The notes below the pieces were generated by a model. The model had not been told where the DNA came from. It ran no database searches and saw only the letters and a list, made by a program, of their open reading frames with translations. A stretch of 64,000 nt of DNA, taken from contig NZ_JAZQNU010000050.1 in assembly GCF_045627485.1 (NCBI RefSeq), positions 1,031 through 65,030 on the forward strand, in the 5' to 3' direction. Both the position numbers and the translations under genes were made by a program. This DNA is from Pedobacter sp. (GTDB lineage Bacteria; Bacteroidota; Bacteroidia; Sphingobacteriales; Sphingobacteriaceae). Positions 1-64,000 of this stretch are shown here, piece after piece; the first letter of the stretch is position 1, and each line of letters starts with the position of its first letter.

Positions 1-1
1 C

Positions 2-916
2 ATCAGGCGTTACGGTAAGAACTCAGAAACCATTGATGTAATCTATGTAATTGGTGACAAGGGCGTATTGTTAGACGATATCAGGATTCGCGAGATCCTA
101 TTGGCAAGTCCTGATGTACTCATAGGCGACCTCGCCGATAACCGTACCATTGCGTTAAAAGCAAGCGACCCTCAGGAAGAAGCGATTAATGTATTCCGGA
201 TGAATAACCGGGTGGCGCTTCCGGTAGTAGATGATCATGATATTTTATTAGGTATTGTTACCGTTGATGATATCCTTTGGGTAGCTAATGAAGAGTACAC
301 CGAGGATATGCATAAAATAGGGGGTACCCAGGCACTAGATGAGCCTTACCTCGATATGCCTTTACTTGGCTTGGTTAAAAAGCGGGTGGGCTGGTTAGTT
401 ATTCTATTTTTAGGAGAAATGCTGACCGCTACTGCGATGGGTTATTTCGAGGCTGATATTGCAAAGGCAGTTATCTTAGCCATGTTTGTGCCTTTAATTA
501 TTTCCAGTGGTGGTAATAGTGGTTCACAAGCATCGACGTTGATTATTCAAGCAATGGCGCTGGGTGAAATTACCATAGGCGACTGGTGGAAAGTAATGAA
601 GCGTGAGATCCTTTCAGGATTAATACTTGGTATTGTGTTAGGTACCATTGGTTTTACCAGAATCTTCGTGTGGACATTGTTTACAGATATGTATGGGCCG
701 CATTGGGTGCTTATTGGTTTAACCGTAGGGGTAGCGTTGGTTGGTGTAGTGTTATGGGGTTCGCTCGCGGGCTCTATGCTTCCTTTATTGCTTAAGAAGC
801 TAGGTGCTGACCCTGCTACGTCTTCTGCGCCATTTGTGGCTACCCTGGTTGATGTAACCGGACTTATTATTTATTTCTCAGTAGCAGTGATGTTTTTAGA
901 AGGTATACTGCTCTGA
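2..916 (+). CDS. mgtE: Magnesium transporter MgtE (5' truncated by window edge)
   Basis: Frame is open from position 2. CBS-domain segment followed by MgtE TM motifs ([32 protein letters not shown]). Confidence 0.95.
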
Positions 917-960
917 CCTGATCCTTTAAGTGTTTAATTTTGCACTGTCAAATCTGCCTA

Positions 961-1001
961 TAACAAAAAATGCAGCTTTTTAGAAGCTGCATTTTTTGTT
1001 A
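961..1001. terminator. Bidirectional intrinsic terminator between convergent mgtE and ychF
   Basis: Perfect inverted repeat TAACAAAAAATGCAGCTT-tttag-AAGCTGCATTTTTTGTTA with A and T tracts on both sides. Confidence 0.9.
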
Positions 1002-1042
1002 TTTACAACACCGTTATAAACAAAATATCAATTGGTCACCAA

Positions 1043-2137
1043 TTAAACATTGAAACGGAAGTGCATAATATCACCATCCTCAACTACATATGTTTTACCT
1101 TCTACGGCAAGTTTTCCAGCTTCTTTACAAGCATTTTCTGAACCAAGGGTAATAAAGTCATTGTATTTAATTACTTCTGCACGAATAAAACCTTTTTCGA
1201 AGTCTGTATGGATCACACCGGCAGCTTGTGGAGCGGTAAATCCTTTAGTAATGGTCCATGCTCTTACTTCTTGTACTCCCGCTGTAAAATAGGTGTATAA
1301 GTCTAACAGGCGGTATGCTGCAACGATTAGTTTGTTAACTCCCGATTCGGTTAAACCTAAGTCGGCAAGAAACTCCTGACGTTCTTCGTAACTATCCAGT
1401 TCGGCAATTTCCGATTCTATTTTAGCTGAGATTACAAGTACTTCTGCACCTTCGTCTTTTACAGCTTCCTTAACTTTGTCAACATATGCATTTCCATTGA
1501 TCACAGAATTTTCATCCACGTTGCACACATACATTACAGGTTTTTGAGTTAATAAACCCAGATCCTCAATATAGTCGAAATCATCATCATTCAACGCTGC
1601 CGAACGTACGGAATTTCCGCCTTCCAGGTGTGCTTTTACGATGCTCAGGATGTCGAAAGTTCTTTTGGCATCCTTATCGGTTTTAGCCATTTTTTCCACT
1701 TTCTGGATGCGTTTGCTCACCGTATCCAAATCTTTTAGCTGAAGTTCTGTATCGATAATTTCTTTATCCCTGATTGGGTCTACAGAACCATCAACGTGGA
1801 TTACATTTCCGTCGTCAAAGCAACGCAATACGTGAATAATGGCGTTAGTGGCACGGATGTTTCCTAAAAACTGATTACCTAAACCTTCTCCTTTGGATGC
1901 ACCTTTTACCAATCCGGCGATGTCTACGATTTCTATAGTGTTTGGCACCACCCGGTTTGGTTTAACCAACTCTGCAAGTTTGGTTAGCCTTTCGTCTGGA
2001 ACAGTAATAACGCCAATATTAGGTTCGATGGTGCAAAAGGGGAAATTTGCTGCCTGCGCCTTTGCGTTAGATAAACAGTTAAACAAGGTAGATTTTCCAA
2101 CATTAGGTAAACCCACTATACCACATTGTAATGCCAT
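1043..2137 (-). CDS. ychF: Redox-regulated ATPase YchF (Obg family)
   Basis: GIVGLPNVGKSTLFN, NFPFCTIEPN, DIAGLVKGAS, C-terminal TGS domain. Confidence 0.98.
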   Translation of the reverse strand: MALQCGIVGLPNVGKSTLFNCLSNAKAQAANFPFCTIEPNIGVITVPDERLTKLAELVKPNRVVPNTIEIVDIAGLVKGASKGEGLGNQFLGNIRATNAIIHVLRCFDDGNVIHVDGSVDPIRDKEIIDTELQLKDLDTVSKRIQKVEKMAKTDKDAKRTFDILSIVKAHLEGGNSVRSAALNDDDFDYIEDLGLLTQKPVMYVCNVDENSVINGNAYVDKVKEAVKDEGAEVLVISAKIESEIAELDSYEERQEFLADLGLTESGVNKLIVAAYRLLDLYTYFTAGVQEVRAWTITKGFTAPQAAGVIHTDFEKGFIRAEVIKYNDFITLGSENACKEAGKLAVEGKTYVVEDGDIMHFRFNV

Positions 2138-2163
2138 GAATGTATTTGTGTTAATTTTGGCGC

Positions 2164-2171
2164 AAAGGTAT
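2164..2171 (-). promoter_or_regulatory. Bacteroidota housekeeping -7 promoter element for ychF
   Basis: TACCTTTG on the minus strand matches TAnnTTTG, 26 nt upstream of the start. Confidence 0.7.
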
Positions 2172-2225
2172 CAAAAAAATTAAAACCCGGGTGTAATAAA
2201 CTTGCAGGGGGTTTAAAAATTCTTT

Positions 2226-2756
2226 ATGTTTAAAGACACAAAAATAGATCAAACGTCATTACCAATGGACAATTTAGAAGAAACAAAAGGGGAGCTTTCA
2301 GAAGAACTTCCTCAACAGCCTTTAATCATTACCGAAGACATCAGGAGTTACCTGTACGATATGGCTAAATGGACAAAATTCTTGTCAATTGTAGGATTCG
2401 TCGTTGCTGCACTTGTGGCGATGATGGGCTTTGGAGCCGGGGCTTTTGTGTCAGTACTGGCTAAAATGAGTCCGGGAAACCCACTTGCAGCCATGGGAAC
2501 GGGTTTTCTAACTGTATACTTTTTAGTAATTGCCCTATTGTATTTTTATCCAAGCTTATTGTTGTTTAAACATGCAAACGCTGCAAATAAAGCAACACTT
2601 TATGGCGACCAGGAAAGCCTGGCAGAGTCCATGAACAACCTGAAATCTTTTTTTAAGTTTTGGGGTATCCTAATGATTGTATTAATTTCATTCTATATGC
2701 TCACCCTTATACTCGTTATAGTAAGTGGTCTGGGTGCTGCAGTGGGTACTGCTTAA
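2226..2756 (+). CDS. DUF5362-like membrane protein
   Basis: Three hydrophobic segments; AKWTKFLSIVGF and LKSFFKFWGI patterns resemble DUF5362. Confidence 0.7.
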   Translation: MFKDTKIDQTSLPMDNLEETKGELSEELPQQPLIITEDIRSYLYDMAKWTKFLSIVGFVVAALVAMMGFGAGAFVSVLAKMSPGNPLAAMGTGFLTVYFLVIALLYFYPSLLLFKHANAANKATLYGDQESLAESMNNLKSFFKFWGILMIVLISFYMLTLILVIVSGLGAAVGTA

Positions 2757-2771
2757 TGTTATTAGCTTATT

Positions 2772-2808
2772 AAAAAAAAGGCCAGGGGGTAAACCTCTGG
2801 CCTTTTTT
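2772..2808. terminator. Bidirectional intrinsic terminator
   Basis: AAAAAAGGCCAGGGGG-taaa-CCTCTGGCCTTTTTT between convergent genes. Confidence 0.85.
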
Positions 2809-2830
2809 GTATATCAGCTGTACATCGGTA

Positions 2831-3526
2831 TTAGACAAATACTGGTGTTTTGTGCTCAATGGTATATTTAAAGTTCTTAATTTCTTTCCGCAACAGGTGT
2901 TCAAAGTAGGGATTGATCATTTTGGACAGTCCCACGCCAATACCGCCGATAATTGGGCGGTAGGAGAGCACAATTTTTAATAGCGTCCCTCGTCCATCAA
3001 GAGTTTCCTCAAATTCCACTCGCCCTACATGTTGTACCAGCGGCGCATTGATGGAACGCCAGCCAATTAAGCGTCCTGGTTCGTCTTTCACAATTTCTGC
3101 ATCCCATTTAATAGCGAAAACATTGCCCAAAACAGCAGTTTTCCAGGTAGACAAATGTTCATCCACCACTTCTACGTTCAGCATGTTGTGTAGGGTGCCA
3201 GGCAGGTTTTTTAAGTTCCGCCAGTAAGCATATACCTCAGCCGGAGGAAGGTCTATCTCAAAGTCACCCCTGATGTTAACGGCCTGTGGTCTTTTCGCGT
3301 CAATCCCCAGGTAATCGTAAAATATACATTTGCCGGTCACCCCGCGGTAGGCCATGTAAGCACCATAAAGAAAGCGGCCTTTTAATGGATTTTTTAACGA
3401 CGATCCAATTAAAATGCCACCTAATAGCATAGATGCCAAACGTTCGTTAAGGCCCATATTTTCATAATGTTGCCTCTCGATGGCATAATTTCCAGACCGG
3501 GGCTTAAAGTGATTTTCAGTCTTCAT
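2831..3526 (-). CDS. DUF2892 + SRPBCC (cyclase/dehydrase-like) domain protein
   Basis: N-terminal ERLAS..RGVTGKCxxYxxLG (DUF2892-like); C-terminal VYAYWRNLKNLP..WDAEIV..IGWRS (SRPBCC). Confidence 0.85.
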   Translation of the reverse strand: MKTENHFKPRSGNYAIERQHYENMGLNERLASMLLGGILIGSSLKNPLKGRFLYGAYMAYRGVTGKCIFYDYLGIDAKRPQAVNIRGDFEIDLPPAEVYAYWRNLKNLPGTLHNMLNVEVVDEHLSTWKTAVLGNVFAIKWDAEIVKDEPGRLIGWRSINAPLVQHVGRVEFEETLDGRGTLLKIVLSYRPIIGGIGVGLSKMINPYFEHLLRKEIKNFKYTIEHKTPVFV

Positions 3527-3770
3527 AAGTTTGCTTTTTAATTACAGCGCCCAGCGCGTCAATTTGTTGAGGTGAGAGTGTTCCCCAGATTTGTTCCCAT
3601 TGACCTTTTTCGTTTGGCCTCAGTTGAGTAACTGTTTTTCCACCCTGCTGGCAGCTGTAATAGGTTACTCCATCACTAGTCTCTTCAGGTCTTACCTGGA
3701 AAGGCTGCGTGCGACCGTCAAAGTCAACTTCGATCTTAAATTCGGGGTTTTGTGATTCAAATTCTGTCAT
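3516..3770 (-). CDS. Small hypothetical protein coupled to the SRPBCC gene
   Basis: 84-aa ORF overlapping the next start by 11 nt, preceded by the AAC-N16-TGTT element. Confidence 0.75.
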   Translation of the reverse strand: MTEFESQNPEFKIEVDFDGRTQPFQVRPEETSDGVTYYSCQQGGKTVTQLRPNEKGQWEQIWGTLSPQQIDALGAVIKKQTYED

Positions 3771-3794
3771 CTTTAGGGGGTTGTGTTAGATTAA

Positions 3795-3817
3795 AACAGA
3801 TAAAGCCACCGAGTGTT
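3795..3817 (-). promoter_or_regulatory. AAC-N16-TGTT element (putative ECF-sigma promoter)
   Basis: Minus strand AAAC-actcggtggctttatc-TGTTTTAA, 24 nt upstream of ORF 3770. Confidence 0.55.
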
Positions 3818-3960
3818 TTAAGGAGGCCGAAAAAGATCCGATTAGCGGCGATTTCTGCAGCCTGTAGCAATGCACTTAAAACATCAATAATCAATACGTT
3901 ATAAATATTTTAAACTAGGTATAAATACCAAAAAAAATGGCGTATCTTTGCGCAAATTTT

Positions 3961-4407
3961 ATGAAGAAAATAGTAGATTACAGAAAATTGTTAGGTGTAC
4001 AAAAGGATGCCGAGCTTAAAGAATTAAAGACCATTTACAGGAATTTAATGAAAGATTGCCACCCTGATAAGTTCCAGGACAATGAAGAAGCTAAAGTAGA
4101 AGCGGAACATAGAAGTAAAGATATCATTGAAGCTTACCACTTTTTAGTGAGTATTGCACCGGAAACGCTTGCCTTATCAAAAGAAGAGTATGACCAAACC
4201 ACAGGATTTTGCGGCATCGCAGATTTTACCTGGGAAAAAACAGTTTTAAAAGTGCATTTCCTTGACGGTAGTGGTTACGAATTTTTTGAGGTTCCACGTG
4301 CCGTTTATGTGAAATTAGTTAATGCAGATTCTCCAGGCCGCTTTGCGCGCAGACACATTTTTAGCGTATTCCCTTACAGGAACATTGCAAAAATGGAAAC
4401 CGCGTAA
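3961..4407 (+). CDS. J-domain (DnaJ) + KTSC domain protein
   Basis: YRKLLGV..CHPDKF J-domain with HPD; C-terminal LKVHF.DGSGYEFFEVP..VY..L..A.SPGRF KTSC pattern. The -7 element TATCTTTG at 3943-3950 supports the start at 3961 rather than 3937. Confidence 0.9.
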   Translation: MKKIVDYRKLLGVQKDAELKELKTIYRNLMKDCHPDKFQDNEEAKVEAEHRSKDIIEAYHFLVSIAPETLALSKEEYDQTTGFCGIADFTWEKTVLKVHFLDGSGYEFFEVPRAVYVKLVNADSPGRFARRHIFSVFPYRNIAKMETA

Positions 4408-4451
4408 GTTACCATCACGATATATTTTTTTAGCCTACTTTAGTCCTGTTT

Positions 4452-5402
4452 TCAGACTTTAGTAGGCTTTTTTGAGTTTTCCTGGATAGAATCACCTCCT
4501 GTTTCTACCTCCACTTCTCTTGTTGTTACCGCATAGGCGCTTGGGTGGATTTGAGTACCATACTTCACTGCATAGGCCTTGGTGAATTCTGCACCAAAGT
4601 AAAGAATGATTGATGAGTAATACGTCCATAACAGCAGGATGACCAATGAGCCCGCTGCACCGTAAGTACTACCCACATTACTTTTACTGATGTAAAAAGA
4701 GATCCCAAACTTACCAATCATAAATAATACAGCGGTTACAATGGCCCCAAGGGCCACATCTCGCCATTTGATTTCAGCGTCTGGCAGTACTTTGAATATC
4801 ACGCCAAAAATAGACGAAATTACTACCAGGGTAACGATCTGGTTGATAATATAAAACAACACTACAGATACGTCTGCAAACCTCGCTGCCAGTCTGTTGC
4901 TAAAACCATCGATAATTGCTGTAACACCTAATGATACCAACAGCAGGAAACCTAAACTGATGATAACCGAGAATGATAACAGCCTGTTTTGTATTAATTT
5001 TAACCAACCTTTTTTTGGTTTGGGTTTTAATCCCCAAATGGTGTTAATGGAATCCTGAATCTCCGCAAAAACTGTGGTTGCCCCCACCAGCAGGGTAGCA
5101 CCACCAATCATAATGGCGACCAGACTTTTACCACTAATGGCTGCTTTTTTTATCATGTCTTGCAACTGACTTGCAGTGTCTGGCCCCAGAAAACCTGCCA
5201 GCTGTTGATAAATTTGCCCTTCTATGGCTTCCCTTCCAAGAAAAAAGCTACATATTGCAATGATCACGATCATTAACGGCCCCATAGAGAAGACCGTATA
5301 ATAGGCTAAGGATCCGCTTAGTTTCGTTACTTTATGATCCGAAAAGCCACCAAATGCATCTTTTAGAACTTCCCAGGACCCTTTTAATGTAATTTTTTTC
5401 AT
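4452..5402 (-). CDS. YihY/virulence factor BrkB family membrane protein
   Basis: SLAYYTVFSMGP, multiple TM segments, STYGAAGSLVILLLWTYYSS. Confidence 0.92.
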   Translation of the reverse strand: MKKITLKGSWEVLKDAFGGFSDHKVTKLSGSLAYYTVFSMGPLMIVIIAICSFFLGREAIEGQIYQQLAGFLGPDTASQLQDMIKKAAISGKSLVAIMIGGATLLVGATTVFAEIQDSINTIWGLKPKPKKGWLKLIQNRLLSFSVIISLGFLLLVSLGVTAIIDGFSNRLAARFADVSVVLFYIINQIVTLVVISSIFGVIFKVLPDAEIKWRDVALGAIVTAVLFMIGKFGISFYISKSNVGSTYGAAGSLVILLLWTYYSSIILYFGAEFTKAYAVKYGTQIHPSAYAVTTREVEVETGGDSIQENSKKPTKV

Positions 5403-5433
5403 AATATCGGATTTAATTTAGCGTATATTTAAG

Positions 5434-5457
5434 AACAAAGTTCTAGTCAAAGTAGTT
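5434..5457 (-). promoter_or_regulatory. AAC-N17-TGTT element (putative ECF-sigma promoter)
   Basis: Minus strand AAAC-tactttgactagaactt-TGTTCTTA, 31 nt upstream of the yihY start. Confidence 0.5.
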
Positions 5458-5529
5458 TTTAAAGAATGTTTGTTAATTAATGATTAATAAAAAATAATAC
5501 ATTTACTTCTGTCTCTTAACAACAAAAAG

Positions 5530-5967
5530 ATGAAAAGAATATTTAATACAAATTATAACCACCAAAGTTTAGATTTTGGATTGTTAATTTTTCGAGTTGG
5601 ATTTGCTTCCATTATGTTAATGCAGCACGGCTGGAAAAAGCTGGGTGTTGTATTGGGTGGTGGGGAAATACAGTTTGGTGATCCGGTAGGCTTAGGTATG
5701 ACCGCATCTTTTTACCTGGTTATTTTTGCAGAAGTTTTCTGTTCTTTACTTGTCATATTAGGCCTTTTTACGCGACTTGCAGTGATTCCACTTATTATTG
5801 CGATGTCTGTAGCTTGTTTTATTGCTCATAGTGCCGATCCCTTTTCAAGACAGGAACCGAGTTTAATGTTCTTGATTGCCTTTATATTCCTGTTGTTTTC
5901 CGGACCTGGAAGATATAGCATAGACAGTATCATTTCCCGTAATACCAATAAACGCAGAACTTTTTAA
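5530..5967 (+). CDS. DoxX family membrane protein
   Basis: LLIFRVG..HGWKKL, AEVFCSLLVILGLFTRLA, GPGRYSID. Confidence 0.92.
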   Translation: MKRIFNTNYNHQSLDFGLLIFRVGFASIMLMQHGWKKLGVVLGGGEIQFGDPVGLGMTASFYLVIFAEVFCSLLVILGLFTRLAVIPLIIAMSVACFIAHSADPFSRQEPSLMFLIAFIFLLFSGPGRYSIDSIISRNTNKRRTF

Positions 5968-5980
5968 CAAACTTCATGTT
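5957..5980 (+). promoter_or_regulatory. GAAC-N16-TGTT element (putative ECF-sigma promoter)
   Basis: GAAC-tttttaacaaacttca-TGTT, 48 nt upstream of small ORF 6029. Confidence 0.5.
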
Positions 5981-6028
5981 AAATTAAGTTAAAGTTCACC
6001 TTGTAAATGTAGGTTAGCTCAAAATATT

Positions 6029-6193
6029 ATGATGGAAGACGTAAATTTCAAAATTGTTATCGGTGTTGTATTTGTTTTGTTAGCCATATGGCTCATCATC
6101 AGGCGGCAGAATCATAAGGATAAAGAAGACTTGGAAGAACATATCAAAAACTCAGACCTGAAGAATGATAAACATGATAACCCTCATGTATAG
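6029..6193 (+). CDS. Small single-TM protein (54 aa), not in ORF track
   Basis: Hand translation MMEDVNFKIVIGVVFVLLAIWLIIRRQNHKDKEDLEEHIKNSDLKNDKHDNPHV. One clean TM helix followed by RR and a charged tail; fills the intergenic gap. Confidence 0.75.
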   Translation: MMEDVNFKIVIGVVFVLLAIWLIIRRQNHKDKEDLEEHIKNSDLKNDKHDNPHV

Positions 6194-6221
6194 AATTTAA
6201 TATTTCGTCGTTATAGCTCAT

Positions 6222-6821
6222 ATGAACAAAGTTTTTTCAATTTGCTTGCTAGCGGTAACGCTATGGGGCTGCGGAATTAATAAACAAACACAACAGATCA
6301 AAGCCCTTGAGAAATGTACTTATAGAATTGCATCTGCAAATCAAATCTCCATTGCTGGTACGGATGTAAGAAGTATTCTTGAAAAAGATAACATTAACCT
6401 GGGCAGCTTACCAGGTTTAGCTTTAGGCGTTTTAAGGAAAGACATTCCGATGCGGGCGAAAATAAACCTTGAAATTTCCAATCCAACGGCAAACCTTGCT
6501 TCCGTAAATGAGTTTGAATATAAAATTCTAATTAACCAGGCTGAGATTGCAACGGGTTTTGTAAACCAACAAGTTGTGGTAAAACCGGGACAAAGCACCA
6601 TAGTGCCGATAGATATTAACGCCAATGTTTTTCCTTTTCTAAATAACAAAAAAGTGATGGATGAACTGTCCAGATTTTTCAAAGCGGGTAAAGGTGGTCC
6701 TGAACAAAAAGGAATTGTTACTTTAAAGATCAAACCTAGTTTTATGATTGGAAAAACCCTGGTTAAATACCCTGGTTTTATCACCGTAGATAAAGAGGTA
6801 AGCAGCAAAATCCTCTTGTAA
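6222..6821 (+). CDS. LEA_2/WHy-domain lipoprotein
   Basis: Lipobox LWGC; beta-rich LEISNPT..ASVNEFEYKILIN..IATG..VVVKPGQSTIVP pattern. Confidence 0.75.
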   Translation: MNKVFSICLLAVTLWGCGINKQTQQIKALEKCTYRIASANQISIAGTDVRSILEKDNINLGSLPGLALGVLRKDIPMRAKINLEISNPTANLASVNEFEYKILINQAEIATGFVNQQVVVKPGQSTIVPIDINANVFPFLNNKKVMDELSRFFKAGKGGPEQKGIVTLKIKPSFMIGKTLVKYPGFITVDKEVSSKILL

Positions 6822-6886
6822 AATCTTTATAGCAGCTCTTGGGTCTTTCTAATTTTTAATTAAATTGGGAACATCAAATATATACA

Positions 6887-9328
6887 ATGAGTTTCAGGTC
6901 CTGTAGAGCGTTTTTACTTCTTTTAATTGCCCCATATTGCCTTCATGCACAAGATGTGTCTATGGATGCCGCCACCATCAAACAAGGTTTAGAGGCCTTA
7001 AATGTAAGTGGGAGCGTATTGTATCTTGCTGCCCATCCAGATGATGAAAACACCCGTTTGCTGGCTTATCTTGCTAAGGAAAAGAAGGTACGCACAGGGT
7101 ATTTGTCGCTCACTAGGGGCGATGGCGGACAAAACCTCATCGGTACAGAACAGGCAGATTATTTAGGTTTATTGCGAACACAGGAACTTTTAGCCGCAAG
7201 AAGGGTGGATGGCGCCGAACAATTTTTCACCCGTGCCAACGACTTCGGCTTCTCTACTAACCCAGAAGAAAGTTTCAAGATCTGGGATAAACAAAAAATA
7301 TTAAGCGATGTGGTTTGGGTGATCCGTAAATTCCAGCCCGATATTATTATCACACGTTTCCCACCTGACTCCAGAGCCGGTCATGGTCACCATACGGCAT
7401 CGGCCATGTTAGCCCAGGAAGCCTTTAAAGCAGCTGCCGACCCTCGTCAGTTTCCTGAACAGTTGAAGTTGGTTAAACCCTGGCAGGTTACCCGGGTGGT
7501 ATGGAACACTTTCAATTTTGGCGGTAATAACACCACTTCCGAAGAGCAGTTGAAAATAGATGTAGGGGGGTATAATGTACTATTGGGTAAAAGTTATGGC
7601 GAACTTGCAGCCGCCAGTCGCTCCAAGCACCGGAGCCAGGGGTTTGGGTCTGCTGCCCAGCGTGGCACTGCTCACGAGTATTTTTATCCTCTTGCTGGCA
7701 AAATTGCAAAAGCTGATCTATTTGAAGGGATAGACTTAAGCCTTAATCGCCATGCGGGCATGGCTAAAGTACAGCAACTGCTTGACCAGGTTATTAAAGA
7801 TTACCGGGTTTCGAATCCTGCAGCTTCTCTGTCCTCGCTTTTAGCCTTACGACAGGCTGCAAAGGCACTTCCTTTTAAACACGAATTATTAGATGAGCTT
7901 ATTCTAGCCTGTGCAGGTATTTGGATAGAAGCCAATGTAGGCGCTGGAGTATACGCAGTTACAGCGCCTATACCCATGCAGTTACAGGTGGTGAACCGCG
8001 TTCCTGTAAAGCTGCCACTTCGTTTGCGTTTTACCAGTGGTAGTTTTAACCAGGAGCTTGTTTTGCAAGCTAACGAAATGCAGTCGGTTAAGTTCAATAT
8101 TCCTCCGTCAACTTTAGAAACAACACAGCCATACTGGCTGGCACAGAAACACCCTCTTGGAAACTATATTGTTGATTCTTTGGCCTTGCGGGGTCTGCCG
8201 GAGAATCCTGATCCTGGCGTTTTTCAGCTATCGGTTTTCTTTGGCGATGAAGAAATTAAGGTGCAACGGCCACTGGTTTATAAGTTTACAGACCCTGCCA
8301 GGGGCGAGATATATCAGCCACTTGTGGTTGCTCCACCGGTAACGGCAAACCTGTCGGAAACTGCAGCCTTATTTTCAGGCACCGAACCTAAAACCTTTAG
8401 TGTGCGCTTACGCAGCTTTAAGGATAACGTTAACGGTGTTTTAAAACCTGTAGTACCGGAAGGCTGGACCGTATCGCCTGCTCAAATCGACTTTAGCATC
8501 GCAAAGAAAGGTGCAGAAAGAAATTTCGACATCACCGTTCGTGCTGGTGGAACACAACAAACCGGTGTGTTGTCTTTACAACTCAATGTGGATGGTAAGA
8601 CCTATCAGCAGGGGCTGGAAAGGATAGACTTTGAGCACATTCCCCTGCAAACCGTATTTCCGGAAGCAGAGATAAAACTGGCACAAGCTAATCTGAAAAT
8701 TTTGCATAAGCGCATTGGTTATATATCAGGGGCGGGTGATTTGGTGCCGCAAGCTTTAAAGCAGGTGGGGTACGAGGTTACTCCGTTGAGCGTAAATGAA
8801 GTGCTTTATACCAATTTATCGCGTTTTGATGCTATTGTTACTGGGGTGCGCCTTTATAACGTGAATAACCAAGTTAGCGCCATGCAGCCACGTTTAATGA
8901 AATATGTAGAGGAGGGTGGTACCCTGCTGGTACAATACAATGTTAATAACCCTCTTAAGATAGATGAATTAGGTCCATACCCTTTTCAGTTGAGCCGTAA
9001 CCGGGTAACTGATGAACAATCGCCCGTAATTTTTTTAGCGCCCGATCATCAGGTGTTAAACTATCCGAATAAAATTACGGTGAAGGATTTTGAAGGTTGG
9101 GTGCAGGAGCGGGGGCTTTATTTTACGACGGCCGCCGACCCTAAATATACTTCTATATTAGCAATGAACGATCCCGGGCAAGCCCCTCAAAATGGCTCGT
9201 TGATCGTTGCCAATTATGGTAAAGGAAAATATGTCTATACCGGCTTGTCATTTTTTAGAGAACTGCCAGCAGGAGTTCCTGGTGCTTTCCGTTTGTTTGT
9301 GAACCTGATTGCTAAACGGGAAAACTAA
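6887..9328 (+). CDS. Exported PIG-L/LmbE family deacetylase with C-terminal class I glutamine-amidotransferase-like domain
   Basis: Signal peptide; AAHPDDE, TRGDGGQN and HGHH metal-deacetylase motifs; C-terminal YISGAGD..GGTLLVQYN. Confidence 0.88.
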   Translation: MSFRSCRAFLLLLIAPYCLHAQDVSMDAATIKQGLEALNVSGSVLYLAAHPDDENTRLLAYLAKEKKVRTGYLSLTRGDGGQNLIGTEQADYLGLLRTQELLAARRVDGAEQFFTRANDFGFSTNPEESFKIWDKQKILSDVVWVIRKFQPDIIITRFPPDSRAGHGHHTASAMLAQEAFKAAADPRQFPEQLKLVKPWQVTRVVWNTFNFGGNNTTSEEQLKIDVGGYNVLLGKSYGELAAASRSKHRSQGFGSAAQRGTAHEYFYPLAGKIAKADLFEGIDLSLNRHAGMAKVQQLLDQVIKDYRVSNPAASLSSLLALRQAAKALPFKHELLDELILACAGIWIEANVGAGVYAVTAPIPMQLQVVNRVPVKLPLRLRFTSGSFNQELVLQANEMQSVKFNIPPSTLETTQPYWLAQKHPLGNYIVDSLALRGLPENPDPGVFQLSVFFGDEEIKVQRPLVYKFTDPARGEIYQPLVVAPPVTANLSETAALFSGTEPKTFSVRLRSFKDNVNGVLKPVVPEGWTVSPAQIDFSIAKKGAERNFDITVRAGGTQQTGVLSLQLNVDGKTYQQGLERIDFEHIPLQTVFPEAEIKLAQANLKILHKRIGYISGAGDLVPQALKQVGYEVTPLSVNEVLYTNLSRFDAIVTGVRLYNVNNQVSAMQPRLMKYVEEGGTLLVQYNVNNPLKIDELGPYPFQLSRNRVTDEQSPVIFLAPDHQVLNYPNKITVKDFEGWVQERGLYFTTAADPKYTSILAMNDPGQAPQNGSLIVANYGKGKYVYTGLSFFRELPAGVPGAFRLFVNLIAKREN

Positions 9329-9430
9329 ATGGGAAATGAAAGAAACTGGAATAGAATATACTGGCTGCTCATCATCTGGTTGGGTCTAATTGTTTTAATG
9401 TTGTACTTTTTTACCCATTACTTTGCATGA
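9329..9430 (+). CDS. Small single-TM protein (33 aa) between deacetylase and symporter, not in ORF track
   Basis: MGNERNWNRIYWLLIIWLGLIVLMLYFFTHYFA. ATG directly follows the upstream TAA, and its TGA overlaps the symporter ATG (ATGA). Confidence 0.8.
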   Translation: MGNERNWNRIYWLLIIWLGLIVLMLYFFTHYFA

Positions 9431-11136
9431 GTAACCTGGATTGGGCAGTACTGATTTGTACCCTTTTATTTATCGTGGTATATGGTATTTATAAGAGTCG
9501 GGGTGCGGAAAATATTCAGGGGTACTTGTTAGGCAACCAAACCATGCCATGGTACAGCGTATGTTTGTCGGTAATGGCTACCCAGGCCAGTGCAATCACC
9601 TTTTTATCTGCACCAGGGTTGGGGTATTCGGCGGGAATGAGTTTCGTTCAATTTTACCTTGGTTTGCCACTGGCCATGATTGTGCTCTGCGTAACTTTTG
9701 TGCCTATCTTTCATCGGCTAAAAGTCTATACGGCCTATGAATACCTCGAACAGCGCTTTGATTTAAAGACACGGGCATTAACTGCTTTCCTGTTTTTAAT
9801 TCAACGGGGTTTGTCTACAGGTATCACCATCTATGCACCATCCATTATTTTATCTATAATTCTGAATATCAACCCTGTATACACCACCATTTTCATCGGC
9901 AGTATAGTGGTGTTATATACTGTTTATGGGGGTACAAAGGCAGTATCCTATACACAAATGTTGCAAATGGCCATTATATTTTGTGGGTTGTTTGCCGCTG
10001 GTGTCATCGTTGTTCAACTGTTACCCTCCAGTGTTGGCTTCGGCAAGGCAATTAGCATTGCCGGCAAAATGGGGCGTACGGAAGCTATTAATTTTGATTT
10101 CGACTGGAATAATCGTTACACTCTGTGGAGCGGTTTAATCGGAGGTTTTTTCCTGCAATTATCTTATTTCGGTACCGACCAGAGCCAGGTAGGAAGATAC
10201 CTCACCGGATCGTCGGTAGGGCAGAGCCGCATGGGATTACTCATGAACGGACTAGTTAAAATACCGATGCAGTTTTTGATCCTGCTCATCGGGGTGCTTG
10301 TTTTTACGTTTTACCAATACACCAAACCTCCCGTGTTTTTTAACCGCTTTGAGCTTAATAAACTGGAGAAAAGTGCTTATGCACCCGAGTTGGATGCTAT
10401 TAAGGCCGAGCACCAACAGGTGTTCCAGGTGAAACAGCAGGAGCTGGATAAACTCGGACTTGCTATTGACCAGGGGAATGAGCGTCACATTGATGCACAA
10501 AGAACCCTGCTTGCAGCTGCAGATGCAAAAGAGAAAGAAGTGCGTAAGAAAGCTACCGACCTGATGTTGAAGAATGATCCCAACGCCGATGTTAACGATA
10601 ACAATTATATCTTTCTGAGCTTTGTTACCGAATACCTTCCTAAAGGATTAATAGGTTTATTAATTGCCATAATCTTTCTAGCTTCCATGGGGTCTACTGC
10701 AAGTGCTTTAAATTCACTTGCTTCCACCAGTGTGATTGATATTTATAAACGACTGATTATAAAGGAAGGATCAGATGAGCATTACCTGAAAGCATCGCGC
10801 TGGCTTACATTTTTCTGGGGTGTTGTGTGTATTTTGATGGCACTTTATGCCAGTAAAATTGGTAATCTGATTGAAGCGGTGAATGTATTGGGCTCTTATA
10901 TCTACGGAACAATCCTCGGTGTGTTTCTGGTCGCTTTTTATATAAAACATGTAAACGGCCGGGCAGTATTTTTGGCTGCAGTGCTATCCGAAATCACAGT
11001 GTGCATTTTCGGTTACCTGGAGGTGGTGGCTTACCTGTGGCTTAACATTATCGGCTGTTTATTAGTGGTGGTTTTATCGCTGCTGATGCAGGGGCTGTTG
11101 AAAAAGCCTGCTCCAATTGTAGAAAAAAGCGTCTAA
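9427..11136 (+). CDS. Sodium:solute symporter (SSS/SLC5) family
   Basis: ATQASAITF, TAYEYLEQRF, YFGTDQSQVGRYL, ASMGSTASALNSLA; about 13 TM segments. Confidence 0.95.
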   Translation: MSNLDWAVLICTLLFIVVYGIYKSRGAENIQGYLLGNQTMPWYSVCLSVMATQASAITFLSAPGLGYSAGMSFVQFYLGLPLAMIVLCVTFVPIFHRLKVYTAYEYLEQRFDLKTRALTAFLFLIQRGLSTGITIYAPSIILSIILNINPVYTTIFIGSIVVLYTVYGGTKAVSYTQMLQMAIIFCGLFAAGVIVVQLLPSSVGFGKAISIAGKMGRTEAINFDFDWNNRYTLWSGLIGGFFLQLSYFGTDQSQVGRYLTGSSVGQSRMGLLMNGLVKIPMQFLILLIGVLVFTFYQYTKPPVFFNRFELNKLEKSAYAPELDAIKAEHQQVFQVKQQELDKLGLAIDQGNERHIDAQRTLLAAADAKEKEVRKKATDLMLKNDPNADVNDNNYIFLSFVTEYLPKGLIGLLIAIIFLASMGSTASALNSLASTSVIDIYKRLIIKEGSDEHYLKASRWLTFFWGVVCILMALYASKIGNLIEAVNVLGSYIYGTILGVFLVAFYIKHVNGRAVFLAAVLSEITVCIFGYLEVVAYLWLNIIGCLLVVVLSLLMQGLLKKPAPIVEKSV

Positions 11137-11158
11137 ACTATTTTTAATAACCGCTGTT
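11135..11158 (+). promoter_or_regulatory. AAC-N16-TGTT element (putative ECF-sigma promoter)
   Basis: AAAC-tatttttaataaccgc-TGTTTTAA, 34 nt upstream of the DUF4142 gene. Confidence 0.55.
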
Positions 11159-11192
11159 TTAACAGGAAGTTTAACCTGAAAAAATATAACTT

Positions 11193-11801
11193 ATGAAAAA
11201 AATTAGTTTAGCTGTATTGGCCCTTGCCTTGTGTGCCACCCAAGCATGCCAGAGTCCGGAGAACAGATCCGCAGAAGCGCATGAGTCGGATTCTATGATT
11301 GTAAATGAAAATAAAAACGAAAAAAAAGCCGGTACCGAGAATCATGCTGGTAATATTACCAACAAAACCAACGCCGACGACGATAGCGCCGGTTTTATGA
11401 AAGACGCTGCTGGAGCTGGAATGATGGAGGTTGTTTTCGGTGAGATGGCGGTTAAAAAAGCCAGTAACCCTAAGGTAAAGGCTTTTGCAGAGCAGATGGT
11501 GAAGGATCATAGCAAAGCCAACAAAGAGTTAGCAATAATTGCTGAGAAGGCTAGTGTCTTACTACCTGCAGACTTACACCCTGACCATAAGAAACATTAT
11601 CAACAGATGTCGAAGTTATCGGGTGCTGCGTTTGATAAGGAGTATATGCAAATGATGGTGAATGACCATCAAAAAGCAGTTGAACTTTTTAAGTATGGTC
11701 AGGATGTAAATAAACATGACCTTGTAGCCTTTGCCAAAGAAACGTTGCCAGTAATTCAACAACATCATGCACAGGCAAAAACGATATTAGGAAGTTTATA
11801 A
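11193..11801 (+). CDS. DUF4142 domain lipoprotein (ferritin-like helical bundle)
   Basis: Signal peptide with Cys; MMEV..GEMA..KASNPKVKAFAEQMVKDHSKAN, FDKEYMQMMVNDH, TLPVIQQH. Confidence 0.9.
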   Translation: MKKISLAVLALALCATQACQSPENRSAEAHESDSMIVNENKNEKKAGTENHAGNITNKTNADDDSAGFMKDAAGAGMMEVVFGEMAVKKASNPKVKAFAEQMVKDHSKANKELAIIAEKASVLLPADLHPDHKKHYQQMSKLSGAAFDKEYMQMMVNDHQKAVELFKYGQDVNKHDLVAFAKETLPVIQQHHAQAKTILGSL

Positions 11802-11822
11802 AAATAAGTCCTTTTTTATGGC

Positions 11823-11857
11823 ACAAGGCTAACACCATTTTTAGGGTTAGCCTTTGT
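11823..11857. terminator. Probable terminator hairpin between convergent genes
   Basis: ACAAGGCTAAC..GTTAGCCTTTGT inverted repeat. Confidence 0.6.
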
Positions 11858-11869
11858 CATTTATAGCGT

Positions 11870-14509
11870 TTATGGTTTATGAATAGGTAGCGAAAAATAA
11901 AAGCAGGAACCTTTATTTTCTTCACTCGTTACCCAGATCCTGCCACCCGTACGTTTAATTATCTCCGCTGATATGTACAGGCCTAAACCTACACCTGGGA
12001 AAGTATGTTGTTTTTCTGTGCTTACGCGGTAAAACTGCTCAAATACTTTAAACTGATTTGATTTGGAGATGCCGACACCGAAATCTTGTATACTCACCAC
12101 AATTTCTTCGTCTATTTGTTCGCAGCGGATGATCACTTGGTCGCTTTCTGGAGAATATTTAATTGCATTGGTAATCAGGTTAATAACTACTTGTTCAATT
12201 CGGTCCTTGTCGGCGTATACAGTTCCCGTAGGCTTATAAATTTCTTTCAGGTGGTGTTTGCTGCTGGTGCGCTGAAGGTCTTCTACCAGCTCTGATAACA
12301 TGGGCTGTAGTTCAAATTCCTGGCTGTTGTATTGTAATTTACCTGAGTTGATTTTAGTAACATCAAGCAGGTCGTTAATTAAACTTGTTAAGCGATTGAG
12401 CTGCGCATCCATTTTTTGCATCATGCTCACTTCCATATCCAGACCCTTTTTATTAAGCACACGTGCCATCACCTGCGTGTAGCCTTTTAAGCTGGTTACA
12501 GGGGTTTTTAATTCATGACTCGCAATGCCAATAAAGTTATCTTTTTGGTTTTGTAATTCTTTATGTTCCGTGATATCGGTGCATGAACCTATGAGACCTG
12601 TAAATACACCATGTTCCCTATATTGGGGGTCGCCGATGGCCACACACCAGTGAAGTTTTCCTACTCGATCTATAATTCTAAACTCAACTTCAAATTGTAT
12701 GCGTTCCACGATGGAGGTTTCAAAGCGCGATTTTACCAGTGCACGATCTTCTCCATGTATGGCGTCGATCCATCCATCGCCTAAATTGTCTTCGAAAGTA
12801 TTGTTGCACCAGTCTGTCCAGGTTTCATTTACATAAATCATGTTTCCCTGTTCGTCCGACATCCATAAGGCTGTTGGTGATGCGGAAGTGATGTTTCTTA
12901 ACAGTTCTTCGCTGTCGGCAAGTGCTTGTTTAGCCATCATTTCAGGTCTGAGATCCCGCATCACAATACCTACGCCAATAGGTTTTGCAGTATTACTATC
13001 CGAAATGCGTATGCAAGTAGTCGACACAGGAAACACTTCGCCGGAGGCATTGTGGATAACTTTCATATTGCCTGTCCACATTCCCTTCCGTAGTACGGCA
13101 GGAAGCACTTCACGTTTAATCAGGTCATAATCTTCAGCGCTGTAAAACTCAGAGATCGGTGTATTGATGGCCTGGGTTAGCGATGTAAAGCCTAACATCT
13201 TAATTCCCGCTGCATTAATATATGAATTTGACCCATCGAGATTCAGGATAGACATCAGGTCCACCCCGTTTTCCACCAGGGTAATCAATTTCTTTTGTTG
13301 CTCTTTATCTCTTTTTTGCGTGGTAATGTCAAGTAAGGTCCCTATTATTCGAATTGGGTTTACTTTTTTGTCGTAAATCACTTTCCCTTCCACCCGAATC
13401 CAGTGGATAGATTTATCGTTCCAGATTATCCGCGCTTCATAATTCATGCTGCCATTTTCGATAGCATATTCATGTGCTTTCCTTCTGATTAACAAGTCGT
13501 CAGGATGGAAAGCTTTTACATACTCTTCACGGCTAACCGGGTGATCGAAACCAAATATCGCTGCAAAGCGTTGAGAGGTAATCATTTCTCCATTTAGGAT
13601 GTTAAGGTCGAAAATACCAAGGTCAACCACATCGGCAGCAAGTCGGGCACGTTCTTCTGCCTCCTCCAGTTTATGCATGAAATGCACTTGTTCCGTTACT
13701 TCTATAGCTACGGCGATGACTCCAGAAATCGTGTTATGATCGTTATAAAATGGATGATAAGCAAAATCTACATAGACTTTCTCCAATATACCGTTTCTGA
13801 TCAGTGGGATTTCGACATTTTTACCTTCATAATGTTCTCCGGTTTTTCGTACATGGTCTAAGGCTTCTTCAAAACCTAATCCTTTCGCTTGTACCAACAC
13901 GTCAAAAATAGGTTTACCGTGAAGTTCATCGATCGATTTTCCATAAATGGCACTCAGCGCAGGATTAACCATATCTACAACGAAATCAGGTCCTAAAAAA
14001 ATGCCGATACCTACTGGCGCCTGTGTAAAAACTGAATACAGTTGTTTTCTCTGTTTTTTAAGGGCATCGATTCCAGCTTTAGCTTTTATTTCCAGGTAGT
14101 AGTGTGCGGTAACGTCTTGTGGAGAATGTATAAAATATGCCACTTCGCCATTGTCATTCAAGATCGGTGTGTTTGTTGATGTCCAGTAACGCTCTTCAAA
14201 TTCAGCGTTCCCTGAAATTGGAATGTCGTACCGATAATTACGCAGTGTGTGCGGTTTCTTGGTTTTAATCATCTCTTCAAAAGAAAGAACTGTTCGTTCG
14301 ATGCTCCTGGAGGTGCTGTCTGTAGGGTTCTGAGGGAAAACAGTGAATACCGGCTGGCCAATTAAAGCTTCACGTGTGCTGTTAGTAGAGGCAAGGTACG
14401 CATCATTAACATCTAAAATGGTATAATGCGGAGCATCAGCGCATAGAATTAATTTTGCTACGTTGCTTTTATAAAATATGGCTTTATATCCTTCTTCCGG
14501 AATATTCAT
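11870..14509 (-). CDS. Cytoplasmic multi-PAS/PAC sensor histidine kinase (orphan)
   Basis: Several PAS/PAC repeats, H-box ASHELKTPVTSL, N-box NLITNAIKYS, G-boxes DFGVGI and GVGLGLYI. No TM segments and no adjacent response regulator. Confidence 0.93.
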   Translation of the reverse strand: MNIPEEGYKAIFYKSNVAKLILCADAPHYTILDVNDAYLASTNSTREALIGQPVFTVFPQNPTDSTSRSIERTVLSFEEMIKTKKPHTLRNYRYDIPISGNAEFEERYWTSTNTPILNDNGEVAYFIHSPQDVTAHYYLEIKAKAGIDALKKQRKQLYSVFTQAPVGIGIFLGPDFVVDMVNPALSAIYGKSIDELHGKPIFDVLVQAKGLGFEEALDHVRKTGEHYEGKNVEIPLIRNGILEKVYVDFAYHPFYNDHNTISGVIAVAIEVTEQVHFMHKLEEAEERARLAADVVDLGIFDLNILNGEMITSQRFAAIFGFDHPVSREEYVKAFHPDDLLIRRKAHEYAIENGSMNYEARIIWNDKSIHWIRVEGKVIYDKKVNPIRIIGTLLDITTQKRDKEQQKKLITLVENGVDLMSILNLDGSNSYINAAGIKMLGFTSLTQAINTPISEFYSAEDYDLIKREVLPAVLRKGMWTGNMKVIHNASGEVFPVSTTCIRISDSNTAKPIGVGIVMRDLRPEMMAKQALADSEELLRNITSASPTALWMSDEQGNMIYVNETWTDWCNNTFEDNLGDGWIDAIHGEDRALVKSRFETSIVERIQFEVEFRIIDRVGKLHWCVAIGDPQYREHGVFTGLIGSCTDITEHKELQNQKDNFIGIASHELKTPVTSLKGYTQVMARVLNKKGLDMEVSMMQKMDAQLNRLTSLINDLLDVTKINSGKLQYNSQEFELQPMLSELVEDLQRTSSKHHLKEIYKPTGTVYADKDRIEQVVINLITNAIKYSPESDQVIIRCEQIDEEIVVSIQDFGVGISKSNQFKVFEQFYRVSTEKQHTFPGVGLGLYISAEIIKRTGGRIWVTSEENKGSCFYFSLPIHKP

Positions 14510-14618
14510 TGGATCGACTTATAATGAAAATGCAGTTACAAAGCTAAATTAGAGTTTTATTTACTTTTTCGTGTAATATTGCAATCTGATTTAATGAAAT
14601 TTATGGAACCAAGGTGCA

Positions 14619-15839
14619 ATGAGAATTAGTGCTATTCTCCAAATTTATGAAGAGGCGTTTACCGGCCTGAGCAGGGAAACTTGGTTGTTGAGCATCGTAA
14701 TGCTCATTAACCGTAGTAGTTACATGGCAGTGCCCTTTATGAGCCTGTATGTTACCCAGTTTTTACACCGGCCGGCCTCTGATGCCGGGTTGATCATTAC
14801 CTTGTTTGGTGCAGGCTCTATCCTAGGTGCCATGGCAGGAGGCAAGTTTACAGACATGTTTGGCTTCCGTGCTGTACAAATTTTTAGCACCATAGCCGGC
14901 GGTGCCCTTTTCATTTTTTTCTCCACTATTCGACATTTCGAGACCTTGTGTTTTCTGACCCTAGTGATTAGCTTCTTTTCTGAAGCCTTCCGGCCAGCAA
15001 ACTTTGCTGCTATTGCCAGTTATGCCGCACCAGGAACCGAAACTAGATCTTACTCCCTCAACCGACTGTCAGTAAACTTGGGTTGGGCAGTTGGAAGCAG
15101 TATCGGAGGTATCATAGCTTCCTTTAATTACCAACTGTTATTTATTGTAGATGGTTCAGTAGGTATCTTTTCCGGCCTGGCCATTATGTATTGGTTGCCA
15201 GTAGTTAAAGGTTATAGAAAAACGATTAAAGAAAAATTAAAAGGAATTGTAGTGCGTATGCCCTGGCAAGATTCCCTATTCATCAAGTTTATCCTGCTTA
15301 ATACCTTTTTCACGACCTGCTTTTTTCTTATGTTCCGGGTAGTGCCACTTTTTTTTAAGGAGGTGTGGCACCTCAATGAAGCCCTCATTGGTCTTGTATT
15401 AGGACTTAACGGATTAATCATCGCGGCCTTTGAAATGGTGTTAATCAACAAAATTGAAAATAAACGGTCACCAATGTATTATATCATTTTGGGTGTATTA
15501 CTGGTTGCCGCTTCTTACCTGTTATTATTGGTTCCGAAAAGTGCACCTCTTATTCTTGCATTGCTCTGTACCGTCATCTTTACTTTCGGTGAAATGCTTT
15601 CCTTGCCCTTTATCAATACTTTTGTCATCAGTCGCAGTAATGAATTCAATCGGGGTCAATACGCTGCAGGCTATACTTTAAGCTGGTCGGCAGCCCAACT
15701 TATTGGTCCAACTGCCGGTTTTTTTCTTGCAGAAAAAAGTGGGTATGGCGTATTATGGGTGGTTTTGGCTGGGCTGCTGGTATTATGTGCCTTAGGCTTC
15801 AGCAGGTTAGTGATGCCGAAAACTTATGTGCACGCTTAA
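14619..15839 (+). CDS. MFS transporter
   Basis: 12-TM pattern, GGKFTDMFGFR motif-A variant, SNEFNRGQYAAGY. Confidence 0.92.
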   Translation: MRISAILQIYEEAFTGLSRETWLLSIVMLINRSSYMAVPFMSLYVTQFLHRPASDAGLIITLFGAGSILGAMAGGKFTDMFGFRAVQIFSTIAGGALFIFFSTIRHFETLCFLTLVISFFSEAFRPANFAAIASYAAPGTETRSYSLNRLSVNLGWAVGSSIGGIIASFNYQLLFIVDGSVGIFSGLAIMYWLPVVKGYRKTIKEKLKGIVVRMPWQDSLFIKFILLNTFFTTCFFLMFRVVPLFFKEVWHLNEALIGLVLGLNGLIIAAFEMVLINKIENKRSPMYYIILGVLLVAASYLLLLVPKSAPLILALLCTVIFTFGEMLSLPFINTFVISRSNEFNRGQYAAGYTLSWSAAQLIGPTAGFFLAEKSGYGVLWVVLAGLLVLCALGFSRLVMPKTYVHA

Positions 15840-15962
15840 AGTGCCGGTCTGAAATTTCTGTAAAAGAAAACGGGGATATTCCGTCCGAAATACCCCCGCT
15901 TAAATTAACGCTCTCGGTATTAAAAACGCAGGCATATTGCTCTTATTGTGTACACATGAAAA

Positions 15963-16442
15963 TTATTTTGGATCGTTTCTTTCTTTCCTCAAAAAGAAGT
16001 ATTCTGCTTGGTGGTCCAGGTAGTGCTGGAAATCTGCTGAGGCCTGAAGGTCAGGGGGAGATTTCTTAAATTCTTCCGGACTAATAAATTCCCAGGTCAA
16101 CTCATCTTCATTTTCAACTTTGTGTAAGCGTATTGGAAAATGCATTACATGTTGTTCCAGGAATGATCTTTTGCTTTCTGCCCAGGCATTACTGTCTCCC
16201 AGGTTTACCGGCCAGGTGTATAGTTTATGAGCTTCCCTGCTATTTACCCCATCATAAACAAAATGCGACATTTTAGAGATCAGATCTGTTATTTTAAGTG
16301 TTTCGATTGAACCGGTAGTGTGGTCATCATCTTCTGCAATAACCAGTGCCCTAGCTGTAAAGTAAGGGACGTTGGTTTCCGGGTCTTTTTTTTGTTGCAG
16401 GCTGTCGGTAAAGACTAGTTTACCTTTTTTGAACAAAGTCAT
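15963..16442 (-). CDS. Hypothetical protein
   Basis: 159-aa ORF with normal composition, 22 nt downstream of a co-directional ORF. Confidence 0.75.
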   Translation of the reverse strand: MTLFKKGKLVFTDSLQQKKDPETNVPYFTARALVIAEDDDHTTGSIETLKITDLISKMSHFVYDGVNSREAHKLYTWPVNLGDSNAWAESKRSFLEQHVMHFPIRLHKVENEDELTWEFISPEEFKKSPPDLQASADFQHYLDHQAEYFFLRKERNDPK

Positions 16443-16464
16443 CTGGTAGTGAATTTAAATTAAA

Positions 16465-16869
16465 TTAGGATATCAATCTTTCTTTTTCTTCCTCCTCTAT
16501 CGCGAGTTCTTCCTTTTTTACAATTATCTTCTCTTTTTTTAGGTCGATGCGGATAATGTTATATAAGCTCATGTAAATGTTCGCAATCCACACCAACGAA
16601 AACCCTGCAATCAGGTAACCACGCCAGTCGGTGAGGTATAATTGGTAACCTGTAATCAGCAACATGAAGAGGGTTACATAGTGGCTAAAACAATATTCAC
16701 AGGTGAGCATGTAGAAGAATTTTCTTTTAATCAGTTTTCTTTCTTCCCTCGAACGTTTTACACAATAGGTTCGAGGTTCACGGAAAACTTCTTCATGTGT
16801 CACCGTCCACGAAATACAGGCAATCGGGATGGCGAGGATAAACAGCCAGTATATTGGTTCTTCTTGCAT
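16465..16869 (-). CDS. DUF1360-like membrane protein with CxxC
   Basis: TM segments, EEVFREPR and LTCEYCFSHY resemble the DUF1360 pattern. Confidence 0.65.
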   Translation of the reverse strand: MQEEPIYWLFILAIPIACISWTVTHEEVFREPRTYCVKRSREERKLIKRKFFYMLTCEYCFSHYVTLFMLLITGYQLYLTDWRGYLIAGFSLVWIANIYMSLYNIIRIDLKKEKIIVKKEELAIEEEEKERLIS

Positions 16870-16993
16870 TTGGTTATTACAACCTTTATCCGTGTTTTGT
16901 TTTTTAAACAGCAGATGTTATGCATGATATCCCTGCCGTGTGGCCTTCCGTAATATATGTATTCGAGGAGAAATAAATAGAACATTCGTCGCA

Positions 16994-18052
16994 CTAGCCA
17001 ACAACAATGTGTGTATTATTAGCTGTGGGATGTCCGGTGCAGGTTAATACCCTTCCGTTTTTTATTTCTTCATCCGTTAACACCTCATTATATTCCATTC
17101 TCACACCTCCAGAAATACAAGTAGAAGTACAGGTACTGCACATGCCGGCCCTGCAGCTATAAGGCAGATTAATATTTTGCTCCAAAGCCACATCTAGGAT
17201 CCTTTTATGGTAAGGGACATCCAAATGGTAGGTTTTATTCTGGTAGTCGATAATTACTGTATAAGTATTGGTGTCCTTTGGCGCCTTTTCTGTCATGTCA
17301 TCCTCATCCACTTCATCTTCCGGGATAAAATAAGTCTCCCGTTTAATCTGGTCCTGAGGGAAACCAAGTGCGCGCAGGGTAATTCGGCATAGCACCATAT
17401 AATTAATTGGCCCGCAAGTGTAAAACAAGGCATGTGTTTTATCGAACTCCATATAGGTGTTTACAATATGTTCAATGCGCACATTGTTTAATCGCGCTTT
17501 AAGGAGGTTCTTGGTGTCACTAAAGATGTAAATTACTTTCAGGCGGTCGGGATATTCTTCTTCCCATGTTTTTAGTTCATCATAAAACAGTGTGTTGCTT
17601 ACAGTTTTATTGCTGTAAACTAATACAATTTTTGATTGTTCCTCTGCCACTAAGGCTGTTTTTAATATGGAATATATGGGAGTGATGCCAATGCCTGCGG
17701 CAAATAAAAACACCGTTCGTTTTAAAGCTGGCTGAGGCGAATAGGTGAAAATACCACTGGGGTGTAAGGCATGGAGCACATCGCCTACACCAATTTTATG
17801 GTGTAGGAATTTGGTGATTTCACCATTCTCTACCAGTTTAACGCCGATCGCAAGTGGTTCGTCAAGGAAAGGGGAGCTGCAAATGGAATAGGAGCGACGA
17901 ATTTCTTTACCGTTTATATTAAATGAAAAGACTAAAAACTGTCCGGGTAGATAAGTAATCCGCTCACCGTTTTCTGCTTCAAATTTTATGACGACGTTCT
18001 CACCAGGCATTAGCTGGTGGTCGATGATTTTAAGTGCGGTGGTCTTTGTCAT
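16994..18052 (-). CDS. FAD/NAD(P)-binding oxidoreductase with C-terminal 2Fe-2S ferredoxin (PaaE/Hcr-like)
   Basis: RSYSICS, AAGIGITP, YTCGP, and CRAGMCSTC..C ferredoxin motif. Confidence 0.93.
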   Translation of the reverse strand: MTKTTALKIIDHQLMPGENVVIKFEAENGERITYLPGQFLVFSFNINGKEIRRSYSICSSPFLDEPLAIGVKLVENGEITKFLHHKIGVGDVLHALHPSGIFTYSPQPALKRTVFLFAAGIGITPIYSILKTALVAEEQSKIVLVYSNKTVSNTLFYDELKTWEEEYPDRLKVIYIFSDTKNLLKARLNNVRIEHIVNTYMEFDKTHALFYTCGPINYMVLCRITLRALGFPQDQIKRETYFIPEDEVDEDDMTEKAPKDTNTYTVIIDYQNKTYHLDVPYHKRILDVALEQNINLPYSCRAGMCSTCTSTCISGGVRMEYNEVLTDEEIKNGRVLTCTGHPTANNTHIVVG

Positions 18053-18231
18053 ACTTTATTCTCTTTACACGCTAGCGTATCACATCAATGCAAAGATCGT
18101 GATCACAATCAAATAATCGAAACGTTTTAATACCAAGAAACATATAATCTAAAAATTAATTTTGTTAAATGTTGTTAAAATTGTTTAAGCGATGAAATTT
18201 AATAATACCTTAGGTCTAAGATCTATTTTCT

Positions 18232-21021
18232 ATGAAAACGCTTCTCCTCCTGTTACTTGCAAGCTCCTGCTATTGCTCAATTTATGCTCAAAACTCCAGT
18301 ATCGTTAAAGGATATGTGGTCGATACAGCTTACACTACCAGACTAGTCAACGCTTCAGTATCCGTATTAAATGCGAAAGACTCCACCTTAGTGAATTTTT
18401 CAAGGGTTAATAGTGCGGGTTCATTTCAAATTGGCGACCTGAAACCGGGCAAGTTTATTTTAATGGTTACCTATCCATCTTATGCTGATTATGTAGACCG
18501 CTTTCAGATAGACTCGACGACTAAGGAAAAAGATTTCGGTAAAATAAATCTTACGTTAAAAGCAAAACTTCTACATGATGTAATCATCCGCGGTACCGCT
18601 GGGGCTATTAAAATTAAAGGCGACACTACCGAATTTAACGCAGCAGCTTTTACTATCCAACCTAACTCAAAAGTAGAAGACCTGTTAAAACAGCTTCCTG
18701 GAATACAGGTGGATAAGGATGGCAAGATTACCGCCCAAGGTCAAACCGTGAGTAAGGTTTTGGTAGATGGAGAAGAATTTTTTGGCGATGATCCCACGTT
18801 GGTGACAAAAAATATCCGTGGCGACATGGTGGATAAAGTACAGCTATTTGATAAAAAAAGTGATCAGGCCACCTTCACCGGCATCGATGATGGCGTTCAA
18901 AACAAAACATTGAACATTAAGTTGAAGGAGGATAAAAAGCAAGGCTATTTCGGAAAGGTAGATTTAGGGGTAGGAACAGATGACATGTACGCCGGACAGG
19001 GCATGTTCAACTATTTTAAAGGGAAAAAGAAGTTTTCTGGTTATGGTACCCTTGGCAACACTGGTGTAATGGGCCTTGGTTGGGAAGATGGCAATAAATA
19101 TGGGGCCGCTTCGGGCATGCAATTTAACGATGATGGCATGATTTATATCAACAATAGTCAAGATGCGCTGGAATCCTTCAGTGGCAGATACAATGGCGAA
19201 GGTATTCCCGTGGCTAGAACGGGGGGGCTACATTATGATGCCAAATGGAACGATGAGAAAGAATCTATCAATACCAACTATAAAATTGGTTCACTTGATG
19301 TAACCGGCGAAAAGAATACCAGGACTCAGAATAACCTGCCCTCAGGATTAATCAGAAGCACTTCTGACCAAGTGTTCGACAACTTTGCTTTTCGTCAGAA
19401 ACTCGACGGGATCTACGAGATTAAACTCGATACAACCTCTTCCCTGAAAGTAAGTGTTGAGGGAACTTTGCGAAACAATGAGGCCATTAGCAACTACCAG
19501 TCCAGCAGTTCCAGGGGCAACGATGTACTGCTTAATACCGGTAACCGGGAAGTAAGTAATGATACAGATGAAAAAATCTTTAGGGCAACTGCTTTCTGGA
19601 ACAAAAGGTTTAAAAAAAAGGGCCGGAGTATTTCTCTAAATGTGAGTGGTAACCTCAACGAATCTGATGCCAATGGTTTCCTGAAGTCAGAAAATGGTTT
19701 CTATAATCAAAATGGATTATTAGATAGCACCAATGTAATCGATCAATATAAAGTAAATAATATATCCAGTAAAGTTTTCACCTCCAACCTTACCTATTCA
19801 GAACCGTTAAGCACAAATTTTTCTGTGGTGCTTAATTACGGACTGGGGATCAATAATGCCGATCAGGACAGGCGTTCTTACAATGCAGTTAGTCCTGGCC
19901 GATATACCCAGTTGGATAGCGCATTTAGTAACAATTACAAATTAGAGCAATTGTCTAATCAGGTTGGTGCCATTTTTAACTATAAAGGGGATAAAACCAT
20001 CATCAATTTTGGTACTAAGGTAAGTGCCGTTAATTTCGATCAGCTTGATGTTTACAGCGGTCAGCGAATGGAACGAAACTTTGCCAACTGGAACCCACAG
20101 GCCTGGTACCAATATAAGTTCTCGCAACAAAAATCCTTTCGTTTAAACTATTATGGGAGAACGAACCAACCTACCATAGACCAGATCCAACCAGTAAGGG
20201 TGAATACCGATCCGTTGAACGTTTTCATAGGAAACCCAGACCTGAGGCCCTCCTTTACCAACCAGGTTAGTGCAACCTTTAGTTCTTATAAGGTGTTAAG
20301 CCAGCGCAATATATGGTTAAGTGTTAATTATAGCACGACTAGTAACCCTATTGTGAGCAATACCCTAACTGATTCTGCTGGTAAAAACACCTATCAATCG
20401 ATAAATTTAAGTGGCAAGCAAACGTCTAATATAAACGCTTACATGGATTATGGCTTAAAGATTAAACCACTGGATATGTATTTGGGTTTTAATGCAAGTG
20501 CAAACGGCAATACTTATTACAACTATGTAAACAATGAACTGAATGAAACCAATACTTATTCATTAAATGGCGGTGTTTATATTTCAAAGAATAAGGTAAA
20601 AAAGTACAGCTTTTACTTGAGATGGAGTCCTAATTATCAGATAAGTGAGTCTTCCTTGCAGAGAAACCTAAACAACAATGGCTGGGGTTATAATGCAACA
20701 GGTTCGATTCAGGTCTTTTTACCGGGTAAAATGGAGCTCGGCACTGATGGTCAGTATCAATATAACGCGGCAACAGAGTCATTTAATGACGAATTTAAAA
20801 GGTTTATCTGGAATGCCGCCTTAACAAAGAAGTTCTTAAAAGCCGAGAATCTTCGCTTATCCTTATCAGGAAGAGACCTGCTTAACCAGAACAAGGGATT
20901 TAGCCGTTTTGCCTACGAAAACAGGTTTACAGAAACAAACACCACAACCATTAAGCGATATTTTATGGTTTCGTTAATATGGGATTTTAACAAAATGGGC
21001 GGAAGCGCTCCACAAAAATAG
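18232..21021 (+). CDS. Outer-membrane beta-barrel protein with N-terminal carboxypeptidase-regulatory-like domain (TonB-receptor-like)
   Basis: Signal peptide; VEDLLKQLPGI.VD.DG.IT.QG..V.KVLVDGEEFFG.DP plug-like motif; amphipathic beta strands ending in WDFNK. Confidence 0.85.
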   Translation: MKTLLLLLLASSCYCSIYAQNSSIVKGYVVDTAYTTRLVNASVSVLNAKDSTLVNFSRVNSAGSFQIGDLKPGKFILMVTYPSYADYVDRFQIDSTTKEKDFGKINLTLKAKLLHDVIIRGTAGAIKIKGDTTEFNAAAFTIQPNSKVEDLLKQLPGIQVDKDGKITAQGQTVSKVLVDGEEFFGDDPTLVTKNIRGDMVDKVQLFDKKSDQATFTGIDDGVQNKTLNIKLKEDKKQGYFGKVDLGVGTDDMYAGQGMFNYFKGKKKFSGYGTLGNTGVMGLGWEDGNKYGAASGMQFNDDGMIYINNSQDALESFSGRYNGEGIPVARTGGLHYDAKWNDEKESINTNYKIGSLDVTGEKNTRTQNNLPSGLIRSTSDQVFDNFAFRQKLDGIYEIKLDTTSSLKVSVEGTLRNNEAISNYQSSSSRGNDVLLNTGNREVSNDTDEKIFRATAFWNKRFKKKGRSISLNVSGNLNESDANGFLKSENGFYNQNGLLDSTNVIDQYKVNNISSKVFTSNLTYSEPLSTNFSVVLNYGLGINNADQDRRSYNAVSPGRYTQLDSAFSNNYKLEQLSNQVGAIFNYKGDKTIINFGTKVSAVNFDQLDVYSGQRMERNFANWNPQAWYQYKFSQQKSFRLNYYGRTNQPTIDQIQPVRVNTDPLNVFIGNPDLRPSFTNQVSATFSSYKVLSQRNIWLSVNYSTTSNPIVSNTLTDSAGKNTYQSINLSGKQTSNINAYMDYGLKIKPLDMYLGFNASANGNTYYNYVNNELNETNTYSLNGGVYISKNKVKKYSFYLRWSPNYQISESSLQRNLNNNGWGYNATGSIQVFLPGKMELGTDGQYQYNAATESFNDEFKRFIWNAALTKKFLKAENLRLSLSGRDLLNQNKGFSRFAYENRFTETNTTTIKRYFMVSLIWDFNKMGGSAPQK

Positions 21022-21026
21022 ACATC

Positions 21027-21806
21027 ATGAAATCTAAATATATCCTTAGCACTTTACTTTTTTTCAGCACTTTTCATACTTGTTTTGCGCAAAACGTACG
21101 TTTCCCTACGGAGGGCGTAATTGAGTATACAAAAACAGTGAATATGCATGCCCTGATTAAAAAGAACATTGCAAGCTTAAATAATAGCATGTATCAACAG
21201 GCGTATGAAGCTTACAAGAAGTCGCAGCCGCAATTTAAGACATTGAAGAGTACCTTAACGTTTGGAAGGAACAAGACGCTGTTTTCACCGCTGGCTGAAA
21301 AGCAAACAGCCTCAAATGGTTTTTTTGGCGACGAGCCTGCTGCTAAGCAGATCAATACCATTTTTAATGACCTGGGGGCAGGATTGACTACCAGTCAGAA
21401 GTTGGTTTACGAAGATACCTTCCTGGTTAAGGATTCAACGAGGAAAATTACCTGGAAAATCACAGATGAAATGCGTGAAATAGCTGGTTACAATTGCCGT
21501 AGGGCCAATGCCATTATTTTGGATTCTATTTATGTGGTGGCCTTTTACACCGATCAGATTCCCGTATCGGGTGGTCCAGAATCCTTTTCTGGTTTACCGG
21601 GAATGATTTTGGGGGTGGCCCTGCCACATGAGAACACCACCTGGTTTGCCAGCAAGGTAACAGATGCTGCTGTACCGGCAAATATCCTGGTGGCTCCCAC
21701 AAAAGGGAAAGCCATGGACGTTAAAGGCTTCAGAATATTTGTTACTGATGCACTGAAAAGTTGGGGTGATTATGCTAAATCAGCTTTAAAAGCTTTTATG
21801 CTTTAA
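21027..21806 (+). CDS. GLPGLI family protein
   Basis: Signal peptide; WKITDEMREIAGYNCRRA, FYTDQIPVSGGPESFSGLPGMILGV. Confidence 0.93.
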   Translation: MKSKYILSTLLFFSTFHTCFAQNVRFPTEGVIEYTKTVNMHALIKKNIASLNNSMYQQAYEAYKKSQPQFKTLKSTLTFGRNKTLFSPLAEKQTASNGFFGDEPAAKQINTIFNDLGAGLTTSQKLVYEDTFLVKDSTRKITWKITDEMREIAGYNCRRANAIILDSIYVVAFYTDQIPVSGGPESFSGLPGMILGVALPHENTTWFASKVTDAAVPANILVAPTKGKAMDVKGFRIFVTDALKSWGDYAKSALKAFML

Positions 21807-21973
21807 TAGGGGCGGTTAAAACGAATACCTGGTTGGCATTATACTTGCACATTTTTTTATGTATAGCATCTGTGGTAATTAAAATAGGACTTTGCCGTTT
21901 CATGAAGTGAACAATGTTCAAATTTAACATAGAGATGCTTTTTGAATAAATTGTGTTGCCTATTTTTGAGAAT

Positions 21974-23119
21974 ATGTTAACTGTTAAAAATTTTACCTCC
22001 AAACCAGTTTTAAAAAAAGGCGTTCCTGATGATAATTTTAAGATCCAATCCTTGCCAGCCCCGGCAGGGAACTATCCTTATCACCTTAATCTCCCAATGC
22101 CCGAAACAGAACAAGAAGGTAACCGATTAGTGTTTAATATGGTAGGTGATACTGGTGGCATCAAGTCTCCTGCCTTCCAAAAGCAAATAGCTGAAGCAAT
22201 GGGGAAACAGGTAACTGAAGGTGATTATCCAAGCCAGTTCCTCTACCACCTGGGAGATATTGTGTATCACTTCGGCGAGAAGGAACAATATGAGGTGCAG
22301 TTTTTTGAGCCTTACAAAACTTATCCCGCGCCAATTTATGCCATTGCGGGAAACCATGATGCTGATGTAAATCCGAACAACCCCATCCCTTACCATAGTC
22401 TGGATGCTTTTACTTCTGTTTTCTGTGAAAAACGTGAAGGAGATCATTACTTTTCAGGCAATGTACAACGCAAAAACCAGCACCAGCCTAATATTTACTG
22501 GACACTCAATACTGAACTCGCAACGATTATAGGCCTATACAGTAATGTTCCCAAATTTGGTTACATCTGTGCTGAACAACGGGATTGGTTTATCAAAGAA
22601 CTCATACGTGCGGGAGAAATGAATGAGGAGAAGGCAGTCATTGTATGTTTACACCATTCGCCGTACTCGGCCGATACCAACCATGGTTCCAGTATGGCCA
22701 TGATTGCTTTTTTAGATGGTGCTTTTGAGGAAGCCGGTGTATGGCCCGACATCGTGTTCAGCGGTCATGTGCATAACTACCAGCATTTTCTAAAAACCTA
22801 TAAAAACAATAGAACTGTTCCATTTATTGTGGCCGGTGCCGGTGGGTTTGATGAATTACATAACCTGGCTACGGTAGAAGATAGTAACTTCATTTCAGAG
22901 AACCCGCTGTTTGATGATGTAGAGCTCCTTAAGTACAGTTTGAGCCAGCATGGCTTTTTGAAGGTGATCCTTGAAAAAACGGAACAGTCATTTTTATTGA
23001 CCTGTGAGTATTATACCATGGCCCATGTGGTAACGGACGAACCTACTGTAACTTTGCACGACCAGTTTAGTGTCGATCTGCGTTCAGCAAACCGCTTAAG
23101 TCATCAATTGCATGCCTAA
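21974..23119 (+). CDS. Calcineurin-like metallophosphoesterase
   Basis: GDTGG, GDIVY, GNHD, HH, SGHVH motifs. Start position is uncertain. Confidence 0.9.
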   Translation: MLTVKNFTSKPVLKKGVPDDNFKIQSLPAPAGNYPYHLNLPMPETEQEGNRLVFNMVGDTGGIKSPAFQKQIAEAMGKQVTEGDYPSQFLYHLGDIVYHFGEKEQYEVQFFEPYKTYPAPIYAIAGNHDADVNPNNPIPYHSLDAFTSVFCEKREGDHYFSGNVQRKNQHQPNIYWTLNTELATIIGLYSNVPKFGYICAEQRDWFIKELIRAGEMNEEKAVIVCLHHSPYSADTNHGSSMAMIAFLDGAFEEAGVWPDIVFSGHVHNYQHFLKTYKNNRTVPFIVAGAGGFDELHNLATVEDSNFISENPLFDDVELLKYSLSQHGFLKVILEKTEQSFLLTCEYYTMAHVVTDEPTVTLHDQFSVDLRSANRLSHQLHA

Positions 23120-23377
23120 CTTAGTCATCTCTTTGGTGATAAAAAGACTAATTTCTTCACTAACATCGTTGGCAATGTGCCAGCGTAATTGATTTTTGTT
23201 GTTATAGCTGAGGTAAATCACCACATCCTCAAAAATAGGTTCTACATATTCTAAATGACGCAGACTGAAATGCTGAAGCTCTGCAGCTTTTTCCAATAGC
23301 TTCTGGTTCAGTATCTTAAAGAACAAGTGGTTGTCCGCATTTTCTTTAAGCAGTGTGGTCTGTACGGTAATGATCAA
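23096..23377 (-). CDS. Hypothetical protein
   Basis: 93-aa ORF with a TATATTTA -7-like element upstream; convergent overlap with the phosphoesterase end. Confidence 0.65.
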   Translation of the reverse strand: MIITVQTTLLKENADNHLFFKILNQKLLEKAAELQHFSLRHLEYVEPIFEDVVIYLSYNNKNQLRWHIANDVSEEISLFITKEMTKLGMQLMT

Positions 23378-23449
23378 GATTCGCGGTTTTTAATGCTCAT
23401 GTAAATATAGGTTAAGTTTACAAATGTTATCTTCGGCAAAAAAATATTT

Positions 23450-24142
23450 ATGCTTGAAATTGTTTACCAGGACGAACATTTAATTGCTATCAATAAACCA
23501 CACGGCTTATTGGTGCACCGATCGGTGATTGCTAACGATGCAAAGGAGTTTGCTTTGCAGCTGTTAAGGGATCAGATCAACCGTCGGGTGAGTCCGGTAC
23601 ATCGTTTGGATAGAAAAACCAGCGGATTGCTGCTGTTTGCTTTTGAAAAAGATGTGGAAATTGCCATGCACAAACAATTTCAGGAAGGCCTGGTGCAAAA
23701 ACGCTATAAAGCGGTTTTAAGGGGGTATTCGCCAGATAGCCTGGATATTGACTATCCCTTAACAAATGATAATGGGGTAGTGCAGGAGTCTTTTACTTCT
23801 TTTAGAACACTTGCCCGCGCAGAGCTTAAGGTAGCATTTGGTAAACACGAAACCAGCCGTTATTCTTTTGTGGAAGCTGCCCCAACAACTGGCCGTATGC
23901 ACCAGTTGAGAAAACACTTTGCCCATATATTTTATCCCATCATCGGCGATCGCAAACATGGTTGTAATAAACAGAACAAGTTTTTTAAAGAGCAGTGGGA
24001 TATGACCACGATGTTGCTTCACGCATCAGAGCTGGAGTTCCTGCACCCGGTAACAGGGGAGGAAATCCAGCTCCAAGCCCCGCTACATGATGAATTTAAG
24101 CGGGTAATGACGTTAATGAGTTGGGAAGCGTTTAGCGCATAA
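23450..24142 (+). CDS. truC: RluA-family pseudouridine synthase, TruC-like
   Basis: AINKPHGLLVHRS, HRLDRKTSG catalytic motif, TGRMHQLRKH, IIGD.KHG. Confidence 0.85.
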   Translation: MLEIVYQDEHLIAINKPHGLLVHRSVIANDAKEFALQLLRDQINRRVSPVHRLDRKTSGLLLFAFEKDVEIAMHKQFQEGLVQKRYKAVLRGYSPDSLDIDYPLTNDNGVVQESFTSFRTLARAELKVAFGKHETSRYSFVEAAPTTGRMHQLRKHFAHIFYPIIGDRKHGCNKQNKFFKEQWDMTTMLLHASELEFLHPVTGEEIQLQAPLHDEFKRVMTLMSWEAFSA

Positions 24143-25910
24143 CTAATTTATTTAAGGTCAGTTCTGCTTCTGCCAGTTGCTGTTGTATTTCCTCCACAGC
24201 ATGCTGGGTCTGTAATTTTAACGCCGGAACAAGTGTTTTATAATAATTGATGCCTTCTTGTAATTGCTGACTAAACTTGTTAAAGTATTTGGCTTTTTTG
24301 TCGTTCAGGTTGTCCATGTGTAAAGCCATGTCTTTCTTTAAATAGTCCAGGTACAAGTTTAATTCATTAATAAAAAGGTTTGGCCTGTTTACTTCAGCCA
24401 GTAAGTTTACGCGTCCATAAATGTGGTTAATCATTTCCGGTAATGTGTATTTGCCTGAGAAATAAGCAAGGTTAGGTCCCGGACAGATGCTTACCGCTTC
24501 GCTTTCTTTCGGTTTCAACATGTGGTTCTTTAAATAAGTAGAAGCACATAAACCTTCGCATAAACACACTTTTTCCAATACGGAATTAACTTGTCGCTGG
24601 TATTCCGCTTCCGGAAGATCCAAAGATTTTAATTGTTCGGTTTTTAAATGTTGGTATTCGCGGGAAGCTGTACAGATGGGTTCTGCTGTAAACTCAGTAT
24701 TGCTCACTAAAAGCTTTTTTTTACACGGGCTTCCCGGCCTTCCTTTGGCTATACGTTCCAAACGCAGGGTTTCGGCAGTGCTTTTAGAGAAATTGTTAAA
24801 CAATACGCCTAATGGGGAGGAATTGCTCAGGTAAAAGTCTTTTTCTTCTGCCGTAATTAAGGCATCTAAGGTTTGATCATCGACGTTTGTAGCTTCAGGA
24901 ACCAGTAAAAACGGACTTCCCCAGCCTGCAGCATCCAATTGGTAGTGGTTAAGCAAGAAGTTATGTTCTTCAGCTGTTCCTATGCCACCCTGAACTGTAA
25001 TGTGTTGTGTGCGTTTTGATGCTGCTTTCAAACCTTTGTTTTCAAGTGCTACTGTATAAAGTTTCCAAAGCTCTTCAGCAAGCTCCGTTCTTTTCTGTTT
25101 AAATTCTTCCAGTATCGGACCCATTAAAAAACCATCCGTTGCGAAGGCATGCCCGCCACAGTTTAATCCTGATTCCACTCTGAATTCGGAAATCCACAAA
25201 CCTCTTTTCGCCAGCATCTTTGCCTGAATATAAGCAGAGCGGTAATCACTCACTTTCAGGATGATCTTTTTAGCAGGCTCCCCATCTTCAGCATAAAATG
25301 CAGGACAACGCTCCATATAAGCAAACAAGCGTGGATTAAGTCCTGCAGAGATGATGATGGATGCCGCCAGATTACTTTCTGTAAAGCCACGCATCGCAGC
25401 CAGTGCATCTGAGTAATCGTCGCCTAAGGGTTCGTTTTGCTTGTTGAAATTATTTTTGTCAACCTTAGACATGATGTTCACGTCGATAGAACCTGCGGTA
25501 ATTTGAATTTTTAGTGCTTCTAAAGCTAATAAACATTCATCTTCAGGTAAAAGCATTGCCGCGTGGTACTGTTGTTTTAAAATAGCATTTTCGGGCAATA
25601 ACTGGAAATAGCGGGTTAATTCGCTATCAGGTGTAAATGCTTGCTGCTTGATGTCGGCAATCTGCCGGTTCACCAACACGTGTAATAAATTAAGGTAGGT
25701 GGTAATTCTCTTCGCGCGACTGTCTTCTTCTTTTACGGTAATTGGTGTATAAGGTATATCGTTGTGCACCGCATGGTATTTCCGCATCCGCTCTGTCAGT
25801 TCGTCATCAACGATAGAGACGACAGAAGAGATGCCATATTTAGCAACTTTTAAAGGTGTATCAATGGAATAACCTAAACCGAGAACAGGGATGTGAAAAG
25901 TATGTGTCAT
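24132..25910 (-). CDS. Uncharacterised protein; divergent FMN TIM-barrel of the NMO/FabK/FabX type with a Cys-rich C-terminal region
   Basis: Motif series IPVLGLGYS, DVNIMSK, IISAGL, LKVSDYRSA, VESGLNCGGHAF, QGGIGT, GWGSPFL, SPLG, CLCEGLC, CPGPN. Start placed at MTHTFHIP (25910). Confidence 0.7.
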   Translation of the reverse strand: MTHTFHIPVLGLGYSIDTPLKVAKYGISSVVSIVDDELTERMRKYHAVHNDIPYTPITVKEEDSRAKRITTYLNLLHVLVNRQIADIKQQAFTPDSELTRYFQLLPENAILKQQYHAAMLLPEDECLLALEALKIQITAGSIDVNIMSKVDKNNFNKQNEPLGDDYSDALAAMRGFTESNLAASIIISAGLNPRLFAYMERCPAFYAEDGEPAKKIILKVSDYRSAYIQAKMLAKRGLWISEFRVESGLNCGGHAFATDGFLMGPILEEFKQKRTELAEELWKLYTVALENKGLKAASKRTQHITVQGGIGTAEEHNFLLNHYQLDAAGWGSPFLLVPEATNVDDQTLDALITAEEKDFYLSNSSPLGVLFNNFSKSTAETLRLERIAKGRPGSPCKKKLLVSNTEFTAEPICTASREYQHLKTEQLKSLDLPEAEYQRQVNSVLEKVCLCEGLCASTYLKNHMLKPKESEAVSICPGPNLAYFSGKYTLPEMINHIYGRVNLLAEVNRPNLFINELNLYLDYLKKDMALHMDNLNDKKAKYFNKFSQQLQEGINYYKTLVPALKLQTQHAVEEIQQQLAEAELTLNKLVMR

Positions 25911-25965
25911 GTTGAAAATTGTCATTAATAATCACAAAGAAGCATACAAAATTTACTTAAAAACA

Positions 25966-25977
25966 TGACCGGCATCA
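25966..25977. promoter_or_regulatory. Fnr-type box TGAC-CGGC-ATCA
   Basis: TGAY-N4-RTCA match 55 nt upstream of ORF 25910; differs by 1 nt from the box at 28492. Confidence 0.65.
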
Positions 25978-26253
25978 CATCATTTTATGTCATTCGCTAC
26001 AGTTTGAGTAGGACTAATATTTTGGATGATGAAAAATAATATACTCGTCAATTGAATTTACCATTGGTCTTTTACACGAGTATAAGCAACGAGAAAGGGA
26101 TTTTGAAATGCTGATGCAAACAGAATGAGAAAAATGAACTTCCTTACTGCCGTAAGGCGTAAAAATGCATAAAAATCTACTTTTCGCAAATAGTACTTCA
26201 GTATGCCAATTAATTAAGCCCGATAAAAGCTTTATATTTGTAAAAATCTAAGT

Positions 26254-27438
26254 ATGGAACAAGGAAGGCTTTTAAACGCAATTATAGATAATGCTATTGA
26301 TGGCATTCTTACAATTGATAATAAAGGCGTCATAGAAAGTATCAATCCAGCGGCTTTAAAGCTTTTTGGCTACAAACAGGAGGAAGTGCTAGGGAGGAAC
26401 ATTAGTGTATTAATGCCAGAACCCGATAAAAGTGCACACGATGGTTACCTGCATCGTTATCAGCGTACAGGCGAAAAACGCATTATCGGGATTGGCCGTG
26501 AAGTTCGTGGACTGCGAAAGGACGGTTCTACTTTTCCTTTTCGTTTGGCCGTTAGTGAAGTCCAATACTTAGATCGAATTATTTACACCGGATTTATTCA
26601 CGATTTATCTAAAGAAAAGGAAGCAGAGGAACGTTTACGCGAATATGCCGCAGAACTGGAAGAACTTGTGGAGGAAAGGACCCGTTCGTTAAAGAAAACG
26701 GTTGTTGCCCTAAAGGAAGCGAAAGAGGAAGTGAGTTTATCGCTTGTTAAGGAAAAGGAACTTAACCAAATGAAAAGCCGTTTTGTGTCTATGGCTTCGC
26801 ACGAATTCCGCACACCACTCAGTTCCGTGCAGCTTTCTGCATCTCTCATTGAAAAATATGCCCAACCTTTTCAGAATCCCAACATCAGTAAACATGTTGG
26901 AAAAATTAAAAATGCTGTGGGCAACCTAACCACTATCCTAAACGACTTCCTGTCATTGGAGCGCCTGGAAGCAGGCAACGTAGAACCTACCTTCAGCACC
27001 TTTGATGTGGTTAAGTTTTCGGAGGAGGTTACCGAAGAAATGCAGATGATTGCTAAGCAGGATCAAAATATCATCTACCAGCATACCGGTATTCAAAGTA
27101 TGGTAGAGCTGGATCAGAATTTATTAAGAAACTGCATGATCAACCTGATTAGTAATGCCATTAAATATTCAGGAGAAAATACTTTTATAGAATTTAATAC
27201 TGAGATTACTGACAGCGAGTATTTTTTTATGATCAAAGACAATGGCATTGGCATTCCCCTAACAGACCAGGTACATTTGTTTGAACCATTTTTCAGGGCC
27301 AATAATACAGGTAGCATTCCAGGTACAGGCCTTGGTTTAAACATTGTTTTGCGTTATGCCACCCTGATGAACGGTAAAGTTCATTTTGAAAGCACCATTA
27401 ATAAAGGAACAACATTTATACTTTCTTTTCCAAAATAG
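26254..27438 (+). CDS. FixL-type heme-PAS sensor histidine kinase
   Basis: LMPEPDKSAHDGYLHRY..IIGIGREVRGLRKDGSTFP closely follows the FixL heme-PAS pattern, with the proximal His and distal Arg positions kept. H-box ASHEFRTPL; HATPase boxes. -7 element TATATTTG upstream. Confidence 0.9.
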   Translation: MEQGRLLNAIIDNAIDGILTIDNKGVIESINPAALKLFGYKQEEVLGRNISVLMPEPDKSAHDGYLHRYQRTGEKRIIGIGREVRGLRKDGSTFPFRLAVSEVQYLDRIIYTGFIHDLSKEKEAEERLREYAAELEELVEERTRSLKKTVVALKEAKEEVSLSLVKEKELNQMKSRFVSMASHEFRTPLSSVQLSASLIEKYAQPFQNPNISKHVGKIKNAVGNLTTILNDFLSLERLEAGNVEPTFSTFDVVKFSEEVTEEMQMIAKQDQNIIYQHTGIQSMVELDQNLLRNCMINLISNAIKYSGENTFIEFNTEITDSEYFFMIKDNGIGIPLTDQVHLFEPFFRANNTGSIPGTGLGLNIVLRYATLMNGKVHFESTINKGTTFILSFPK

Positions 27439-28494
27439 ATGAGTAAAATAAGGATACTGATAATAGAAGACAATAACGACATCAGGGAAAGCACAGCTGA
27501 GATTTTGATGCTTGCAGACTATGAAGTGATGGAAGCTAAAAATGGTAAGATTGGTGTAGAACTGGCGACAACTCATCTACCGGACGTTATTTTATGTGAT
27601 ATCATGATGCCCGAACTGGATGGGTACGGGGTGTTGTACCTGCTTAATAAAAACCCGCAGACGTCCTCCATCCCTTTTATTTTCCTGACGGCAAAAGCTG
27701 AACGCATCGATATGCGTAAGGGTATGGAAATGGGTGCAGATGATTACCTCACCAAACCTTTTGACGATGTTGAATTACTCAACGCCATAGAAAGTCGCCT
27801 TGCTAAGAAAAACAAGCAGAAAGCATTTTACAGTAAATCACTTGAACAGTTAAGCGGACTGATTGGAACCACTTCTGGTTTACATGCCCTTCAGAAATTA
27901 GTGGCGGAGCGTAAAGTGCGTCACATTAAAAAGAAACAGGTCATTTATTATGAGGGTGATAGTGTAACCGGTATATTCCTGGTGATCCAGGGCAAAGTGA
28001 AAACTGTGAAACTCAATGAAGATGGCAGACAGTTGATGACGGGAATTTACGGAAATGAGGAATACTTTGGAATCACCAGCCTATTACTTCAAGAACCTTA
28101 TGCAGAAACCGCGGAGGCGCTGGAAGATACCACCATTTGTTTATTACCCAAAGACATGATGGAAGACCTGTTAAACCAGTTTCCTGACCTTGGGCGTAAA
28201 TTTATTAAAATACTTTCCAACCAACTGCTCGATAAGGAAGAACAACTGATGCAGCTGGCTTATCACTCGGTAAGAAAACGTTTATCCGAAGTTTTGATTC
28301 GCCTTGCAAAACAGGAAAAATCAGGGAATCCTGTGTTAAAGGTGTCGCGCGATAACCTGGCGGCATTGGCGGGCATGGCTACAGAAACGGTAAGCCGTAT
28401 TTTAAGCGACTTTAAAGAGGAGAGCATTATTGAAAGAAAAGGAAGCCAGATTCATATTATAGACTTTCATAGGTTGGAGCATATGAAAAACTGA
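27439..28494 (+). CDS. Response regulator: receiver + cNMP-binding + Crp/Fnr HTH
   Basis: IIEDN..LCDIMMP..FLTAK receiver; cNMP barrel; VSRDNLAALAGMATETVSR Fnr-type helix. Abuts the kinase stop codon. Confidence 0.93.
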   Translation: MSKIRILIIEDNNDIRESTAEILMLADYEVMEAKNGKIGVELATTHLPDVILCDIMMPELDGYGVLYLLNKNPQTSSIPFIFLTAKAERIDMRKGMEMGADDYLTKPFDDVELLNAIESRLAKKNKQKAFYSKSLEQLSGLIGTTSGLHALQKLVAERKVRHIKKKQVIYYEGDSVTGIFLVIQGKVKTVKLNEDGRQLMTGIYGNEEYFGITSLLLQEPYAETAEALEDTTICLLPKDMMEDLLNQFPDLGRKFIKILSNQLLDKEEQLMQLAYHSVRKRLSEVLIRLAKQEKSGNPVLKVSRDNLAALAGMATETVSRILSDFKEESIIERKGSQIHIIDFHRLEHMKN

Positions 28495-28503
28495 CCAGCA
28501 TCA
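28492..28503. promoter_or_regulatory. Fnr-type box TGAC-CAGC-ATCA
   Basis: Overlaps the regulator stop codon; upstream of -7 element TATTTTTG (28549-28556) and the ORF 28576-hemN operon. Confidence 0.65.
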
Positions 28504-28575
28504 TATTTCAAACTGATGTAACGCATTCCCTCGTTGTTGCGGTCTCTTTATTTTTGATCTATTAAAAGATCAAGT

Positions 28576-29028
28576 ATGAGAGTAGTAGCCTATAGTATAA
28601 AATCTTCTGAAAAAGAGCCACTGGCCATCGCCAACCGAAAGAAGCATGAAATTACTTTAATTTCTAATGCATTAAGCGAGGACACAGCCATTTACGCGCA
28701 AGGAAAAGAAGCCGTTATTGTTTATGAAGGCGATGTTGTAAATGCCAGTGTGATTAATATCCTCGCTGATCTTGGCATTAAATACATCACAACCAGATCA
28801 AATTCAACTGCCCATATTGATGAACGTGCTGCAGAAAGCAGGCAGATCAAACTGGCCTATGTGCATTCTGACAGTATCGACCAGCTTTCCAACGAAACCT
28901 TATTAAACGTGTTAGCAGCCGAAACAATTAGTAACCTTGACAAATGGCAAGGTAAACGCTGTTTAGGATCTGCATGTATCTGTTCTGCAACGTGTCGCGG
29001 ACCTTTAAAAACAGAACATGAACACTAA
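28576..29028 (+). CDS. D-lactate-dehydrogenase-like substrate-binding domain only (no NAD domain), Cys-rich tail
   Basis: N-terminus follows the LdhA pattern (VAYS.K..EK, A.G.EAV.V..GD, ILADLGIKYITTRS..HID..AA) and then jumps to the C-terminal helix AETISNL; tail CLGSACICSATC. Confidence 0.75.
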   Translation: MRVVAYSIKSSEKEPLAIANRKKHEITLISNALSEDTAIYAQGKEAVIVYEGDVVNASVINILADLGIKYITTRSNSTAHIDERAAESRQIKLAYVHSDSIDQLSNETLLNVLAAETISNLDKWQGKRCLGSACICSATCRGPLKTEHEH

Positions 29029-30382
29029 AGCATTAATACAAAAATATAATGTAGCGGCACCACGCTACACCAGTTATCCTACCGTTCCGTTCTGGGATCA
29101 GGCTACATTTAATCAAGAAAACTGGGCCAAGGCTGTTGTACAAACCTTTAATGACAGTAATACCAGTGATGGTATCAGTGTATATATTCACCTTCCTTTT
29201 TGTGAAAGTTTGTGTACCTATTGTGGATGCAACACCCGGATTACCGTAAATCATAAAGTCGAAGAACCTTATATCGCTACAGTACTGAAAGAATGGTCAT
29301 ATTATGTGGCATTATTTAAAGACAGGCCTCAGATCAAAGAATTGCACCTTGGCGGTGGTACACCAACATTTTTCAGTGCAGAAAACTTAAAGCAGTTAAT
29401 TGCCGGAATTTTCGCGTTAGCAGACCGTCATCCTGATGCTGAATTTAGCTTTGAGGGTCATCCGGGCAATACCCGGAAAGAGCACCTTGCTACTTTATTT
29501 GATTTAGGATTCAAACGCCTGAGTCTGGGTATACAGGATTTTGACCCAAGGGTACAATTGATTATCAATCGTATTCAAAGTTACGAGGAAGTGCAACTGG
29601 CTACCCAGCAAGCACGGGATGCCGGTTATACCTCTGTGAATTATGATTTGATTTATGGTTTGCCTTTGCAAACCCTGGAAGGTTTGCAGGAAACCATAAA
29701 TTACGTTTTGCAACTTAAACCAGACCGTATTGCTTATTACAGCTATGCACATGTGCCGTGGATAAAACCGGGTCAACGACGTTATACCGAAAAAGACCTT
29801 CCATCGTCGGCTTTAAAGCAACAACTTTATGAGGTAGGGCGGGAGATGCTGAAAGCAGGTGGTTATACCGAGGTGGGCATGGATCATTTTACCCTGACCA
29901 GCGATACCTTGTATGCTGCTGCAGAAGATGGCGGTTTACACCGTAACTTTATGGGCTACACCCACCAGTACAGTCGTTTGATGATCGGTTTGGGGGTTTC
30001 ATCGATAAGTGATACCTGGACCGGTTTTGCGCAAAATGTTAAAAAAGTTGAAGACTACACAGCCTTGGTAGAAGCCGGGGAAATTCCAGTGTTTAAAGGC
30101 CATATTTTGGATGAAGCCGATGTGTTGTTACGCCAGCATATATTGAATATCATGTGTAAAGGTGAAACATCATGGGCGCTGAAAACGGAGCAACATCCTG
30201 ACTTTTATGAAGGACTGGAGCGAATGGAATTATTGGCTCTGGATGGATTGGTAACCCTAAATGATCAGCACTTAAAGGTTACGGAGGAAGGAAAGCGTTT
30301 TTTAAGAAATATCTGCATGGCTCTTGATGCCCGTTTATGGCGAAACCAGCCTACAACACCATTATTTAGTATGGCCGACTAA
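29018..30382 (+). CDS. hemN: Oxygen-independent coproporphyrinogen III oxidase
   Basis: PRYTSYPT, HLPFCESLCTYCGC radical-SAM motif, RNFMGYT. Confidence 0.97.
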   Translation: MNTKALIQKYNVAAPRYTSYPTVPFWDQATFNQENWAKAVVQTFNDSNTSDGISVYIHLPFCESLCTYCGCNTRITVNHKVEEPYIATVLKEWSYYVALFKDRPQIKELHLGGGTPTFFSAENLKQLIAGIFALADRHPDAEFSFEGHPGNTRKEHLATLFDLGFKRLSLGIQDFDPRVQLIINRIQSYEEVQLATQQARDAGYTSVNYDLIYGLPLQTLEGLQETINYVLQLKPDRIAYYSYAHVPWIKPGQRRYTEKDLPSSALKQQLYEVGREMLKAGGYTEVGMDHFTLTSDTLYAAAEDGGLHRNFMGYTHQYSRLMIGLGVSSISDTWTGFAQNVKKVEDYTALVEAGEIPVFKGHILDEADVLLRQHILNIMCKGETSWALKTEQHPDFYEGLERMELLALDGLVTLNDQHLKVTEEGKRFLRNICMALDARLWRNQPTTPLFSMAD

Positions 30383-30388
30383 TTGTAG

Positions 30389-31072
30389 TTATTTACACTC
30401 GGCCACACTAGTGGTTTGTTTAGCCGGACTCACAAAAGGAATATCTAAATTCATTCCCCTTAATAAAAACCAGCAACCCAGAAAAAGCAACATAAAGGGA
30501 ATTACCTTGTTGATGCGCTGGCGTACCAAGTTACCTGTAAAACCCATGCCAATGGTGGCTATTAACATGAGGGGAGTGGTACCTACACCAAACCAGAACA
30601 TATAACTAACAGCAAGGGACATGTTTCCTGTGTTTAATGCACCGGCCAGCGCCAGGTAAACAAAGCCACAAGGCAATAAGCCGTTAATCATACCTATGAT
30701 GAGGTGATTTGCTTTATGTTTTAAGGCATAACCAAACAGTTTGTTAAAGGGTTTAAGCAGGATACTACTGCTGTTGGCGATTGTTAATTTAAAAATTCTG
30801 GAACAAGCTGCGGCAATAATTAGGATACCTGTAAAAATACTGATTCCCTGTTGCAGGCCAGATAACCAGATTTGGCGGCCTATTAATCCAATTACTATGC
30901 CTAATACACAATAGGAAAGGATTCGGCCGGCTTGGTACAATACCTTGTCGAGCACGACATAACCTATGCCAGATTTTAAAGAAGGTACAGCAAATGCCAA
31001 AGGGCCACACATACCAATGCAATGTACGCTACCCAACAGGCCAATCATGAAAGCCAGGTATTGATCGCTCAT
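30389..31072 (-). CDS. DsbD_2 / TauE-SafE-like membrane protein of cbb3 assembly clusters
   Basis: GSVHCIGMCGP, GMINGLLPCGFVY; last gene of the cco cluster. Confidence 0.9.
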   Translation of the reverse strand: MSDQYLAFMIGLLGSVHCIGMCGPLAFAVPSLKSGIGYVVLDKVLYQAGRILSYCVLGIVIGLIGRQIWLSGLQQGISIFTGILIIAAACSRIFKLTIANSSSILLKPFNKLFGYALKHKANHLIIGMINGLLPCGFVYLALAGALNTGNMSLAVSYMFWFGVGTTPLMLIATIGMGFTGNLVRQRINKVIPFMLLFLGCWFLLRGMNLDIPFVSPAKQTTSVAECK

Positions 31073-31494
31073 TATAACATTACCTCCTTTTCATATAAAT
31101 AATCTACCCCTTCACTGGTCCAGTCGATTCTTAGTTTCCACAATCCTGTGGCAATACCACTTATTGGGATATTGAACTGGTTAAGGCTATCTGTTTTCAG
31201 GGTCATTGATTTATCCATTGTCTTATCAGCAGTTCTGATTAGTTTGACATTGCCAGTGGCCTGCTGGTTAAATAACAGGTTTAGTTGCTGGTCATGGATC
31301 ATCACTTTAGGCGCCGCCTGATCACGCAGTACCTGGGTTTTTTTCTGGTACTCTACGTTGTAGCTAATGCCTTTTTCATAATAGTCGGCATCAACTAGGT
31401 CATCATTTTTACTGGTCATCATTAAATAGGCCAGTACCATGATGAATGTCATAAATACGCCTAATCCTAATGCTATTTTTAATCCCCAATTCAT
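31072..31494 (-). CDS. ccoH: FixH/CcoH family protein
   Basis: MNWG..TM..DLVDADYYEKGISY. Start moved to MNWG to avoid overlap with ccoG. Confidence 0.88.
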   Translation of the reverse strand: MNWGLKIALGLGVFMTFIMVLAYLMMTSKNDDLVDADYYEKGISYNVEYQKKTQVLRDQAAPKVMIHDQQLNLLFNQQATGNVKLIRTADKTMDKSMTLKTDSLNQFNIPISGIATGLWKLRIDWTSEGVDYLYEKEVML

Positions 31495-31498
31495 GTTG

Positions 31499-32863
31499 TT
31501 ATTCGTTAGGTGGTGCAATAAAGGTGGTATTGAAACGGTCAATTATTTTTCCGCCCGAAACAAGCCTGAAGCTAATTTCTGTTTTATATTTTTTGATGTG
31601 TTGTTGTGGCATAATCACGAAGAAGGTAAGCTTCGCCTGTCCGCCATAACGGAGTTTGTCTTCTTTTTGAATGTATTGAATACTGGCTTTATCATCATCA
31701 GGAACGATTTCAAAAGACAGGTCGCCGCTGGTTTTATTAATCAACTCTGCATTGTAGAGATTGGTAACGGTATTTTCCTTTTCGCGCAACTGGTAGAGCG
31801 TTCCACTTGCCCTGAGTACGGTGGTTTTTACATCACTTCGGCTTATTAGGAGGTAGCTTAACACACTAACAAGTACCAGTAATACGGCACTGTAACCATA
31901 AATACGTTTGTTGAGTTTAATAGGCTGGTGATTTTTAATTTCTTCTTCAGATTTGAACCCAATTAAGCGCCTTGGCCTGTTAATCTTTTCCATTACCATG
32001 TCGCACGCATCGATACAGGCAGTACAATTAACGCATTCCATTTGAGTGCCGTTTCTGATATCAATTCCCGTAGGACACACGTGCACACATAACTTACAGT
32101 CGATGCAATCACCTAGCTGGTTGTTCTCTTCTTTCAACTTTTTACCTCTGGGTTCACCACGCAGATAATCATATGCCACGATCATACTTTGGTTATCGAG
32201 CAATACACCTTGCAACCTGCCATACGGACAAGCTACGGTACATACCAGCTCCCGCATTCTGGAGAAAACAAGGTAAAATAAGATGGTGAAGATACAAATG
32301 GATAGAAAGCCAGTGAGGTGGAGGCTCACCGGTTCTGTAACGATTTTAAGTAAAGCCGTAGTACCAATGATGTAAGCGAGAAAGATGTTGGCAATAAAGA
32401 ACGAAAGGCAGAAAAAGATCCCGTGTTTTAAGGTTTTTTTGAAGAATTTATTCCAGGTGAGTGGCGATTCATCCATTTTTTTTTGTTTCAGGTAATCGCC
32501 TTCAATCCAGTTTTCGATTTTACGGAACACCATTTCCAGAAATATGGTTTGGGGGCAGGCCCATCCACAGAAAACGCGGCCAAAGACTACCGTGAAAAGC
32601 ACAATAAAAACAATAAAAGTAAGCAAGCCCAAAACAAATAAGTAGAAATCCTGTGGCCAGAAAATGATGCCGAAGAACACAAATTTACGTTCAAGGACAT
32701 TCAAGAGGATAAGTTGTTGGCCATTTACTTTAATGAAGGGTGCTGCAAAGAGCAGCGCCAAGAAAAAGTAACTGACTACAGAGCGGTATTTATAGAGTTT
32801 ACCCTTTATAATACGGGGATAGATCCATTTTCTAGCTGAGGAATAGTTTGGGCTTGCTAACAT
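31499..32863 (-). CDS. ccoG: Cytochrome c oxidase accessory protein CcoG (4Fe-4S)
   Basis: GRVFCGWACPQT, CTVACPYGRLQ, CIDCKLCVHVCPTGIDIR, CVNCTACIDACD. Confidence 0.97.
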   Translation of the reverse strand: MLASPNYSSARKWIYPRIIKGKLYKYRSVVSYFFLALLFAAPFIKVNGQQLILLNVLERKFVFFGIIFWPQDFYLFVLGLLTFIVFIVLFTVVFGRVFCGWACPQTIFLEMVFRKIENWIEGDYLKQKKMDESPLTWNKFFKKTLKHGIFFCLSFFIANIFLAYIIGTTALLKIVTEPVSLHLTGFLSICIFTILFYLVFSRMRELVCTVACPYGRLQGVLLDNQSMIVAYDYLRGEPRGKKLKEENNQLGDCIDCKLCVHVCPTGIDIRNGTQMECVNCTACIDACDMVMEKINRPRRLIGFKSEEEIKNHQPIKLNKRIYGYSAVLLVLVSVLSYLLISRSDVKTTVLRASGTLYQLREKENTVTNLYNAELINKTSGDLSFEIVPDDDKASIQYIQKEDKLRYGGQAKLTFFVIMPQQHIKKYKTEISFRLVSGGKIIDRFNTTFIAPPNE

Positions 32864-32865
32864 AA

Positions 32866-33669
32866 TTACAGTTGCTTATCGCCCTGAGGCGCTTTAGCAC
32901 CTTCAGGATTTGTGCCTTGAAGAGACATTACATAATTGGTGATGTCGGATAATTGGGCGGCGCTCAGTGATTTTTCCCAAGCCACCATTCCTTTTTCCGG
33001 CACACCATATTTAATGGTTTTAAAAACATCGCTAATGGTACCACCGTGTAACCAGTATTCGTCGGTTAAGTTGGGACCTACAGAGCCTTCTCCTTTTTCA
33101 CCATGACAAGGTGTACAACGGGAGGTGTAAAGTGCAAGGCCACTGTTAATTACTGCAGCATCTGTACTTTGTACAATGTTGTTCTCATTCACTGCATTTT
33201 TTGAGTTACCCGGTTTGGATAAAAAGGCTATTTTAGCTTCTTCGGCCTGTGCAAGTTCGGTCAGGTATTCCTCTTCCTGGTCTTGTCCGAAGCCAAATAC
33301 CTCGTAATTAAATAAGTAGATGACGGCGAAGATCACGGTACCATAAAACAATACCATAAACCAACCTGGTGTAGGATTGTCTAACTCGGCAATGCCATCG
33401 AACTCATGTTCCATCATCTGGTCTTTTTCTTCTGCCAATGGCCTTAGGCCCATTAATTTTTCAATTAAAGTAGGGCGCTTAGGTTGTGCAGCTTTTGCTG
33501 CGGCCATGGCCTGAAGCTTTAATGCTTTCTCGGCTGGAGTGGCAAAAGGTATTGGGTTTTTAGTTTCCTCCACATAAAATTTAATCACTTTTAGCAGGAG
33601 GATTGACACCCCAAGGATCATAACGGCGGTGATGCCTAAAGCAATCACCATAATTTCTGCGTAGCTCAT
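32866..33669 (-). CDS. ccoP: cbb3-type cytochrome c oxidase subunit III (single heme motif)
   Basis: HEFDGIAELDNPTPGW N-terminal motif; one CTPCH; GPNLTDEYWLHG. Confidence 0.95.
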   Translation of the reverse strand: MSYAEIMVIALGITAVMILGVSILLLKVIKFYVEETKNPIPFATPAEKALKLQAMAAAKAAQPKRPTLIEKLMGLRPLAEEKDQMMEHEFDGIAELDNPTPGWFMVLFYGTVIFAVIYLFNYEVFGFGQDQEEEYLTELAQAEEAKIAFLSKPGNSKNAVNENNIVQSTDAAVINSGLALYTSRCTPCHGEKGEGSVGPNLTDEYWLHGGTISDVFKTIKYGVPEKGMVAWEKSLSAAQLSDITNYVMSLQGTNPEGAKAPQGDKQL

Positions 33670-33672
33670 AAT

Positions 33673-33837
33673 CTATTCTTCGTCGTTTAATGGCAGTTGG
33701 CTCATGTAGTTTACTTCCTCTTTTTTCATCAGGAGGAGCATAATGCCCACCATGATGAAAAAGAAAAAGAATATGCCTAATGAGATCATTAAATACACCT
33801 GCTTGTCGTCTACCTGATTTAAAAATTGCCTAAACAT
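33673..33837 (-). CDS. ccoQ: cbb3-type oxidase subunit CcoQ (54 aa), not in ORF track
   Basis: Hand translation MFRQFLNQVDDKQVYLMISLGIFFFFFIMVGIMLLLMKKEEVNYMSQLPLNDEE; one TM plus the ..LPLND tail; sits between ccoNO and ccoP. Confidence 0.9.
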   Translation of the reverse strand: MFRQFLNQVDDKQVYLMISLGIFFFFFIMVGIMLLLMKKEEVNYMSQLPLNDEE

Positions 33838-33855
33838 GTTTTTGTATTTTAAGTG

Positions 33856-35967
33856 TTATTTTGCTTTAATGTCTGTTCCTAATCGTTGGAGGTAAGCAAT
33901 AAGTGCAACAATCTCCTTGTCGCTTTTTACCTTTACGTTGTTTTGCTTCAAATCTGCAGCGATGGCTTTGGCTTGAATATCAAGGTCTTTGTTGGCCTGG
34001 TGTTCATAACCTTCAGCGTAAGGCACCCCTAAGGTTCTCATGGCGTTAATTTTAGCAATCGTTGTGGTGGTATCCAGCACTTGGTTGGCTAACCATTCGT
34101 AAGGAGGCATAATACTTCCCGGCGACATGGTTTGTGGATCTACCATGTGGTTGTAATGCCATGCATTGGTGTACTTCTGACCCAGACGTTGTAAATCAGG
34201 ACCTGTACGTTTAGAACCCCATAAAAAAGGATGGTCGTACACAAATTCACCTGCTTTACTGTATTCGCCAAAGCGCTCCGTTTCTGATCGGAAAGGACGG
34301 ATCATTTGCGAGTGGCAGTTTACACAGCCTTCTTTAATATAAACATCTCTTCCATGTAATTCCAGCGGAGTATAAGGTTTTACGCTTGAAATGGTTGGGA
34401 TATTAGATTTAATGGTAAAGGTTGGCATCATTTCTACCATACCACCAATCAGGATAACGATCAGTGACAATACCAGGAATACCATTGGTTTGCGTTCAAG
34501 CACACGGTGCCATTTTTTATCAGAGCCTTCAGCTACATAAGTAGCAGGAAGTGGTAGTGACTCTGCAGCTTCATCTGCAACCAATTTGCCGGCAAGTGCT
34601 GTTTTGATCAGGTTATAAGTCATCACAATTACTCCGATTAAGTAAAGGGCGCCGCCGATGGCTCTCAATACATACATTGGAATAATCTGAATAACGGTTT
34701 CAAGGAAGTTAGGATATCTTAATACACCTTCTTCGGTGAATTCTTTCCACATTAAACCTTGGGTGAAACCTGCAAAATATAAAGGTACGGCATAGAAAAT
34801 GATCCCTAAGGTGCCAATCCAGAAGTGGAAGGATGCTAATTTTTTAGAGAATAACTGGGTGTTGTAAATTCTTGGGATTAACCAGTACAGGATACCGAAG
34901 GTTAAGAATCCATTCCAGCCTAAGGCGCCTACGTGAACGTGTGCTACTATCCAGTCGGTATAGTGGGCAATGGCATTAATCTGTTTGAAAGCAAGCATAG
35001 GGCCTTCGAAAGTAGCCATACCATAGGCGGTTAAACCTACTACCATGAACTTCAGTTTTGGATCCTCACGCACCTTATCCCAGGCGCCACGCAGCGTAAG
35101 CAAACCGTTGATCATACCACCCCAACTTGGTGCAATTAACATCACGGAGAAAGCAACACCTAAAGATTGTGCCCAGCCAGGTAGTGAAGTATATAATAAA
35201 TGGTGAGGGCCTGCCCAGATATAAATAAAGATTAACGACCAGAAGTGGAGGATACTAAGTTTATAGGAATAGATAGGCCGCTGTGCCATTTTAGGAAGGA
35301 AGTAATACATCATTCCTAAATAAGGGGTAGTTAAAAAGAACGCTACTGCATTGTGGCCGTACCACCATTGTACTAGTGCATCCTGCACGCCCGCAAAAAG
35401 GTAATAGCTTTTAAATGCTGAAATTGGTAACTGGAAAGAGTTAACAATGTGTAATACAGCAACCGTAACGAAAGTGGCAATGTAAAACCAGATGGCTACA
35501 TACATGTGCTTTTCACGGCGTTTAAAAATGGTACCGAACATATTGATTCCGAATACTACCCATATTAAGGTGATGGCGATATCAATTGGCCATTCCATTT
35601 CTGCATATTCATGCGAAGTGGTTAATCCGAGTGGAAGTGTAATGGCAGTGGCGACAATAATGAGTTGCCAACCCCAGAAATGGATTTTGCTTAACACATC
35701 GCTAAACATTCTAGCCTTGAGTAGTCGTTGGAGAGAGTAATAAACCCCCATAAAAATGGCGTTCCCCACGAAAGCGAAAATAACTGCATTAGTGTGTAGT
35801 GGCCTGATGCGGCCGAAGGTGGTGTATTGACTTCCCATGTTCAATGACGGCTTAAACAGCTGCATAGCGATGAGGAGGCCAACTGACATGCCAACAATGC
35901 CCCAGACGATGGTGGCAATGGCAAAGTTTCTGACGATCTTGTTGTCGTAGTAGAATTTCTCAGTCAT
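33856..35967 (-). CDS. ccoN: Fused cbb3-type oxidase subunits I/II (CcoN-CcoO)
   Basis: RPLHTNAVIF, WWYGHNAVAF, WAGPHH, HVHVGALGW (CcoN); GCVNCHSQMIRP, WGSKRTGPDL (CcoO). Confidence 0.98.
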   Translation of the reverse strand: MTEKFYYDNKIVRNFAIATIVWGIVGMSVGLLIAMQLFKPSLNMGSQYTTFGRIRPLHTNAVIFAFVGNAIFMGVYYSLQRLLKARMFSDVLSKIHFWGWQLIIVATAITLPLGLTTSHEYAEMEWPIDIAITLIWVVFGINMFGTIFKRREKHMYVAIWFYIATFVTVAVLHIVNSFQLPISAFKSYYLFAGVQDALVQWWYGHNAVAFFLTTPYLGMMYYFLPKMAQRPIYSYKLSILHFWSLIFIYIWAGPHHLLYTSLPGWAQSLGVAFSVMLIAPSWGGMINGLLTLRGAWDKVREDPKLKFMVVGLTAYGMATFEGPMLAFKQINAIAHYTDWIVAHVHVGALGWNGFLTFGILYWLIPRIYNTQLFSKKLASFHFWIGTLGIIFYAVPLYFAGFTQGLMWKEFTEEGVLRYPNFLETVIQIIPMYVLRAIGGALYLIGVIVMTYNLIKTALAGKLVADEAAESLPLPATYVAEGSDKKWHRVLERKPMVFLVLSLIVILIGGMVEMMPTFTIKSNIPTISSVKPYTPLELHGRDVYIKEGCVNCHSQMIRPFRSETERFGEYSKAGEFVYDHPFLWGSKRTGPDLQRLGQKYTNAWHYNHMVDPQTMSPGSIMPPYEWLANQVLDTTTTIAKINAMRTLGVPYAEGYEHQANKDLDIQAKAIAADLKQNNVKVKSDKEIVALIAYLQRLGTDIKAK

Positions 35968-36027
35968 ACTTAAATAATGGATGGTTTTGATGGGGGTAAA
36001 ATTACAAGGGCATTAGCCGGAGGAGTA

Positions 36028-36039
36028 TGATGGTTGTTA
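36028..36039. promoter_or_regulatory. Fnr-type box TGAT-GGTT-GTTA (1 mismatch) upstream of ccoNO
   Basis: 60 nt upstream of the ccoN start; overlaps the ccoS stop. -7-like TAATTTTA on the minus strand at 35997-36004. Confidence 0.5.
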
Positions 36040-36225
36040 ATGTGAAGTGTGATCTTCATCATTTTTCTTCAATGGCTGATCAGTCAGCTCATCGTCAAAT
36101 AATATCCTGATGCCAGGCGTATAGGTGTCGTCATTCTGACCGGTTCTGGATGCCCAAAAAAAGGCGGTTAAAAATACCAGCGCCAGCAGAATGCTGATGC
36201 CGATAAGCATATAGATCATGTTCAT
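36037..36225 (-). CDS. ccoS: cbb3 oxidase assembly protein CcoS
   Basis: TM..FFWASRTGQNDDTYTPGIRILFDD. Confidence 0.95.
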   Translation of the reverse strand: MNMIYMLIGISILLALVFLTAFFWASRTGQNDDTYTPGIRILFDDELTDQPLKKNDEDHTSH

Positions 36226-38618
36226 AATAGATGGTTTTTTCTGGCATACAACCTTGCGGCGATGCTGGTAAATAAGATGATGGTTACCGTGCTGATGGGC
36301 ATGAGTATAGCCGCAAAGAGGGGAGACATTAAGCCTTGAACAGCAAAGTACAAGCCTATGAAGTTATAGGTTAGGGAAATGACAAAGCTCATGTGGATGA
36401 CTTTCACGCCATCTTTTGCCTGTTGTATAAACTGGGGAATTTTATTGAAGTTAGCACCATCCAGGATGGCGTCGCATCCTGGCGTAAAGTTATTGATGTC
36501 GTCTGTTACGGCTACACCAAGGTCGCTTTGTTTCAGTGCACCTGCATCATTTAAGCCATCGCCAAACATTAATACTTTTCTGCCTTTATGCTGCAGGGCG
36601 AGTACATAATCGAGTTTGTTTTGTGGTGACTGCTGGAAATGCATTTGCTGTATCCTTGGGAAAAAGGGACTAAGGCTTATACGGTCATGGTCCTGGTCGC
36701 CAGACAGTAAATGAAGGTCGGCACGTTTACTCAGGCATGTAATTAATTCTTTAAAGCCTGTACGCCATTGCTGCCCCGAAAGGAAGTAGCCTTTGTAATC
36801 ATTGTTGATCACCACATGTACCTGACTTCCCTGAGGTAGATCTTGCTTGTCGAGGCCAAGAAAAGCAGCGCTGCCCAGTTTAATGTCCTGTCCGTTGACT
36901 GTTCCCATTACACCACGGCCAACTTTTTCCCGGTAATCTGATACCTGGTATTGTGTCGGTAGGTCAAGCCATTTAACCAGCTCACGGCTTAAAGGATGGC
37001 CCGAATTCCTGGCCAAGTCACTGATTGCCTGTTTTTCCTGAGAATTTAAATCACCTTTAAAATTAAAACCAGAGGCCTTTGGGTTGGTGATGGTGCCGGT
37101 TTTGTCGAAGATAAAGGTGTCTATTCGCGCCAGCTCTTCTATAACAGAGGTGTTTTTTAAATAAAACTTATTCCTGTCAAAAACACTTAGCACGGCTGCC
37201 AGTGTAAATGGGGAACTTAAAGCAAGTGCACAAGGGCAGGCAATTATAAGCACTGCCGTGAAAGATGCCCATGCTTTTGACGGATCAAAAATCAACCAGT
37301 AGATAGCCGACAGCGTAGCTACCAACACCAATACAATGCTGAAATATTTACTGGCTGTGCCGCTAAAAGTTTTAATTCGGTCCTTATCGGCAGTGAAGGT
37401 TTCATTATTCCATAACCTTGTGAGGTAACTCTGAGAAACCGGTTTAACCACTTCCAGTTCAATGGCGCCACCTAATTGTCGCCCACCTGCATAGACCACT
37501 TCGCCCAAAATTTTCTCTACCGGTTTCGATTCTCCGGTTACAAAGCTGAAGTCAAGTTTTGCAGTACCGTAAAGTAAAATGGCATCTGCAGGAATAATTT
37601 CATTGCTGCGGATCAAAATGCGGTGTCCCTTTTTTAAATCGCCTAAAGGCAAGGGTTTATCCTTTCCATTTTCAATGATGGTTACGGCAACAGGAAAGTA
37701 GGATCGGTAGTCTCTTTCGAAAGAAAGATGATGATAGGTATGTTGCTGCATCCATTTGCCCACAAGCAGGAAGAATACCAGCCCACAAAGGGTGTCGATA
37801 AAACCTGCGCCGGTGTAAGTGGCAATTTCTATCAGGGAGCGGATAAACATCACTGCTATACCGAGGGCCAGTGGAAAATCAAGGTTGAGCACCCCATTTT
37901 TTAAATTGAGCCAGGCAGATTTGAAATATTCTGTTGCACTATAGAATACCACCGGAAGGGCAAAGGCGATATTGAGCCAGCCAAAGAAGTTCTTGAACTC
38001 TGTTTCCAATGTGGATAGGCCAAAATATTCAGGAAAGCTGAGTAACATGGTGTTACCGAAGCAGAAACCAGCGACGGCGATTTTAGTAATCAAAGTGCGG
38101 TTATCATCGTTGTTTTGTTTTTCTTTAACAACATCCTGCAGACTGATCAGTGGTTCGTAGCCAATATTGGCAAGTGTTTCTACAACGGTTCTTAACGTTG
38201 CTTTATCATTTTTGAACGTAATGGCGACTTGTTTCTTTAAGAAATCGATCCTCGACTGTGTAATGGCGGGGTTGATTTTGTATAGGTTTTCCAATAACCA
38301 GATGCAGGAACTGCAGTGTATATTAGGAATATAAAAGGTTACCACCGTTACCTCTGCGTCGCAGTAATCAACCAGGCCAGCGGCAATGGCGGGTTCATCG
38401 AGATAGTCGAAATGTTGCTTAGGTTGCTGTTGTGTTTGTCCGGGCACATCATTGTATGCATAGTAGTTGCATAAATTATGGCTGGATAAAATCTGGTATA
38501 CGCCCTTGCATCCCAAACAACAAAATTGTCTGTCGTCTAGTGTATAAGGACTAGTGGGTAAGTCTTCGCCGCAGTGATAACAATGCGTTTCTACAGAAAT
38601 GGTGTTGGTGTTTGACAT
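36222..38618 (-). CDS. ccoI: Heavy-metal (Cu) P1B ATPase CcoI/FixI
   Basis: CYHCG..CCLGC N-terminus, HCSSC, ACPCAL, DKTGT, GDGLND. Confidence 0.95.
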   Translation of the reverse strand: MSNTNTISVETHCYHCGEDLPTSPYTLDDRQFCCLGCKGVYQILSSHNLCNYYAYNDVPGQTQQQPKQHFDYLDEPAIAAGLVDYCDAEVTVVTFYIPNIHCSSCIWLLENLYKINPAITQSRIDFLKKQVAITFKNDKATLRTVVETLANIGYEPLISLQDVVKEKQNNDDNRTLITKIAVAGFCFGNTMLLSFPEYFGLSTLETEFKNFFGWLNIAFALPVVFYSATEYFKSAWLNLKNGVLNLDFPLALGIAVMFIRSLIEIATYTGAGFIDTLCGLVFFLLVGKWMQQHTYHHLSFERDYRSYFPVAVTIIENGKDKPLPLGDLKKGHRILIRSNEIIPADAILLYGTAKLDFSFVTGESKPVEKILGEVVYAGGRQLGGAIELEVVKPVSQSYLTRLWNNETFTADKDRIKTFSGTASKYFSIVLVLVATLSAIYWLIFDPSKAWASFTAVLIIACPCALALSSPFTLAAVLSVFDRNKFYLKNTSVIEELARIDTFIFDKTGTITNPKASGFNFKGDLNSQEKQAISDLARNSGHPLSRELVKWLDLPTQYQVSDYREKVGRGVMGTVNGQDIKLGSAAFLGLDKQDLPQGSQVHVVINNDYKGYFLSGQQWRTGFKELITCLSKRADLHLLSGDQDHDRISLSPFFPRIQQMHFQQSPQNKLDYVLALQHKGRKVLMFGDGLNDAGALKQSDLGVAVTDDINNFTPGCDAILDGANFNKIPQFIQQAKDGVKVIHMSFVISLTYNFIGLYFAVQGLMSPLFAAILMPISTVTIILFTSIAARLYARKNHLL

Positions 38619-38689
38619 AGCTAAACGGTATGTTGCAAAGTTGTAACACCGGGCGCTATGCTAAAATGACAAGCCTACTTACTAAAATG

Positions 38690-38701
38690 TGACAGGGATC
38701 A
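38690..38701. promoter_or_regulatory. Fnr-type box TGAC-AGGG-ATCA upstream of ccoI
   Basis: Perfect TGAY-N4-RTCA, extended GTGAC..ATCAC, 71 nt upstream of ccoI; overlaps the stop of the nei-like gene. Confidence 0.65.
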
Positions 38702-39439
38702 CTTATTGTAAAGCTGCTGGCAATTATTGCAGAAGAAAGTTCGGCGGTTTGTTTTGCCGAGATACTCCTTAATCATGGGTAGGTTGCACCTAAGGCAGGT
38801 GCGCTTGGTATGGGCCAGCCAATGTTTTTTAAGGGTAAATTCTTTTTTCCAGCGCAGGAAGTCGTAGCTGTAAATGCGTGCCTCACGTACCATCTGCAAT
38901 AGTAGATCTGGAGGTAAGGCACCTACCTGGCTGCTAGGGTGTACATATATCCGGTAAAGGACTTCGTTTTTGATGATGTTTCCTACGCCGGCAAAGATGT
39001 CCTGATCAAGAAGGGCATCGCAGACTAAAGTTTTGGGTTGCTTCTTTAGTTTGTTGATGGCGGCATGTTCATCCCACGTGGGCGACAATACATCGGCCGA
39101 CCAGTCGTAAACCAGATCAGGATCACCTTCTATAATTTTGAGGGAACAACCATAAAAGTTAAGTTCAGCATTTTCAAAGTGTAAACTTAAGCGGACAGGT
39201 GTTTCCTTGCGCTCGTTAATCCGATAGGTACCAAACAATAGAAAGTGAACCCTAAGGCTAAAGTCGGGGAAGCAGAGCAGAAAGTGCTTGCCCCAACTTT
39301 TAATGGCAGTTATAGGTTCACCAGACATTCGATCTTTTTCAATCGAGGTATTTCCTGCTACCGCGATTACTTTTTGCCCTTTCAGTTTTAATGGCTCTAA
39401 CAGTTCTTTAAGGATTACAATTGATGGACCTTCGGGCAT
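38699..39439 (-). CDS. Fpg/Nei family DNA glycosylase (endonuclease VIII-like)
   Basis: N-terminal MPEG, H2TH motif LLDQDIFAGVGNI, C-terminal CLRC..CNNC zinc finger. Confidence 0.93.
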   Translation of the reverse strand: MPEGPSIVILKELLEPLKLKGQKVIAVAGNTSIEKDRMSGEPITAIKSWGKHFLLCFPDFSLRVHFLLFGTYRINERKETPVRLSLHFENAELNFYGCSLKIIEGDPDLVYDWSADVLSPTWDEHAAINKLKKQPKTLVCDALLDQDIFAGVGNIIKNEVLYRIYVHPSSQVGALPPDLLLQMVREARIYSYDFLRWKKEFTLKKHWLAHTKRTCLRCNLPMIKEYLGKTNRRTFFCNNCQQLYNK

Positions 39440-39443
39440 ATGT

Positions 39444-40490
39444 TTAATTTAGGGAAGCCATGTCGATAACAAAACGGTAATGCACATCGCCGGCCAGGGT
39501 ACGCTCGTACGCTTCATTAATCTGGTCGATGGAAATCATTTCAACATCGGAGGTGATGCCATGTTCGGCACAGTAGTCGAGCATTTCCTGGGTTTCTTTT
39601 ATTCCGCCAACCAGAGAGCCCACCAGGCTCCGGCGTCCGCCGATCAAAAGAAATGCCTCTACAGTAGACGGCTCAGGAGGAGCGCCTACTACAATCATCA
39701 CCCCATTTGTATTTAACAAAGGCAGGTAAGCGTTATAGTCGTGTTTTGCCGAAACCGTGTCGATGATGAAATCAAAATGATTCGCCAGTTTCTCCTTCGT
39801 TTCTTTTTTTGTTGTGATCTCGAAGTGATGTGCACCTAATCTTTCAGCATCTTTTTGTTTCGAAGCCGAGCGGCTTAATACAGTAACGATCGCACCCATG
39901 GAAGCAGCAAGTTTAACGGCCATATGGCCTAAACCGCCTAAGCCTACCACAGCCAGTTTATCACCTGCTTTTACGTTCCAGTGTTTTAAAGGAGAATAGG
40001 TAGTAATTCCTGCGCAAAGTAATGGTGCTACCTTCTCAAGTGGTAATTTATCTGAAACACTGAGTACGAATTTCTCCGTAACTACGATGTGACTGGAATA
40101 ACCGCCATAAGTGATTGTTTTTTTGTCCTGCAACAGGGAATTGTAGGTTTGGGAATTGCCATTTTCGCAATATTGTTCCTGGTGATTATTGCAGTTTTTG
40201 CAGTGGCCACAAGAATCTACGAAGCAACCTACACCTACTGTATCACCCACTTTAAAACGGCTTACTTGTTGGCCAACACGTGTAACAGTACCCACTATTT
40301 CATGCCCGGGAACTACGGGGTACATGGTGCCGCCCCACTCATTTCTTGCTGTATGGATGTCGGAGTGACAAACACCACAATATAATATTTTAATTTCCAC
40401 ATCGTCAGCTAATGGCTCTCTGCGGTTTAACTGGTAAGGTTCTAGAGGTTTGTCTGCACTTTTGGCAGCATATGATTTAATACCATTCAT
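39444..40490 (-). CDS. Zn-dependent NAD(P) alcohol dehydrogenase (cinnamyl-ADH/YahK-like)
   Basis: CGVCHSD, GHEIVG, CGHCKNC, PLLCAGITTYSP, GLGGLG, RFVID. Confidence 0.95.
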   Translation of the reverse strand: MNGIKSYAAKSADKPLEPYQLNRREPLADDVEIKILYCGVCHSDIHTARNEWGGTMYPVVPGHEIVGTVTRVGQQVSRFKVGDTVGVGCFVDSCGHCKNCNNHQEQYCENGNSQTYNSLLQDKKTITYGGYSSHIVVTEKFVLSVSDKLPLEKVAPLLCAGITTYSPLKHWNVKAGDKLAVVGLGGLGHMAVKLAASMGAIVTVLSRSASKQKDAERLGAHHFEITTKKETKEKLANHFDFIIDTVSAKHDYNAYLPLLNTNGVMIVVGAPPEPSTVEAFLLIGGRRSLVGSLVGGIKETQEMLDYCAEHGITSDVEMISIDQINEAYERTLAGDVHYRFVIDMASLN

Positions 40491-40527
40491 TCGTAGCTAT
40501 TTAGGGTATAGTATTTTCGGTTATAAG

Positions 40528-40551
40528 AACAAAAATAGGTGCGCATTGTTC
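40528..40551 (-). promoter_or_regulatory. GAAC-N16-TGTT element (putative ECF-sigma promoter; symmetric)
   Basis: Minus strand GAAC-aatgcgcacctatttt-TGTTCTTA, 37 nt upstream of the ADH; the plus strand also reads GAAC-N16-TGTT. Confidence 0.55.
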
Positions 40552-40803
40552 TGCCTAAATTTAAGGATGGGTAAACAATTCCGCCTTCCTTCGGTTAAGT
40601 TTGAAGCATGAGCAATTATCCAATGATACGTTATTATGACAGTATAGCCGTATGCGCTCATAATGAAATAACGGATTTAACGTTCTATAACCGTTCATTG
40701 ATAATTTTCTTTAATTTAGCGCTATTGTGAATTAAATTGAAAAATTCATTCACTGAACATAAAAAGTTGAACTTATAGCGTAATAACATAAATTATTTTT
40801 TAA

Positions 40804-41292
40804 ATGCCATCAAATATTCTAATTAAATGCGGCAAAACACTACAGGAAAAAAACTTAACCGTAGTATTCGCCGAAAGTGTGACTGCAGGTAGACTATGTG
40901 CCGAGTTTTCTTTATTGGAAAACGCGGGAAAATTTCTAAAAGGAAGTTTAGTGACCTATGATGCTGGATTGAAACAAGACAATCTTAATGTGCCAAGATC
41001 GCTGATCGACGATTATACGCCGGAATCAGCCGAAGTAACTGAAGCCATGACTATGGGCTTAAGAGACCTTGTTCCTGCCGATATTTATTTATCCATTACA
41101 GGTTTAAATAGTGAAGGGGGGAGTGAGACTAAAACTAAACCAGTGGGTACTATTTTTATTCATGGTTTATATGGTAACATTGAAATAAAGGATCGTAGTG
41201 TTTTCAAAGGCTCACCGAAAAAAATTGTGATGCAGGCCATTGAACGCGTGGCATTTTTAATTCACGAGGCAATAACGTTGGATGAGCAATAA
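40804..41292 (+). CDS. CinA C-terminal domain protein (NMN deamidase PncC-like)
   Basis: AESVTAG, GSLVTY..K..L.V, SAEVTEAM, ITGL..GG..KPVGTIFI. Confidence 0.9.
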   Translation: MPSNILIKCGKTLQEKNLTVVFAESVTAGRLCAEFSLLENAGKFLKGSLVTYDAGLKQDNLNVPRSLIDDYTPESAEVTEAMTMGLRDLVPADIYLSITGLNSEGGSETKTKPVGTIFIHGLYGNIEIKDRSVFKGSPKKIVMQAIERVAFLIHEAITLDEQ

Positions 41293-41336
41293 AAGGAGAA
41301 AAATAACGTCTTAACTAGTAGAGCGTTAATTAGATG

Positions 41337-41376
41337 GCGGGGACTCGGTTATAATAACTGTGTCCCCGTTTTTTTT
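41337..41376 (+). terminator. Intrinsic terminator
   Basis: GCGGGGAC-TCGGTTAT..ATAACTGT-GTCCCCGT followed by a T tract. Confidence 0.75.
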
Positions 41377-41449
41377 CCTTTACCAACTTAAAATCTAATG
41401 ATTTAAGGCATTCTTTTAAACGTGAAAATTCCCTAGCTTTAATAAATAT

Positions 41450-42055
41450 ATGAGTGAGGATAGGAATAATGAAGAATTAATACTCGGAGTGGTTTCTCAT
41501 GTTCTGAGTTTTGCAGTTGGTGAATTATGTAAGTATGGTTTTCTTCTTGCTTTTGAAAAAGAGCTTTCTGATTTGAAGGGGTTGGTGAAAGCCGATTCTG
41601 TTTTCGAAAAAGATATGGAATTACTGGCAGACATCAAGGATCCAGCTGTGCAGTTATTGCTAAGTTCAATTAATAAAGTTGTGGATCATATTCAGATCCA
41701 TATTATCATCAATGGATTGGATGAATACGCAGTGATGACCGATGAGGTCTGCCATCAGCATGCGTCGAATAATTACCATTATTATGTTGACGAAGGGATA
41801 GGGCAAGATTACGAATCCCTTATTTTGGAGGCACTTGATCTTTATTTTTCCTTAATGCACCTGATTTTTCACACCGCTTTCCAACTGCGCCTTAAAGATA
41901 TAGACCTGCCAGACAATGTACTGGAGAATTTCTATTTTGACTTTCTGGATGTGTTAGATAACAATATGCCTGCAGAAGATAAAAACGTGCAATTGCTATA
42001 CGGTTTGATTGTTACTTTAAACGAAGATGCGTCGGCATTAGCTCAATTGACGTAG
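41450..42055 (+). CDS. Hypothetical acidic helical protein
   Basis: 201-aa ORF with no recognisable motif. Confidence 0.75.
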   Translation: MSEDRNNEELILGVVSHVLSFAVGELCKYGFLLAFEKELSDLKGLVKADSVFEKDMELLADIKDPAVQLLLSSINKVVDHIQIHIIINGLDEYAVMTDEVCHQHASNNYHYYVDEGIGQDYESLILEALDLYFSLMHLIFHTAFQLRLKDIDLPDNVLENFYFDFLDVLDNNMPAEDKNVQLLYGLIVTLNEDASALAQLT

Positions 42056-42108
42056 AATTTCCAGCAAAAAAAAAGCCCCACATGGAGCTTTAAAGAATGT
42101 TGGTAATA

Positions 42109-42435
42109 TTAAAAGGAGAAATCATCGTTTGTTTTTGTGCCGTTATGCTCTGAATTCTCTGAGTACTCATAACGCTTTTCTACCACTTCCTGGTGGTTCT
42201 TGATGTAATCAACGGTTTCGTTCAATCCTTCGGCAAATTTTTCAAAATCTTCTTTGTACAAAAAGATTTTATGCTTTACAAAAAGGCCATCTTCCAGTCT
42301 TTTTTTGCTTTCCGTTAAGGTTAAGTAGTAGTCACCTGATCGTGTTGCTTTTACATCGAAAAAATAAGTTCTTTTACCTGCCCTTACTTTTTTAGAAAAC
42401 ACCTCTTCTCTCTCTTTGTTGTCAAATTCTCCCAT
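42109..42435 (-). CDS. DUF3276 / PUR-family nucleic-acid-binding protein
   Basis: FSKKVRAGKRTYFFDVKATRSGDYYLTLTESKK..KHKIFLYKEDF. Start placed at MGEFDNK. Confidence 0.93.
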   Translation of the reverse strand: MGEFDNKEREEVFSKKVRAGKRTYFFDVKATRSGDYYLTLTESKKRLEDGLFVKHKIFLYKEDFEKFAEGLNETVDYIKNHQEVVEKRYEYSENSEHNGTKTNDDFSF

Positions 42436-42503
42436 GGTTGGTATTGATCTTAGTTTTGGTTCGGGTAAATATAAAGCAATAATTTTCAAAGTTCAAAATA
42501 GAA

Positions 42504-44294
42504 TTACACAGAATTATTCTCTTCTTCCAGTAATTGATGTTGATACATCTCCTTGTAGATTCCGTTCAGTTCTAACAGCTCCTGGTGGGTTCCACGTTCG
42601 GCAATTTTCCCATGTTCAAGCACAATGATAATGTCTGCGTTTTTTATCGTAGAGATACGGTGTGCGATGAGTATGCTGGTTTTTTCACTTCTGGTTCTGC
42701 CAAGATTACGCAATATTTCCTCTTCCGTTTTGGTGTCCACGGCAGAAAGGCAGTCGTCAAAAATGAGCAGTTTAGGATCCTTAATTATCGCTCTTGCAAT
42801 GGACACGCGCTGTTTCTGCCCTCCCGAGAGGGTAATCCCTCTTTCACCGAGCATGGTTTCAAACTTCTTATCAAAGTCCATGATGTTGTTGTAAACTGCA
42901 GCATTTTTAGCGGCATTGGCCACTTCCTCATCTACAGCCTGATCCAGGCCAAAAGCGATATTGTTTTTAATGGTATCAGAAAAAAGGAAAACCTCTTGTG
43001 GAACAAAGCCTATCTGGTTACGGTACACGCTCAGGTCAAGATCTTTAATGTCATGATTATCGATTAAAATTTCACCCTTATCCACATCGTACATACGCAT
43101 AATCAGGTTAACCAGAGTTGATTTACCAGAACCTGTGCGCCCGATAATGGCGGCCAATTGTCCTTTTTTGATATCGAAACTTACGTTTTGTATGGCCTGT
43201 ATCCCTGTATCAGGGTAAGTGAAACTCACATCTTTGAAGCTGATGTTACCCTGCAGGTCTGCTAGTTTAACGGGGCCCGAGGAGATATCTGTTTTTAAGT
43301 TTAAGAACTCATTTATTCTTTTTTGGGAGGCGGCGGCCCGCTGTATAAGTGTAGTTACCCAACCCAGCATAGTAACCGGGAAGGTCAATTGATTTACATA
43401 GACAATGAATTCAGCAATGTTTCCTGCGGTTATTGATCCGTTAATCACTTGTTTTCCACCTATAAACACTGTAAGAATGATACTTAAGCCAATTAACAAC
43501 AACATGGTCGGATAAAAGAAGGCCTGAACTTTTACCAGGCTCATTGAATTGCGTTTGTAGGTTTCACTTTCCTGCGCAAATATTTTCCTGGTATCTTCTT
43601 CCCGCACATAGGATTTGATCACCCGGATACCTGAAAAACGTTCCTGTACAAAGCTGGATAAGGTAGAAAGCTGTTCCTGAATCCTTTCACTTTTTTTGTT
43701 AATTAGAGTGTTTACAAAGTAGATGATCACCACAAGGATGGGCAGTGGCAGTAAACAGTAGGTTGCCAGTGTGGCATTAACCGAATACATGTAAGAGATG
43801 ATCAGTAAAAAAAGAACTACCGTGTTGATGGTATACATTATTGCCGGACCGACATACATGCGCACACGGTTAACATCTTCGGTTGCGCGGTTCATCAAAT
43901 CGCCAGTATTGTTTTTTCGGTAAAAGCCCAGGCTCAGCTCCTGGTAATGTGCATAGATCTCGTTCTTCATGTCGAATTCGATATGCCTGGACATGAGAAT
44001 AATGGTTTGGCGCATGAAAAACAGGAACAATCCGCGGACCATGTACAGTAGGATAACCAAAACACCAAAGTAGAGTAAACTATAGCTGAAAATATCATAT
44101 ATAATGGCCTGTCTTTCGAAACCGGAAAACAATCTGTAGATCTGAATATTTTCGGTAATCAGGTTAAAGGCATGCCCGATTACCTGGGCAGGAATAACAG
44201 CAAAGATATTAGAGATAATTACGAAAAAAATGCCTGGAATAATCCACCATTTGTATTTATAAAAGTATTTATTTAAAAAACGAAGGTGCTTCAT
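42504..44294 (-). CDS. ABC transporter, fused permease/ATPase (exporter type)
   Basis: TMD plus GRTGSGKST, LSGGQKQR, FDDCLSAVD. Confidence 0.95.
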   Translation of the reverse strand: MKHLRFLNKYFYKYKWWIIPGIFFVIISNIFAVIPAQVIGHAFNLITENIQIYRLFSGFERQAIIYDIFSYSLLYFGVLVILLYMVRGLFLFFMRQTIILMSRHIEFDMKNEIYAHYQELSLGFYRKNNTGDLMNRATEDVNRVRMYVGPAIMYTINTVVLFLLIISYMYSVNATLATYCLLPLPILVVIIYFVNTLINKKSERIQEQLSTLSSFVQERFSGIRVIKSYVREEDTRKIFAQESETYKRNSMSLVKVQAFFYPTMLLLIGLSIILTVFIGGKQVINGSITAGNIAEFIVYVNQLTFPVTMLGWVTTLIQRAAASQKRINEFLNLKTDISSGPVKLADLQGNISFKDVSFTYPDTGIQAIQNVSFDIKKGQLAAIIGRTGSGKSTLVNLIMRMYDVDKGEILIDNHDIKDLDLSVYRNQIGFVPQEVFLFSDTIKNNIAFGLDQAVDEEVANAAKNAAVYNNIMDFDKKFETMLGERGITLSGGQKQRVSIARAIIKDPKLLIFDDCLSAVDTKTEEEILRNLGRTRSEKTSILIAHRISTIKNADIIIVLEHGKIAERGTHQELLELNGIYKEMYQHQLLEEENNSV

Positions 44295-44406
44295 CAAGAG
44301 GTAAAGTTATACAAATAGCCCCGATTATTTTATACACTTTAGTTTTAAGAAGTGAAATAACGTTTTTTTATGCTAATTTTGCGACGTATCTGGTAATTCT
44401 AAATCT

Positions 44407-45495
44407 ATGTCTGGTAAGAGTCCCGTTGAAACTTCAATATTAGAGCAATTAACTGCGTTAGGTCATAAAAAAGTAGTCTTTTGTAATGACCCAGATTCCG
44501 GCTTAAAAGCTATTATTGCGGTGCACGACACCACACTTGGACCGGCGATAGGTGGAACAAGAATGTGGAATTACAGCTCAGAAGCAGAGGCGCTTGAAGA
44601 TGTCTTGCGTTTATCTAGAGGAATGACTTACAAGGCTGCTATCACGGGAATAAACCTTGGCGGAGGTAAAGCGGTTATTATCGGAGATTCCCGTAAAGGG
44701 AAATCCGAAGCCATGATGCGCAGTTACGGACGTTTCATTAACAATCTTAATGGCGAATTCATTACCGCAGAGGATGTAGGTACCACCACCAAGGATATGG
44801 AGTATATCCGTATGGAAACCAAACATGTTACTGGCGTTCCTGAATCTATTGGTGGGGCAGGTGATCCATCACCTTATACTGCGAAAGGAGTTTACTTAGG
44901 CATTAAGGCTTGTGTGAAAGAAGTGTTTGGCACAGACATGCTTGCTGGTAAATCAGTTGTGGTGCAAGGTATCGGAAGTGTAGGTGAACATTTAGTTGAA
45001 TTGCTGCGAAATGAAAATGTAGAAGTTTTTATCAGTGATATTGATGACGAGCGCCTGCAATACGTGGCCAGTAAATATAAAGCCAGACCAGTTGATGCGG
45101 ACAAAATATTTTCTATCGATGCGGATATCTATGCACCATGTGCTTTAGGTGCCACGGTAAATGACAGAACAATTCCTAATATGAAGTTTTCTATTATCGC
45201 TGGTTCTGCAAACAATCCCTTAGCCGACGAGCAAAAACATGGACAGATGCTGATGGAAAAGAACATCCTTTTTGCACCTGATTACCTGATCAATGCAGGT
45301 GGTTTGATCAATTGTTATTCGGAATTAACCGGTTTTGGTAAGAAACGTACCATGCAGCTAACCGAAAACATATATGATGCAACAAGAAACGTTATCCAGT
45401 TGTCAAAGAAAGAAAATATCTCCACTATTATAGCTGCTAACCGGATTGCTGAACAAAGGATTGCGGATATAAAAAAAATTAAAACATCATATTAA
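44407..45495 (+). CDS. Glu/Leu/Phe/Val dehydrogenase (leucine dehydrogenase-like)
   Basis: LGPAIGGTR, MTYKAA, GGGKAVII, TAEDVGT, PDYLINAGG. -7 element TAATTTTG at 44373. Confidence 0.93.
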   Translation: MSGKSPVETSILEQLTALGHKKVVFCNDPDSGLKAIIAVHDTTLGPAIGGTRMWNYSSEAEALEDVLRLSRGMTYKAAITGINLGGGKAVIIGDSRKGKSEAMMRSYGRFINNLNGEFITAEDVGTTTKDMEYIRMETKHVTGVPESIGGAGDPSPYTAKGVYLGIKACVKEVFGTDMLAGKSVVVQGIGSVGEHLVELLRNENVEVFISDIDDERLQYVASKYKARPVDADKIFSIDADIYAPCALGATVNDRTIPNMKFSIIAGSANNPLADEQKHGQMLMEKNILFAPDYLINAGGLINCYSELTGFGKKRTMQLTENIYDATRNVIQLSKKENISTIIAANRIAEQRIADIKKIKTSY

Positions 45496-45540
45496 TAATT
45501 AATAAATAATCAGGTAAATTTACCACTCGTTCTTACATTC

Positions 45541-46494
45541 ATGTTAAATAGAAGGCACTTAAGAATTAAAGCTTTGCAAAATATTTTTGCTTGGCAAATG
45601 ACAGATAAAAAAGATCTGGAATCATCGAAAAAAGCTTTGATGAAAAGCATTGACGATGTATACGAAATGTATGCACGTATGCTTGCACTGCTTTCAGAGA
45701 TCACTGAATACGTAGCTATCGACACTATTGAAAGGGCAAATAAGCACTTTCCTACTGAGGAGGATCTTAATCCGAATGAAAAGCTGCTTAACAACAAGTT
45801 TATCGTATTGTTAAAACAGAATCCTGCATTTCAGGCTGCTGTTAATAAATACCAGATTAACTGGCATGCCGATCCTGAATTCGTAAAAGAAATCTATAAT
45901 AAGCTAAAAGCCACTCCGGAATACGCAGCTTATTTAGCGGCGGAAGACAACGAGGGACTGGAAGAATCCAAAGAAATCATTAAGTTCATTTTTAGAAAAA
46001 TTATCCTTAAAAGTCAGAATGTAATACAGGCTTTTGAAGATAAATTCATCAACTGGTCGGTTGATAAAGAAGTGATGCAGGGTATGGTTGCCAAAACTAT
46101 TAAAAACTTTACCTCAGAAGATCCTTTAGCAAACAAGTTAACGCCTATTAGTCCGGATTGGGCAGAGGACAGTAAATTTGTACAGGATTTATTTGTGCAA
46201 ACATTAAAAAACAACAACAAATACCAGGAGTTAATTGCAGAGCGCACTAAAAACTGGGAATCTGAGCGTATTGCACTTATGGATACCATTTTAATGAAAA
46301 TGGCGATATGTGAACTGTTGAATTTCCCATCTATACCGGTTAAAGTAACTATCAATGAATACCTTGATCTTTCAAAAGATTACAGTACTCCGAAAAGTAA
46401 TTCTTTTATAAACGGTATATTGGATAAAATTTTAGGCGATTTAAAACGTACCGACAGCATTAAAAAGATTGGTAGGGGTTTAATAGAAGAATAA
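45541..46494 (+). CDS. nusB: Transcription antitermination factor NusB (Bacteroidota long form)
   Basis: MLNRRHLRIK, IPVKVTINEYLDLSKDYSTPKSNSFINGILD. Confidence 0.95.
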   Translation: MLNRRHLRIKALQNIFAWQMTDKKDLESSKKALMKSIDDVYEMYARMLALLSEITEYVAIDTIERANKHFPTEEDLNPNEKLLNNKFIVLLKQNPAFQAAVNKYQINWHADPEFVKEIYNKLKATPEYAAYLAAEDNEGLEESKEIIKFIFRKIILKSQNVIQAFEDKFINWSVDKEVMQGMVAKTIKNFTSEDPLANKLTPISPDWAEDSKFVQDLFVQTLKNNNKYQELIAERTKNWESERIALMDTILMKMAICELLNFPSIPVKVTINEYLDLSKDYSTPKSNSFINGILDKILGDLKRTDSIKKIGRGLIEE

Positions 46495-46497
46495 AAC

Positions 46498-46941
46498 ATG
46501 AAAAAATATTATTTTATTTTAGGCTTGGCAGGAGTGATTTTTACTTCATGCCAGCAGAATACAGCAAAAGAGACTGATCAATCGGCCTCTACAGAAATCA
46601 CTTCGTCTGCAACGCCATCGGCAGATGCCCCTGTAATGGTTTTTGAAAAGGACAGTTATGATTTCGGTAAGATTAAACAAGGGGAGAGTATTCAGTATGC
46701 CTTTAAGTTTAAGAACACAGGAAAAACACCATTAATTATTAAAAACGCTACTGCTACTTGTGGTTGTACTGTTCCTGAACCACCTAAAGATCCTATTCTA
46801 CCAGGTGCAGAAGGTACGATTAATGTGGTTTTTAACAGCGCTGGAAAGATTGGCGTTCAAGATAAGATCATTACCATTACTTCTAATGGCAATCCCGCAA
46901 TAAATGAGGTTCATTTAATAGGGGAAATTACACAACCATAA
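46498..46941 (+). CDS. DUF1573 domain lipoprotein
   Basis: Lipobox FTSC; F.FKNTG..PL.I...TATCGCT.P. Confidence 0.93.
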   Translation: MKKYYFILGLAGVIFTSCQQNTAKETDQSASTEITSSATPSADAPVMVFEKDSYDFGKIKQGESIQYAFKFKNTGKTPLIIKNATATCGCTVPEPPKDPILPGAEGTINVVFNSAGKIGVQDKIITITSNGNPAINEVHLIGEITQP

Positions 46942-46965
46942 ATTAACATAAAATAAACAGAACAA

Positions 46966-47283
46966 ATGATGACATCAGTAGTAATTTTACAAGCAGGAGG
47001 AACCGGTGGAATGTTAGGAACCCTAGTTCCTATGGTATTAATCATGGTCGTGTTTTACTTTTTCATGATCAGACCACAGGTTAAAAAAGCAAAAGACCAT
47101 AAAAAATTAATCACTGAATTACAAAAAGGCGATAAAGTTGTGACTACAGCAGGTATTCATGGTAAAATTGTCGATATGAACGAAACTACTTTCCTTATTG
47201 AAGTTGAAGGTGGAACAAAAATCAGATTTGATAAGACAGCAATTTCATTAGATGCAACAAAAGCTGCTGCACCTAAGGCATAA
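46966..47283 (+). CDS. yajC: Preprotein translocase subunit YajC
   Basis: FYFFMIRPQ, LQKGDKVVT.AGIHG. Confidence 0.97.
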   Translation: MMTSVVILQAGGTGGMLGTLVPMVLIMVVFYFFMIRPQVKKAKDHKKLITELQKGDKVVTTAGIHGKIVDMNETTFLIEVEGGTKIRFDKTAISLDATKAAAPKA

Positions 47284-47300
47284 TACAAATAATAGAATTG

Positions 47301-47331
47301 AGCCGCGCCAGTAACTGGCGCGGCTTTTTTT
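47301..47331 (+). terminator. Intrinsic terminator
   Basis: AGCCGCGCCAG-taa-CTGGCGCGGCT plus T tract. Confidence 0.9.
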
Positions 47332-47354
47332 GTTAAATTTGTTTACATTACATT

Positions 47355-48302
47355 ATGCCGATCATCAAATTAACGAATATCGAAAGGAAACGTTTTCTTG
47401 CTTTAGTTGTCTGCCTGCTCTTAGCCATAGGGGGGTGGCTTTTTCTTGCCTTGAACAACAAATACATTTATACGGCAAAAACAGTACTGGTCTACACCAA
47501 TTTTCCTCAGAAAAAGGCCTTTCATCCTTTACAATCCGATACTGTTGATCTGCAGGTGGAAGGGTCCGGCTGGCAATTACTCTTCTCCAGGTTAAGGATC
47601 AAACCTCAGTCTATTGCTATCAGTCTGGAAAAGCTAAACAACCGCAACTATATCCTTTTCTCCGAACAATTGTATAATGTAAACAATCAGTTAGAAACAT
47701 CACAGAAAATTATATCGGTGCGGCCGGACACGCTCTATTTCGATTTTTCGCAACGATCAGTTAAAAAAGTGCCTGTGGAACTCGTTTCACATATTGAATT
47801 TACTAAACAGTATGGGATATCCTCCGTTATCGACATTAACCCCAGTCATGTCACCGTATCAGGCCCATTTAAGGAGCTGGAGAAAATCACATCCTGGAAA
47901 ACTGATACACTCAAACTGACGAAAATTCAACATGCAGTGAAAACAAGGGTGGCGATGGCGCACAGTGACTTAAAAAATGTCAACATTTTTCCAGCCTCAG
48001 TAGAAGTAAGGATTCCGGTAGATGAATTTACTGAGAAAACCCTTGAGGTTCCATTAAAGGTTATAAATAACAAGTCTTACCACAATGTTAAACTCTATCC
48101 TAAAAAGGTAAAACTTACTTTTCTTGTGGCACTGTCAAGTTATAAACAGGTAAACGAAGATTTCATTGAAGCTGTGGTGGATTTAAATGAATGGAAACAG
48201 TTAAATCACCACCAGTTGATGGTTACGCTAACCCGTTTTCCGGAATACTGTAAGTTAATTAAGATTGAACCCTCAAAGGTTGATTTTATTATAGATAAAT
48301 AA
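47355..48302 (+). CDS. YbbR/CdaR-like domain protein
   Basis: N-terminal TM; KKVPVEL..P..VTVSGP; usual position upstream of coaE in Bacteroidota. Confidence 0.8.
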   Translation: MPIIKLTNIERKRFLALVVCLLLAIGGWLFLALNNKYIYTAKTVLVYTNFPQKKAFHPLQSDTVDLQVEGSGWQLLFSRLRIKPQSIAISLEKLNNRNYILFSEQLYNVNNQLETSQKIISVRPDTLYFDFSQRSVKKVPVELVSHIEFTKQYGISSVIDINPSHVTVSGPFKELEKITSWKTDTLKLTKIQHAVKTRVAMAHSDLKNVNIFPASVEVRIPVDEFTEKTLEVPLKVINNKSYHNVKLYPKKVKLTFLVALSSYKQVNEDFIEAVVDLNEWKQLNHHQLMVTLTRFPEYCKLIKIEPSKVDFIIDK

Positions 48303-48304
48303 AC

Positions 48305-48892
48305 ATGTTAAAAATAGGAATAACCGGTGGCATAGGAAGTGGGAAAACTACGGTTTGCCGGGTTTTTGAAACACTGGGTATACCTGTGTTTTACGCAGAT
48401 GATGTTGCCAAAGACATTATGGTAACAGATTCTTTGCTAATAGAAGGTGTAAAGAATGCTTTTGGTGAGGAGAGTTACCTGGAACATCAGGTATTAAATA
48501 GAGGGCATATTGCACAAATTGTATTTAATAACGACACTGAATTAGCCAAATTAAATGCACTAGTTCATCCCGCAGTATTCCGTGCTTTTGATCAATGGGT
48601 TGCTGAAGTTCCGGCACACACACCTTATATTTTAAAAGAAGCGGCCCTGTTGTTTGAAAGTGATTCCTATAAAATGTGCGATAAAACCATCGTCGTGATA
48701 GCACCGCTTTCCTTAAAAAAGAAACGCGTGATGTTACGCGATCAGGTTACGGAGGCCCAAGTGCAAGCACGTATAGACAAACAGTTCAGTGACGAACAGA
48801 AAATTAAAATGGCCGATTTTTTAATTCATAACGAGGAATCATCTTCCATCATTCTACAGGTGCTTACCTTGCATGAACGGTTTATAAAATAG
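48305..48892 (+). CDS. coaE: Dephospho-CoA kinase
   Basis: IGITGGIGSGKT, LNALVHP, EAALLFE. Confidence 0.97.
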   Translation: MLKIGITGGIGSGKTTVCRVFETLGIPVFYADDVAKDIMVTDSLLIEGVKNAFGEESYLEHQVLNRGHIAQIVFNNDTELAKLNALVHPAVFRAFDQWVAEVPAHTPYILKEAALLFESDSYKMCDKTIVVIAPLSLKKKRVMLRDQVTEAQVQARIDKQFSDEQKIKMADFLIHNEESSSIILQVLTLHERFIK

Positions 48893-48897
48893 AATAC

Positions 48898-49839
48898 ATG
48901 ATATTAGATGATTTTATAGTACAGACAAAAAAAGGTTTGTATTGTGTGTATGGCGATTTCTATTTAGACCCCAAAGAACCCGTTAAAGAAGCTGTTATTT
49001 CTCATGCCCATGGCGATCATGCTTATCCGGGAAATACTAATGTGTACTGTACCGCATCAACTTCCTTGTTTATGAAACATCGTTACAGGGAAAATGCTGC
49101 CAATCAGTTTTTTATTAAAGGCTATCAGGAAAATTTCAGGATTAATGACGTGGACATTAATTTTATACCTGCGGGGCATATCCTTGGCTCTGCGCAGGTT
49201 TTAATAACTTATAAAGGCATCCGTTACCTGTACACCGGTGATTTCAAGCTGCAGCCCGACCCTACCTGTGAGCCCTTTATATTTGCTCAGGCGGATGTGC
49301 TGATCACCGAAACTACTTTTGCACACCCTGAAACGCAGCATCCCGATCCGGAAACAGAAATATTAAAGCTAAATACAACCAGCAACAACATTATGCTCGG
49401 CGCTTACGTGTTGGGGAAGAGCCAGCGTCTGATTGAGCTGATTAATCGCTATTGTGTTGAAAAAAGGATACTCGTGCACCACAGCCTGCTTCCTTTCCTA
49501 CGGATATATGAACAACAAGGTATCGTAATGGGTACGTATCAACTTTTTGACAAACGCCTGCTTAAAAACAACAATAACATCATTTATGTTGTACCACCCA
49601 TGGTCTACAACAGCAACATCAAAACATTTAACGTTGTAAAAGTATTTGCCAGTGGCTGGAAAGACTTACAGCGCAACAACCAGATTCAGCTTTATGTGTC
49701 TGATCACGCTGATTGGAACGATATCATTTACACCATTGACCAGGTAAAACCAACAGAGGTTTGGACCACACATGGAAGCGGTTCACATCTGATTTCACAT
49801 TTTGGAAAAAGTTTGGTCGTGAAATTGCTTAATGGATGA
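48898..49839 (+). CDS. MBL/beta-CASP-type exonuclease (ligase-associated DNA damage response exonuclease-like)
   Basis: SHAHGDH, PAGHILGSAQ, YTGD, ITETTF, SDHADW, THG. Confidence 0.85.
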   Translation: MILDDFIVQTKKGLYCVYGDFYLDPKEPVKEAVISHAHGDHAYPGNTNVYCTASTSLFMKHRYRENAANQFFIKGYQENFRINDVDINFIPAGHILGSAQVLITYKGIRYLYTGDFKLQPDPTCEPFIFAQADVLITETTFAHPETQHPDPETEILKLNTTSNNIMLGAYVLGKSQRLIELINRYCVEKRILVHHSLLPFLRIYEQQGIVMGTYQLFDKRLLKNNNNIIYVVPPMVYNSNIKTFNVVKVFASGWKDLQRNNQIQLYVSDHADWNDIIYTIDQVKPTEVWTTHGSGSHLISHFGKSLVVKLLNG

Positions 49840-49991
49840 TAGAAGGAGTAGACTTTTATTTTAACGATGCCGGTTTAATGGTTTTTACCGCGCACTACCA
49901 CCTGAAACGCGGGAAATGCTGCAAAAATAAATGCTTGCATTGCCCATGGAAATACGGACAAAGAGAAAAGGATAACCAGAAGAAGCGATAA
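49836..49991 (+). CDS. DUF5522-like Cys-rich small protein (51 aa), not in ORF track
   Basis: MIEGVDFYFNDAGLMVFTAHYHLKRGKCCKNKCLHCPWKYGQREKDNQKKR; ATGA overlap with the upstream stop. Confidence 0.88.
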   Translation: MIEGVDFYFNDAGLMVFTAHYHLKRGKCCKNKCLHCPWKYGQREKDNQKKR

Positions 49992-50002
49992 GGTCGAACC
50001 CC

Positions 50003-50452
50003 ATGCAAGTACAAGAAGATATAAATACTGTGAAATATGAAAATATTTTCCAGCAAGGTGCCCTGAAAATTACAACCATCCATCATTGGCTCAACAACCA
50101 GATGCGCGATAAATTGTCGCCATTTGATCTCACTGTGCAACAATATCATGTATTACGCATCTTGCAACGTGACTTTCCAAAGCCGGCTACCATTAACCTG
50201 ATCAAAACAAGGATGCTCGATAAAATGAGTGATGCTTCCAGAATTGTAGAACGGTTAATTCAAAAGCACCTGGTGATTAAATCCAATAACTTAAACGACC
50301 GTCGTGCTACAGATATTAACCTTTCTCCAGCAGGACTTGAACTGCTTGCCGATATCGATAAATTGTCAATCGTCGAGCAGCTGCTCACCGACAAATTAAC
50401 AGCAACTGAGGCAGAACAGCTAAACCTCCTGCTCGATAAAATCCGTGCTTAA
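50003..50452 (+). CDS. MarR family transcriptional regulator
   Basis: LTVQQYHVLRIL, SDASRIVERL, DRRATDINLSPAG. Confidence 0.93.
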   Translation: MQVQEDINTVKYENIFQQGALKITTIHHWLNNQMRDKLSPFDLTVQQYHVLRILQRDFPKPATINLIKTRMLDKMSDASRIVERLIQKHLVIKSNNLNDRRATDINLSPAGLELLADIDKLSIVEQLLTDKLTATEAEQLNLLLDKIRA

Positions 50453-51168
50453 TGTCCGGTAACGAAGAAACCGAGTAACCCAATAGCCGTTCCAGTTAAC
50501 ACTGCAATCATCTTTTTCTTGTTGATTTTATGGTCTACACTAGACTCAAATAAGATGGTTGTTGAGATGTGCAGGAATATCCCGATAACAACGCCCATCA
50601 TTTTATTGAAATAAGCTTCTACACCACCAATTGTTCCATTACTCAACCCTGTACTTACATAAAAACCCAGTGGGGCCATTACCGCGAAAACAGCGATGTA
50701 GAACAAGATGGTGGCCGGTTTAAAATGACTTTGCAATAGAATGCTGGCGAGGGCAAATGCTGCCGGAATATGGTGCAATGCTATACCAAAAATTAGCTCG
50801 TTATGCTGGTCTTTAGCCAAAGGCATACCTTCTACAAAGGCGTGTAAACACAAACTGATCATAATGCCATAAGGAAAAACATTATTGTGTTCGTGTTTAT
50901 GGATATGCCCATGTTCTACCCCCTCAGAAAACTTTTCCAGGAATACCTGTAAAAGGAAACCAATCAAGATAAAAATTCCAATTTCATGGGCATCTGTTCC
51001 ACTATACGCTTCAGGAATGAGGTAGAGTACGGTGATTGCAAAAAGATAGGCACCACTAAAAGAGAGGATAAGTTTTAATGATTCCGACTTGTCACTTTTT
51101 ACCAGGAAGATCGCAGATCCGCCGAAAAAAGCACTAAAGAATAAAACAAGCAATTTCCAGATTTCCAT
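50449..51168 (-). CDS. ZIP family zinc/metal transporter
   Basis: His-rich loop HGHIHKHEH, LHAFVEG, LHHIPAA. Confidence 0.9.
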   Translation of the reverse strand: MEIWKLLVLFFSAFFGGSAIFLVKSDKSESLKLILSFSGAYLFAITVLYLIPEAYSGTDAHEIGIFILIGFLLQVFLEKFSEGVEHGHIHKHEHNNVFPYGIMISLCLHAFVEGMPLAKDQHNELIFGIALHHIPAAFALASILLQSHFKPATILFYIAVFAVMAPLGFYVSTGLSNGTIGGVEAYFNKMMGVVIGIFLHISTTILFESSVDHKINKKKMIAVLTGTAIGLLGFFVTGH

Positions 51169-51731
51169 TATAATTGTTGTTGTGTTTTTTTATAGAGTTT
51201 GGAAGTGAAAAATCCAATCATCGTACCTAAAATTGCCCCGCACATCACATCTACAGGATAATGTACACCCACATAGATCTGTGAAAAGCTGATGATAACG
51301 GCCCAAAAAATGCCGATGGGTAATATCGGTTTCCAGCGGCCATAAAAAACCATAATCAGGAAAACAGCGATCGCAAAATGATTGGTTGCATGTGCCGAAG
51401 GGAAGCTGTAACCACTACCACAGCCCACGCGATGGATAATATCCTCTGCGAGGCTTAAGTCGTTACATGGCCGTAACCTGCCCGCAAGTGGTTTAATTAT
51501 TCGGGAGGCTGTCAGATCGCCAATTGCAAAAGTTAACAGGAGGAAACCGACAATATAAACACCTTGTTTTTTATACTCTCTTATACAGAAAATGATGATA
51601 AACAGGTATAATGGCGCCCAAAAATATCTGTTGCGCATTAAAGGCATCAACCAATCAAAAAAGTTGTTGGCCAATCCCCTGTGTATCGATAAAAACAGGT
51701 CCGTGTCAAATTCCAATAAACCGCCTATCAT
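51168..51731 (-). CDS. PAP2 family phosphatase
   Basis: K...RLRP, SFPSAHA, SQIYVGVHYPVDV. Confidence 0.93.
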   Translation of the reverse strand: MIGGLLEFDTDLFLSIHRGLANNFFDWLMPLMRNRYFWAPLYLFIIIFCIREYKKQGVYIVGFLLLTFAIGDLTASRIIKPLAGRLRPCNDLSLAEDIIHRVGCGSGYSFPSAHATNHFAIAVFLIMVFYGRWKPILPIGIFWAVIISFSQIYVGVHYPVDVMCGAILGTMIGFFTSKLYKKTQQQL

Positions 51732-52459
51732 GTCTTTTTACAGATGAGAATTAGTCTGTCCGACTTATTTTCCTCGAAAGGATTCAAGGCATAATCACCA
51801 AAAGTCTCCACTAATTTTAAACCGCTTAAAGCAAACATTCTTTCGAAATCCTCCAATGTAAAGGCTTTTACGCGTTCTTCGAAAGCGTAGTCTTTCCCTT
51901 TATGTTCAAAATTGATATGCTTAATGATCTTGCCGTCAGACACGAATTTCTTAATCTGAAATTCTATCCCATCTACGGTTTTTATTTCCTGGTGGGTTAA
52001 GTTTCTTAGAATTTTCAGCGTATTGAAGTAATCAATAACAACCGTTCCGTCTTCTTTAATTGCTTTTCTGAATGATTTTAACGCGTCGACATGATCTTTT
52101 TCCGTTTCGAAGTAGCCAAAACTTGTAAACAGGTTTAAAGCAAGGTCAAAATAATTGATATAAAGTAATTTGCGCATATCATGCACAAAAAAGCGTAAGT
52201 GTTTTTGTTCAAACTGCTGTGCATATTTAATGCTCTGTTCCGAAAGATCGATCCCAGTTACATCATAACCTTTTTTGTTAAGGTAAATTGCATGACGGCC
52301 ACGGCCACAAGCGATATCAAGGATTTTTGCATGGGCAGATGGTTTTAGGTATGCAGAAAGGTTGTCAATTAAAAATTCCGCTTCTTCATCATTGCGTTGA
52401 CTGTAAAGTATGTGATAATAAGGCGAATTAAACCAATATTGAAACCATTTTCGCTGCAT
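51728..52459 (-). CDS. Class I SAM-dependent methyltransferase
   Basis: ILDIACGRGRH, GIDLS, LFTSFGYF. -7 element TATCTTTG at 52491-52498 (minus). Confidence 0.93.
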   Translation of the reverse strand: MQRKWFQYWFNSPYYHILYSQRNDEEAEFLIDNLSAYLKPSAHAKILDIACGRGRHAIYLNKKGYDVTGIDLSEQSIKYAQQFEQKHLRFFVHDMRKLLYINYFDLALNLFTSFGYFETEKDHVDALKSFRKAIKEDGTVVIDYFNTLKILRNLTHQEIKTVDGIEFQIKKFVSDGKIIKHINFEHKGKDYAFEERVKAFTLEDFERMFALSGLKLVETFGDYALNPFEENKSDRLILICKKT

Positions 52460-52580
52460 TGCGCTGTATATTTATATTTTAAACAAAAAGCAAAGATAGT
52501 ATTTTGAATAGCATGCAAAGGGATTAATTATGATGGCCCTTAAATTTTTGCTATTTTTGGGCGATCTAAAACAACTCATT

Positions 52581-53969
52581 TTGACACTTATAAAATCTAT
52601 TTCCGGAATCCGGGGAACCATCGGCGGAATCGCTGGAAACGGCTTAACGCCAATTGATATCGTAAAATTTACTGCCGCTTACGGCACCTGGGTACTCAAC
52701 AAAACCAACATCAGGAAAATTGTTTTAGGGCGCGATGCCCGCATATCAGGGGAAATGGTTAATAACCTGGTAACCGGTACCTTGCAAGGACTTGGGATAG
52801 AGGTGATTGACCTTGGTCTTTCTACAACCCCAACGGTAGAAATTGCCGTGCCAATGGAAAAAGCTGGCGGTGGAATTATTTTAACAGCGAGCCACAACCC
52901 GAAGCAATGGAATGCGCTGAAATTATTAAACGATAAGGGCGAATTTATCAGTGATGTGGAAGGGAAAGAATTACTAGAACTTGCCGAAAGTTCAAGTTTC
53001 AATTTTGCAGAAGTAAACAATTTAGGTCGCGTAGTTTTAAACGATACCTACCTGCAGAAACATATCGAGGCAGTATTAGCCTTGCCACTAGTAGATGTTG
53101 ATGCAATTAAAGCAGCCAACTTTAAAATTGTTATCGATTGTGTAAACTCTACAGGTGGAATTTTTGTCCCTGCGCTTTTAAAGGCTTTAGGAGTAGAAAC
53201 AGTTTATGAATTGTATTGCACACCTGATGGTAACTTTCCCCACAATCCGGAGCCTTTGCCAGAAAATTTAACAGAAATTGCCAAAGTTGTACAGCAGAAG
53301 AATGCCGACCTGGGTATCGTTGTTGATCCTGATGTAGATCGTCTTGCTTTTGTATGTGAAGATGGAACTATGTTTGGTGAAGAGTATACGTTAGTAGCTG
53401 TTGCCGACTATGTTATTCAAAACACGCCAGGAAATACCGTTTCAAATTTATCTTCTACTCGTGCTTTAAGAGATGTGACGGAGAAAGCCGGCGCTGAATA
53501 CAACGCTGCGGCAGTAGGAGAGGTGAATGTAGTAAATAAAATGAAAGAAACCAATGCCGTAATTGGCGGGGAGGGTAATGGTGGAATTATTTATCCGGAA
53601 TCACATTATGGCAGAGATGCTCTAGTGGGAATTGGTTTGTTCTTAACACACCTGGCTAAATTCGGTAAATCGATCTCCTTATTGCGCAGCAGTTATCCAA
53701 ATTATCATATCTCTAAAAATAAAATTACCCTCACACCTGAAATGGACATAGATGCGTTGCTATTAAAGGTGCAGGAAAAGTATAAAGCCCAGCCTCATAG
53801 CACCATTGACGGTTTGAAAATTGAATTTGAACACCAGTGGGTTCATTTACGACGTTCTAATACAGAGCCGATCATCAGAATCTATAGCGAAGCGGAAAAT
53901 GAAAACATAGCAGAGGCTTTAGCAACTAAAATTATTACTGATATCAAAGAAATATTAAAATTGAACTAA
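52581..53969 (+). CDS. glmM: Phosphoglucosamine mutase (phosphohexomutase); TTG start
   Basis: SISGIRG, TASHNP, DPDVDR, GGEGNGG. The -7 element TATTTTTG at 52552-52559 lies inside the longer ORF-track extension and supports a start at 52581. Confidence 0.88.
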   Translation: MTLIKSISGIRGTIGGIAGNGLTPIDIVKFTAAYGTWVLNKTNIRKIVLGRDARISGEMVNNLVTGTLQGLGIEVIDLGLSTTPTVEIAVPMEKAGGGIILTASHNPKQWNALKLLNDKGEFISDVEGKELLELAESSSFNFAEVNNLGRVVLNDTYLQKHIEAVLALPLVDVDAIKAANFKIVIDCVNSTGGIFVPALLKALGVETVYELYCTPDGNFPHNPEPLPENLTEIAKVVQQKNADLGIVVDPDVDRLAFVCEDGTMFGEEYTLVAVADYVIQNTPGNTVSNLSSTRALRDVTEKAGAEYNAAAVGEVNVVNKMKETNAVIGGEGNGGIIYPESHYGRDALVGIGLFLTHLAKFGKSISLLRSSYPNYHISKNKITLTPEMDIDALLLKVQEKYKAQPHSTIDGLKIEFEHQWVHLRRSNTEPIIRIYSEAENENIAEALATKIITDIKEILKLN

Positions 53970-55120
53970 TGATGAACAGAATCTATTTAGATAATGCGGC
54001 CACTACTCCTCTTGATAAAGAGGTGCTTTCCGAGATGGTCAATGTAATGGATAACTATTATGGTAATCCATCCTCTATTCATGCCCAGGGGCGTGAAGTG
54101 AGAACATTGATTGAGAAAGCGCGTAAAACGGTAGCCGGTTTATTAAATGCTGTTCCTGCAGAGATATTCTTTACCTCAGGTGGTACTGAAGCTGATAATA
54201 CCGCTATTAGGTGTGGTATTGCTGCTTTTGGATTAAAACATGCCATAACCTCCAAATTAGAACACCATGCGGTAGAACACACGTTAGATAGTTTGTTGAA
54301 AACTGGCGTGATTGACAAAATCAGTTATGTGAATACCGATACCAAGGGTAATATCGATTATGATCATCTTGAGCAACTGTTAAAAGAAAACGAACGTTCT
54401 TTTGTCTCATTGATGCATGCCAACAACGAACTGGGCACCCTTACGGACATTGTGCGTGTCGGGGAAATCTGTGAAACGTATGATGCCATTTATCATTGTG
54501 ATACCGTACAGACCATGGGTCATTACAAACACGATGTGAGAGCACTTAAAGCACATTTTATCGTTTGTGCCGCGCATAAATTGCACGGGCCAAAAGGGGT
54601 GGGGTTCTTATATGTTAACCACAACATCAAAATCAGTCCGATGATTTTTGGTGGTGCGCAGGAAAGAAACATGCGTGGTGGAACAGAAAATATCTATGGT
54701 ATTGTTGGCCTGGCCAAAGCTCTTGAAATGGCCTATGCATCCATGGAACAACACCAGAAACATATACAGGGTCTAAAAACTTATTTAAAGGAACAGCTGC
54801 TGGCAGAAATACCAGGTATAGCCTTTAATGGCGAGCATGACCCTGAGACCAGCTTATACACTGTGCTTAACGTATCTTTCCCAGAAATGGACATGGGCGA
54901 TATGCTATTGTTTAACCTCGACATTAACGGAATTTCTGCTTCTGGTGGTAGTGCCTGTTCTTCGGGGTCAAATATTGGTTCACATGTGTTAACTGCCATT
55001 GGTGCAGATCCGGGCAGGCCATCTGTACGTTTTTCTTTCAGTAAATTGAATACGAAAGAAGAACTGGATTATGTGGTTCAGAAAGTAAAATATATTGTTG
55101 AGCAAAATGTAAATGTTTAG
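53969..55120 (+). CDS. Cysteine desulfurase (IscS/NifS class V PLP enzyme)
   Basis: YLDNAATT, GNPSS, HKLHGPKG, SGGSACSSG. Confidence 0.95.
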   Translation: MMNRIYLDNAATTPLDKEVLSEMVNVMDNYYGNPSSIHAQGREVRTLIEKARKTVAGLLNAVPAEIFFTSGGTEADNTAIRCGIAAFGLKHAITSKLEHHAVEHTLDSLLKTGVIDKISYVNTDTKGNIDYDHLEQLLKENERSFVSLMHANNELGTLTDIVRVGEICETYDAIYHCDTVQTMGHYKHDVRALKAHFIVCAAHKLHGPKGVGFLYVNHNIKISPMIFGGAQERNMRGGTENIYGIVGLAKALEMAYASMEQHQKHIQGLKTYLKEQLLAEIPGIAFNGEHDPETSLYTVLNVSFPEMDMGDMLLFNLDINGISASGGSACSSGSNIGSHVLTAIGADPGRPSVRFSFSKLNTKEELDYVVQKVKYIVEQNVNV

Positions 55121-55138
55121 CATATTTAAATACTTATC

Positions 55139-55170
55139 AAAAAGCCTTGGCAAAACGCCAAGGCTTTTTT
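55139..55170 (+). terminator. Intrinsic terminator
   Basis: AAAGCCTTGGC-aaaac-GCCAAGGCTTT plus T tract. Confidence 0.85.
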
Positions 55171-55183
55171 TATACCTTTAAAC

Positions 55184-55711
55184 ATGCCGCTACATTACCA
55201 TCGGATTCAGCACGACGACGATCCAGCGCTTGCTCTTATCAGGGACTTGTATGAAAGTGCTTTTCCTGAGCATGAGCGTCGCGACTGGGCATCATTCCTA
55301 ACGCTGATTAATGACCCACGCATGCATGTTGATGTGATTCTTGATGCGGAGCAAGCCCTTGGTTTTTTAATTTGGTGGAAGTTGAATGATTATTGCTTTA
55401 TCGAGCACTTTGCAATTTCTGAACGGGTAAGAGGTGCAGGTTACGGCTCCGAAGTCATTAAACATTTCCTGAAAGAGTCTAAGGGTAAAGTTCTGCTGGA
55501 AGTAGAGCCTCCTGGAACGCCAGATGCCGACCGAAGAATTACCTTTTATGAAAGGTTAGGTTTTGTGATCGTTAATATCGATTACAGACAACCCTCATAC
55601 GTTGAAAAAGGTCTTTCTTACCCCATGTATCTCCTTCAAAGTGGTGCAGAAAGTGAAACTGAAATAGCGAAGCTTATCCCCGTAATTCATTCAGCAGTAT
55701 ATTTTATATAA
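55184..55711 (+). CDS. GNAT family N-acetyltransferase
   Basis: YESAFP..ERR, FAISERVRGAGYGS, RRITFYERLGF. Confidence 0.9.
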   Translation: MPLHYHRIQHDDDPALALIRDLYESAFPEHERRDWASFLTLINDPRMHVDVILDAEQALGFLIWWKLNDYCFIEHFAISERVRGAGYGSEVIKHFLKESKGKVLLEVEPPGTPDADRRITFYERLGFVIVNIDYRQPSYVEKGLSYPMYLLQSGAESETEIAKLIPVIHSAVYFI

Positions 55712-55733
55712 ACAAAGCGCCGCTATAGATGTT
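55710..55733 (+). promoter_or_regulatory. AAC-N16-TGTT element (putative ECF-sigma promoter)
   Basis: AAAC-aaagcgccgctataga-TGTTATTA, 42 nt upstream of ORF 55776. Confidence 0.55.
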
Positions 55734-55775
55734 ATTATAGTAATCAATTGTATTTTTTTACTAAAAACTATCCTT

Positions 55776-55991
55776 ATGATTACTCCAGAAAACCATAACG
55801 AAGAAAACCACAATCAGGAAAGCGAAGAAAATAGAAAAACTATCTATAAAGAAACGCAGGATGATAGAGAAGATGAAAAAGATGCGGGTGATTCTTCTTC
55901 TGTAGGTGATATAGGCCGCACAGATTTTGCTCGTAGAGCAGAGCGTAAACATAATCCTTTAGGATCCAGTCATGAACCGGGATCCTTATAA
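55776..55991 (+). CDS. Small hydrophilic, probably disordered protein
   Basis: 71 aa, rich in E/D/N/R/G/S with almost no hydrophobic core; has its own upstream element and a downstream terminator. Confidence 0.75.
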   Translation: MITPENHNEENHNQESEENRKTIYKETQDDREDEKDAGDSSSVGDIGRTDFARRAERKHNPLGSSHEPGSL

Positions 55992-56030
55992 ATAAAAAAA
56001 GCTTGCCGAGAGGCAAGCTTTTTTTATTTA
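55991..56030. terminator. Bidirectional intrinsic terminator
   Basis: AATAAAAAAAGCTTGCC-gaga-GGCAAGCTTTTTTTATT. Confidence 0.9.
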
Positions 56031-56036
56031 TAAGGA

Positions 56037-56882
56037 TTAGTTCTTCATCATTTTTAGAAAAGTAGCTAGTTTTGATTTCATTGCTCTTCTATCAACTATG
56101 AAATCCAAAAACCCATGTTCTAAAACGAACTCGGAGGTTTGGAAACCTTTAGGTAGGTCTTTTTTTATGGTTTCTTTAATTACCCTTGGTCCTGCAAAAC
56201 CAATCAATGCGCCTGGTTCAGCAATGTTTAAATCGCCCAGCATAGCGTAAGATGCGGTAACACCTCCTGTAGTAGGGTCAGTTAATAAAGAGACATATGG
56301 AACTCTAGCCTGGCTTAACAGGGCCAGTTTAGCCGATGTTTTAGCCATTTGCATTAAAGAAAATGCGGCTTCCATCATCCGGGCACCACCAGATTTAGAA
56401 ATCATTAAAAATGGAACCTTATGTTTAATGCTGTAATCAATTGAACGGGCAATTTTCTCACCAACTACCGAACCCATAGAGCCACCAATAAAGTTAAAGT
56501 CCATACATGCAATCACAATATCTTCACCTTCAATTTTACCATGTGCCGAACGGATCGCATCCTTTAACCCCGTTTTCTGCATGCTGTCTACTAATCTTTC
56601 TTTATAAGGCTTGCTATCAACAAAATTTAATGGATCTGTCGATTTTAAGTCTGCAAAAAGTTCTGTGAACTGGTTGTCGTCAAATAATACCTGAAAATAT
56701 TCTTTAGAACCTACCCTTAAATGATAATCACAATAGTGGCATACATATTTATTTTCAATAAGGTCTGCGCTATGTAAAGCCTTTTTACAATTAGGACATT
56801 TATTCCATAAACCGTCGGGCGCTTCCTTTTTTTCTTCTGTACGTGTACTAATACCTTTATTTTCTCTCTTAAACCAAGCCAT
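56037..56882 (-). CDS. accD: Acetyl-CoA carboxylase carboxyltransferase beta subunit
   Basis: WNKCPNC..CHYC zinc motif, [30 protein letters not shown]. Confidence 0.98.
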
Positions 56883-57485
56883 GTTATTTGTTGAAAAATG
56901 CGATTACAAAGAAACAAAAAAAAATCTTAACCGTATGCGCTAGTTTCACGTTGATACTTTATTGCCATTTTACAGGTGCCTGTTCAAACAATTCGGCCAT
57001 CGAGGATCCTGGGCCTGATAGTTTTGCTTGCTTTGTCGCAAGTTTACCTGGGTAAGGGTGTAGGTTATACCTTGCACTATTACCTTCATTATAGGGGTTT
57101 GATGCGAAGCACCTTTCTGTATGAAGCGTTCTCTTTGGTTAAACTGTTGTTATCACTAGTTAGACCTTAACCTAGTTTACAAGGTGTTTACTTCCTTTTT
57201 AGTGCATCTGTGGTTTGCGCCTGTGAAGTAAGGGTATGGACAATCGGCAGTAATATCAGTCCCGAAAATATAAGTTTCTTTCTCGTATATAGGTTAGATT
57301 AAAGGTTGTTTCACAGTGAACTACGTTTCCCTAATATAATACAAAAAGTGAAGCGAAAAGAAATCACCTGAGTAATAAAAATAGTGCTTAGCGGGTAAGT
57401 GTAACTTTGACACTAAAATAATACCGGCCCAAATTTGCCCAGACCTTAATTTTTTATAACTTCGGCATATACAAAATTTAAGAAA

Positions 57486-58565
57486 ATGAGTTTAAAAGGC
57501 TACAAAGGCGTTATCTATGGAGATGCCGTTCAGGAATTGTTTGAGCAGGCTAAAAAACATCAGTTTGCACTACCTGCAGTAAACGTTACTGGTACCAACA
57601 CTGTAAATGCGGTAATGGAAACTGCCAAGGCAGTAAATTCGCCGGTGATGATACAATTATCTAATGGTGGTGCACAGTTTTATGCTGGCAAAACCCTAAA
57701 CAACGATAACCTTCAGGCCTGTGTTTTGGGCGCTGTATCTGCCGCCAAACACGTTCATTTATTAGCTGAACATTATGGCGTTGCTGTGGTATTACATACA
57801 GATCATGCTGCTAAGAAATTACTTCCATGGATTGATGGATTGTTAGATCATGGTGAGAAATTTTTCGCAGAAACTGGAAAACCTTTATTTTCATCACATA
57901 TGCTCGATCTATCGGAGGAGCCAATTGAAGAAAATATGGAAATCTCTGCAAAATATTTAGCGCGTATGGCTAAAATGGGTATGACGATCGAAATTGAATT
58001 AGGTGTTACTGGTGGTGAAGAAGATGGTGTAGATAACAGTGACGTAGATAGTTCTAAATTATATACACAACCTTCAGAAGTTGCTTATGCATATGAGCAA
58101 TTGAGTAAAGTAAGTGATAAATTTACTGTTGCTGCTGCTTTTGGAAACGTACATGGTGTTTACAAACCAGGTAATGTTAAATTACAGCCGGTAATTTTGA
58201 AAAACTCTCAGGAGTATATCAAAGAGAAATTTGGATTGACTGCTGAAAAACCTATCAACTTTGTTTTTCATGGTGGATCTGGTTCTTCGCAGGAAGAAAT
58301 CAGAGAAGCAATTTCTTATGGGGCCATTAAAATGAACATTGATACCGATATGCAATGGGCTTTTTGGGAAGGTATTCATGATTACTATGTTGCTAATGAA
58401 GCTTACTTACAAGCACAGATTGGTAATCCAGATGGAGACGATAAACCAAATAAAAAATACTATGATCCACGTGTGTGGTTACGTAAAGGCGAAGAATCTT
58501 TTGTTAAACGCTTAACGCAAGCTTTCGAAGACCTGAACTGCAGAAACGCAAGTGATAAATTATAA
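57486..58565 (+). CDS. fbaA: Class II fructose-bisphosphate aldolase
   Basis: LHTDH, SSHMLDLS, FGNVHGVYKPG, FHGGSGS, KKYYDPR. Confidence 0.98.
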   Translation: MSLKGYKGVIYGDAVQELFEQAKKHQFALPAVNVTGTNTVNAVMETAKAVNSPVMIQLSNGGAQFYAGKTLNNDNLQACVLGAVSAAKHVHLLAEHYGVAVVLHTDHAAKKLLPWIDGLLDHGEKFFAETGKPLFSSHMLDLSEEPIEENMEISAKYLARMAKMGMTIEIELGVTGGEEDGVDNSDVDSSKLYTQPSEVAYAYEQLSKVSDKFTVAAAFGNVHGVYKPGNVKLQPVILKNSQEYIKEKFGLTAEKPINFVFHGGSGSSQEEIREAISYGAIKMNIDTDMQWAFWEGIHDYYVANEAYLQAQIGNPDGDDKPNKKYYDPRVWLRKGEESFVKRLTQAFEDLNCRNASDKL

Positions 58566-58579
58566 TCATTAAATATTGG

Positions 58580-58612
58580 GCGCCACAAGGTTTCTTGTGG
58601 CGCTTTTTTTTT
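58580..58612 (+). terminator. Intrinsic terminator
   Basis: GCGCCACAAG-gttt-CTTGTGGCGC plus T9. Confidence 0.9.
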
Positions 58613-58619
58613 GAAAAAA

Positions 58620-59051
58620 ATGACAACAACCCTGGAAGTTAGAAAAGTAACCCATGCTGATGAGCTGGCTAAAGTATTTGCAATCCGGAAAATTGTTTTT
58701 GTTGAAGAACAAAGCTGTCCCCCGGAACTCGAATTTGAAAATGAAGAGGTTTCCACACATTTTCTAGCCTTGTTAGACAATGTGCCTTGTGGTGCGTGCC
58801 GTTGGCGTAAAACTGAGTATGGTTATAAACTGGAGCGGTTTGCGGTGCTTAAGGAATACCGTGGCCGGGGTGTGGGTATGGCTATGGTAGCCGCAGCGCT
58901 GGATGATCTGCCTCCAGATGCTGATTACATTTACCTCCATGCACAGCTCGATGCGATGTCTTTGTATGGCAAATTTGGGTTTAAACCTGTAGGGGAGCAA
59001 TTTGAAGAGGCTGGTATCCAGCACTACAAAATGGTAAAGTCCGCTTTATAA
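58620..59051 (+). CDS. GNAT family N-acetyltransferase (ElaA-like)
   Basis: IRKIVFVEEQ, LERFAVLKEYRGRGVG, LHAQ, EAGIQH. Confidence 0.92.
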   Translation: MTTTLEVRKVTHADELAKVFAIRKIVFVEEQSCPPELEFENEEVSTHFLALLDNVPCGACRWRKTEYGYKLERFAVLKEYRGRGVGMAMVAAALDDLPPDADYIYLHAQLDAMSLYGKFGFKPVGEQFEEAGIQHYKMVKSAL

Positions 59052-59900
59052 AAACACCCTGCCAGAGAATGCGATGGCTTCCTGCCATTTTTCTTTATTC
59101 AGGTGTAAATCAATTCCTTGTTCCTCCAGGTAGTTGATCAAGTCTTCAGTTGCCAGATTACCGGTTAGGTTATCACTTGCCATAGGGCAACCACCATAAC
59201 CCCTGAGGGCACTGTCGAAACGGCGGCATCCGCTTTCATAGGCTGCGGCTATCTTTTCGCGCCTTGTGGCCGGTGTACTGTGTAAATGAACCCCAATTTC
59301 CGTATCGGGGAAACGGCTGATCAATCCAGGTACAATCTCTCTAATCTTTTCTGGTGTCGAAACCCCAGTGGTATCGGCCAGGGATAATACCGTAACCCCA
59401 CGTGCGATTAACTGCTCTGTACGCTGCACTACAATGTCAATATTCCATTCATCTCCGTAAGGATTTCCAAATCCCATAGACAGGTATACTACAGCTGTTT
59501 TTCCGCTGCGGCCACAATGTTCTAGCAGCTGGTCGATGGTTTGAAGCGACTGATCAATGCTCGAATTGGTATTACGCTGCTGGAAGGTCTCAGAGATCGA
59601 AAAAGGGAAACCCAGATAAGAAATCGCCTGGTGAACAATAGCTTCTTCTACGCCCCTTAAATTGGCTACAATGGCCAGCAATTTAGTCTTGGTGTTTAAA
59701 TCGAGCAGTTCCAGCACCTCTCGAGTATCGCGTAACTGAGGAATGGCCCTGGCAGAAACAAAACTTCCAAAATCTAACGTATCAAAGCCTGTTTGTAAAA
59801 GTAGATTAAGGTAGGTTGCTTTAGTTTTGGTGTCAATAAATTGATAAATGCCTTGCATGGCATCTCGCGGGCATTCTACCAGTTTTATTTTGTTGTTCAT
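59046..59900 (-). CDS. Hydroxymethylglutaryl-CoA lyase family
   Basis: ECPRDAMQG, GSFVS, LADTTG, HLH, GGCP, GNLATE. Confidence 0.9.
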   Translation of the reverse strand: MNNKIKLVECPRDAMQGIYQFIDTKTKATYLNLLLQTGFDTLDFGSFVSARAIPQLRDTREVLELLDLNTKTKLLAIVANLRGVEEAIVHQAISYLGFPFSISETFQQRNTNSSIDQSLQTIDQLLEHCGRSGKTAVVYLSMGFGNPYGDEWNIDIVVQRTEQLIARGVTVLSLADTTGVSTPEKIREIVPGLISRFPDTEIGVHLHSTPATRREKIAAAYESGCRRFDSALRGYGGCPMASDNLTGNLATEDLINYLEEQGIDLHLNKEKWQEAIAFSGRVFL

Positions 59901-60006
59901 CCGGGGAATGGTAATTATTTAGGTGTACTGGTTATAAGCTAATATTAAGCTTAACTCTTGTGAATTATGAGGTTTTCTTGATTCAAAATTTACGCTGTTT
60001 CGACTG

Positions 60007-60267
60007 CTATTTTAAATTTCTAGCGCTTATTTCATTTTTTAACTCATTCTCGTATTCTTTCTTTTTCTTTCCACTGTTAGTCAACAGGAACACAAAAAAC
60101 AGCGGGAAAAAAGTAAAGAAAGTAAATCCATTTTTTACGGCACTATAGGTAAATACCCCAATAAGTAAACCTATAAGTGTAGCACTTATAATTTTGTTGG
60201 AATTCAGCTTCTTTTGTTCTTGAAGGAGTTCCTGGTCATCTAATTCTGATATTTTTTTTGGTTCCAT
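60007..60267 (-). CDS. Small two-TM hypothetical protein
   Basis: 86 aa, charged ends with two hydrophobic segments; in an AT-rich tract. Confidence 0.7.
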   Translation of the reverse strand: MEPKKISELDDQELLQEQKKLNSNKIISATLIGLLIGVFTYSAVKNGFTFFTFFPLFFVFLLTNSGKKKKEYENELKNEISARNLK

Positions 60268-60442
60268 TTTTTCTGTAGTATAATTAGTATAGGTTTTATT
60301 TTAGGTTTACACTAATATACATATTGGCAATTTATTATTTTAATATAATATTAATAGGTAGTGGTCGCTACTATCCAGAGTTTAACTGATAATTATGGAA
60401 CCTTAATAGTCAGGTTGACTCTATCATTGGTATGTTAAAAAG

Positions 60443-60949
60443 TTACTTCGTCAATTTCCAATAGATCATCTCTTGATCTTCCCCACTTTTCTCGAAATTA
60501 AGAAAGGTTAATATTCTTTGTGAAGCTAAATTTTCCTTTGAACAACTCGCAGTGATGGTATTGATCCCGGGCTGCTTAAACGCCCACCTTATTAGCCCTA
60601 AAGCGGCTTCTTTTGCATATCCCTTTTGAGTTTCACTATTAATAATCCCATACCCAAGATCAATTTCGCCATGTTTATTAGGAAGTCCCTTAAATCCAAT
60701 GTCTCCAATTAATGTATTTGTGCTTTTATTGAGAACCATCCAAGACTCAAATCCAGAAGGAGATTTTACTTTATTCAAATTATTTAAAATTCTTGGTATA
60801 GTATCCAATGAATCCAAATCTGGCCATCCGTAACCGGGTGTAATACCTAAATCTACAAGTGATGAAGTTGAACAAGACAATACTTCCTCGCAAATTTGTA
60901 TAGTAAACGGCAGCAATTTTAATCTATCTGTTTCAATCTGAAGTGACAT
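60443..60949 (-). CDS. RimJ/RimL-type GNAT acetyltransferase
   Basis: IETDRLKL, IGDIGFKG, DLGYGI, QKGYAKEA, NLASQRIL. Confidence 0.9.
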   Translation of the reverse strand: MSLQIETDRLKLLPFTIQICEEVLSCSTSSLVDLGITPGYGWPDLDSLDTIPRILNNLNKVKSPSGFESWMVLNKSTNTLIGDIGFKGLPNKHGEIDLGYGIINSETQKGYAKEAALGLIRWAFKQPGINTITASCSKENLASQRILTFLNFEKSGEDQEMIYWKLTK

Positions 60950-61250
60950 ATTGAAATACCGTGTATATGTTGATTAATTTGTGTTGAAGCGCAATATTAA
61001 GCAATTTTTTCCGATCGACTATCTTAGCATATCTTGTCAGGATATTGAAGGAAAATTTTTTATAGAAAGGGAGTGAGTATTTTGATAGTTGTAAAAAATA
61101 CAATTTACCTAAATCTATAAACACAGTAGATAACCAAATTAGTAAAGTTGATTCGATAAAGCCTTTGTCGCATGGTTCCTGATTAGGGCAAAGACACAGA
61201 AAATGCAATTTGATCTAAACTGCTATTTATCATTGCTTATTTGATTAAGC

Positions 61251-61284
61251 AAAAAAAGGTATCCGGTTTATCCGGATACCTTTT
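61251..61284 (-). terminator. Intrinsic terminator of secDF
   Basis: AAAAGGTATCCGG-ttta-TCCGGATACCTTTT; the A7 on the plus strand gives a U tract on the minus strand. Confidence 0.85.
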
Positions 61285-61303
61285 AAATGGTAGTTGTAAT
61301 TGC

Positions 61304-64000
61304 TTATTTGTTCCTTCCTAAATCGACTACGATAGGCGTAGAGATACATAGAGAAGAGTAAGTACCGATTACACGGCCAATTAATAAGGCAAATATGAAT
61401 CCTCTGATGCTGTCGCCGCCAAAGATGAAAATCACCAATAACACGAAGAATACAGTTAAAGAGGTTAGAATGGTACGACTTAATGTACTGTTCAACGCGA
61501 AGTTGATCAGACGATTACGATCTTCACCATGAATATCAGGTTTGTTTGATTCGGCCAATTTCTCACGAATACGGTCAAATACAACCACTGTTTCAGTCAT
61601 GGTGTAAGACATTACCGTTAGAATTGCGGCGATAAAATCTTGTCCAATTTCTAAAGAGAAAGGAAGCACACCATCAAGGATCGTATAGAATGATAATACC
61701 AGCAACACATCATGGAACAAGGCGATTACCGCTCCTAAACCATAGTTTACTTTTTTAAACCTTACAATGATGTAGATAAACATCAGCAAACAAGAGAATA
61801 AGATGGCACCATAAGCACTGTACACTAAATCACTGGCAATAATGGGTCCTACTTTCTGGTTACTTTGTATTACATACTTCGTGTTTGTTTCAGCCAAACC
61901 TGCTTTTAAGGCATCTTCAACCAATTTATCAGCATTTGGAAGCTGGTCTGTGATATGGAAAGTAGTAGTGATTTTTAATTCAGTATCGTCACCAGCAGTT
62001 TTAACTTCAGGAGCCTCACCTTCAAAATGTGGCGCTAATTTAGCTTTCACATCTTCAGTGTCCATTGGTTTATCGAAGTGAACGATATACGAACGACCAC
62101 CTTTAAAGTCGATACCTAGTTTCAATCCGTCGTGTTTAACGTACATGATTGCACCTAAAGTAATGATTACTGCAGAGATGATGTAATATACTTTTCTATG
62201 ACCAACAAAGTCAAATGCGATATCTTTAAAGGCATGCAAGGTGTATTTGTTACCAAAAGTAATGGTTGCGCCTTTTTCTAATAAGCTGTCGAATACAAGT
62301 CTTGATATTAATACTGCACAGAATAGTGACGAAAGTATACCGATACATAAAGTAGTTGCAAAACCTTGAACCGGTCCGCTACCAAAAATGTAAAGAATAA
62401 CCCCTAAAATCAATACCGTAACGTTGGAGTCAATGATAGAAGGCATGGCATGTTTGAAACCTTCTTTGATGGCAACTGCAGTACTTTTTCCTGCCACTAA
62501 TTCCTCTCGTACCCTTTCAAAGATCAGGATGTTTGCATCAACCGACAAACCGATTACCAAAATGATACCTGCGATACCTGGCAAGGTTAATACCGCGCCA
62601 AGGGATACCAGGATACCCATGATAAAGAATAAGTTGATAACAAGTGCTAAGTTAGCTACCCAACCTGCTTTGTTGTAATACAAAGCCATGAAGATTAAAA
62701 TAACTACGAAAGCTAACACGAATGATATTAAACCATTGTGGATGGCAGTTTCACCTAATGACGGACCAACAACAAACTCACCAACAATTTTAGCTGGTGC
62801 AGGTAGTTTACCTGCTTTTAAGATATTTGCTAAATCTTGTGTATCGTTTACTGTAAAGCTACCAGTGATGGATGAAATACCATTAGGAATTTCGTTCTGT
62901 ACCGTTGGTGCAGAATAAACCATGTTGTCTAATACAATGGCAATTGCTTTTTTGTTATTTGGGTCTGAAGCAGCTTCAGCTGTAATTTTTTTCCATTTAG
63001 CTGCACCTTCACCTGTCATGTACATAGTTACTTCAGGGCGGCCTTGCTGATCGTAATCACTACGGGCATCGCTTATAGCATCACCACCTAAATCTGGTTT
63101 CCCATCAGGTGAGGTTACTTTAATGGCATATAATTCAAAAACTTTAGAACCTTCCATCGGTTTAACACCCCACATGAATTTGAATGTCTGTGGAATGATA
63201 GATGCGATTTCTGGTCTTGCGAAGTAAGCGTTTACTTTAGCGGTATCTTTTTGAGCTACCCAACCTACAACTGGTCCCGGACGTAAAGCTGGTTGTCCGT
63301 TTTGGCCTTGAAAAGTTGGGATATTTAATACGGAGAATAAAGGATTGCTTTTTGTAATTTCCTGTTGAGCGGCTAAAGAATCTTTACCGGCAGCAGGAGC
63401 TTTAGCTAAACCAGCTAATTTACTTTCCTCTTTAGTGGTATCTGCTGTTACAGCTGGTGCATCAGTATCTTTTAATGTTGATGCAAGTGTGGTATTGATG
63501 TTTTCTAATACAGGATACACCTCATCATTCTGGTATACTTGCCAGAATTGTAATTCTGCAGAACCCTGAAGTAACTTGTGAACCCTTTCCTTATCCTGAA
63601 CACCTGGCATTTCAATTAAGATACGGTTTGTACCTTCTTGTTTCTGCATGTTCGGGCTCACTACACCAAAACCGTCAATACGGCTTCTAATAATAGTAAA
63701 GGAACGATCAATAGCGCTGTTTGCCTGAGCAGACAAATAAGTTTTTACCTGTGCGTTGGTAGCATCGGCTTTAAGGTCTTTAGCGTTGTCTTGATTAGCA
63801 AAGAAACTTGCGAGTTTTCCATTTGGATTTAATCTTTCATACTCATTAACAAACAAAGCGATGAAATCCTTGCCACCTTCGTTTAACTTCTTTTGTGCAT
63901 TAGTGATTGCCTCATTAAATGTGGCATCATCAGGGTTGCCTGCTAAAGATTTAACCAGTTCGCCTAACGATATTTCCATCGTTACGTTCATGCCACCTTT
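61304..64000 (-). CDS. secDF: Protein translocase SecDF fusion (5' part outside window)
   Basis: KGGMNVTMEIS, GPSLG, VDANILIFERVREE (SecD); LGIDFKGG, VVVFDRIRE, GTYSS (SecF). Confidence 0.97.
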   Translation of the reverse strand, partial: KGGMNVTMEISLGELVKSLAGNPDDATFNEAITNAQKKLNEGGKDFIALFVNEYERLNPNGKLASFFANQDNAKDLKADATNAQVKTYLSAQANSAIDRSFTIIRSRIDGFGVVSPNMQKQEGTNRILIEMPGVQDKERVHKLLQGSAELQFWQVYQNDEVYPVLENINTTLASTLKDTDAPAVTADTTKEESKLAGLAKAPAAGKDSLAAQQEITKSNPLFSVLNIPTFQGQNGQPALRPGPVVGWVAQKDTAKVNAYFARPEIASIIPQTFKFMWGVKPMEGSKVFELYAIKVTSPDGKPDLGGDAISDARSDYDQQGRPEVTMYMTGEGAAKWKKITAEAASDPNNKKAIAIVLDNMVYSAPTVQNEIPNGISSITGSFTVNDTQDLANILKAGKLPAPAKIVGEFVVGPSLGETAIHNGLISFVLAFVVILIFMALYYNKAGWVANLALVINLFFIMGILVSLGAVLTLPGIAGIILVIGLSVDANILIFERVREELVAGKSTAVAIKEGFKHAMPSIIDSNVTVLILGVILYIFGSGPVQGFATTLCIGILSSLFCAVLISRLVFDSLLEKGATITFGNKYTLHAFKDIAFDFVGHRKVYYIISAVIITLGAIMYVKHDGLKLGIDFKGGRSYIVHFDKPMDTEDVKAKLAPHFEGEAPEVKTAGDDTELKITTTFHITDQLPNADKLVEDALKAGLAETNTKYVIQSNQKVGPIIASDLVYSAYGAILFSCLLMFIYIIVRFKKVNYGLGAVIALFHDVLLVLSFYTILDGVLPFSLEIGQDFIAAILTVMSYTMTETVVVFDRIREKLAESNKPDIHGEDRNRLINFALNSTLSRTILTSLTVFFVLLVIFIFGGDSIRGFIFALLIGRVIGTYSSLCISTPIVVDLGRNK

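Follow-up and report, generated by a model that had tools for sequence, protein, structure and literature searches.

An AAC-N16/17-TGTT element upstream of stress-type genes in Pedobacter is probably a PM2-like promoter of an ECF-type σ factor

We find that a bipartite element, AAC(C/A)ttt-N-tTGTTwwa, in which AAC and TGTT are separated by 16 or, less often, 17 bases, recurs upstream of stress-type genes in a 64,000-nt stretch of Pedobacter sp. DNA (hereafter the window) and across the rest of the genome. The element is probably the −35 and −10 elements of a promoter used by an ECF-type σ factor, the Sphingobacteriaceae counterpart of the PM2 promoter of Bacteroides thetaiotaomicron, that drives a stress regulon, and we assign this reading a probability of roughly 0.78. 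The repeated AAC-N16-TGTT signal is confirmed as real, and the evidence for it is stronger than could be seen in a first-pass annotation of the window. The proposal in that annotation of a stress regulon under an alternative, ECF-type σ promoter is supported by the orientation, position and conservation of the element, by its match to PM2, and by the content of the downstream genes. In particular, the element has an AAC-containing −35, a 16–17 nt spacer, a short GT-containing −10 and a gene-directed orientation. An AAC/16-nt/GTT promoter architecture is typical of ECF σ factors.

All six copies of the element listed by the first-pass annotation are present in the window, on the strands reported and to within one base, and five of the six continue as TGTTnTWA, as it had claimed. 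Specifically, AACACTCGGTGGCTTTATCTGTT (N16; 3795..3817, minus strand) lies 24 nt before the start codon of an 84-aa ORF (3516-3770), which forms an operon (2831..3770, minus strand) with the gene for a 231-aa SRPBCC protein that has a YgaP-like TM domain (2831-3526; Pfam matches Polyketide_cyc2, 1.4e-9, and YgaP-like_TM, 4.6e-7). This element is a palindrome when read on the plus strand as well. AACTACTTTGACTAGAACTTTGTT (N17; 5434..5457, minus strand) lies 31 nt before a YihY/BrkB gene (4452-5402), while AACTTTTTAACAAACTTCATGTT (N16; 5958..5980, plus strand) lies 48 nt ahead of an ORF for a 54-aa membrane protein (6029-6193), which in turn sits ahead of the gene for a 199-aa lipoprotein (6222-6821). 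The lipoprotein had been taken for an LEA_2 protein, an assignment that is not confirmed, the match being sub-threshold (E = 0.02). AACTATTTTTAATAACCGCTGTT (N16; 11136..11158, plus strand) lies 34 nt before a DUF4142 gene (11193-11801), AACAATGCGCACCTATTTTTGTT (N16, palindromic; 40528..40550, minus strand) lies 37 nt before a Zn-ADH gene (39444-40490) that is followed by an Fpg/Nei glycosylase gene (38699-39439), and AACAAAGCGCCGCTATAGATGTT (N16, palindromic; 55711..55733, plus strand) lies 42 nt before the gene for a 71-aa acidic hydrophilic protein (55776-55991). In addition, a seventh, previously unlisted copy, AACCGAAGGAAGGCGGAATTGTT (N16; 40574..40596, minus strand), is located 83 nt before the ADH gene; taken alone, its significance is uncertain. 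The σA box TAnnTTTG, of which the first-pass annotation saw no clear copy at these starts, is indeed missing at five of the six, but the ADH site at 40528..40550 contains a σA −7 box, TATTTTTG, which overlaps its TGTT, and this site may also be a σA promoter.

The element is enriched over background both in the window and genome-wide. Within 110 nt upstream of 62 genes in the window, AAC-N16/17-TGTT occurs in the sense orientation 7 times, against 0–1 times for other spacers and an average of 1.1 after base shuffling (P about 0.0005). In the intergenic DNA of the whole genome, there are 229 copies with N16 and 128 with N17, versus 86–105 (about 95) at other spacers. Furthermore, AAC-N17-GTT ranks first when every 3-mer/3-mer dyad is scanned without bias (184 versus 73, z = 12.9), and the TGTTnTWA-extended motif has a genome-wide sense count of 23 versus about 2. 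The motif peaks 20–50 nt before start codons and is depleted from coding DNA (627 versus about 750 genome-wide); because this coding depletion cancels the intergenic excess, we dropped the comparison of taxa by motif counts over entire genomes. At the −10 position, enrichment in this genome is confined to TGTT. None of the −10 and −35 variants GGTT, CGTT, TGTC, TGTA, GAC and AAT is enriched, sites without T before GTT show no enrichment, and a G preference two bases before AAC is absent. The motif is not seen in convergent gaps. It overlaps TAnnTTTG at 4 of 129 sites, and a σA box is found at 17% of motif genes versus 29% of all genes.

The element is also conserved in the genus at some of the window loci, although not at all of them. 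AAC-N16/17-TGTT is found at 29 of 30 homologous DUF4142 loci, at −44 to −75, with other spacers in 0–1 loci, and AAC-N16-TGTT is found at 21 of 21 SRPBCC loci, directly upstream or before a small leading ORF. At these sites, the spacer sequence drifts and the boxes are kept, with AACC(T)TTT in the 5′ half and TGTTwwa in the 3′ half. The corresponding upstream region of YihY orthologues (72–76% identity) carries AAC-N16-GGTT in 7 of 12, AAC-N17-GGTT in one and AAC-N17-AGTT in two, and a further one has a TGTT copy farther upstream; these counts were read by eye from the upstream sequences, as the scripted scan left out GGTT. The motif occurs at 9 of 24 ADH homologue loci, the closest orthologues having AAC-N17-TGTC or TGTA. 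GGTT and TGTC/TGTA occupy conserved positions in relatives, though they are unenriched in this genome. Conservation fails for the site at 5958, as 24 genus relatives have neither the motif nor the 54-aa ORF.

A promoter class of this form has been mapped in B. thetaiotaomicron. PM2 has near-palindromic −30/−10 boxes and has been associated with oxidative stress and stationary phase (PMC7366714, Ryan et al. 2020); it carries 'TGTT' at −10 and has been tentatively linked to the ECF factors SigH-1 and SigW-1 (PMC12596196, BtModulome 2025). We scanned the 51-nt sequences upstream of mapped B. thetaiotaomicron transcription start sites (TSSs), taken from the supplements of these papers, and found that AAC-N16/17-(T/G/C)GTT ends 8–10 nt before the mapped TSS in 8 of 13 SigH-1 iModulon promoters.

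The near-palindromic form of the element raises the question of whether it is, instead of a promoter, an inverted-repeat operator (AACA-N15-TGTT) bound by a dimeric transcription factor, and about 45% of the sites, three of them in the window, are perfect AACA...TGTT palindromes. We consider this very improbable. Palindromic and one-directional sites are about equally enriched (2.9x and 2.6x), and in tandem gaps the non-palindromic sites, AAC[^A]N15TGTT, are enriched only in the direction of the gene (37 forward versus 19 reverse, with a background of about 14). The conserved half-sites described above are asymmetric, 4-bp half-sites 15 bp apart would be atypical for dimeric factors, and the B. 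thetaiotaomicron element stands at a fixed distance from mapped start sites. We rejected the operator because of the orientation bias and the half-site asymmetry.

The promoter reading, by comparison, suggests how the genes would be expressed. RNA polymerase carrying the alternative σ would bind the element and initiate about 9 nt past TGTT, which would give leaders of roughly 15–40 nt at the window genes. The σ factor would drive about 70–100 units rich in general-stress, oxidative-stress and desiccation-type proteins, and the six window units would be part of this regulon, its genes presumably being co-induced by stress. Roughly 110 sites are predicted genome-wide, and the motif marks about a hundred genes, mostly for stress protection. 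Pfam-confirmed members include CsbD, YtxH, Dps-type ferritin, SOD, OsmC, DUF892, Pyrid_ox_like, Lipocalin_2, DUF2383 and DJ-1 proteins, and GSP26-like proteins, Blc and many small acidic proteins belong to the set as well; most paralogues of the Pfam-confirmed families carry the motif. Besides the gene at 55776-55991, it also precedes several genes for small acidic hydrophilic proteins in other parts of the genome. The regulon is of general-stress character, and it is gene content that points to an association with oxidative stress and stationary phase.

The σ gene was predicted to lie outside the window, and this holds: none is found in the window, and two homologues of SigH-1 (BT1197) are encoded on other contigs, at C182:2352-2882 (minus strand; 40% identity, E = 5e-39) and C34:11426-11956 (minus strand; 37% identity, E = 1e-34). 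The next ECF factor of this genome in the BT1197 search scores only 4e-13. One or both of these paralogous ECF factors would be the most likely reader of the motif, for which, judging from homology, we see about an even chance. Their relation to BT1197 appears to be at the family level rather than one-to-one, as the C182 protein matches 5–6 B. thetaiotaomicron paralogues at 40–43% identity with similar scores. None of the 15 ECF genes in the genome, both candidates included, has the motif close upstream, so the usual ECF autoregulation is absent here. Autoregulation is common among ECF factors, although not universal. The BT1197 promoter in B. thetaiotaomicron is itself of the σA type.

It is unlikely, though not negligibly so, that the element is a promoter read by another σ factor, namely one of the 13 remaining ECF factors or a SigW-1-type factor. 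The assignment to SigH-1 proceeds by homology to a PM2-SigH-1 link that its own authors call tentative, and SigW-1 (BT1817) has also been named for PM2-like promoters (PMC12596196). Another σ would also accord with the lack of autoregulation of the C182 and C34 genes and with genome G076 (family f14), which has a SigH-1-like σ and shows at most weak motif enrichment in an 800-kb sample. However, only the C182 and C34 proteins are clearly set apart from the other ECF factors in similarity to BT1197, four genomes that have no SigH-1-like σ also have no motif upstream of DUF4142, and genome G092, likewise without such a σ, shows no enrichment in an 800-kb sample. DUF4142 genes in families other than Sphingobacteriaceae do not have the motif, with or without the σ. 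Among the sampled genomes, a clear positive is seen only in the Pedobacter genome itself, and the 400-kb B. thetaiotaomicron sample is underpowered.

Still less probable than the operator is a second RpoD-like σ (C200:80140-81003) acting as a stationary-phase σ on these sites. The genome does have two RpoD-like genes, and this one lies on a contig rich in motif-bearing stress genes. However, the two proteins are near-identical in regions 2.4 and 4.2, and therefore both should read σA-type TTTG/TAnnTTTG promoters, and the architecture of the element is typical of ECF promoters. We rejected this candidate, its DNA-binding regions being near-identical to those of σA.

An ECF-type promoter for these genes would bear on a gap in the biology of the phylum. 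To our knowledge, Bacteroidota are without RpoS, SigB and EcfG, and their general stress response is poorly defined; apart from PM2 in B. thetaiotaomicron, for which the σ is tentative, we know of no such alternative promoters that have been mapped. Our analysis reveals a PM2-type promoter grammar that is dominant upstream of genes in a soil member of the Sphingobacteriaceae, precedes a textbook general-stress set and is conserved across the genus. The motif permits sequence-based prediction of stress regulons in environmental Bacteroidota. Furthermore, as there are only two SigH-1-like σ factors here rather than the 5–6 of B. thetaiotaomicron, this organism offers a simpler system for testing the link between σ and promoter. 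We consider it possible, though rather doubtful, that this promoter class and the SigH-1-like ECF factors, working without an anti-σ, make up the missing general stress system of Bacteroidota, functionally equivalent to SigB, RpoS or EcfG. In soil Sphingobacteriaceae, this system would have expanded to about 100 promoters, with selection purging coding copies; gut Bacteroides would have it too, as PM2, and it might also extend to photoprotection regulons in marine Flavobacteriales.

A literature search turned up no described general stress σ for Flavobacterium or Pedobacter, and the text of the ECF classification paper gives no group motif matching AAC-N16/17-TGTT. Comparison with known systems places the motif as follows. 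The first-pass annotation had cited EcfG of Alphaproteobacteria (GGAAC-N16/17-CGTT), which stands as an analogy. Both motifs have AAC at −35, a 16–17 nt spacer and GTT at −10, and both regulons include CsbD, Dps, DUF892/YciF-like and DUF4142-type proteins. However, the EcfG promoter has CGTT and a GG before AAC, whereas the motif here has TGTT and no GG, with CGTT not enriched (13 versus 11.5), and the candidate σ factors are not of the EcfG type. On this comparison, EcfG-dependent promoters are an analogue of the motif and not the same class. Likewise, the repertoire overlaps those of SigB of Bacillus and RpoS of E. coli (CsbD, YtxH, GSP26/YdaG, Dps, OsmC, Blc, YciE/F and a PoxB-like enzyme), although the σ families and promoter sequences are unrelated to those here. 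The closest likeness is to PM2. Both elements are bipartite and near-palindromic, (A/G)AAC-N16/17-TGTT, with AAC about 16 nt upstream of a TGTT at −10 that is followed by an A/T-rich stretch, and both are distinct from the σA TAnnTTTG −7 box, the ADH site being the exception here. Both precede tens of genes with oxidative-stress and stationary-phase functions (Dps, ferritin-like and OmpA-type proteins), and the linked σ, BT1197, has homologues here and is not autoregulated in either host. The hosts, Bacteroidaceae and Sphingobacteriaceae, belong to different orders. In prominence, the Pedobacter motif far exceeds PM2 in B. thetaiotaomicron, as no dyad ranks above it and about 100 sites occur in 3.6 Mb. 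It precedes a different and broader set of genes that is more desiccation- or general-stress-like (CsbD, YtxH, DUF4142, SRPBCC, GSP26 and small acidic proteins). PM2 promoters are TSS-mapped, whereas the Pedobacter motif is known from its sequence, by which it is PM2 in form; since it matches the mapped PM2, it is to be placed as a further member, in Sphingobacteriaceae, of an already known promoter class.

All six copies of AAC-N16/17-TGTT described in the first-pass annotation were found in the sequence (starting at 3795, 5434, 5958, 11136, 40528 and 55711), and they precede, respectively, the SRPBCC operon, YihY/BrkB, a 54-aa ORF with a 199-aa lipoprotein gene, DUF4142, Zn-ADH with Fpg/Nei, and a 71-aa acidic protein. 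The end of TGTT lies 24–48 nt from the start codon, as claimed, with start codons taken from our own ORF-based gene calls, and the continuation TGTTnTWA is present in five of the six. Within 110 nt upstream of the 62 window genes, there are seven sense-oriented matches, compared with 0–1 at other spacers and a mean of 1.1 in shuffled upstream regions (P about 0.0005). The seventh copy, absent from the earlier list, is located at 40574–40596 on the minus strand, 46 nt upstream of the ADH site. The remaining window matches are all intragenic and look like chance occurrences. A palindromic AACA-N15-TGTT at 39543–39565, within the ADH coding region and 103 nt upstream of Fpg/Nei, could be an internal promoter or a chance match. 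Pfam supports the assigned identities of SRPBCC with YgaP-TM, BrkB/YihY, DUF4142, Zn-ADH and Fpg/Nei, while the LEA_2 assignment of the 199-aa protein reaches only E = 0.02.

The excess extends to the whole assembly (3.62 Mb, 214 contigs), where spacer length k, varied from 12 to 21, served as internal control. Intergenic matches to AAC-Nk-TGTT number 229 for k = 16 and 128 for k = 17, versus 86–105 for every other k. In coding DNA the element is depleted (627 at k = 16 and 662 at k = 17, versus about 715–800, typically about 750, at other spacers), which is why whole-genome counts show no signal, and which suggests selection against spurious promoters of the same class inside genes. In an unbiased scan of all 3-mer/3-mer pairs at spacings of 10–25 in upstream regions, AAC-N17-GTT ranks first (184 versus 73, z = 12.9) and AAC-N16-TGT second, far above all others. 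We estimate that the genome contains about 70–100 real sites.

Perfect palindromes, AACA-N15-TGTT, make up about 45% of sites, as would be expected if the element were bound by a dimeric factor, but the orientation and context of the sites argue for a promoter. Co-directional gaps hold an excess of non-palindromic AAC[^A]-N15-TGTT solely in the orientation facing the downstream gene (37 forward versus 19 reverse, background about 14), convergent gaps show no enrichment, and positions peak 20–50 nt before start codons. Only TGTT is enriched as the 3′ box, with no enrichment of GGTT, CGTT, TGTC or TGTA or of sites lacking the T before GTT, and the flanks are asymmetric, reading aAAAC(C/A)ttt on the upstream side and tTGTTwwa on the downstream side. 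Furthermore, overlap with a σA TAnnTTTG box is rare (4 of 129 sites), and such boxes are scarcer at motif-bearing genes (17%, versus 29% on average). The quasi-symmetry of the element comes from the AAC/GTT symmetry that ECF-type promoters have by nature, together with a slight bias towards A in the position following AAC.

Conservation in the genus is strong at two of the sites. The motif precedes DUF4142 in 29/30 loci (37–53% identity; −44 to −75, other spacers in 0–1 loci) and SRPBCC in 21/21, as AAC-N16-TGTT at −45 to −60 or at about −290 to −400, the latter where, as in the window, a small ORF comes first. At both, the boxes and their distance are kept while the spacer sequence varies freely. 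The expectation of conservation fails for the lipoprotein site (1/24 relatives) and holds partly for ADH (9/24 homologue loci), whose closest orthologues carry AAC-N17-TGTC or TGTA. Seven of 12 YihY orthologues have AAC-N16-GGTT in the corresponding region, as seen by eye, the script scan having excluded GGTT. Site 5958 is the weakest of the six and is tied to a lineage-specific small membrane ORF (6029–6193, 54 aa), which is missing in relatives and specific to this genome; in relatives, the lipoprotein gene directly follows DoxX. Directly before the ATG of that gene, a CCGTTATAGC box at 6195–6221 is conserved in all genus relatives examined. Some DUF4142 genes of other genera lack AAC-N16-TGTT and have a different, putatively ECF-like element instead, either GTAACC-N-CGAC or TCTAAC.

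The ADH element (40528–40550) overlaps a σA −7 box, TAnnTTTG+TT (TATTTTTG+TT), and therefore the promoter may be dual. TAnnTTTGTT with AAC 16 nt upstream is kept in genus ADH homologues and may mark a dual σA/alternative-σ promoter.

AAC-N16-TGTT lies 12–130 nt upstream of 109 genes of this genome. Pfam confirms among them CsbD, Dps-type ferritin, Fe/Mn SOD, OsmC/Ohr, DUF892 (YciE/F), Pyrid_ox_like (general stress protein 26 type), Lipocalin_2 (Blc), DUF2383 and DJ-1/PfpI, with YtxH scoring just under the cut-off. The motif precedes most genome paralogues of these confirmed families, a count with some circularity, as the queries themselves came from motif-bearing genes. Judging by eye from their translations, other members probably comprise several enzymes (PoxB-like, aldo-keto reductase, SDR, transaldolase and GH15), an RRM protein and numerous small acidic hydrophilic proteins. 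On contig C200 (6976–74108), at least 12 transcription units with the motif, including those for a PoxB-like enzyme, Blc lipocalin, a GSP26-like protein, YtxH and an RRM protein, cluster in what looks like a stress-gene island. A divergent pair is present in two near-identical copies, at C49:581–1647 and C63:17266–19468; it combines a gene for a small acidic protein with an Xaa-Pro aminopeptidase-like gene, the two having one palindromic motif in common, and its second copy may stem from the assembly or from a recent duplication.

The genome encodes two RpoD-like and 15 ECF σ factors, none within the window, supporting the earlier proposal of an ECF-type stress regulon whose σ gene lies elsewhere. 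A homologue of BT1197 (SigH-1, an ECF σ of Bacteroides thetaiotaomicron) was recovered from a Bacteroides MAG via the published promoter sequence of BT1197; the next gene encodes pyruvate carboxylase subunit B, matching the BT1196 context given for BT1197 (PMC12596196). Its best matches here are C182:2352–2882(−) (40% identity, E = 5e-39) and C34:11426–11956(−) (37%, E = 1e-34), the next ECF reaching only 4e-13. The C182 protein matches five to six B. thetaiotaomicron paralogues equally well, and the relation to BT1197 appears to be one of family level. No obvious anti-σ gene was seen among the neighbours of either σ gene, and AAC-N16/17-TGTT was not found upstream of them; BT1197's own promoter is of σA type (PMC12596196). 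On sequence similarity, we give this pair about even odds of reading the element.

In other families, the motif is missing before DUF4142 in four genomes without a SigH-1-like σ and in four with one. In 800-kb samples, N16 matches number 25 in this genome (about 7 at other spacers), 10 in another family's genome with a SigH-1-like σ (about 6), and 2 in a genome of a third family without one; the 400-kb B. thetaiotaomicron sample holds too few sites to judge enrichment. The RpoD-like genes, C162:20484–21344(−) and C200:80140–81003(+), encode proteins of 286 and 287 aa, 55% identical, and the second is an unlikely reader because its regions 2.4 and 4.2 are nearly identical to those of σA. In the C182:1348–2882 stretch, the genes that come after the σ gene encode a membrane protein, by eye reminiscent of lycopene-cyclase-domain proteins, and a small protein that by eye looks cytochrome-b5-like. 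The motif is also present at a MerR/B12-binding (LitR/CarH-like) gene (C27:21658–22548), and these features together hint at a light or carotenoid branch.

The element has a counterpart in B. thetaiotaomicron, where dRNA-seq revealed a second, near-palindromic promoter motif, PM2, whose boxes lie at −30 and −10 and which precedes 75 coding genes enriched in oxidative stress and stationary phase; the factor reading it was not known in that study (PMC7366714). The BtModulome places the TGTT of PM2 at about −10, describes PM2-like promoters in the regulons of SigH-1 (ppGpp- and Cur-linked) and SigW-1, and reports the motif RAAMAAWT...WTGTTWWW (Table S12, PMC12596196). Its Table S9 gives 51-nt stretches preceding mapped start sites, and in these 8 of 13 SigH-1 iModulon promoters, such as those of BT3852, BT3823, BT2573 and BT2572, contain AAC-N16/17-(T/G/C)GTT ending 8–10 nt before the start site (PMC12596196). 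The window element therefore obeys the same promoter grammar as PM2. It adds to an already known class, with its prominence here, clear general-stress content and conservation across a soil genus setting it apart.

Follow-up and report, generated by a model that had tools for sequence, protein, structure and literature searches.

Boxes of the FNR/FixK type before cco genes and hemN form a circuit type that is already known; the version found in Pedobacter is new. In rhizobia, the boxes of FixK2/FixK read TTGA-Y-N4-R-TCAA and stand before fixNOQP, fixGHIS and hemN, and class II activator sites classically centre at -41.5. Bacteroidota promoters are unlike those of the sigma-70 type. In flavobacteria the promoter element TAnnTTTG spans -12 to -5, and a flavobacterium was shown to induce its cbb3 oxidase and heme synthesis at low oxygen, the paper naming no regulator (PMC9723704). 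Literature searches in full texts turned up nothing on FNR boxes in Bacteroidota or on receiver-Crp/Fnr fusions. Of 301 Bacteroidota genomes sampled evenly, 41 contain the fusion family, which comprises more than 8000 protein clusters, all generically named. For this family, the boxes described here provide an operator open to testing, together with a promoter architecture and a first regulon.

The window analysed is a stretch of 64,000 nt from Pedobacter sp. (GCF_045627485.1, NZ_JAZQNU010000050.1, positions 1,031 to 65,030, forward strand). Its low-oxygen cluster shares with FixK2/FixK the core TGAY-N4-RTCA, the targets (cbb3 oxidase, its assembly genes and hemN), a FixL heme-PAS oxygen sensor upstream in the circuit, and a Crp/Fnr-family regulator with an E--SR helix. 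Unlike the FixL-FixJ-FixK cascade, it has neither FixJ nor a separate FixK, but a receiver fused to the Crp/Fnr module and therefore two proteins. The box departs from that of FixK as well, with a G and an A5/T5 tract instead of the outer T/A, and the sites are abutting tandems at promoters of the Bacteroidota TAnnTTTG type. The likeness to class II sites of E. coli FNR and Pseudomonas Anr lies in a repeat predicted at about -41.5 that replaces the upstream promoter element, in the E, S and R of the helix, and in a regulon combining a high-affinity oxidase with oxygen-independent heme synthesis, whereas in Pedobacter a second and stronger box at -63.5 is usual. We consider it likely that the boxes are operators of a Crp/Fnr-family activator, the best candidate being the regulator RR1 under a FixL-type kinase, and that they define four low-oxygen promoters.

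The FixL-type sensor kinase (26254..27438, plus strand) contains heme-PAS, HisKA and HATPase domains (Pfam) and matches 1d06 and 1dp6, both FixL heme domains, at E = 2e-32, the alignment covering HDGYL and IIGIGR and including the proximal-His motif as well as the Arg of the FG loop. It abuts RR1 (27439..28494, plus strand), which consists of a receiver, a cNMP-binding fold and a Crp-type HTH; no FixJ-type gene (receiver plus LuxR-type HTH) is present in the cluster. The receiver is intact (E10, D11, D54, T84, K106), and the recognition helix T-E-T-V-S-R is of the FNR type (ETVSR). RR1 has two Cys, C53 and one in the cNMP fold, and its sequence lacks the N-terminal Cys cluster and central Cys of the FNR type. 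In this it differs from E. coli FNR and Anr, and the oxygen sensor is presumably the kinase rather than an iron-sulfur cluster. RR1 (at least 50% identity) and ccoNO are jointly present in 23 genomes of the genus and jointly absent from 2. The original prediction named the protein encoded from 27439 as the binder, and the ETVSR helix, the FixL kinase and the linkage speak for it; RR1 (27439-28494) is most likely the protein that occupies the boxes, while an assignment to it alone would be an inference from linkage. Autoregulation of the kinase/regulator operon was rejected, as the well conserved TATATTTG promoter of this operon has no box at -41.5; it is likewise unsupported by the P1 box, which is 282 nt from the kinase gene.

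Four promoters in the cluster, P1 to P4, carry boxes, whose positions relative to the start are predicted and whose coordinates are given without strand unless stated. Sites were scored with a matrix that was trained on other genomes only and applied to 3.6 million positions of this genome, among which the window boxes rank 1, 2, 4 and about 15; with the cco-type matrix they score 15.6-22.8. At P2, the distal box TGACCAGCATCA (28492..28503, about -63.5; joint rank 1-2) begins with a TGA (28492-28494) that is the stop codon of RR1. It is followed by a weak proximal box TGATGTAACGCA (28514..28525, about -41.5), which in relatives reads TGAYnnnnCTCA or TAAGnnnnCTCA, and by a predicted -7 element TATTTTTG (28549..28556, plus strand) that fits TAnnTTTG; relatives keep a TAnnTTTG-like element at this position. 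The downstream unit (28576..30382, plus strand) encodes a truncated 2-hydroxyacid-dehydrogenase-like protein of 150 aa and then hemN (TIGR00538, E = 1e-124).

At P3, a perfect distal box TGATCTTCATCA (36050..36061, about -63.5; rank 1) sits in the C-terminal ccoS codons D-E-D-H. The weak proximal box lies 22 bp away (36028..36039, minus-strand reading TAACAACCATCA, about -41.5) and contains the ccoS TAA stop (36037-36039). The predicted -7 element TAATTTTA (35997..36004, minus strand) reads TAATTTTA or TACCTTTG in relatives, and the unit behind it (30389..35967, minus strand) comprises a ccoNO fusion, ccoQ, ccoP, ccoG, fixH and a DsbD_2-family gene. The original prediction had placed the ccoNO box at 36028 (TGATGGTTGTTA) as a match to TGAY-N4-RTCA. 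That 12-mer ends in GTTA, not RTCA, and was dropped as a pattern match; re-read as the weak proximal site it is conserved, but the perfect box at 36050 had been overlooked. At P4, the distal box TGACAGGGATCA (38690..38701, about -64.5; rank 4) ends in a TCA (38699-38701) that is the minus-strand stop of the upstream nei-like gene. Its weak proximal partner TGACAAGCCTAC (38667..38678, about -41.5) is 23 bp away, and a predicted -7-like element CAACTTTG (38636..38643, minus strand; CATTTTTG in relatives) precedes ccoI, a P-type ATPase gene, and ccoS (36037..38618, minus strand).

P1 has a box TGACCGGCATCA (25966..25977; rank about 15) as predicted operator of the minus-strand 592/597-aa gene. 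It is kept in 15 other Pedobacter genomes, and its centre lies 30.5 nt upstream of a putative -7 element TTCTTTGT (25934..25941, minus strand) that aligns with TATTTTG in relatives. The 597-aa ORF (24132..25925, minus strand) gave no match in Pfam and NCBIfam. Its true start is probably the ATG at 25910, since the alignment of relatives begins at residue 6. The -7 boxes of P1 and P4 are imperfect.

The inverted repeat core of an FNR/FixK-type operator, TGA-N6-TCA, is present at all four promoters, and the full element, as read from the aligned sequences, is aaaaaG-TGAY-N4-RTCA-Ytttt. Among 56 orthologous sites, TGA is preceded by G 36 times, by A 12 times, by C 8 times and never by T, and TCA is followed by T at 30 sites and by C at 24. 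The consensus TTGAT-N4-ATCAA that was originally proposed thus does not hold: the outer T/A that would complete it is absent from the motif, and TTGAYN4RTCAA with one mismatch allowed is not enriched in the window (13 vs 11.7 expected), which marks the outer bases as foreign to the motif. Instead, A5 and T5 flanks with 1.0-1.3 bits per position extend the element, and no use had been made of them in picking the sites. The consensus derived from the orthologous sites, AAAAAGTGATCTAGATCACTTTTT, resembles the E. coli CRP site AAATGTGATCTAGATCACATTT in favouring GTGA...TCAC, through the G at -1, and in its A/T-rich flanks, but has an A tract in place of the T of TGTGA. RR1 differs from CRP in a Thr at the position of Arg180, in a helix that starts with T-E and not R-E, and in its receiver domain.

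Rather than the single boxes first assumed, mostly tandem pairs were found, and P2, P3 and P4 each combine a strong distal with a weak proximal box at a step of 22-23 bp. At these promoters 29.5 nt separate the proximal centre from the T of the predicted TAnnTTTG box, which puts the centres at about -41.5 if that box occupies -12 to -5 as in flavobacteria. The sequences show the sites, their frequency far beyond chance, their conservation at fixed positions with variable spacers and their co-occurrence with RR1; the identity of the binder, the activating direction, a role of phosphorylation and cooperative binding are inferred. Upon falling oxygen, the FixL-type heme kinase would phosphorylate RR1, whose dimers would bind the strong distal box and then, cooperatively, the weak proximal one. 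At each promoter the box centred roughly 41.5 nt before the predicted start would stand in for the -33 element, and bound RR1 would bring in RNA polymerase at the TAnnTTTG promoters that serve ccoNOQP-GH, ccoIS, the 592-aa gene, and hemN with the truncated ldh-like gene.

A purely local regulon, as suggested before, does not describe these sites, as on other contigs the extended motif also stands in front of a candidate sRNA and of the gene for an acyl-ACP desaturase. The candidate sRNA is a short, terminator-ended predicted transcript behind a box at -41.5 (contig C209). In these features it is like the enterobacterial FnrS, but it is predicted only, has no sequence similarity to FnrS and gave no match in Rfam.

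The genome also encodes a paralogous receiver-Crp/Fnr protein on contig C88 (57% identical to RR1), and as both recognition helices are identical (MATETVSR), this paralog could bind the same boxes. The sites would then be true FNR-type operators read mainly or jointly by the paralog, or by both proteins interchangeably, and the 27439 protein would have no private regulon. The C88 island holds five perfect 22-bp tandem pairs with the shared core, and no kinase gene lies beside the paralog, which may share the FixL-type kinase. We nevertheless regard this explanation as unlikely. Four Pedobacter genomes in which the cco-linked RR1 is the sole receiver-Crp protein keep all four promoter boxes, and C88-type boxes are without A5/T5 flanks and score at most 12 with the cco-type matrix, vs 15.6-22.8 for the window boxes. 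This pattern suggests that cco-type and C88-type boxes are two sub-motifs. In addition, ppsA, the one gene of the C88 island that was searched, was found in 3 of 17 genomes, has no copy in the four single-regulator genomes and, in genome G016, adjoins a receiver-Crp protein of 55% identity. No promoter lies ahead of the only close ppsA ortholog (70% identical, G016), and tandem boxes were not found in the upstream regions of two ppsA genes of about 51% identity.

Alternatively, the boxes could be repressor sites or serve an unrelated Crp protein such as a stand-alone FNR, with the linkage to the FixL and receiver-Crp genes being coincidental. Genomes without the receiver-Crp fusion still carry such boxes before cco genes, so the box alone does not identify its regulator. 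These genomes have a Cys-rich FNR-like gene, once divergent from ccoI; the stand-alone homologs in two of them contain several N-terminal Cys and presumably serve the boxes there. A third Crp-family gene also exists in the genome studied here. However, only three proteins of this genome pass the HTH_Crp_2 cut-off, and in the third the helix reads REVISR, with separate GGTGAC-N4-GTCACC boxes lying next to its gene. Centres at -41.5 without a -33 element are typical of activation, and none of the genus genomes examined has the regulator without cco genes or cco genes without the regulator, which leaves a repressor or an unrelated Crp protein very improbable. Across lineages the operator is retained while the oxygen input differs, being a heme kinase plus receiver in some and presumably an iron-sulfur FNR in others. 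The core 12-mer as such is common to several Crp-family proteins, and the boxes next to the third Crp-family gene of this genome are similar.

The window holds 9 exact matches to TGAYNNNNRTCA vs 3.6 expected, and 1 of 100 shuffles reached at least 9. Four of the nine fall in the cluster (25966, 28492, 36050 and 38690); those at 25966, 28492 and 38690 had been quoted correctly as exact TGAY-N4-RTCA in the original prediction. The remaining five are at chance level and lie in coding sequence or have a low extended-matrix score. At the genome-wide rate of 269 exact boxes per 3.62 Mb, about 0.02 would be predicted in five promoter windows of about 60 nt, against the 4 observed, which rules out chance.

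Footprinting of orthologous upstream regions, set beforehand as a test that could refute the prediction, found the boxes kept in 18 other Pedobacter genomes with kept synteny (7 close and 11 more distant). In every orthologous promoter a box stands at a constant distance from the ATG, namely 82-84 nt for ccoI, 88-102 nt for ccoNO and 83-87 nt for the ldh-like gene with hemN (165 in two genomes with a mis-set start), and half-sites are constant across these promoters while spacers vary. In close relatives, 5/5 to 5/7 of the exact boxes per 20 kb fall at the four promoters. In a second Pedobacter clade in which hemN and ccoI are contiguous, ccoI has no box, so the boxes track promoters and not genes. 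Three of the sites (28492, 36028 and 38690) share bases with stop codons, as had rightly been noted, and the ccoI box is kept in relatives although its stop-codon overlap varies. Within ccoS, the residue encoded just ahead of the box varies between N, S, T and G, yet the third base of its codon is always T, and the Asp codon in the box is always GAT and never GAC, a pattern that points to constraint at the DNA level. In another family, one genome carries perfect 22-bp tandem boxes both ahead of ccoS-ccoNO and in the gap that separates the regulator from ccoI. Judged by this comparison, the boxes are conserved FNR/FixK-type cis-elements at predicted activator positions. That they are chance matches or by-products of stop codons or coding constraint has virtually no probability left, for although the core is short, the five other window matches are background-like, stop codons are involved at three sites and coding sequence at one, the comparative data already refute it, with positions fixed in 18 genomes while spacers vary, non-coding flanks conserved, the ccoI box kept where the overlap is lost, a box base constant where the ccoS amino acid changes, and four boxes vs about 0.02 expected.

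Perhaps a phosphorylation-gated FNR is at work in many Bacteroidota, with a heme-FixL kinase directly switching the fusion protein, although we put this forward only tentatively from the sequence patterns. The fusion might bind as a dimer of dimers on abutting 22-bp tandems, strong at -63.5 and weak at -41.5, and A/T-tract flanks might sort paralogs with the same helix to different regulons. One such regulon would include respiration, heme and fatty-acid genes and a small RNA like FnrS, while the other would be a stress island of the hypoxia and dormancy type that contains usp, hsp20, ldhA and ppsA. Genome-wide, a 22-bp spacing between boxes is enriched, with 8 pairs over a background of about 1.

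Nine exact matches to TGAYNNNNRTCA occur in the window against 3.6 expected, and four of the nine fall in the cco cluster, at 25966, 28492, 36050 and 38690. This cluster comprises a 597-aa open reading frame without a family match (the 592-aa gene; 24132-25925, minus strand, likely start 25910), a PAS-HisKA-HATPase kinase (26254-27438), a receiver-cNMP-HTH_Crp regulator (the 27439 protein; 27439-28494), a truncated 2-hydroxyacid-dehydrogenase-like gene of 150 aa (ldh-like; 28576-29028) and hemN (29018-30382), these four on the plus strand, and, on the minus strand, a DsbD_2 gene, fixH, ccoG, ccoP, ccoQ and a ccoNO fusion (30389-35967), ccoS (36037-36225), ccoI (36222-38618) and a nei-like gene (38699-39439). 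At the genome-wide rate of 269 exact boxes per 3.62 Mb, the cluster's promoter windows should together hold about 0.02, and they hold four. The three boxes originally proposed at 25966 (592-aa gene, P1), 28492 (ldh-like/hemN, P2) and 38690 (ccoI, P4) are all exact matches. For ccoNO (P3), however, a 12-mer at 36028 (TGATGGTTGTTA) had been named that lies outside the stated pattern, and the perfect box at 36050 had been missed; the 36028 site reads TAACAACCATCA on the minus strand and is a conserved weak partner, 22 bp downstream of the perfect box. As noted earlier, sites overlap the stop codons of the regulator (28492), nei (38699-38701) and ccoS (36037-36039).

At P2, P3 and P4 a strong box distal to the gene is followed by a weak proximal one, in steps of 22, 22 and 23 bp respectively, the conserved part of the weak box being its right half-site (RTCA or CTCA). 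Genome-wide, there are eight pairs of sites 22 bp apart in which one or both sites are perfect, where the background is about one. An element resembling TAnnTTTG lies 22-24 nt past the proximal box (P1, 25941-25934, TTCTTTGT; P2, 28549, TATTTTTG; P3, 36004-35997, TAATTTTA; P4, 38643-38636, CAACTTTG). At class II promoters, CRP/FNR activators classically sit at -41.5. In Flavobacterium psychrophilum the sigma-A box of the TAnnTTTG type spans -12 to -5 (PMC9723704), and this placement predicts proximal centres at -41.5 for P2-P4 and -42.5 for P1, with distal centres at -63.5 or -64.5. Counted from these predicted promoters, the proximal box centres would occupy the class II activator position. 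The promoter of the kinase gene (26190-26253) has a TATATTTG -7 box, strongly conserved and about 15 nt upstream of the ATG, and no operator box at its -41.5 position; the sensor/regulator operon is probably constitutive.

When 56 orthologous sites from other genomes were aligned on the core, the flanks, which had no part in selection, held 1.0-1.3 bits per position, giving the full element aaaaa(G)-TGAY-N4-RTCA-(Y)tttt (consensus AAAAAGTGATCTAGATCACTTTTT). The base before TGA is never T in these sites, so the element is not the FNR/FixK form TTGAT-N4-ATCAA to which the boxes had been likened; nor is the longer FNR/FixK consensus enriched within the window. Scored with a matrix built from the other genomes' sites only, the window boxes come 1st, 2nd, 4th and about 15th of the 3.6 million positions in their own genome. 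A further exact box in the window, intergenic between divergent genes (18100-18111, TGATCACAATCA), has a low matrix score and no A/T flanks, and is probably a chance match.

Pedobacter is the source of the regulator's close homologs, and full-length homologs occur in 34 of 41 related genomes. Footprinting covered 20-kb regions from seven close and eleven more distant genomes of this genus, all with the same gene content, and with gene order kept inside each clade. The conservation expected of operators was found: all orthologous promoters have a box, and its spacing from the start codon is fixed (82-84 nt at ccoI, 83-87 nt in most cases at ldh-like/hemN, 88-102 nt at ccoNO), and the 592-aa gene has either one box at 52-72 nt or two that are 22 or 44 bp apart. 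Half-sites are constant while the four spacer bases vary between species, and in close relatives 5/5 to 5/7 of the exact boxes per 20 kb lie at the four promoters. In a second Pedobacter clade hemN and ccoI are contiguous and ccoI has no box, which indicates that the boxes track promoters rather than genes. Gene order differs in that clade (L072-L082): a single strand carries every gene between the 592-aa and DsbD_2 genes, both included, and hemN-ccoI-ccoS form an uninterrupted run. The ldh-like promoter there has TAAY in place of the left half-site TGAY, retaining the right half-site and T-tract.

The 36050 box falls within the D-E-D-H codons of ccoS. Its first T is always the third base of a codon that specifies Asn, Ser, Thr or Gly depending on the species, and the T of ATCA comes from an Asp codon that is GAT in all species compared; judged from these codons, the constraint is at the DNA level. 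The C-terminal tail of ccoS (36037-36070) is otherwise non-conserved, yet ends in a conserved (S/T/N/G)-(D/E)-E-D-H, with K for E in one genome. The tail codons also encode the distal ccoNO operator and are thus dual coding. The tail is missing in families whose ccoS abuts ccoNO.

The 27439 protein combines a complete receiver (E10, D11, D54, T84, K106) with a cNMP-binding fold and a Crp-type HTH, whose helix T-E-T-V-S-R follows the E--SR pattern of FNR/FixK; the protein contains two Cys, lacks the FNR cluster and is covered by no NCBIfam equivalog. In the abutting kinase the PAS domain is a bona fide heme domain of the FixL type (E = 2e-32 to 1d06 and 1dp6, with HDGYL and IIGIGR aligned). Within the genus, 23 genomes have both the regulator (at least 50% identity) and ccoNO and two have neither, and four genomes in which the cco-linked regulator is the sole receiver-Crp protein keep all boxes. 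One genome of another family has perfect 22-bp tandem boxes before ccoS-ccoNO and also between the regulator and ccoI. Two genomes with ccoNO lack the fusion. Each has a gene for a stand-alone FNR-like protein with N-terminal Cys residues (divergent from ccoI in one of the two) and still carries boxes of this kind, which argues that the operator predates the particular sensor attached. The boxes are confirmed, one of them at a corrected position, and these observations support their reading as FNR-type operators whose regulator is most likely the 27439 protein next to them; we infer binding, regulatory direction and the part played by phosphorylation. The core of the original prediction stands in this respect, whereas its consensus, single-box layout and regulon extent do not.

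In the familiar circuit, cco/fix and hemN genes stand behind boxes for FNR, Anr or FixK, and the likeness here is one of function, with boxes before cco and hemN genes. The differences are that receiver and Crp/Fnr module are joined in one fusion protein, reducing FixL-FixJ-FixK to two proteins, that the boxes lack the outer T/A and have A5/T5 flanks, that sites abut in tandem with the stronger one distal, and that the promoter is of the Bacteroidota type. The fusion family occurs in 41 of 301 sampled Bacteroidota genomes (35 of 142 genera) and comprises more than 8000 clusters with generic names only; full-text literature searches turned up no paper on such fusions.

The regulon, proposed as local, extends beyond the window, as the extended motif is also among the top genome matches on two other contigs, C30 and C209. 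On the first, a high-scoring extended box (C30:20403-20414) lies 22 nt upstream of the TATCTTTG element of an acyl-ACP desaturase gene (C30:19370-20350, minus strand), so that this oxygen-dependent desaturase gene and the 592-aa gene share the motif. On the second (C209:37243-37360), a box (aaattgTGACATACGTCAtttttt) is followed by 23 nt, TAATTTTG, about 60 conserved nt and a terminator (GC hairpin and T run). Two relatives repeat this layout; their box spacer differs, a start codon is not conserved, and Rfam gave no match to the candidate transcript, which could be a low-oxygen small RNA.

A paralog of the regulator (C88:19739-20815) is 57% identical with an identical MATETVSR helix, and lies in an island (C88:9600-21800) with ldhA, a P-type ATPase, hsp20, ppsA, usp and small coiled-coil proteins. 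Four perfect 22-bp tandem pairs occur in the island and a fifth on another contig (C128:2100-2660), before a paralog of one of its small coiled-coil proteins; the pairs precede ldhA with a divergent unknown gene, hsp20, ppsA, a tandem-Usp gene and a small coiled-coil protein, a set that looks like a hypoxia/dormancy-type stress regulon. Alternatively to a one-to-one assignment, the two paralogs may bind each other's boxes. The boxes of the C88 type lack A/T-tract flanks and reach a matrix score of at most 12, which points to two putative sub-motifs. A third Crp-family protein (C70:27285-29435) has the helix REVISR, and its gene is followed by GGTGAC-N4-GTCACC boxes, which precede a TauE-like gene and a YeeE/YedE-like membrane gene and probably form a small regulon of their own whose core motif is similar.

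Follow-up and report, generated by a model that had tools for sequence, protein, structure and literature searches.

A FixL-Type Kinase Gene Directly Adjoins a Receiver–Crp Regulator Gene

The window analyzed here is a 64,000-nucleotide stretch of DNA from a Pedobacter-like soil bacterium, in which a FixL-type sensor kinase gene adjoins a gene for a receiver–Crp regulator. The two genes and their domains are as follows:

26254–27438, + strand: soluble sensor histidine kinase, 394 aa, PAS–HisKA–HATPase_c (ORF, Pfam, PDB matches)
26272–26643, + strand: FixL-type heme-PAS domain, residues 7 to 130 (PDB 1d06, E 2e-32; 8js5, E 9e-32)
26437–26439, 26455–26457 and 26497–26499, + strand: heme-PAS key codons for proximal His62, Arg68 and Arg82 (= BjFixL Arg220), respectively
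26770–27432, + strand: kinase core, with HisKA 26770–26976, phospho-His183 26800–26802 and HATPase_c 27112–27432 (Pfam)
27439–28494, + strand: response regulator, REC–cNMP-like–HTH_Crp, 351 aa (ORF, Pfam)
27454–27792, + strand: receiver domain, residues 6 to 118, with D11, phospho-acceptor D54 (27598–27600), T84 and K106 (Pfam, 97 bits)
27919–28482, + strand: Crp/Fnr output module, with cNMP-like β-roll 27919–28179, dimerization helix, HTH 28279–28482 and ETVSR 28384–28398 (Pfam)

The kinase stop codon, TAG, occupies positions 27436–27438 and the regulator ATG begins at 27439, a gap of 0 nt; the second gene thus abuts the first, as a preliminary description of this DNA had stated. An assembly or frameshift artefact behind the REC–Crp fusion was ruled out because the REC + cNMP + Crp-HTH architecture is common to more than 8,000 database proteins and the regulator family comprises 2,085 clusters (50% identity) matching at E ≤ 1e-30.

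The Kinase PAS Domain Retains the FixL Heme-Pocket Pattern

The kinase has no membrane segment before its single PAS domain (residues 7 to 130), which is followed by Pfam HisKA (residues 173 to 241) and HATPase_c (residues 287 to 393) domains; the H-box, SHEFRTPL, provides the phospho-acceptor His183. Residues 54 to 95 hold the string MPEPDKSAHDGYL...IIGIGR...GLRKDGSTFP, the FixL heme-pocket pattern recognized in the preliminary description, and every FixL pocket residue that we checked is kept (10 of 10). Indeed, the PAS domain aligned over its whole length with the solved heme domains of RmFixL (1d06, E 2e-32) and BjFixL (8js5/1dp6, E 1e-31). Anchored on His200 of BjFixL, the pocket maps onto the kinase as His200 = H62, Tyr203 = Y65, Arg206 = R68, Tyr207 = Y69, Ile215/216 = I77/I78, Arg220 = R82, Leu236 = L98 and Ile238 = V100; at the last position, RmFixL likewise has Val. 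By comparison with 1d06, 8js5 and the family alignments, the FixL proximal His and distal/FG-loop set is present as H62, R68, I77, R82, L98 and V100. In FixL, Arg220 (BjFixL numbering) is tied to O2 discrimination. The heme-PAS His and Arg are invariant across 17 type-A orthologues, and the Arg68 position (BjFixL Arg206) is variable among orthologues. This domain, the one FixL-like PAS in the whole genome, is probably a heme-binding O2 sensor of the FixL type, by analogy with the solved domains.

Against the NCBIfam model for full-length FixL equivalogs (NF041777), the kinase scored 166.6 bits versus a cut-off of 850, with a good alignment in the PAS part only (residues 6 to 136). The core is of the generic HisKA kind, and its nearest PDB matches are HK853, WalK/VicK, PhoR and PnpS. 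The heme-PAS of DosP (PDB 1v9y) also matched the kinase PAS (E 4e-18). In sister families, the orthologous kinase carries a different PAS that is 25 to 36% identical, has Met for Ile78 and retains the same His, suggesting that the sensor is exchangeable. A pair of this sister type is present in Flavobacterium johnsoniae.

The Regulator Joins a Complete Receiver to an FNR-Like Output Module

All three regulator domains scored above their Pfam cut-offs: Response_reg at residues 6 to 118 (97 bits, cut-off 30), cNMP_binding (PF00027) at residues 161 to 247 (76 bits, cut-off 27.5) and HTH_Crp_2 (PF13545) at residues 281 to 348 (59 bits, cut-off 27). The receiver site residues are complete (E10–D11, D54, T84 and K106), which, with ETVSR at residues 316 to 320, bears out the earlier reading of a complete receiver fused to a cNMP/Crp module; the acidic pair had been given as D–D and is corrected here to E–D. 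Among 33 regulator orthologues, D11, D54 and K106 never vary, T84 is at least 90% conserved, and the recognition-helix residues E316 and R320 are likewise invariant. Conservation within the protein is highest in the receiver and lowest in the β-roll.

Because the regulator has only two cysteines, C53 and C234, it lacks an FNR-type N-terminal Cys cluster, as had been noted, and it scored 78 bits against the FNR model NF008365 (cut-off 228). With the FixK equivalog model NF050806, the output module reached 73.8 bits versus a cut-off of 300. Nor is the kinase partner a FixJ-type REC + LuxR/GerE HTH protein, its output being Crp-type. PDB matches placed the receiver closest to PleD/RpaA/OmpR-family receivers, and FixJ was absent from its best 60 PDB matches. 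The PDB search also matched the output module to the FNR structure 5cvr (E 9e-18), and Foldseek matches of the regulator were Crp/FNR/NtcA structures (E 1e-14 to 1e-18); Foldseek found no solved full-length REC–Crp structure. The residues at the positions of the cAMP contacts E72, R82, S83, T127 and S128 of CRP are S, T, A, K and E. In an AlphaFold2 model of the regulator the domains were good and their arrangement unreliable (pTM 0.43), and therefore only the long α5–linker helix was taken from it. Apparent full-length relatives in Chloroflexota were REC–GGDEF proteins, not REC–Crp proteins.

Within the class, the stand-alone proteins most closely related to the output module are FNR-like and bear N-terminal Cys clusters, so that the receiver appears to have replaced the Fe–S arm of an FNR-type regulator. 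A literal FixJ+FixK fusion is ruled out by the domain affinities, the receiver being PleD/OmpR-like and the FixK and FixL equivalog scores lying below cut-off; the affinities of the receiver, kinase core and output module point instead to an FNR-type regulator to which a receiver was joined. The preliminary description had proposed that one protein does the work of both FixJ and FixK and controls the cbb3 and hemN genes. As logic, this proposal is supported by the gene order, boxes and comparative genomics described below; as ancestry it is not, and the predicted "collapsed FixLJ–FixK" applies in the former sense.

The Pair Is Conserved across Bacteroidia

The survey of REC–cNMP–HTH_Crp genes next to PAS kinases that had been suggested in the preliminary description revealed a pair conserved across Bacteroidia: of 36 relatives sampled from ∼10 families, 34 carry the PAS kinase directly beside the regulator, and in the remaining 2 it is found 15 to 18 kb from the regulator, beside the cco cluster. 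Genes for cbb3/cco and/or hemN occur within 9 kb of the pair in half of these relatives (18 of 36), and a 150-aa gene and hemN follow the regulator also at loci L003–L006 and L008. A strict either/or distribution of FNR-like and REC–Crp proteins was rejected because several genomes have both.

FNR-Type Boxes Lie Upstream of Neighboring hemN and cbb3 Genes

The core TGAY-N4-RTCA was found 9 times in the window versus 3.6 expected. The strict FNR consensus TTGAT-N4-ATCAA (one mismatch) was unenriched, with 6 found versus 5.5 expected, and was discarded as the window motif. An E-x-x-S-R helix (ETVSR, residues 316 to 320) is accompanied by FNR-type sites, in which the outer T is not conserved. The boxes and predicted targets are as follows:

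28492–28556, + strand: hemN-operon promoter, with exact box TGACCAGCATCA at 28492–28503 and degenerate second box TGATGTAACGCA at 28514–28525
28549–28556, + strand: −7 element TATTTTTG of this promoter, 23 nt past the second box; boxes 22 bp apart
28576–30382, + strand: predicted target operon, 150-aa protein and hemN (29018–30382; TIGR00538)
30389–38618, − strand: cbb3 cluster of ccoI, ccoS (36037–36225), fused ccoNO, ccoP, ccoG, fixH and dsbD_2
36028–36061, − strand: paired boxes upstream of ccoNO, TGATGAAGATCA at 36061–36050, 10 nt, TAACAACCATCA at 36039–36028
38690–38701, − strand: exact box TGATCCCTGTCA, centered 77 nt upstream of the ccoI start
25966–25977, − strand: exact box, centered 46 nt upstream of a 597-aa gene (24132–25925, − strand)
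18100–18111, − strand: possible further box, centered 53 nt upstream of a PaaE-like ferredoxin reductase gene (16994–18052, − strand)

The hemN product scored 416 bits against TIGR00538 (cut-off 325), and the 150-aa protein resembles the N-terminal (substrate-binding) domain of D-lactate dehydrogenase. The ccoNO box pair overlaps the end of ccoS, and its TAACAACCATCA box matches 7 of 8 core positions. The boxes at 38690 and 25966 are single; the latter is not at the canonical distance from any obvious −7 element and overlaps the likely −33 region of the 597-aa gene promoter. No box was found upstream of the kinase–regulator operon here; one is present in 12 of 37 loci examined. A sigma-70 promoter and terminator scan was uninformative for this phylum.

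At the relatives' loci, a perfect TAnnTTTG followed the box end at exactly 23 nt (19 cases) or 45 nt (22 cases) and at almost no other distance, and boxes were paired at a spacing of 22 bp in 22 cases versus 3 or fewer at any other spacing. The hemN promoter of the window matches this pattern exactly. The genome itself contains 5 exact box pairs at 22 bp and at most one at any other spacing; its −7 elements are weaker, and the peak at 22 to 23 nt is modest (15 cases versus ∼6.5 background). Placement of a box 23 or 45 nt before a Bacteroidota −7 element is, as judged from sequence, class II activator geometry. Exact boxes within 260 nt upstream, for which the chance expectation is ∼2%, were present for ccoI at 5 of 8 loci, for ccoNO at 5 of 10 and for the 597-aa gene at 2 of 3; the corresponding counts for operon-internal genes were 0 of 12 (ccoG), 1 of 12 (ccoP) and 2 of 38 (regulator). 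Orthologues of the 597-aa gene carry boxes in L004 and L006. Among 25 genomes that encode the regulator, exact paired boxes occurred at 54 sites; among 20 that lack it they occurred at 8, and a reversed-pattern control yielded 0 sites. Pairs at 22 bp also exist where Cys-cluster FNR-like proteins occur without REC–Crp, and one of them adjoins an fnr-like gene.

Elsewhere in the genome, a second REC–Crp paralogue is encoded. This orphan has the same ETVSR recognition helix and heads an island of Usp, Hsp20, D-lactate dehydrogenase and PEP synthase genes with paired boxes; most of the exact paired boxes of the genome lie around it. The predicted regulon is wider than the genes adjoining the pair. 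The genome encodes three other small Crp-like proteins and no Cys-cluster FNR. Since the paralogue shares the recognition helix, the boxes are not assignable to one protein, and the orphan paralogue or the small Crp-like proteins could bind some of them.

A Candidate Two-Gene Oxygen Switch

We consider it likely that the pair forms a two-gene oxygen (heme-ligand) switch, in which a FixL-type kinase is combined with a phospho-activated FNR/FixK-like regulator acting on TGAY-N4-RTCA promoters. The kinase would hold b-type heme on His62 in a FixL-type pocket, with Arg82 and the IIGIGR loop reporting O2 binding. At low oxygen, loss of O2 would free the kinase, by analogy with FixL, whereupon His183 would be autophosphorylated and the phosphate passed to Asp54 of the regulator. 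The latter would be a dimeric FNR/FixK-like DNA binder with the receiver in place of the FNR Fe–S arm and a long helix leading to the β-roll. Once phosphorylated, it would bind TGAY-N4-RTCA boxes centered near −41.5, in many cases accompanied by another at −63.5, and activate promoters with a −7 element, the box occupying the position of the −33 element. Predicted targets in the window are the small-protein/hemN operon, ccoNO, ccoI–ccoS and probably the 597-aa gene, and the same kinase probably also feeds the orphan paralogue of the Usp/Hsp20/D-lactate dehydrogenase/PEP synthase island. Because the gene order is conserved, the boxes are conserved at activator positions and the genome has no other FNR, the neighboring cbb3 and hemN genes are most likely under the direct control of one phospho-accepting Crp/Fnr-type protein paired with a FixL-type heme-PAS kinase. 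By analogy with FixL, we infer that heme is bound, that the signal is O2 and that its loss is what activates; we also infer phosphotransfer, activation and which of the paralogues binds a given box. The kinase core and receiver fall outside the FixL and FixJ lineages, and therefore the signaling logic could differ.

The same circuit might instead serve another signal, with the heme-PAS reporting NO, CO or redox state (ferric/ferrous), or a hemeless PAS sensing a metabolite. Ligands vary among PAS domains, heme-binding ones such as that of DosP included, and both the exchangeable sensor of the sister-family kinases (25 to 36% identity, Met for Ile78) and the variable Arg68 position (BjFixL Arg206) fit this idea. 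We nevertheless find it quite unlikely, since all FixL O2-pocket residues are kept, including the Arg220 equivalent, and the targets are classic low-O2 genes, those for the cbb3 oxidase and the O2-independent HemN. Also unlikely is a regulator with two inputs, whose β-roll would bind a nucleotide, a 2-oxoglutarate-like metabolite or heme, so that DNA binding would need ligand as well as phosphorylation. In many Crp/Fnr members the β-roll pocket takes an effector, and a complete β-roll, above its Pfam cut-off, is kept here. However, the CRP cAMP contacts are replaced (by S, T, A, K and E), conservation in the family is lowest in the β-roll, and FixK- and FNR-type members use the roll as a structural relay only.

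That the boxes are read by the orphan paralogue or a small Crp-like protein, or that the regulator represses, with the pair only loosely tied to cco, seems very improbable. The identical ETVSR helix of the paralogue, the clustering of exact paired boxes around it the presence of such pairs in genomes with Cys-cluster FNR-like proteins only and the overlap of the 25966 box with the likely −33 region would fit this reading. Against this, relatives with a single REC–Crp protein (G179, G017 and G227) keep the boxes or the same gene order; L003 has a box upstream of the small-protein/hemN operon, L007 has paired boxes, and L003 and L008 have the regulator–hemN order. Moreover, a constant 23 or 45 nt between box and −7 element is the arrangement of an activator. 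Unlikely, too, is a broader reading in which the kinase and REC–Crp regulators would form a branched circuit, with one kinase serving two paralogues, as the master low-O2 switch of FNR-less aerobic Bacteroidota; phosphorylation would not only open a dimer but also, through contacts between receivers, tie two Crp dimers, possibly of mixed paralogues, into a tetramer on the fixed −41.5/−63.5 pairs to give a steep, switch-like response. A receiver-bridged tetramer as the cause of paired boxes is weakened because genomes with FNR-like proteins only also carry 22-bp box pairs.

As a two-gene oxygen switch, the pair is a concrete candidate O2-limitation sensor for aerobic Sphingobacteriales, Chitinophagales, Cytophagales and Flavobacteriales of soil, freshwater and marine habitats; in the literature searched, we found no description of oxygen-limitation sensing in aerobic Bacteroidota. 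The family is large (2,085 clusters) and its promoter grammar unusually rigid, with predicted targets in high-affinity oxidase, O2-independent heme synthesis and a stress set reminiscent of dormancy. With it, response regulators would gain an output class that is functionally unstudied, and one FNR-type DNA-binding module would have two drives, its own Fe–S cluster or a separate heme kinase. The view that the architecture is uncharacterized in Bacteroidota agrees with our search, in which no study of a heme-PAS kinase/REC–Crp system was found in the literature covered, although a catalogue may mention the architecture.

Comparison with Known Systems

FixL–FixJ–FixK-type cascades have been reconstructed comparatively (PMC4999443), and an hFixL–FxkR–FixK variant is described in Rhizobium leguminosarum (PMC7888657). 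The pair shares with the FixL–FixJ–FixK systems of rhizobia and Caulobacter the heme-PAS pocket (E 2e-32), a final Crp/Fnr regulator with an E-x-x-S-R helix, FNR-like palindromic boxes and the predicted targets fixNOQP/cco, fixGHIS and hemN. In contrast to those systems, it consists of two proteins rather than three, with no LuxR-type output and no transcriptional relay; its receiver is PleD/OmpR-like, not that of FixJ (NarL) or FxkR; its kinase combines one PAS with a generic HisKA core; and its box lacks the outer T/A of TTGAT-N4-ATCAA.

With FNR of E. coli and Aliivibrio and the Cys-cluster FNR-like proteins of Bacteroidia, the regulator has in common a homologous β-roll, dimer helix and HTH, a class II site near −41.5 and predicted control over respiration at low O2. 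In sister genomes, the FNR-like proteins share 30 to 37% identity with the output module of the regulator and lie beside the same paired boxes. FNR, however, has a [4Fe-4S] N-terminal arm and senses O2 itself, whereas here a 120-residue receiver and helical linker take the place of the arm and a separate heme protein would sense O2. In E. coli DosP (EcDOS), the heme-PAS fold is the same and the variant PAS of the sister families shares the Met in the distal loop, but the output is a c-di-GMP phosphodiesterase, and the PAS in the window, with its Arg82, belongs to the FixL rather than the DosP type. DosS/DosT–DosR of Mycobacterium tuberculosis offers a parallel, in that a heme kinase phosphorylates one regulator for direct induction of hypoxia/dormancy genes. 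DosS and DosT differ in holding heme in a GAF domain and in their HisKA_3 core, and DosR is NarL-type, not Crp-type; the DosR set includes α-crystallin (Hsp20) and universal stress proteins, and both kinds of gene are found in the orphan-paralogue island.

A probable haem-PAS kinase abuts a receiver-Crp regulator

The pair consists of two forward-strand genes, the stop codon of the kinase gene (TAG, 27436-27438) being followed immediately by the ATG of the regulator gene:

26254-27438, + strand: histidine kinase, 394 aa; PAS 7-130, coiled linker, HisKA 173-241 (His183), HATPase_c 287-393
27439-28494, + strand: REC-Crp regulator (a receiver fused to a Crp/Fnr output module); Response_reg 6-118, cNMP_binding 161-247, HTH_Crp_2 281-348

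The kinase protein begins directly with its single PAS domain, which matches the crystallised haem domains of Sinorhizobium FixL (E 2e-32) and Bradyrhizobium FixL (E 1e-31) over the full length. The FixL pocket is complete, with the proximal His (H62), both Arg residues (R68 and R82), the IIGIGR loop (I77/I78) and the distal hydrophobics (L98, V100). A genome search located this FixL-like PAS domain in single copy, and alignment showed that His62 and Arg82 are invariant across all 17 orthologues with the window's sensor type. Outside the PAS domain, the kinase is not FixL-like: its core is nearest to HK853/WalK/PhoR-type kinases, and the protein scores 167 bits against the FixL equivalog model, which has a cut-off of 850.

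The receiver of the regulator contains a complete set of catalytic residues, as the preliminary description had stated, and the acidic pair given there as D-D is actually E10-D11; all other sequence features that it quoted for the two proteins were found. The receiver is the best-conserved region of the regulator among 33 orthologues. Its nearest solved structures are PleD, RpaA and OmpR-family proteins, and FixJ was not among the nearest solved relatives in the structure-database comparison. The output module is a standard Crp/Fnr unit, with Thermus CRP, a Porphyromonas Crp/Fnr protein and Aliivibrio FNR as the closest structures. The regulator has only two cysteines, which confirms the earlier statement that it lacks an FNR-type Cys cluster and indicates that it carries no Fe-S cluster; the cAMP-contact residues of CRP are absent as well. 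In the recognition helix (ETVSR), Glu316 and Arg320 are invariant, and the Ser is replaced by Ile in most other families. AlphaFold2 modelled each domain well and predicted a long helix running from receiver α5 into the linker, with a pTM of 0.43 and unreliable interdomain packing; a structure search recovered no solved structure covering the full length of the REC-Crp architecture. The window derives from a Pedobacter-like bacterium of the Sphingobacteriaceae, and the best named relative of the regulator, from Pedobacter sp. CAN_A7, is 94% identical.

The pair is widespread and its kinase carries two types of sensor

In an even sample of the phylum, 59 of 400 genomes encode a full-length REC-Crp protein, 56 of them in class Bacteroidia, where about a dozen families are represented. 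Named holders include Mucilaginibacter, Chitinophaga, Segetibacter, Niabella, Larkinella, Jiulongibacter and Flavobacteriales MAGs, and the REC-Crp family comprises 2085 clusters (50% identity; E ≤ 1e-30). The preliminary description had proposed a survey of this architecture next to haem-PAS kinases; among 36 fetched relatives, a PAS kinase directly adjoins REC-Crp in 34, and in the remaining two the kinase is 15-18 kb away, beside the cco cluster.

The kinase cores of the orthologues form a continuous range of 42-76% identity to that of the window, without a gap, and their PAS domains split into two classes. The FixL-like class (53-75% identity to the window's) is found in four families, the window's own among them. 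The second class (25-36% identity) keeps the His, has the motif R-x-M-G-x-G-R-D-L with Met at the position of FixL Ile216, matches the FixL and DosP haem domains weakly and has entry 10jx as its best PDB match; it may be a DosP-like six-coordinate haem sensor. This second class is present on the orthologous kinases of most other Bacteroidia families (loci L020-L039). Kinases of the GAF-PAS-HisKA_3 type in other classes of the phylum carry FixL-like PAS domains (48-58% identity to the window's), with no REC-Crp nearby (loci L040-L053). Thus, haem-PAS domains are joined to at least two kinase classes in one phylum; together with the two PAS classes on one kinase, this makes the haem-PAS a movable sensor module.

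Predicted sites lie upstream of the oxidase and haem genes

The predicted site of the regulator, the box TGAY-N4-RTCA, occurs 9 times in the window against 3.6 expected, and four of these boxes precede the transcription units that neighbour the pair:

24132-25925, - strand: 597-aa protein without a Pfam or NCBIfam match, divergent from the kinase gene
25966: box, 46 nt upstream of the 597-aa gene
28492: box upstream of the small-protein/hemN operon
28576-29028, + strand: 150-aa protein; its match to D-lactate dehydrogenases (VanH-like, E 6e-10) is confined to their N-terminal substrate-binding domain
downstream of the pair, after the 150-aa gene, + strand: true hemN (TIGR00538, 416 bits, cut-off 325)
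converging on the hemN operon, - strand: ccoI-ccoS-ccoNO(fused)-ccoP-ccoG-fixH-dsbD_2
36037-36225, - strand: ccoS, 62 aa, its start codon overlapping the ccoI stop (ATGA)
36050 and 36028: box pair upstream of ccoNO
38690: box upstream of ccoI

Because the ccoNO box pair lies in the 3' end of ccoS, ccoNO appears to be served by a regulated promoter of its own within the cluster. The 150-aa gene overlaps the hemN start, and five relatives (L003-L006, L008) conserve it between the regulator gene and hemN; in two genomes of the same genus (L004, L006), orthologues of the 597-aa gene are next to the kinase gene and have box pairs. Among the relatives' loci, 18 of 36 have cco and/or hemN within 9 kb of the pair, a linkage with a chance of <1% by our own estimate (a ~10-kb cluster in a 4-Mb genome). 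With a chance expectation of ~2%, an exact box within 260 nt upstream was found in relatives for ccoI (5/8), ccoNO (5/10), the 597-aa gene (2/3) and the kinase (12/37), versus 0/12 for ccoG, 1/12 for ccoP and 2/38 for the regulator, which are operon-internal.

The boxes also follow a fixed geometry. Across 39 loci, 22 box pairs are exactly 22 bp apart, and any other spacing occurs at most three times; the genome of the window itself has 5 pairs at 22 bp versus 0-1 at other spacings. The distance from box end to a perfect Bacteroidota -7 element (TAnnTTTG) in the relatives' loci is exactly 23 nt (n = 19) or 45 nt (n = 22), with practically no other value. If the -7 element is taken to occupy positions from about -12 to -5, this promoter geometry would centre the boxes near -41.5 and -63.5. 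Class II activators classically sit near -41.5, overlying the place expected of a -33 element. The hemN-operon promoter of the window fits the rule (box, 10 nt, degenerate box, 23 nt, TATTTTTG); its genome has less canonical -7 elements and a weaker distance peak.

An orphan paralogue may share the predicted sites

The same genome encodes an orphan REC-Crp paralogue on another contig (C88:10000-29000, fetched as locus L001; regulator at L001 9773-10813) with no kinase beside it. It is 57% identical to the window's regulator, with the same ETVSR helix and a near-identical receiver α1. In the tree, its sister is the kinase-adjacent regulator of another family, and the two together form the sister group of the window's protein. 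Around the paralogue are four exact pairs of boxes at the 22-bp spacing, upstream of genes for a full-length D-lactate dehydrogenase, Hsp20, PEP synthase and a universal stress protein, a set that resembles a dormancy/hypoxia regulon. The simplest reading is one kinase feeding two regulators, and the boxes are not divisible between the two by sequence alone.

More boxes occur upstream of a PaaE-like ferredoxin reductase gene (window 18100-18111) and, elsewhere in the genome (C30:20403, C138:49463, C70:35982), of genes for an acyl-ACP desaturase, a cyclopropane fatty-acid synthase and an L,D-transpeptidase; the desaturase and cyclopropane fatty-acid synthase boxes have a perfect TAnnTTTG at 22-23 nt. 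In the region C70:27285-29435, a small Crp-like gene precedes two boxes of the GTGAC-N4-GTCAC type, which lie upstream of TauE-like and sulphur-transport genes; these sites overlap the TGAY-N4-RTCA pattern and probably belong to a separate regulon of the Crp family.

Origin of the output module

No Cys-cluster FNR is encoded in the genome of the window, its three other Crp-like proteins being without the motif. In class genomes without REC-Crp, stand-alone proteins of 230-260 aa match the output module strongly (E 1e-44 to 1e-54). These start with C-x2-C-x7-8-C motifs (loci L134-L140) and hence are FNR-like; they are the closest stand-alone relatives of the output module. Some genomes carry both REC-Crp and FNR-like regulators. 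The most economical history would be that a receiver took the place of the Fe-S arm in an FNR-type activator, with the promoter grammar unchanged and oxygen sensing transferred to a separate haem kinase.

The 22-bp spacing might itself reflect receiver-receiver contacts joining two Crp dimers into a tetramer on each box pair. Genomes with REC-Crp contain 54 box pairs (in 25 genomes), and a reversed-pattern control gave none in 45 genomes. Exact 22-bp pairs are also present in five genomes that have stand-alone FNR-like proteins and no REC-Crp, and one pair lies directly beside an fnr-like gene; in L135, for example, the gene at 2410-3117 is accompanied by boxes at 3135/3157 and 6103/6125. The pairs are therefore no special consequence of the receiver, which makes the tetramer less likely.

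Comparison with known systems

The preliminary description had supposed the architecture to be uncharacterised in Bacteroidota, and in agreement with this our literature search turned up no work on the pair or on regulators of the REC-Crp type; response-regulator reviews might list the architecture. The proteins of the pair fail the FixL, FixK and Fnr equivalog models, and the pair lacks both a FixJ-type partner and a Cys cluster. Its membership in these families is only partial: the PAS domain is FixL-type, the output Crp/Fnr-type and the receiver genuine. Compared with the FixL-FixJ-FixK cascade (PMC4999443, PMC7888657), the predicted logic of the pair is the same with one tier removed. The pair would also be like DosS/T-DosR, in which a haem kinase is coupled directly to a hypoxia/stress regulon.

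Follow-up and report, generated by a model that had tools for sequence, protein, structure and literature searches.

A 64,000-nucleotide stretch of Pedobacter sp. DNA, called the window in what follows, contains an open reading frame, ORF X, whose product resembles a D-lactate dehydrogenase (D-LDH, LdhA) from which the middle has been removed. It ends in a cysteine-rich tail and overlaps the start of hemN. Is ORF X a decaying gene, or does it encode a protein that has kept a task other than catalysis, and what might this task be? The features that bear on the question are listed below in window coordinates.

26254..27438, + strand: FixL-like PAS sensor histidine kinase, opening the conserved block (ORF, NCBIfam)
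27439..28494, + strand: Crp/Fnr-type DNA-binding regulator with a fused receiver domain, REC-Crp (ORF, Pfam)
28492..28503, strand unassigned: FNR/FixK-type box TGACCAGCATCA, 84 nt 5' of the start of ORF X
28549..28556, + strand: TATTTTTG, putative -7 promoter element, matching TAnnTTTG
28576..29028, + strand: ORF X, 150 amino acids plus stop
28576..28866, + strand: core of the LdhA substrate-binding (catalytic) domain, flavodoxin-like, residues 1-97 (Pfam, phmmer against PDB, AF2, Foldseek)
28867..28905, + strand: deletion junction, residues 98-110, the fastest-evolving segment of X (alignment, segment dN)
28906..28953, + strand: counterpart of LdhA's final helix, part of the substrate domain, residues 111-126 (AF2 helix, alignment, weak 5z20 match)
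28960..28995, + strand: Cys motif CLGSACICSATC, C-x4-C-x-C-x3-C, residues 129-140 (homolog conservation, genome regex)
29018..30382, + strand: hemN, oxygen-independent coproporphyrinogen III oxidase (TIGR00538 equivalog)

A substrate domain, its last helix and four cysteines

The first-pass annotation had assigned residues 1 to about 97 to the LdhA substrate-binding domain, and this is borne out by Pfam, PDB and structural searches. PF00389, the 2-Hacid_dh catalytic domain, matches residues 13-100 (E=1.6e-6, 28.3 bits; cut-off 24.6), and the NCBIfam matches are D-LDH models only, over the first ~100 residues. Likewise, phmmer against PDB finds nothing but the N-terminal ~100 residues of D-LDH and one weak second stretch, in which residues 110-125 of X pair with residues 320-335 of 5z20, the last helix of P. 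aeruginosa D-LDH. The AF2 model of X, for which the input alignment comprised 26 homologs, has a mean pLDDT of 79. It predicts a five-stranded alpha/beta domain with strands and helices up to residue 94, a helix at residues 106-126 and an unstructured Cys tail (pLDDT < 50). The model superposes on the substrate domain of the E. coli and P. aeruginosa D-LDHs over 97 residues with an rmsd of 1.0-1.1 A, at 30-31% identity (Foldseek E=2.7e-10).

The NAD-binding Rossmann domain with its GxGxxG motif (PF02826) has no match in X in the Pfam search. Compared with the full-length orthologs found at the same locus (see below), about 190 residues are absent, and the missing segment is the one that carries GxGxxG and the catalytic Arg, Glu and His. 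In this alignment QLSNETLLNVLAAETISNLDKW of X pairs with FLTKEALQQIADQTIKNLDLW of the full-length enzyme, and the last helix of X aligns to residues 301-317. The earlier view that the sequence passes straight into the last helix is upheld by the ortholog alignment, the AF2 helix and the weak 5z20 match; so is the view that the whole NAD domain has been removed cleanly and in frame, as opposed to a truncation or a frameshifted remainder. The C-x4-C-x-C-x3-C tail is also where it had been placed. X is the sole carrier of this motif in its own genome (regex over 4204 ORFs of >= 80 aa), and a search of PDB sequences with the tail gives no match at any E up to 10.

Of the four features taken to define a D-2-hydroxyacid dehydrogenase, X possesses one, the PF00389 fold, and fails on three. 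Arg235, Glu264 and His296 (L. bulgaricus numbering), the catalytic residues, all lie within the deleted segment and have no counterpart in X. With neither a cofactor site nor the catalytic Arg/Glu/His, X is not a dehydrogenase, in agreement with its first description as non-catalytic.

Full-length orthologs and recurrent loss of the NAD domain

A profile of the short protein, searched against 151 genomes of the same family (Sphingobacteriaceae), retrieves short open frames along with many frames of 330-360 aa. The latter match the profile twice, once over positions 1-115 and again over ~103-146, that is, the last helix and the Cys tail. The loci were compared in a set of 80 related ones, or 81 with the window's own. 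The gene order PAS kinase, REC-Crp, X, hemN holds in nearly all of the 80, with X measuring 317-351 aa in 30 of them and 107-161 aa in the other 50. The full-length forms keep GxGxxG and the Arg, Glu and His (in SRG, VYE.E and PHQ). Residues 1-316 of one such ortholog align with the LdhA of P. aeruginosa (E=1e-82) and of E. coli (E=4.5e-78), and its Cys tail begins just past the end of the two LdhA structures.

The C-x4-C-x-C-x3-C tail is present in many of these full-length orthologs, so the short form amounts to the same gene with its NAD domain taken out. The proposal that a tail had been added to the short form must therefore be given up, since the full-length orthologs in the same slot are already tailed. 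Outside the family, in a sample of 400 Bacteroidota genomes, the best LdhA matches stop short of the tail; 18 loci fetched from other families are devoid of the Cys motif, and within ~1.5 kb of flank neither hemN nor a kinase or Crp gene is present. The tail is older than the NAD-domain deletion, ancestral to the hemN-linked LdhA subfamily of the Sphingobacteriaceae, and an innovation at the level of the family. Being restricted to one family, it offers no wider comparative signal. Residues K13, E14, K22, T27, I29, N31 and K44 are conserved in both forms of the hemN-linked clade and not in other Bacteroidota LdhAs, which hints at a non-catalytic surface that would predate the deletions.

ORF X carries the traits of the hemN-linked subfamily, namely the slot between REC-Crp and hemN, a TGAY-N4-RTCA box, the subfamily residues and the tail, and on the tree it falls inside the hemN-linked, Cys-tailed clade. 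In identity and evolutionary origin, X is almost certainly an LdhA-derived substrate domain followed by a Cys tail. It is homologous to the substrate domain and last helix of LdhA (E. coli 5Z1Z/3WX0, P. aeruginosa 5Z20/6ABJ). Unlike LdhA, it has no NAD domain, GxGxxG or catalytic Arg/Glu/His, its substrate-loop residues have drifted, and it has in addition the Cys tail and the operon coupling to hemN. Closer to X are the full-length Cys-tailed LdhAs of other Sphingobacteriaceae genera (L039, 343 aa; P0121), which share its locus, FNR-type box, hemN, tail and subfamily residues and are 55-67% identical to it over the common parts. In contrast to X, they still have the NAD domain of ~190 residues and the complete set of catalytic residues, and presumably work as D-LDHs.

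The short forms do not go back to one event. On a maximum-likelihood tree built from the 113 columns common to both forms, the short/full label changes 7 times, and at least 4 of these changes are forced by well-supported branches. In none of the bootstrap trees is a single change sufficient. A single origin, represented by a tree in which the short forms make up one group, is rejected by the AU test (p=0.0235, delta lnL 56.6). The short G078 is sister to the full-length G055 of the same genus (99/84), the short G149 groups with the full-length G107, and two short forms are nested among the full-length forms of genus g27.

The junctions differ as well. The linker from the ANVP strand to the conserved helix measures 5, 7, 11-13, 15 or 17-23 residues depending on the lineage, against 210-214 in the full-length forms. 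In the window's lineage the LTxEAL segment survives and reads LSNETLL. In many others the join falls at SPxxIAE|xT, a point flanked by two IAE motifs, the first at the start of the first cross-over helix and the second inside the last helix; this arrangement hints at deletion through micro-homology. A stub of the NAD domain persists in the metagenomic representative P0127. Within the family, the NAD domain has been deleted in frame several independent times. The endpoints of the deletions are the two helices that cross between the domains.

A comparable phenomenon has been described as 'domain atrophy', where the 2-Hacid case concerns the partial NAD domain of PurK (Prakash & Bateman 2015, PMC4432964). 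X resembles atrophied proteins and pseudoenzymes in being a member of an enzyme family that lacks core catalytic parts and is still conserved. It differs from the published case in that a whole nested domain has been excised, repeatedly, with the discontinuous outer domain left intact. X is a recurrently generated, conserved pseudo-dehydrogenase.

The short family is sizeable. A large protein collection holds 324 homologs of X, with lengths of 137-164 aa among the 120 listed; they are mostly from Pedobacter, the named ones being Pedobacter species. An alignment of 26 Pedobacter homologs has 51 invariant columns, and each of the four Cys is present in at least 90% of the sequences. The cysteines are thus near-invariant in X's own lineage. 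Elsewhere they are absent from the short lineages g29 and g4 and number three or fewer in g32. It had been considered that relatives might carry a full-length LdhA at this locus and the short form be confined to a single strain. The former is the case in other genera; the latter is not, given the 324 homologs, and in the survey of same-family genomes the short form fills whole genera. In databases the ~150-aa entries go by the names "lactate dehydrogenase", "D-lactate dehydrogenase" or "Rossmann-fold NAD(P)-binding domain-containing protein". We found no Pfam or NCBIfam model specific to the short family or to the Cys-tailed, hemN-linked LdhA, and a literature search returned nothing on the short family, on Cys-tailed LdhA or on LdhA-hemN coupling. 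The X family is previously undescribed and mis-annotated as "lactate dehydrogenase".

Selection, gene neighbourhood and the link to hemN

Selection was assessed through pairwise Nei-Gojobori estimates. Seven close short-short pairs (dS 0.07-0.6) give dN/dS values of 0.02-0.18, and full-length pairs 0.09-0.12. The window's X was also compared with two metagenomic relatives of identical synteny (86% and 78% identical). The ratio is 0.059 and 0.179 for X, and 0.059 and 0.064 for hemN in the same two comparisons. Within X, dN is 0.06-0.11 in the N domain, 0.19-0.37 in the junction linker and 0-0.03 in the Cys segment, where dS reaches 0.7-2.3. The low dS of the last nine codons is expected from the overlap with hemN. 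Within close pairs from g29 and g32, dN/dS is 0.07-0.14 despite the missing or incomplete Cys motif, so the N domain is of importance even where the full motif is lacking. A pseudogene or decaying remnant is ruled out by the open frame in 324 homologs, the dN/dS of 0.02-0.18 and the genus-wide presence. X is a real gene under strong purifying selection, and the remnant must therefore have some role other than lactate production.

The surroundings point to oxygen. The PAS kinase precedes X in most of the 80 related loci, and its PAS region matches the NCBIfam model sens_FixL_Rhizob with E=8e-49, but under the model's cut-off. REC-Crp is directly upstream of X in ~75 of the 81 loci. A REC-Crp ortholog contains the Pfam domains Response_reg, cNMP_binding and HTH_Crp_2, and Fnr and FixK models match residues 149-349. 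Downstream, on the opposite strand, are genes for a DsbD_2-like membrane protein, FixH, CcoG, CcoP and CcoNO. The neighbourhood of X is a low-oxygen respiration region.

A TGAY-N4-RTCA box precedes X in 62 of the 81 loci, at a distance of 69-130 nt, mostly 80-90 nt, and is common to the loci of short and full-length forms alike. In the window, TATTTTTG fits TAnnTTTG, the -7 promoter consensus of the Bacteroidetes, and may serve as the -7 element. The product of the downstream gene scores 416.5 bits against TIGR00538 (cut-off 324.95). Its ATG is at 29018 and the stop codon of X at 29026-29028, giving an overlap of 11 nt, ATGAACACTAA, in line with the start and the coupling noted at first reading. 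Across the loci, the distance from the stop of X to the ATG of hemN is mostly -11 to +22 nt. Because of the conserved box and the abutting stop and start, X and hemN very probably form one FNR-type transcript, induced at low oxygen, with coupled translation.

How strict is the association with hemN? In 45 of 51 short loci (50 fetched plus the window's own), hemN directly follows X. A hemN gene is present in 48/50 genomes with the short form vs 22/30 with the full-length form, a difference with a Fisher p of 0.005 for samples that are phylogenetically non-independent; confined to complete genomes, which are non-independent in the same way, the test gives p=0.09. The commoner co-occurrence of short forms with hemN is suggestive at most. 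About 18 genomes of the same family have hemN and lack X, which means that HemN has no general need for X. Conversely, G149 has an intact, Cys-bearing short form, yet a deletion between X and the ccoG-fixH genes has taken out hemN. The X-hemN link is real at the level of the operon, but it is not obligatory.

Candidate roles of the short form

The explanation that we favour overall, with a probability of about 0.5, is that X is the remnant of a tailed LdhA, produced by repeated loss of the NAD domain, and serves as a redox or metal accessory of the low-oxygen regulon. The ancestor would have been the tailed LdhA specific to the Sphingobacteriaceae, first gene of an FNR-box operon with hemN and neighbour of the kinase and REC-Crp. 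The substrate domain and tail of this full-length enzyme may already have held a second, non-catalytic job, which would explain why the NAD half could be lost repeatedly while the rest was conserved. The four cysteines would coordinate a metal centre, for which an Fe-S cluster is the likeliest candidate, and X would be produced together with HemN at low oxygen. There it would assist the low-oxygen regulon as a small redox or metal accessory, and its most plausible client would be HemN, an enzyme in need of electron partners. Indeed, HemN/CgdH requires an acceptor for the remaining electron (PMC10114771). As a specific mechanism, a redox accessory of the FNR-box operon that carries a metal or Fe-S centre on its cysteines and acts with HemN is a tentative proposal; the metal or Fe-S accessory suggested at first reading thus stays plausible. 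Against it, the ancestors look like ordinary fermentative LdhAs, and membership in the operon may initially have been mere co-regulation. The unstructured AF2 tail, the short lineages that are conserved with few or no Cys, the ~18 genomes with hemN and no X, and the retention of X in G149 after the loss of hemN count against it too. More speculative still is the general idea that an LdhA substrate domain with a four-Cys tail constitutes an unrecognised oxygen- or redox-responsive metal module, working either as a partner of HemN, for instance as electron acceptor or donor, or in feedback on the FixL-like kinase, as a convergent counterpart of FixT.

A Cys arrangement of similar density occurs in SoxR, whose [2Fe-2S] site is C-x2-C-x-C-x5-C near the C-terminus. 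SoxR shares with X four Cys within 12 residues, a start of the C-[IL]-G type and a flexible C-terminal location. The spacing is different (positions 1, 4, 6 and 12 vs 1, 6, 8 and 12 in X), as is the protein context.

The main rival to the HemN-directed mechanism also involves a metal-binding tail. Caulobacter crescentus FixT is a single alpha/beta receiver domain with a four-Cys Fe-S site, which inhibits the autophosphorylation of FixL and whose Fe-S cluster controls degradation by Lon (PMC7078487). X could be a feedback regulator of this type, a flavodoxin-like domain with an oxygen-labile Fe-S tail, induced by the PAS kinase/REC-Crp pair and acting back on it. Like X, FixT is a small, single-domain alpha/beta protein with a four-Cys motif, and belongs to a FixL-type low-oxygen regulon that also controls hemN (PMC7078487). 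The attraction of the analogy lies in the position of X, just downstream of the kinase-regulator pair in ~75 of 81 loci and staying there even where hemN has been lost (G149 and G140; full-length forms in g3, g19 and g34). The resemblance of the kinase PAS domain to that of FixL speaks for it too, as does the FNR-type box before X, since it makes X a probable target of the same system. However, an ordinary target gene would be just as expected to adjoin its regulator. Furthermore, FixT is a receiver domain and not homologous to X, in which Pfam detects only PF00389 and NCBIfam only D-LDH; the ancestor of X was a complete LdhA enzyme; and Fe-S binding and kinase inhibition are demonstrated properties of FixT and putative ones of X, which offers four conserved cysteines. 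On balance, we regard a FixT-like role as unlikely.

The remaining readings fare worse. X might be a functionless relic, its frame kept open only because the translation, promoter or spacing of hemN needs ribosomes to pass through it. As the stop of X and the start of hemN overlap or abut in most loci, only in-frame deletions would spare hemN expression. The rate of evolution of short forms is also about double that of the full-length sisters (branch 0.32 vs 0.14 and 0.42 vs 0.28), and G140, the second copy in G071 and G081 are badly degenerate. This is hard to reconcile with the dN/dS of the seven short-short pairs and of the window's gene, with a Cys segment nearly free of amino-acid change and with the 51 residues invariant in Pedobacter. 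Moreover, the short form of G149 is intact although it has no hemN to be coupled to. We consider a relic quite improbable.

Another suggestion, made at the outset, was a sensor: on its own, the substrate domain would go on binding D-lactate, pyruvate or some other 2-oxo acid and signal to a partner. The fold of the domain is predicted to be intact, and short forms largely preserve Arg74, His80 and Asp82 in the RSxGxDHID loop. But the substrate of D-LDH is held mainly by Arg235 and His296, both in the deleted part. The N domain contributes to substrate binding through Gly77 and Asp79 of the loop and through a Tyr-Ser-Pro triplet, and here the short forms are relaxed: Gly77 falls from a frequency of 0.90 in full-length to 0.32 in short forms, Asp79 from 0.97 to 0.30 and Tyr99/Ser100/Pro101 from 0.93-0.97 to 0.24-0.43. 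The window's X reads S77, A79 and D99. Contacts conserved in at least 90% of full-length forms are thus found in 24-43% of the short ones, so that X is neither an enzyme nor, in all likelihood, a lactate sensor; the sensor idea is weakened to the point of being very improbable.

It would be more surprising still if X were half of a split enzyme, pairing with a separate NAD domain, or a dominant-negative partner that poisons or regulates a paralogous full-length LdhA. A close full-length paralog does exist in the same genome (C88, 326 aa), as it does in several other genomes with the short form. However, a search of X's own genome with PF02826 and PF00389 yields five complete 2-hydroxyacid dehydrogenases, together with unrelated Rossmann proteins that match PF02826, and no stand-alone NAD-domain gene; the split enzyme is rejected on this ground. 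In G125, the nearest genome, the short form is present but, at the search threshold, an LdhA paralog is not. Besides, D-LDH dimers form via their NAD domains, the very part that the short form lacks.

What does a conserved LdhA remnant mean for these bacteria? At the practical level, hundreds of ~150-aa "lactate dehydrogenase" entries lack an NAD domain, so any D-LDH activity credited to an organism from X in a metabolic reconstruction is wrong. At the evolutionary level, the family shows clearly how a nested domain can be cut in nature from a two-domain enzyme, here several separate times, while the discontinuous outer domain lives on in conserved form, and it bears on the origins of pseudoenzymes and of moonlighting functions. 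If the redox-module reading is true, the repeated loss of the NAD domain would amount to a natural experiment in which selection has retained the second function and not lactate fermentation. The locus points to a function tied to the low-oxygen regulon of the Sphingobacteriaceae, with its cbb3 oxidase and HemN, and X may offer a handle on the electron partners of HemN or represent a new feedback element of the FixL-like system.

Deletion junctions and a short form outside the hemN context

Short forms of the hemN-linked LdhA have lost the NAD domain, and many of their independent junctions (those at loci L020, L038, L060, L082 and L083, and others) read ...SPxxIAExT.... The first cross-over helix begins at the IAE of YSPxxIAEH, while LQxIAxxT, with its IAx, lies in the last helix. 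Judged from these junctions, it is as if the deletion had occurred between the two, and removal of the NAD domain may have been mediated by micro-homology. The short form at L020 is intact and keeps the Cys motif of the tail in a genome, G149, that lacks hemN altogether; it now adjoins convergent DsbD_2/FixH/CcoG genes.

3483-3920 of locus L020 (genome G149), (-), intact short-form X

In the window, the DsbD_2-family gene sits between hemN and FixH/CcoG. Its product matched no NCBIfam model.

30389-31072, (-), DsbD_2-family membrane protein, 227 aa, with an HCIGMCGP motif

Upstream signals and the overlap with hemN

The short-form gene of the window, X (28576-29028, (+)), is preceded by two candidate signals and runs into hemN.

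28492-28503, FNR/FixK-type box TGACCAGCATCA, 84 nt upstream of the X ORF
28549-28556, putative promoter element TATTTTTG, ~20 nt upstream of the X start codon
29002-29028, C-terminus of X (...EHEH) and bases common to the hemN start, ATGAACAC

A TGAY-N4-RTCA box recurs at near-equal distance from X in 62 of the 81 related loci. The Bacteroidetes -7 promoter consensus is TAnnTTTG, which the putative promoter element fits. A C-terminal H-x-H is frequent among Pedobacter homologs of X. Since the end of X and the start of hemN lie on the same bases, and dS in the final X codons is 0.17-0.22 in the window's own comparisons versus ~1 elsewhere, this H-x-H may reflect dual coding instead of metal binding.

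Matches to the LdhA domain

P0154, a 4421-aa protein of the representative library, has 19 separate stretches matching short-protein residues ~30-78 (E=6.9e-18); it looks like either a giant repeat protein made of a piece of the X domain or a compositional artefact.

The nearest full-length LdhA paralog within the own genome was recovered with the full-length profile (E=6.6e-134).

Contig C88, 10521-11489 (locus L004, ORF 1489..2469), full-length LdhA paralog, 326 aa

The Cys tail is not present on this paralog, which carries TPNLAF, whereas the hemN-linked full-length orthologs have TPHQAF, a difference that replaces the catalytic His with Asn. The paralog may be a second pseudo-dehydrogenase.
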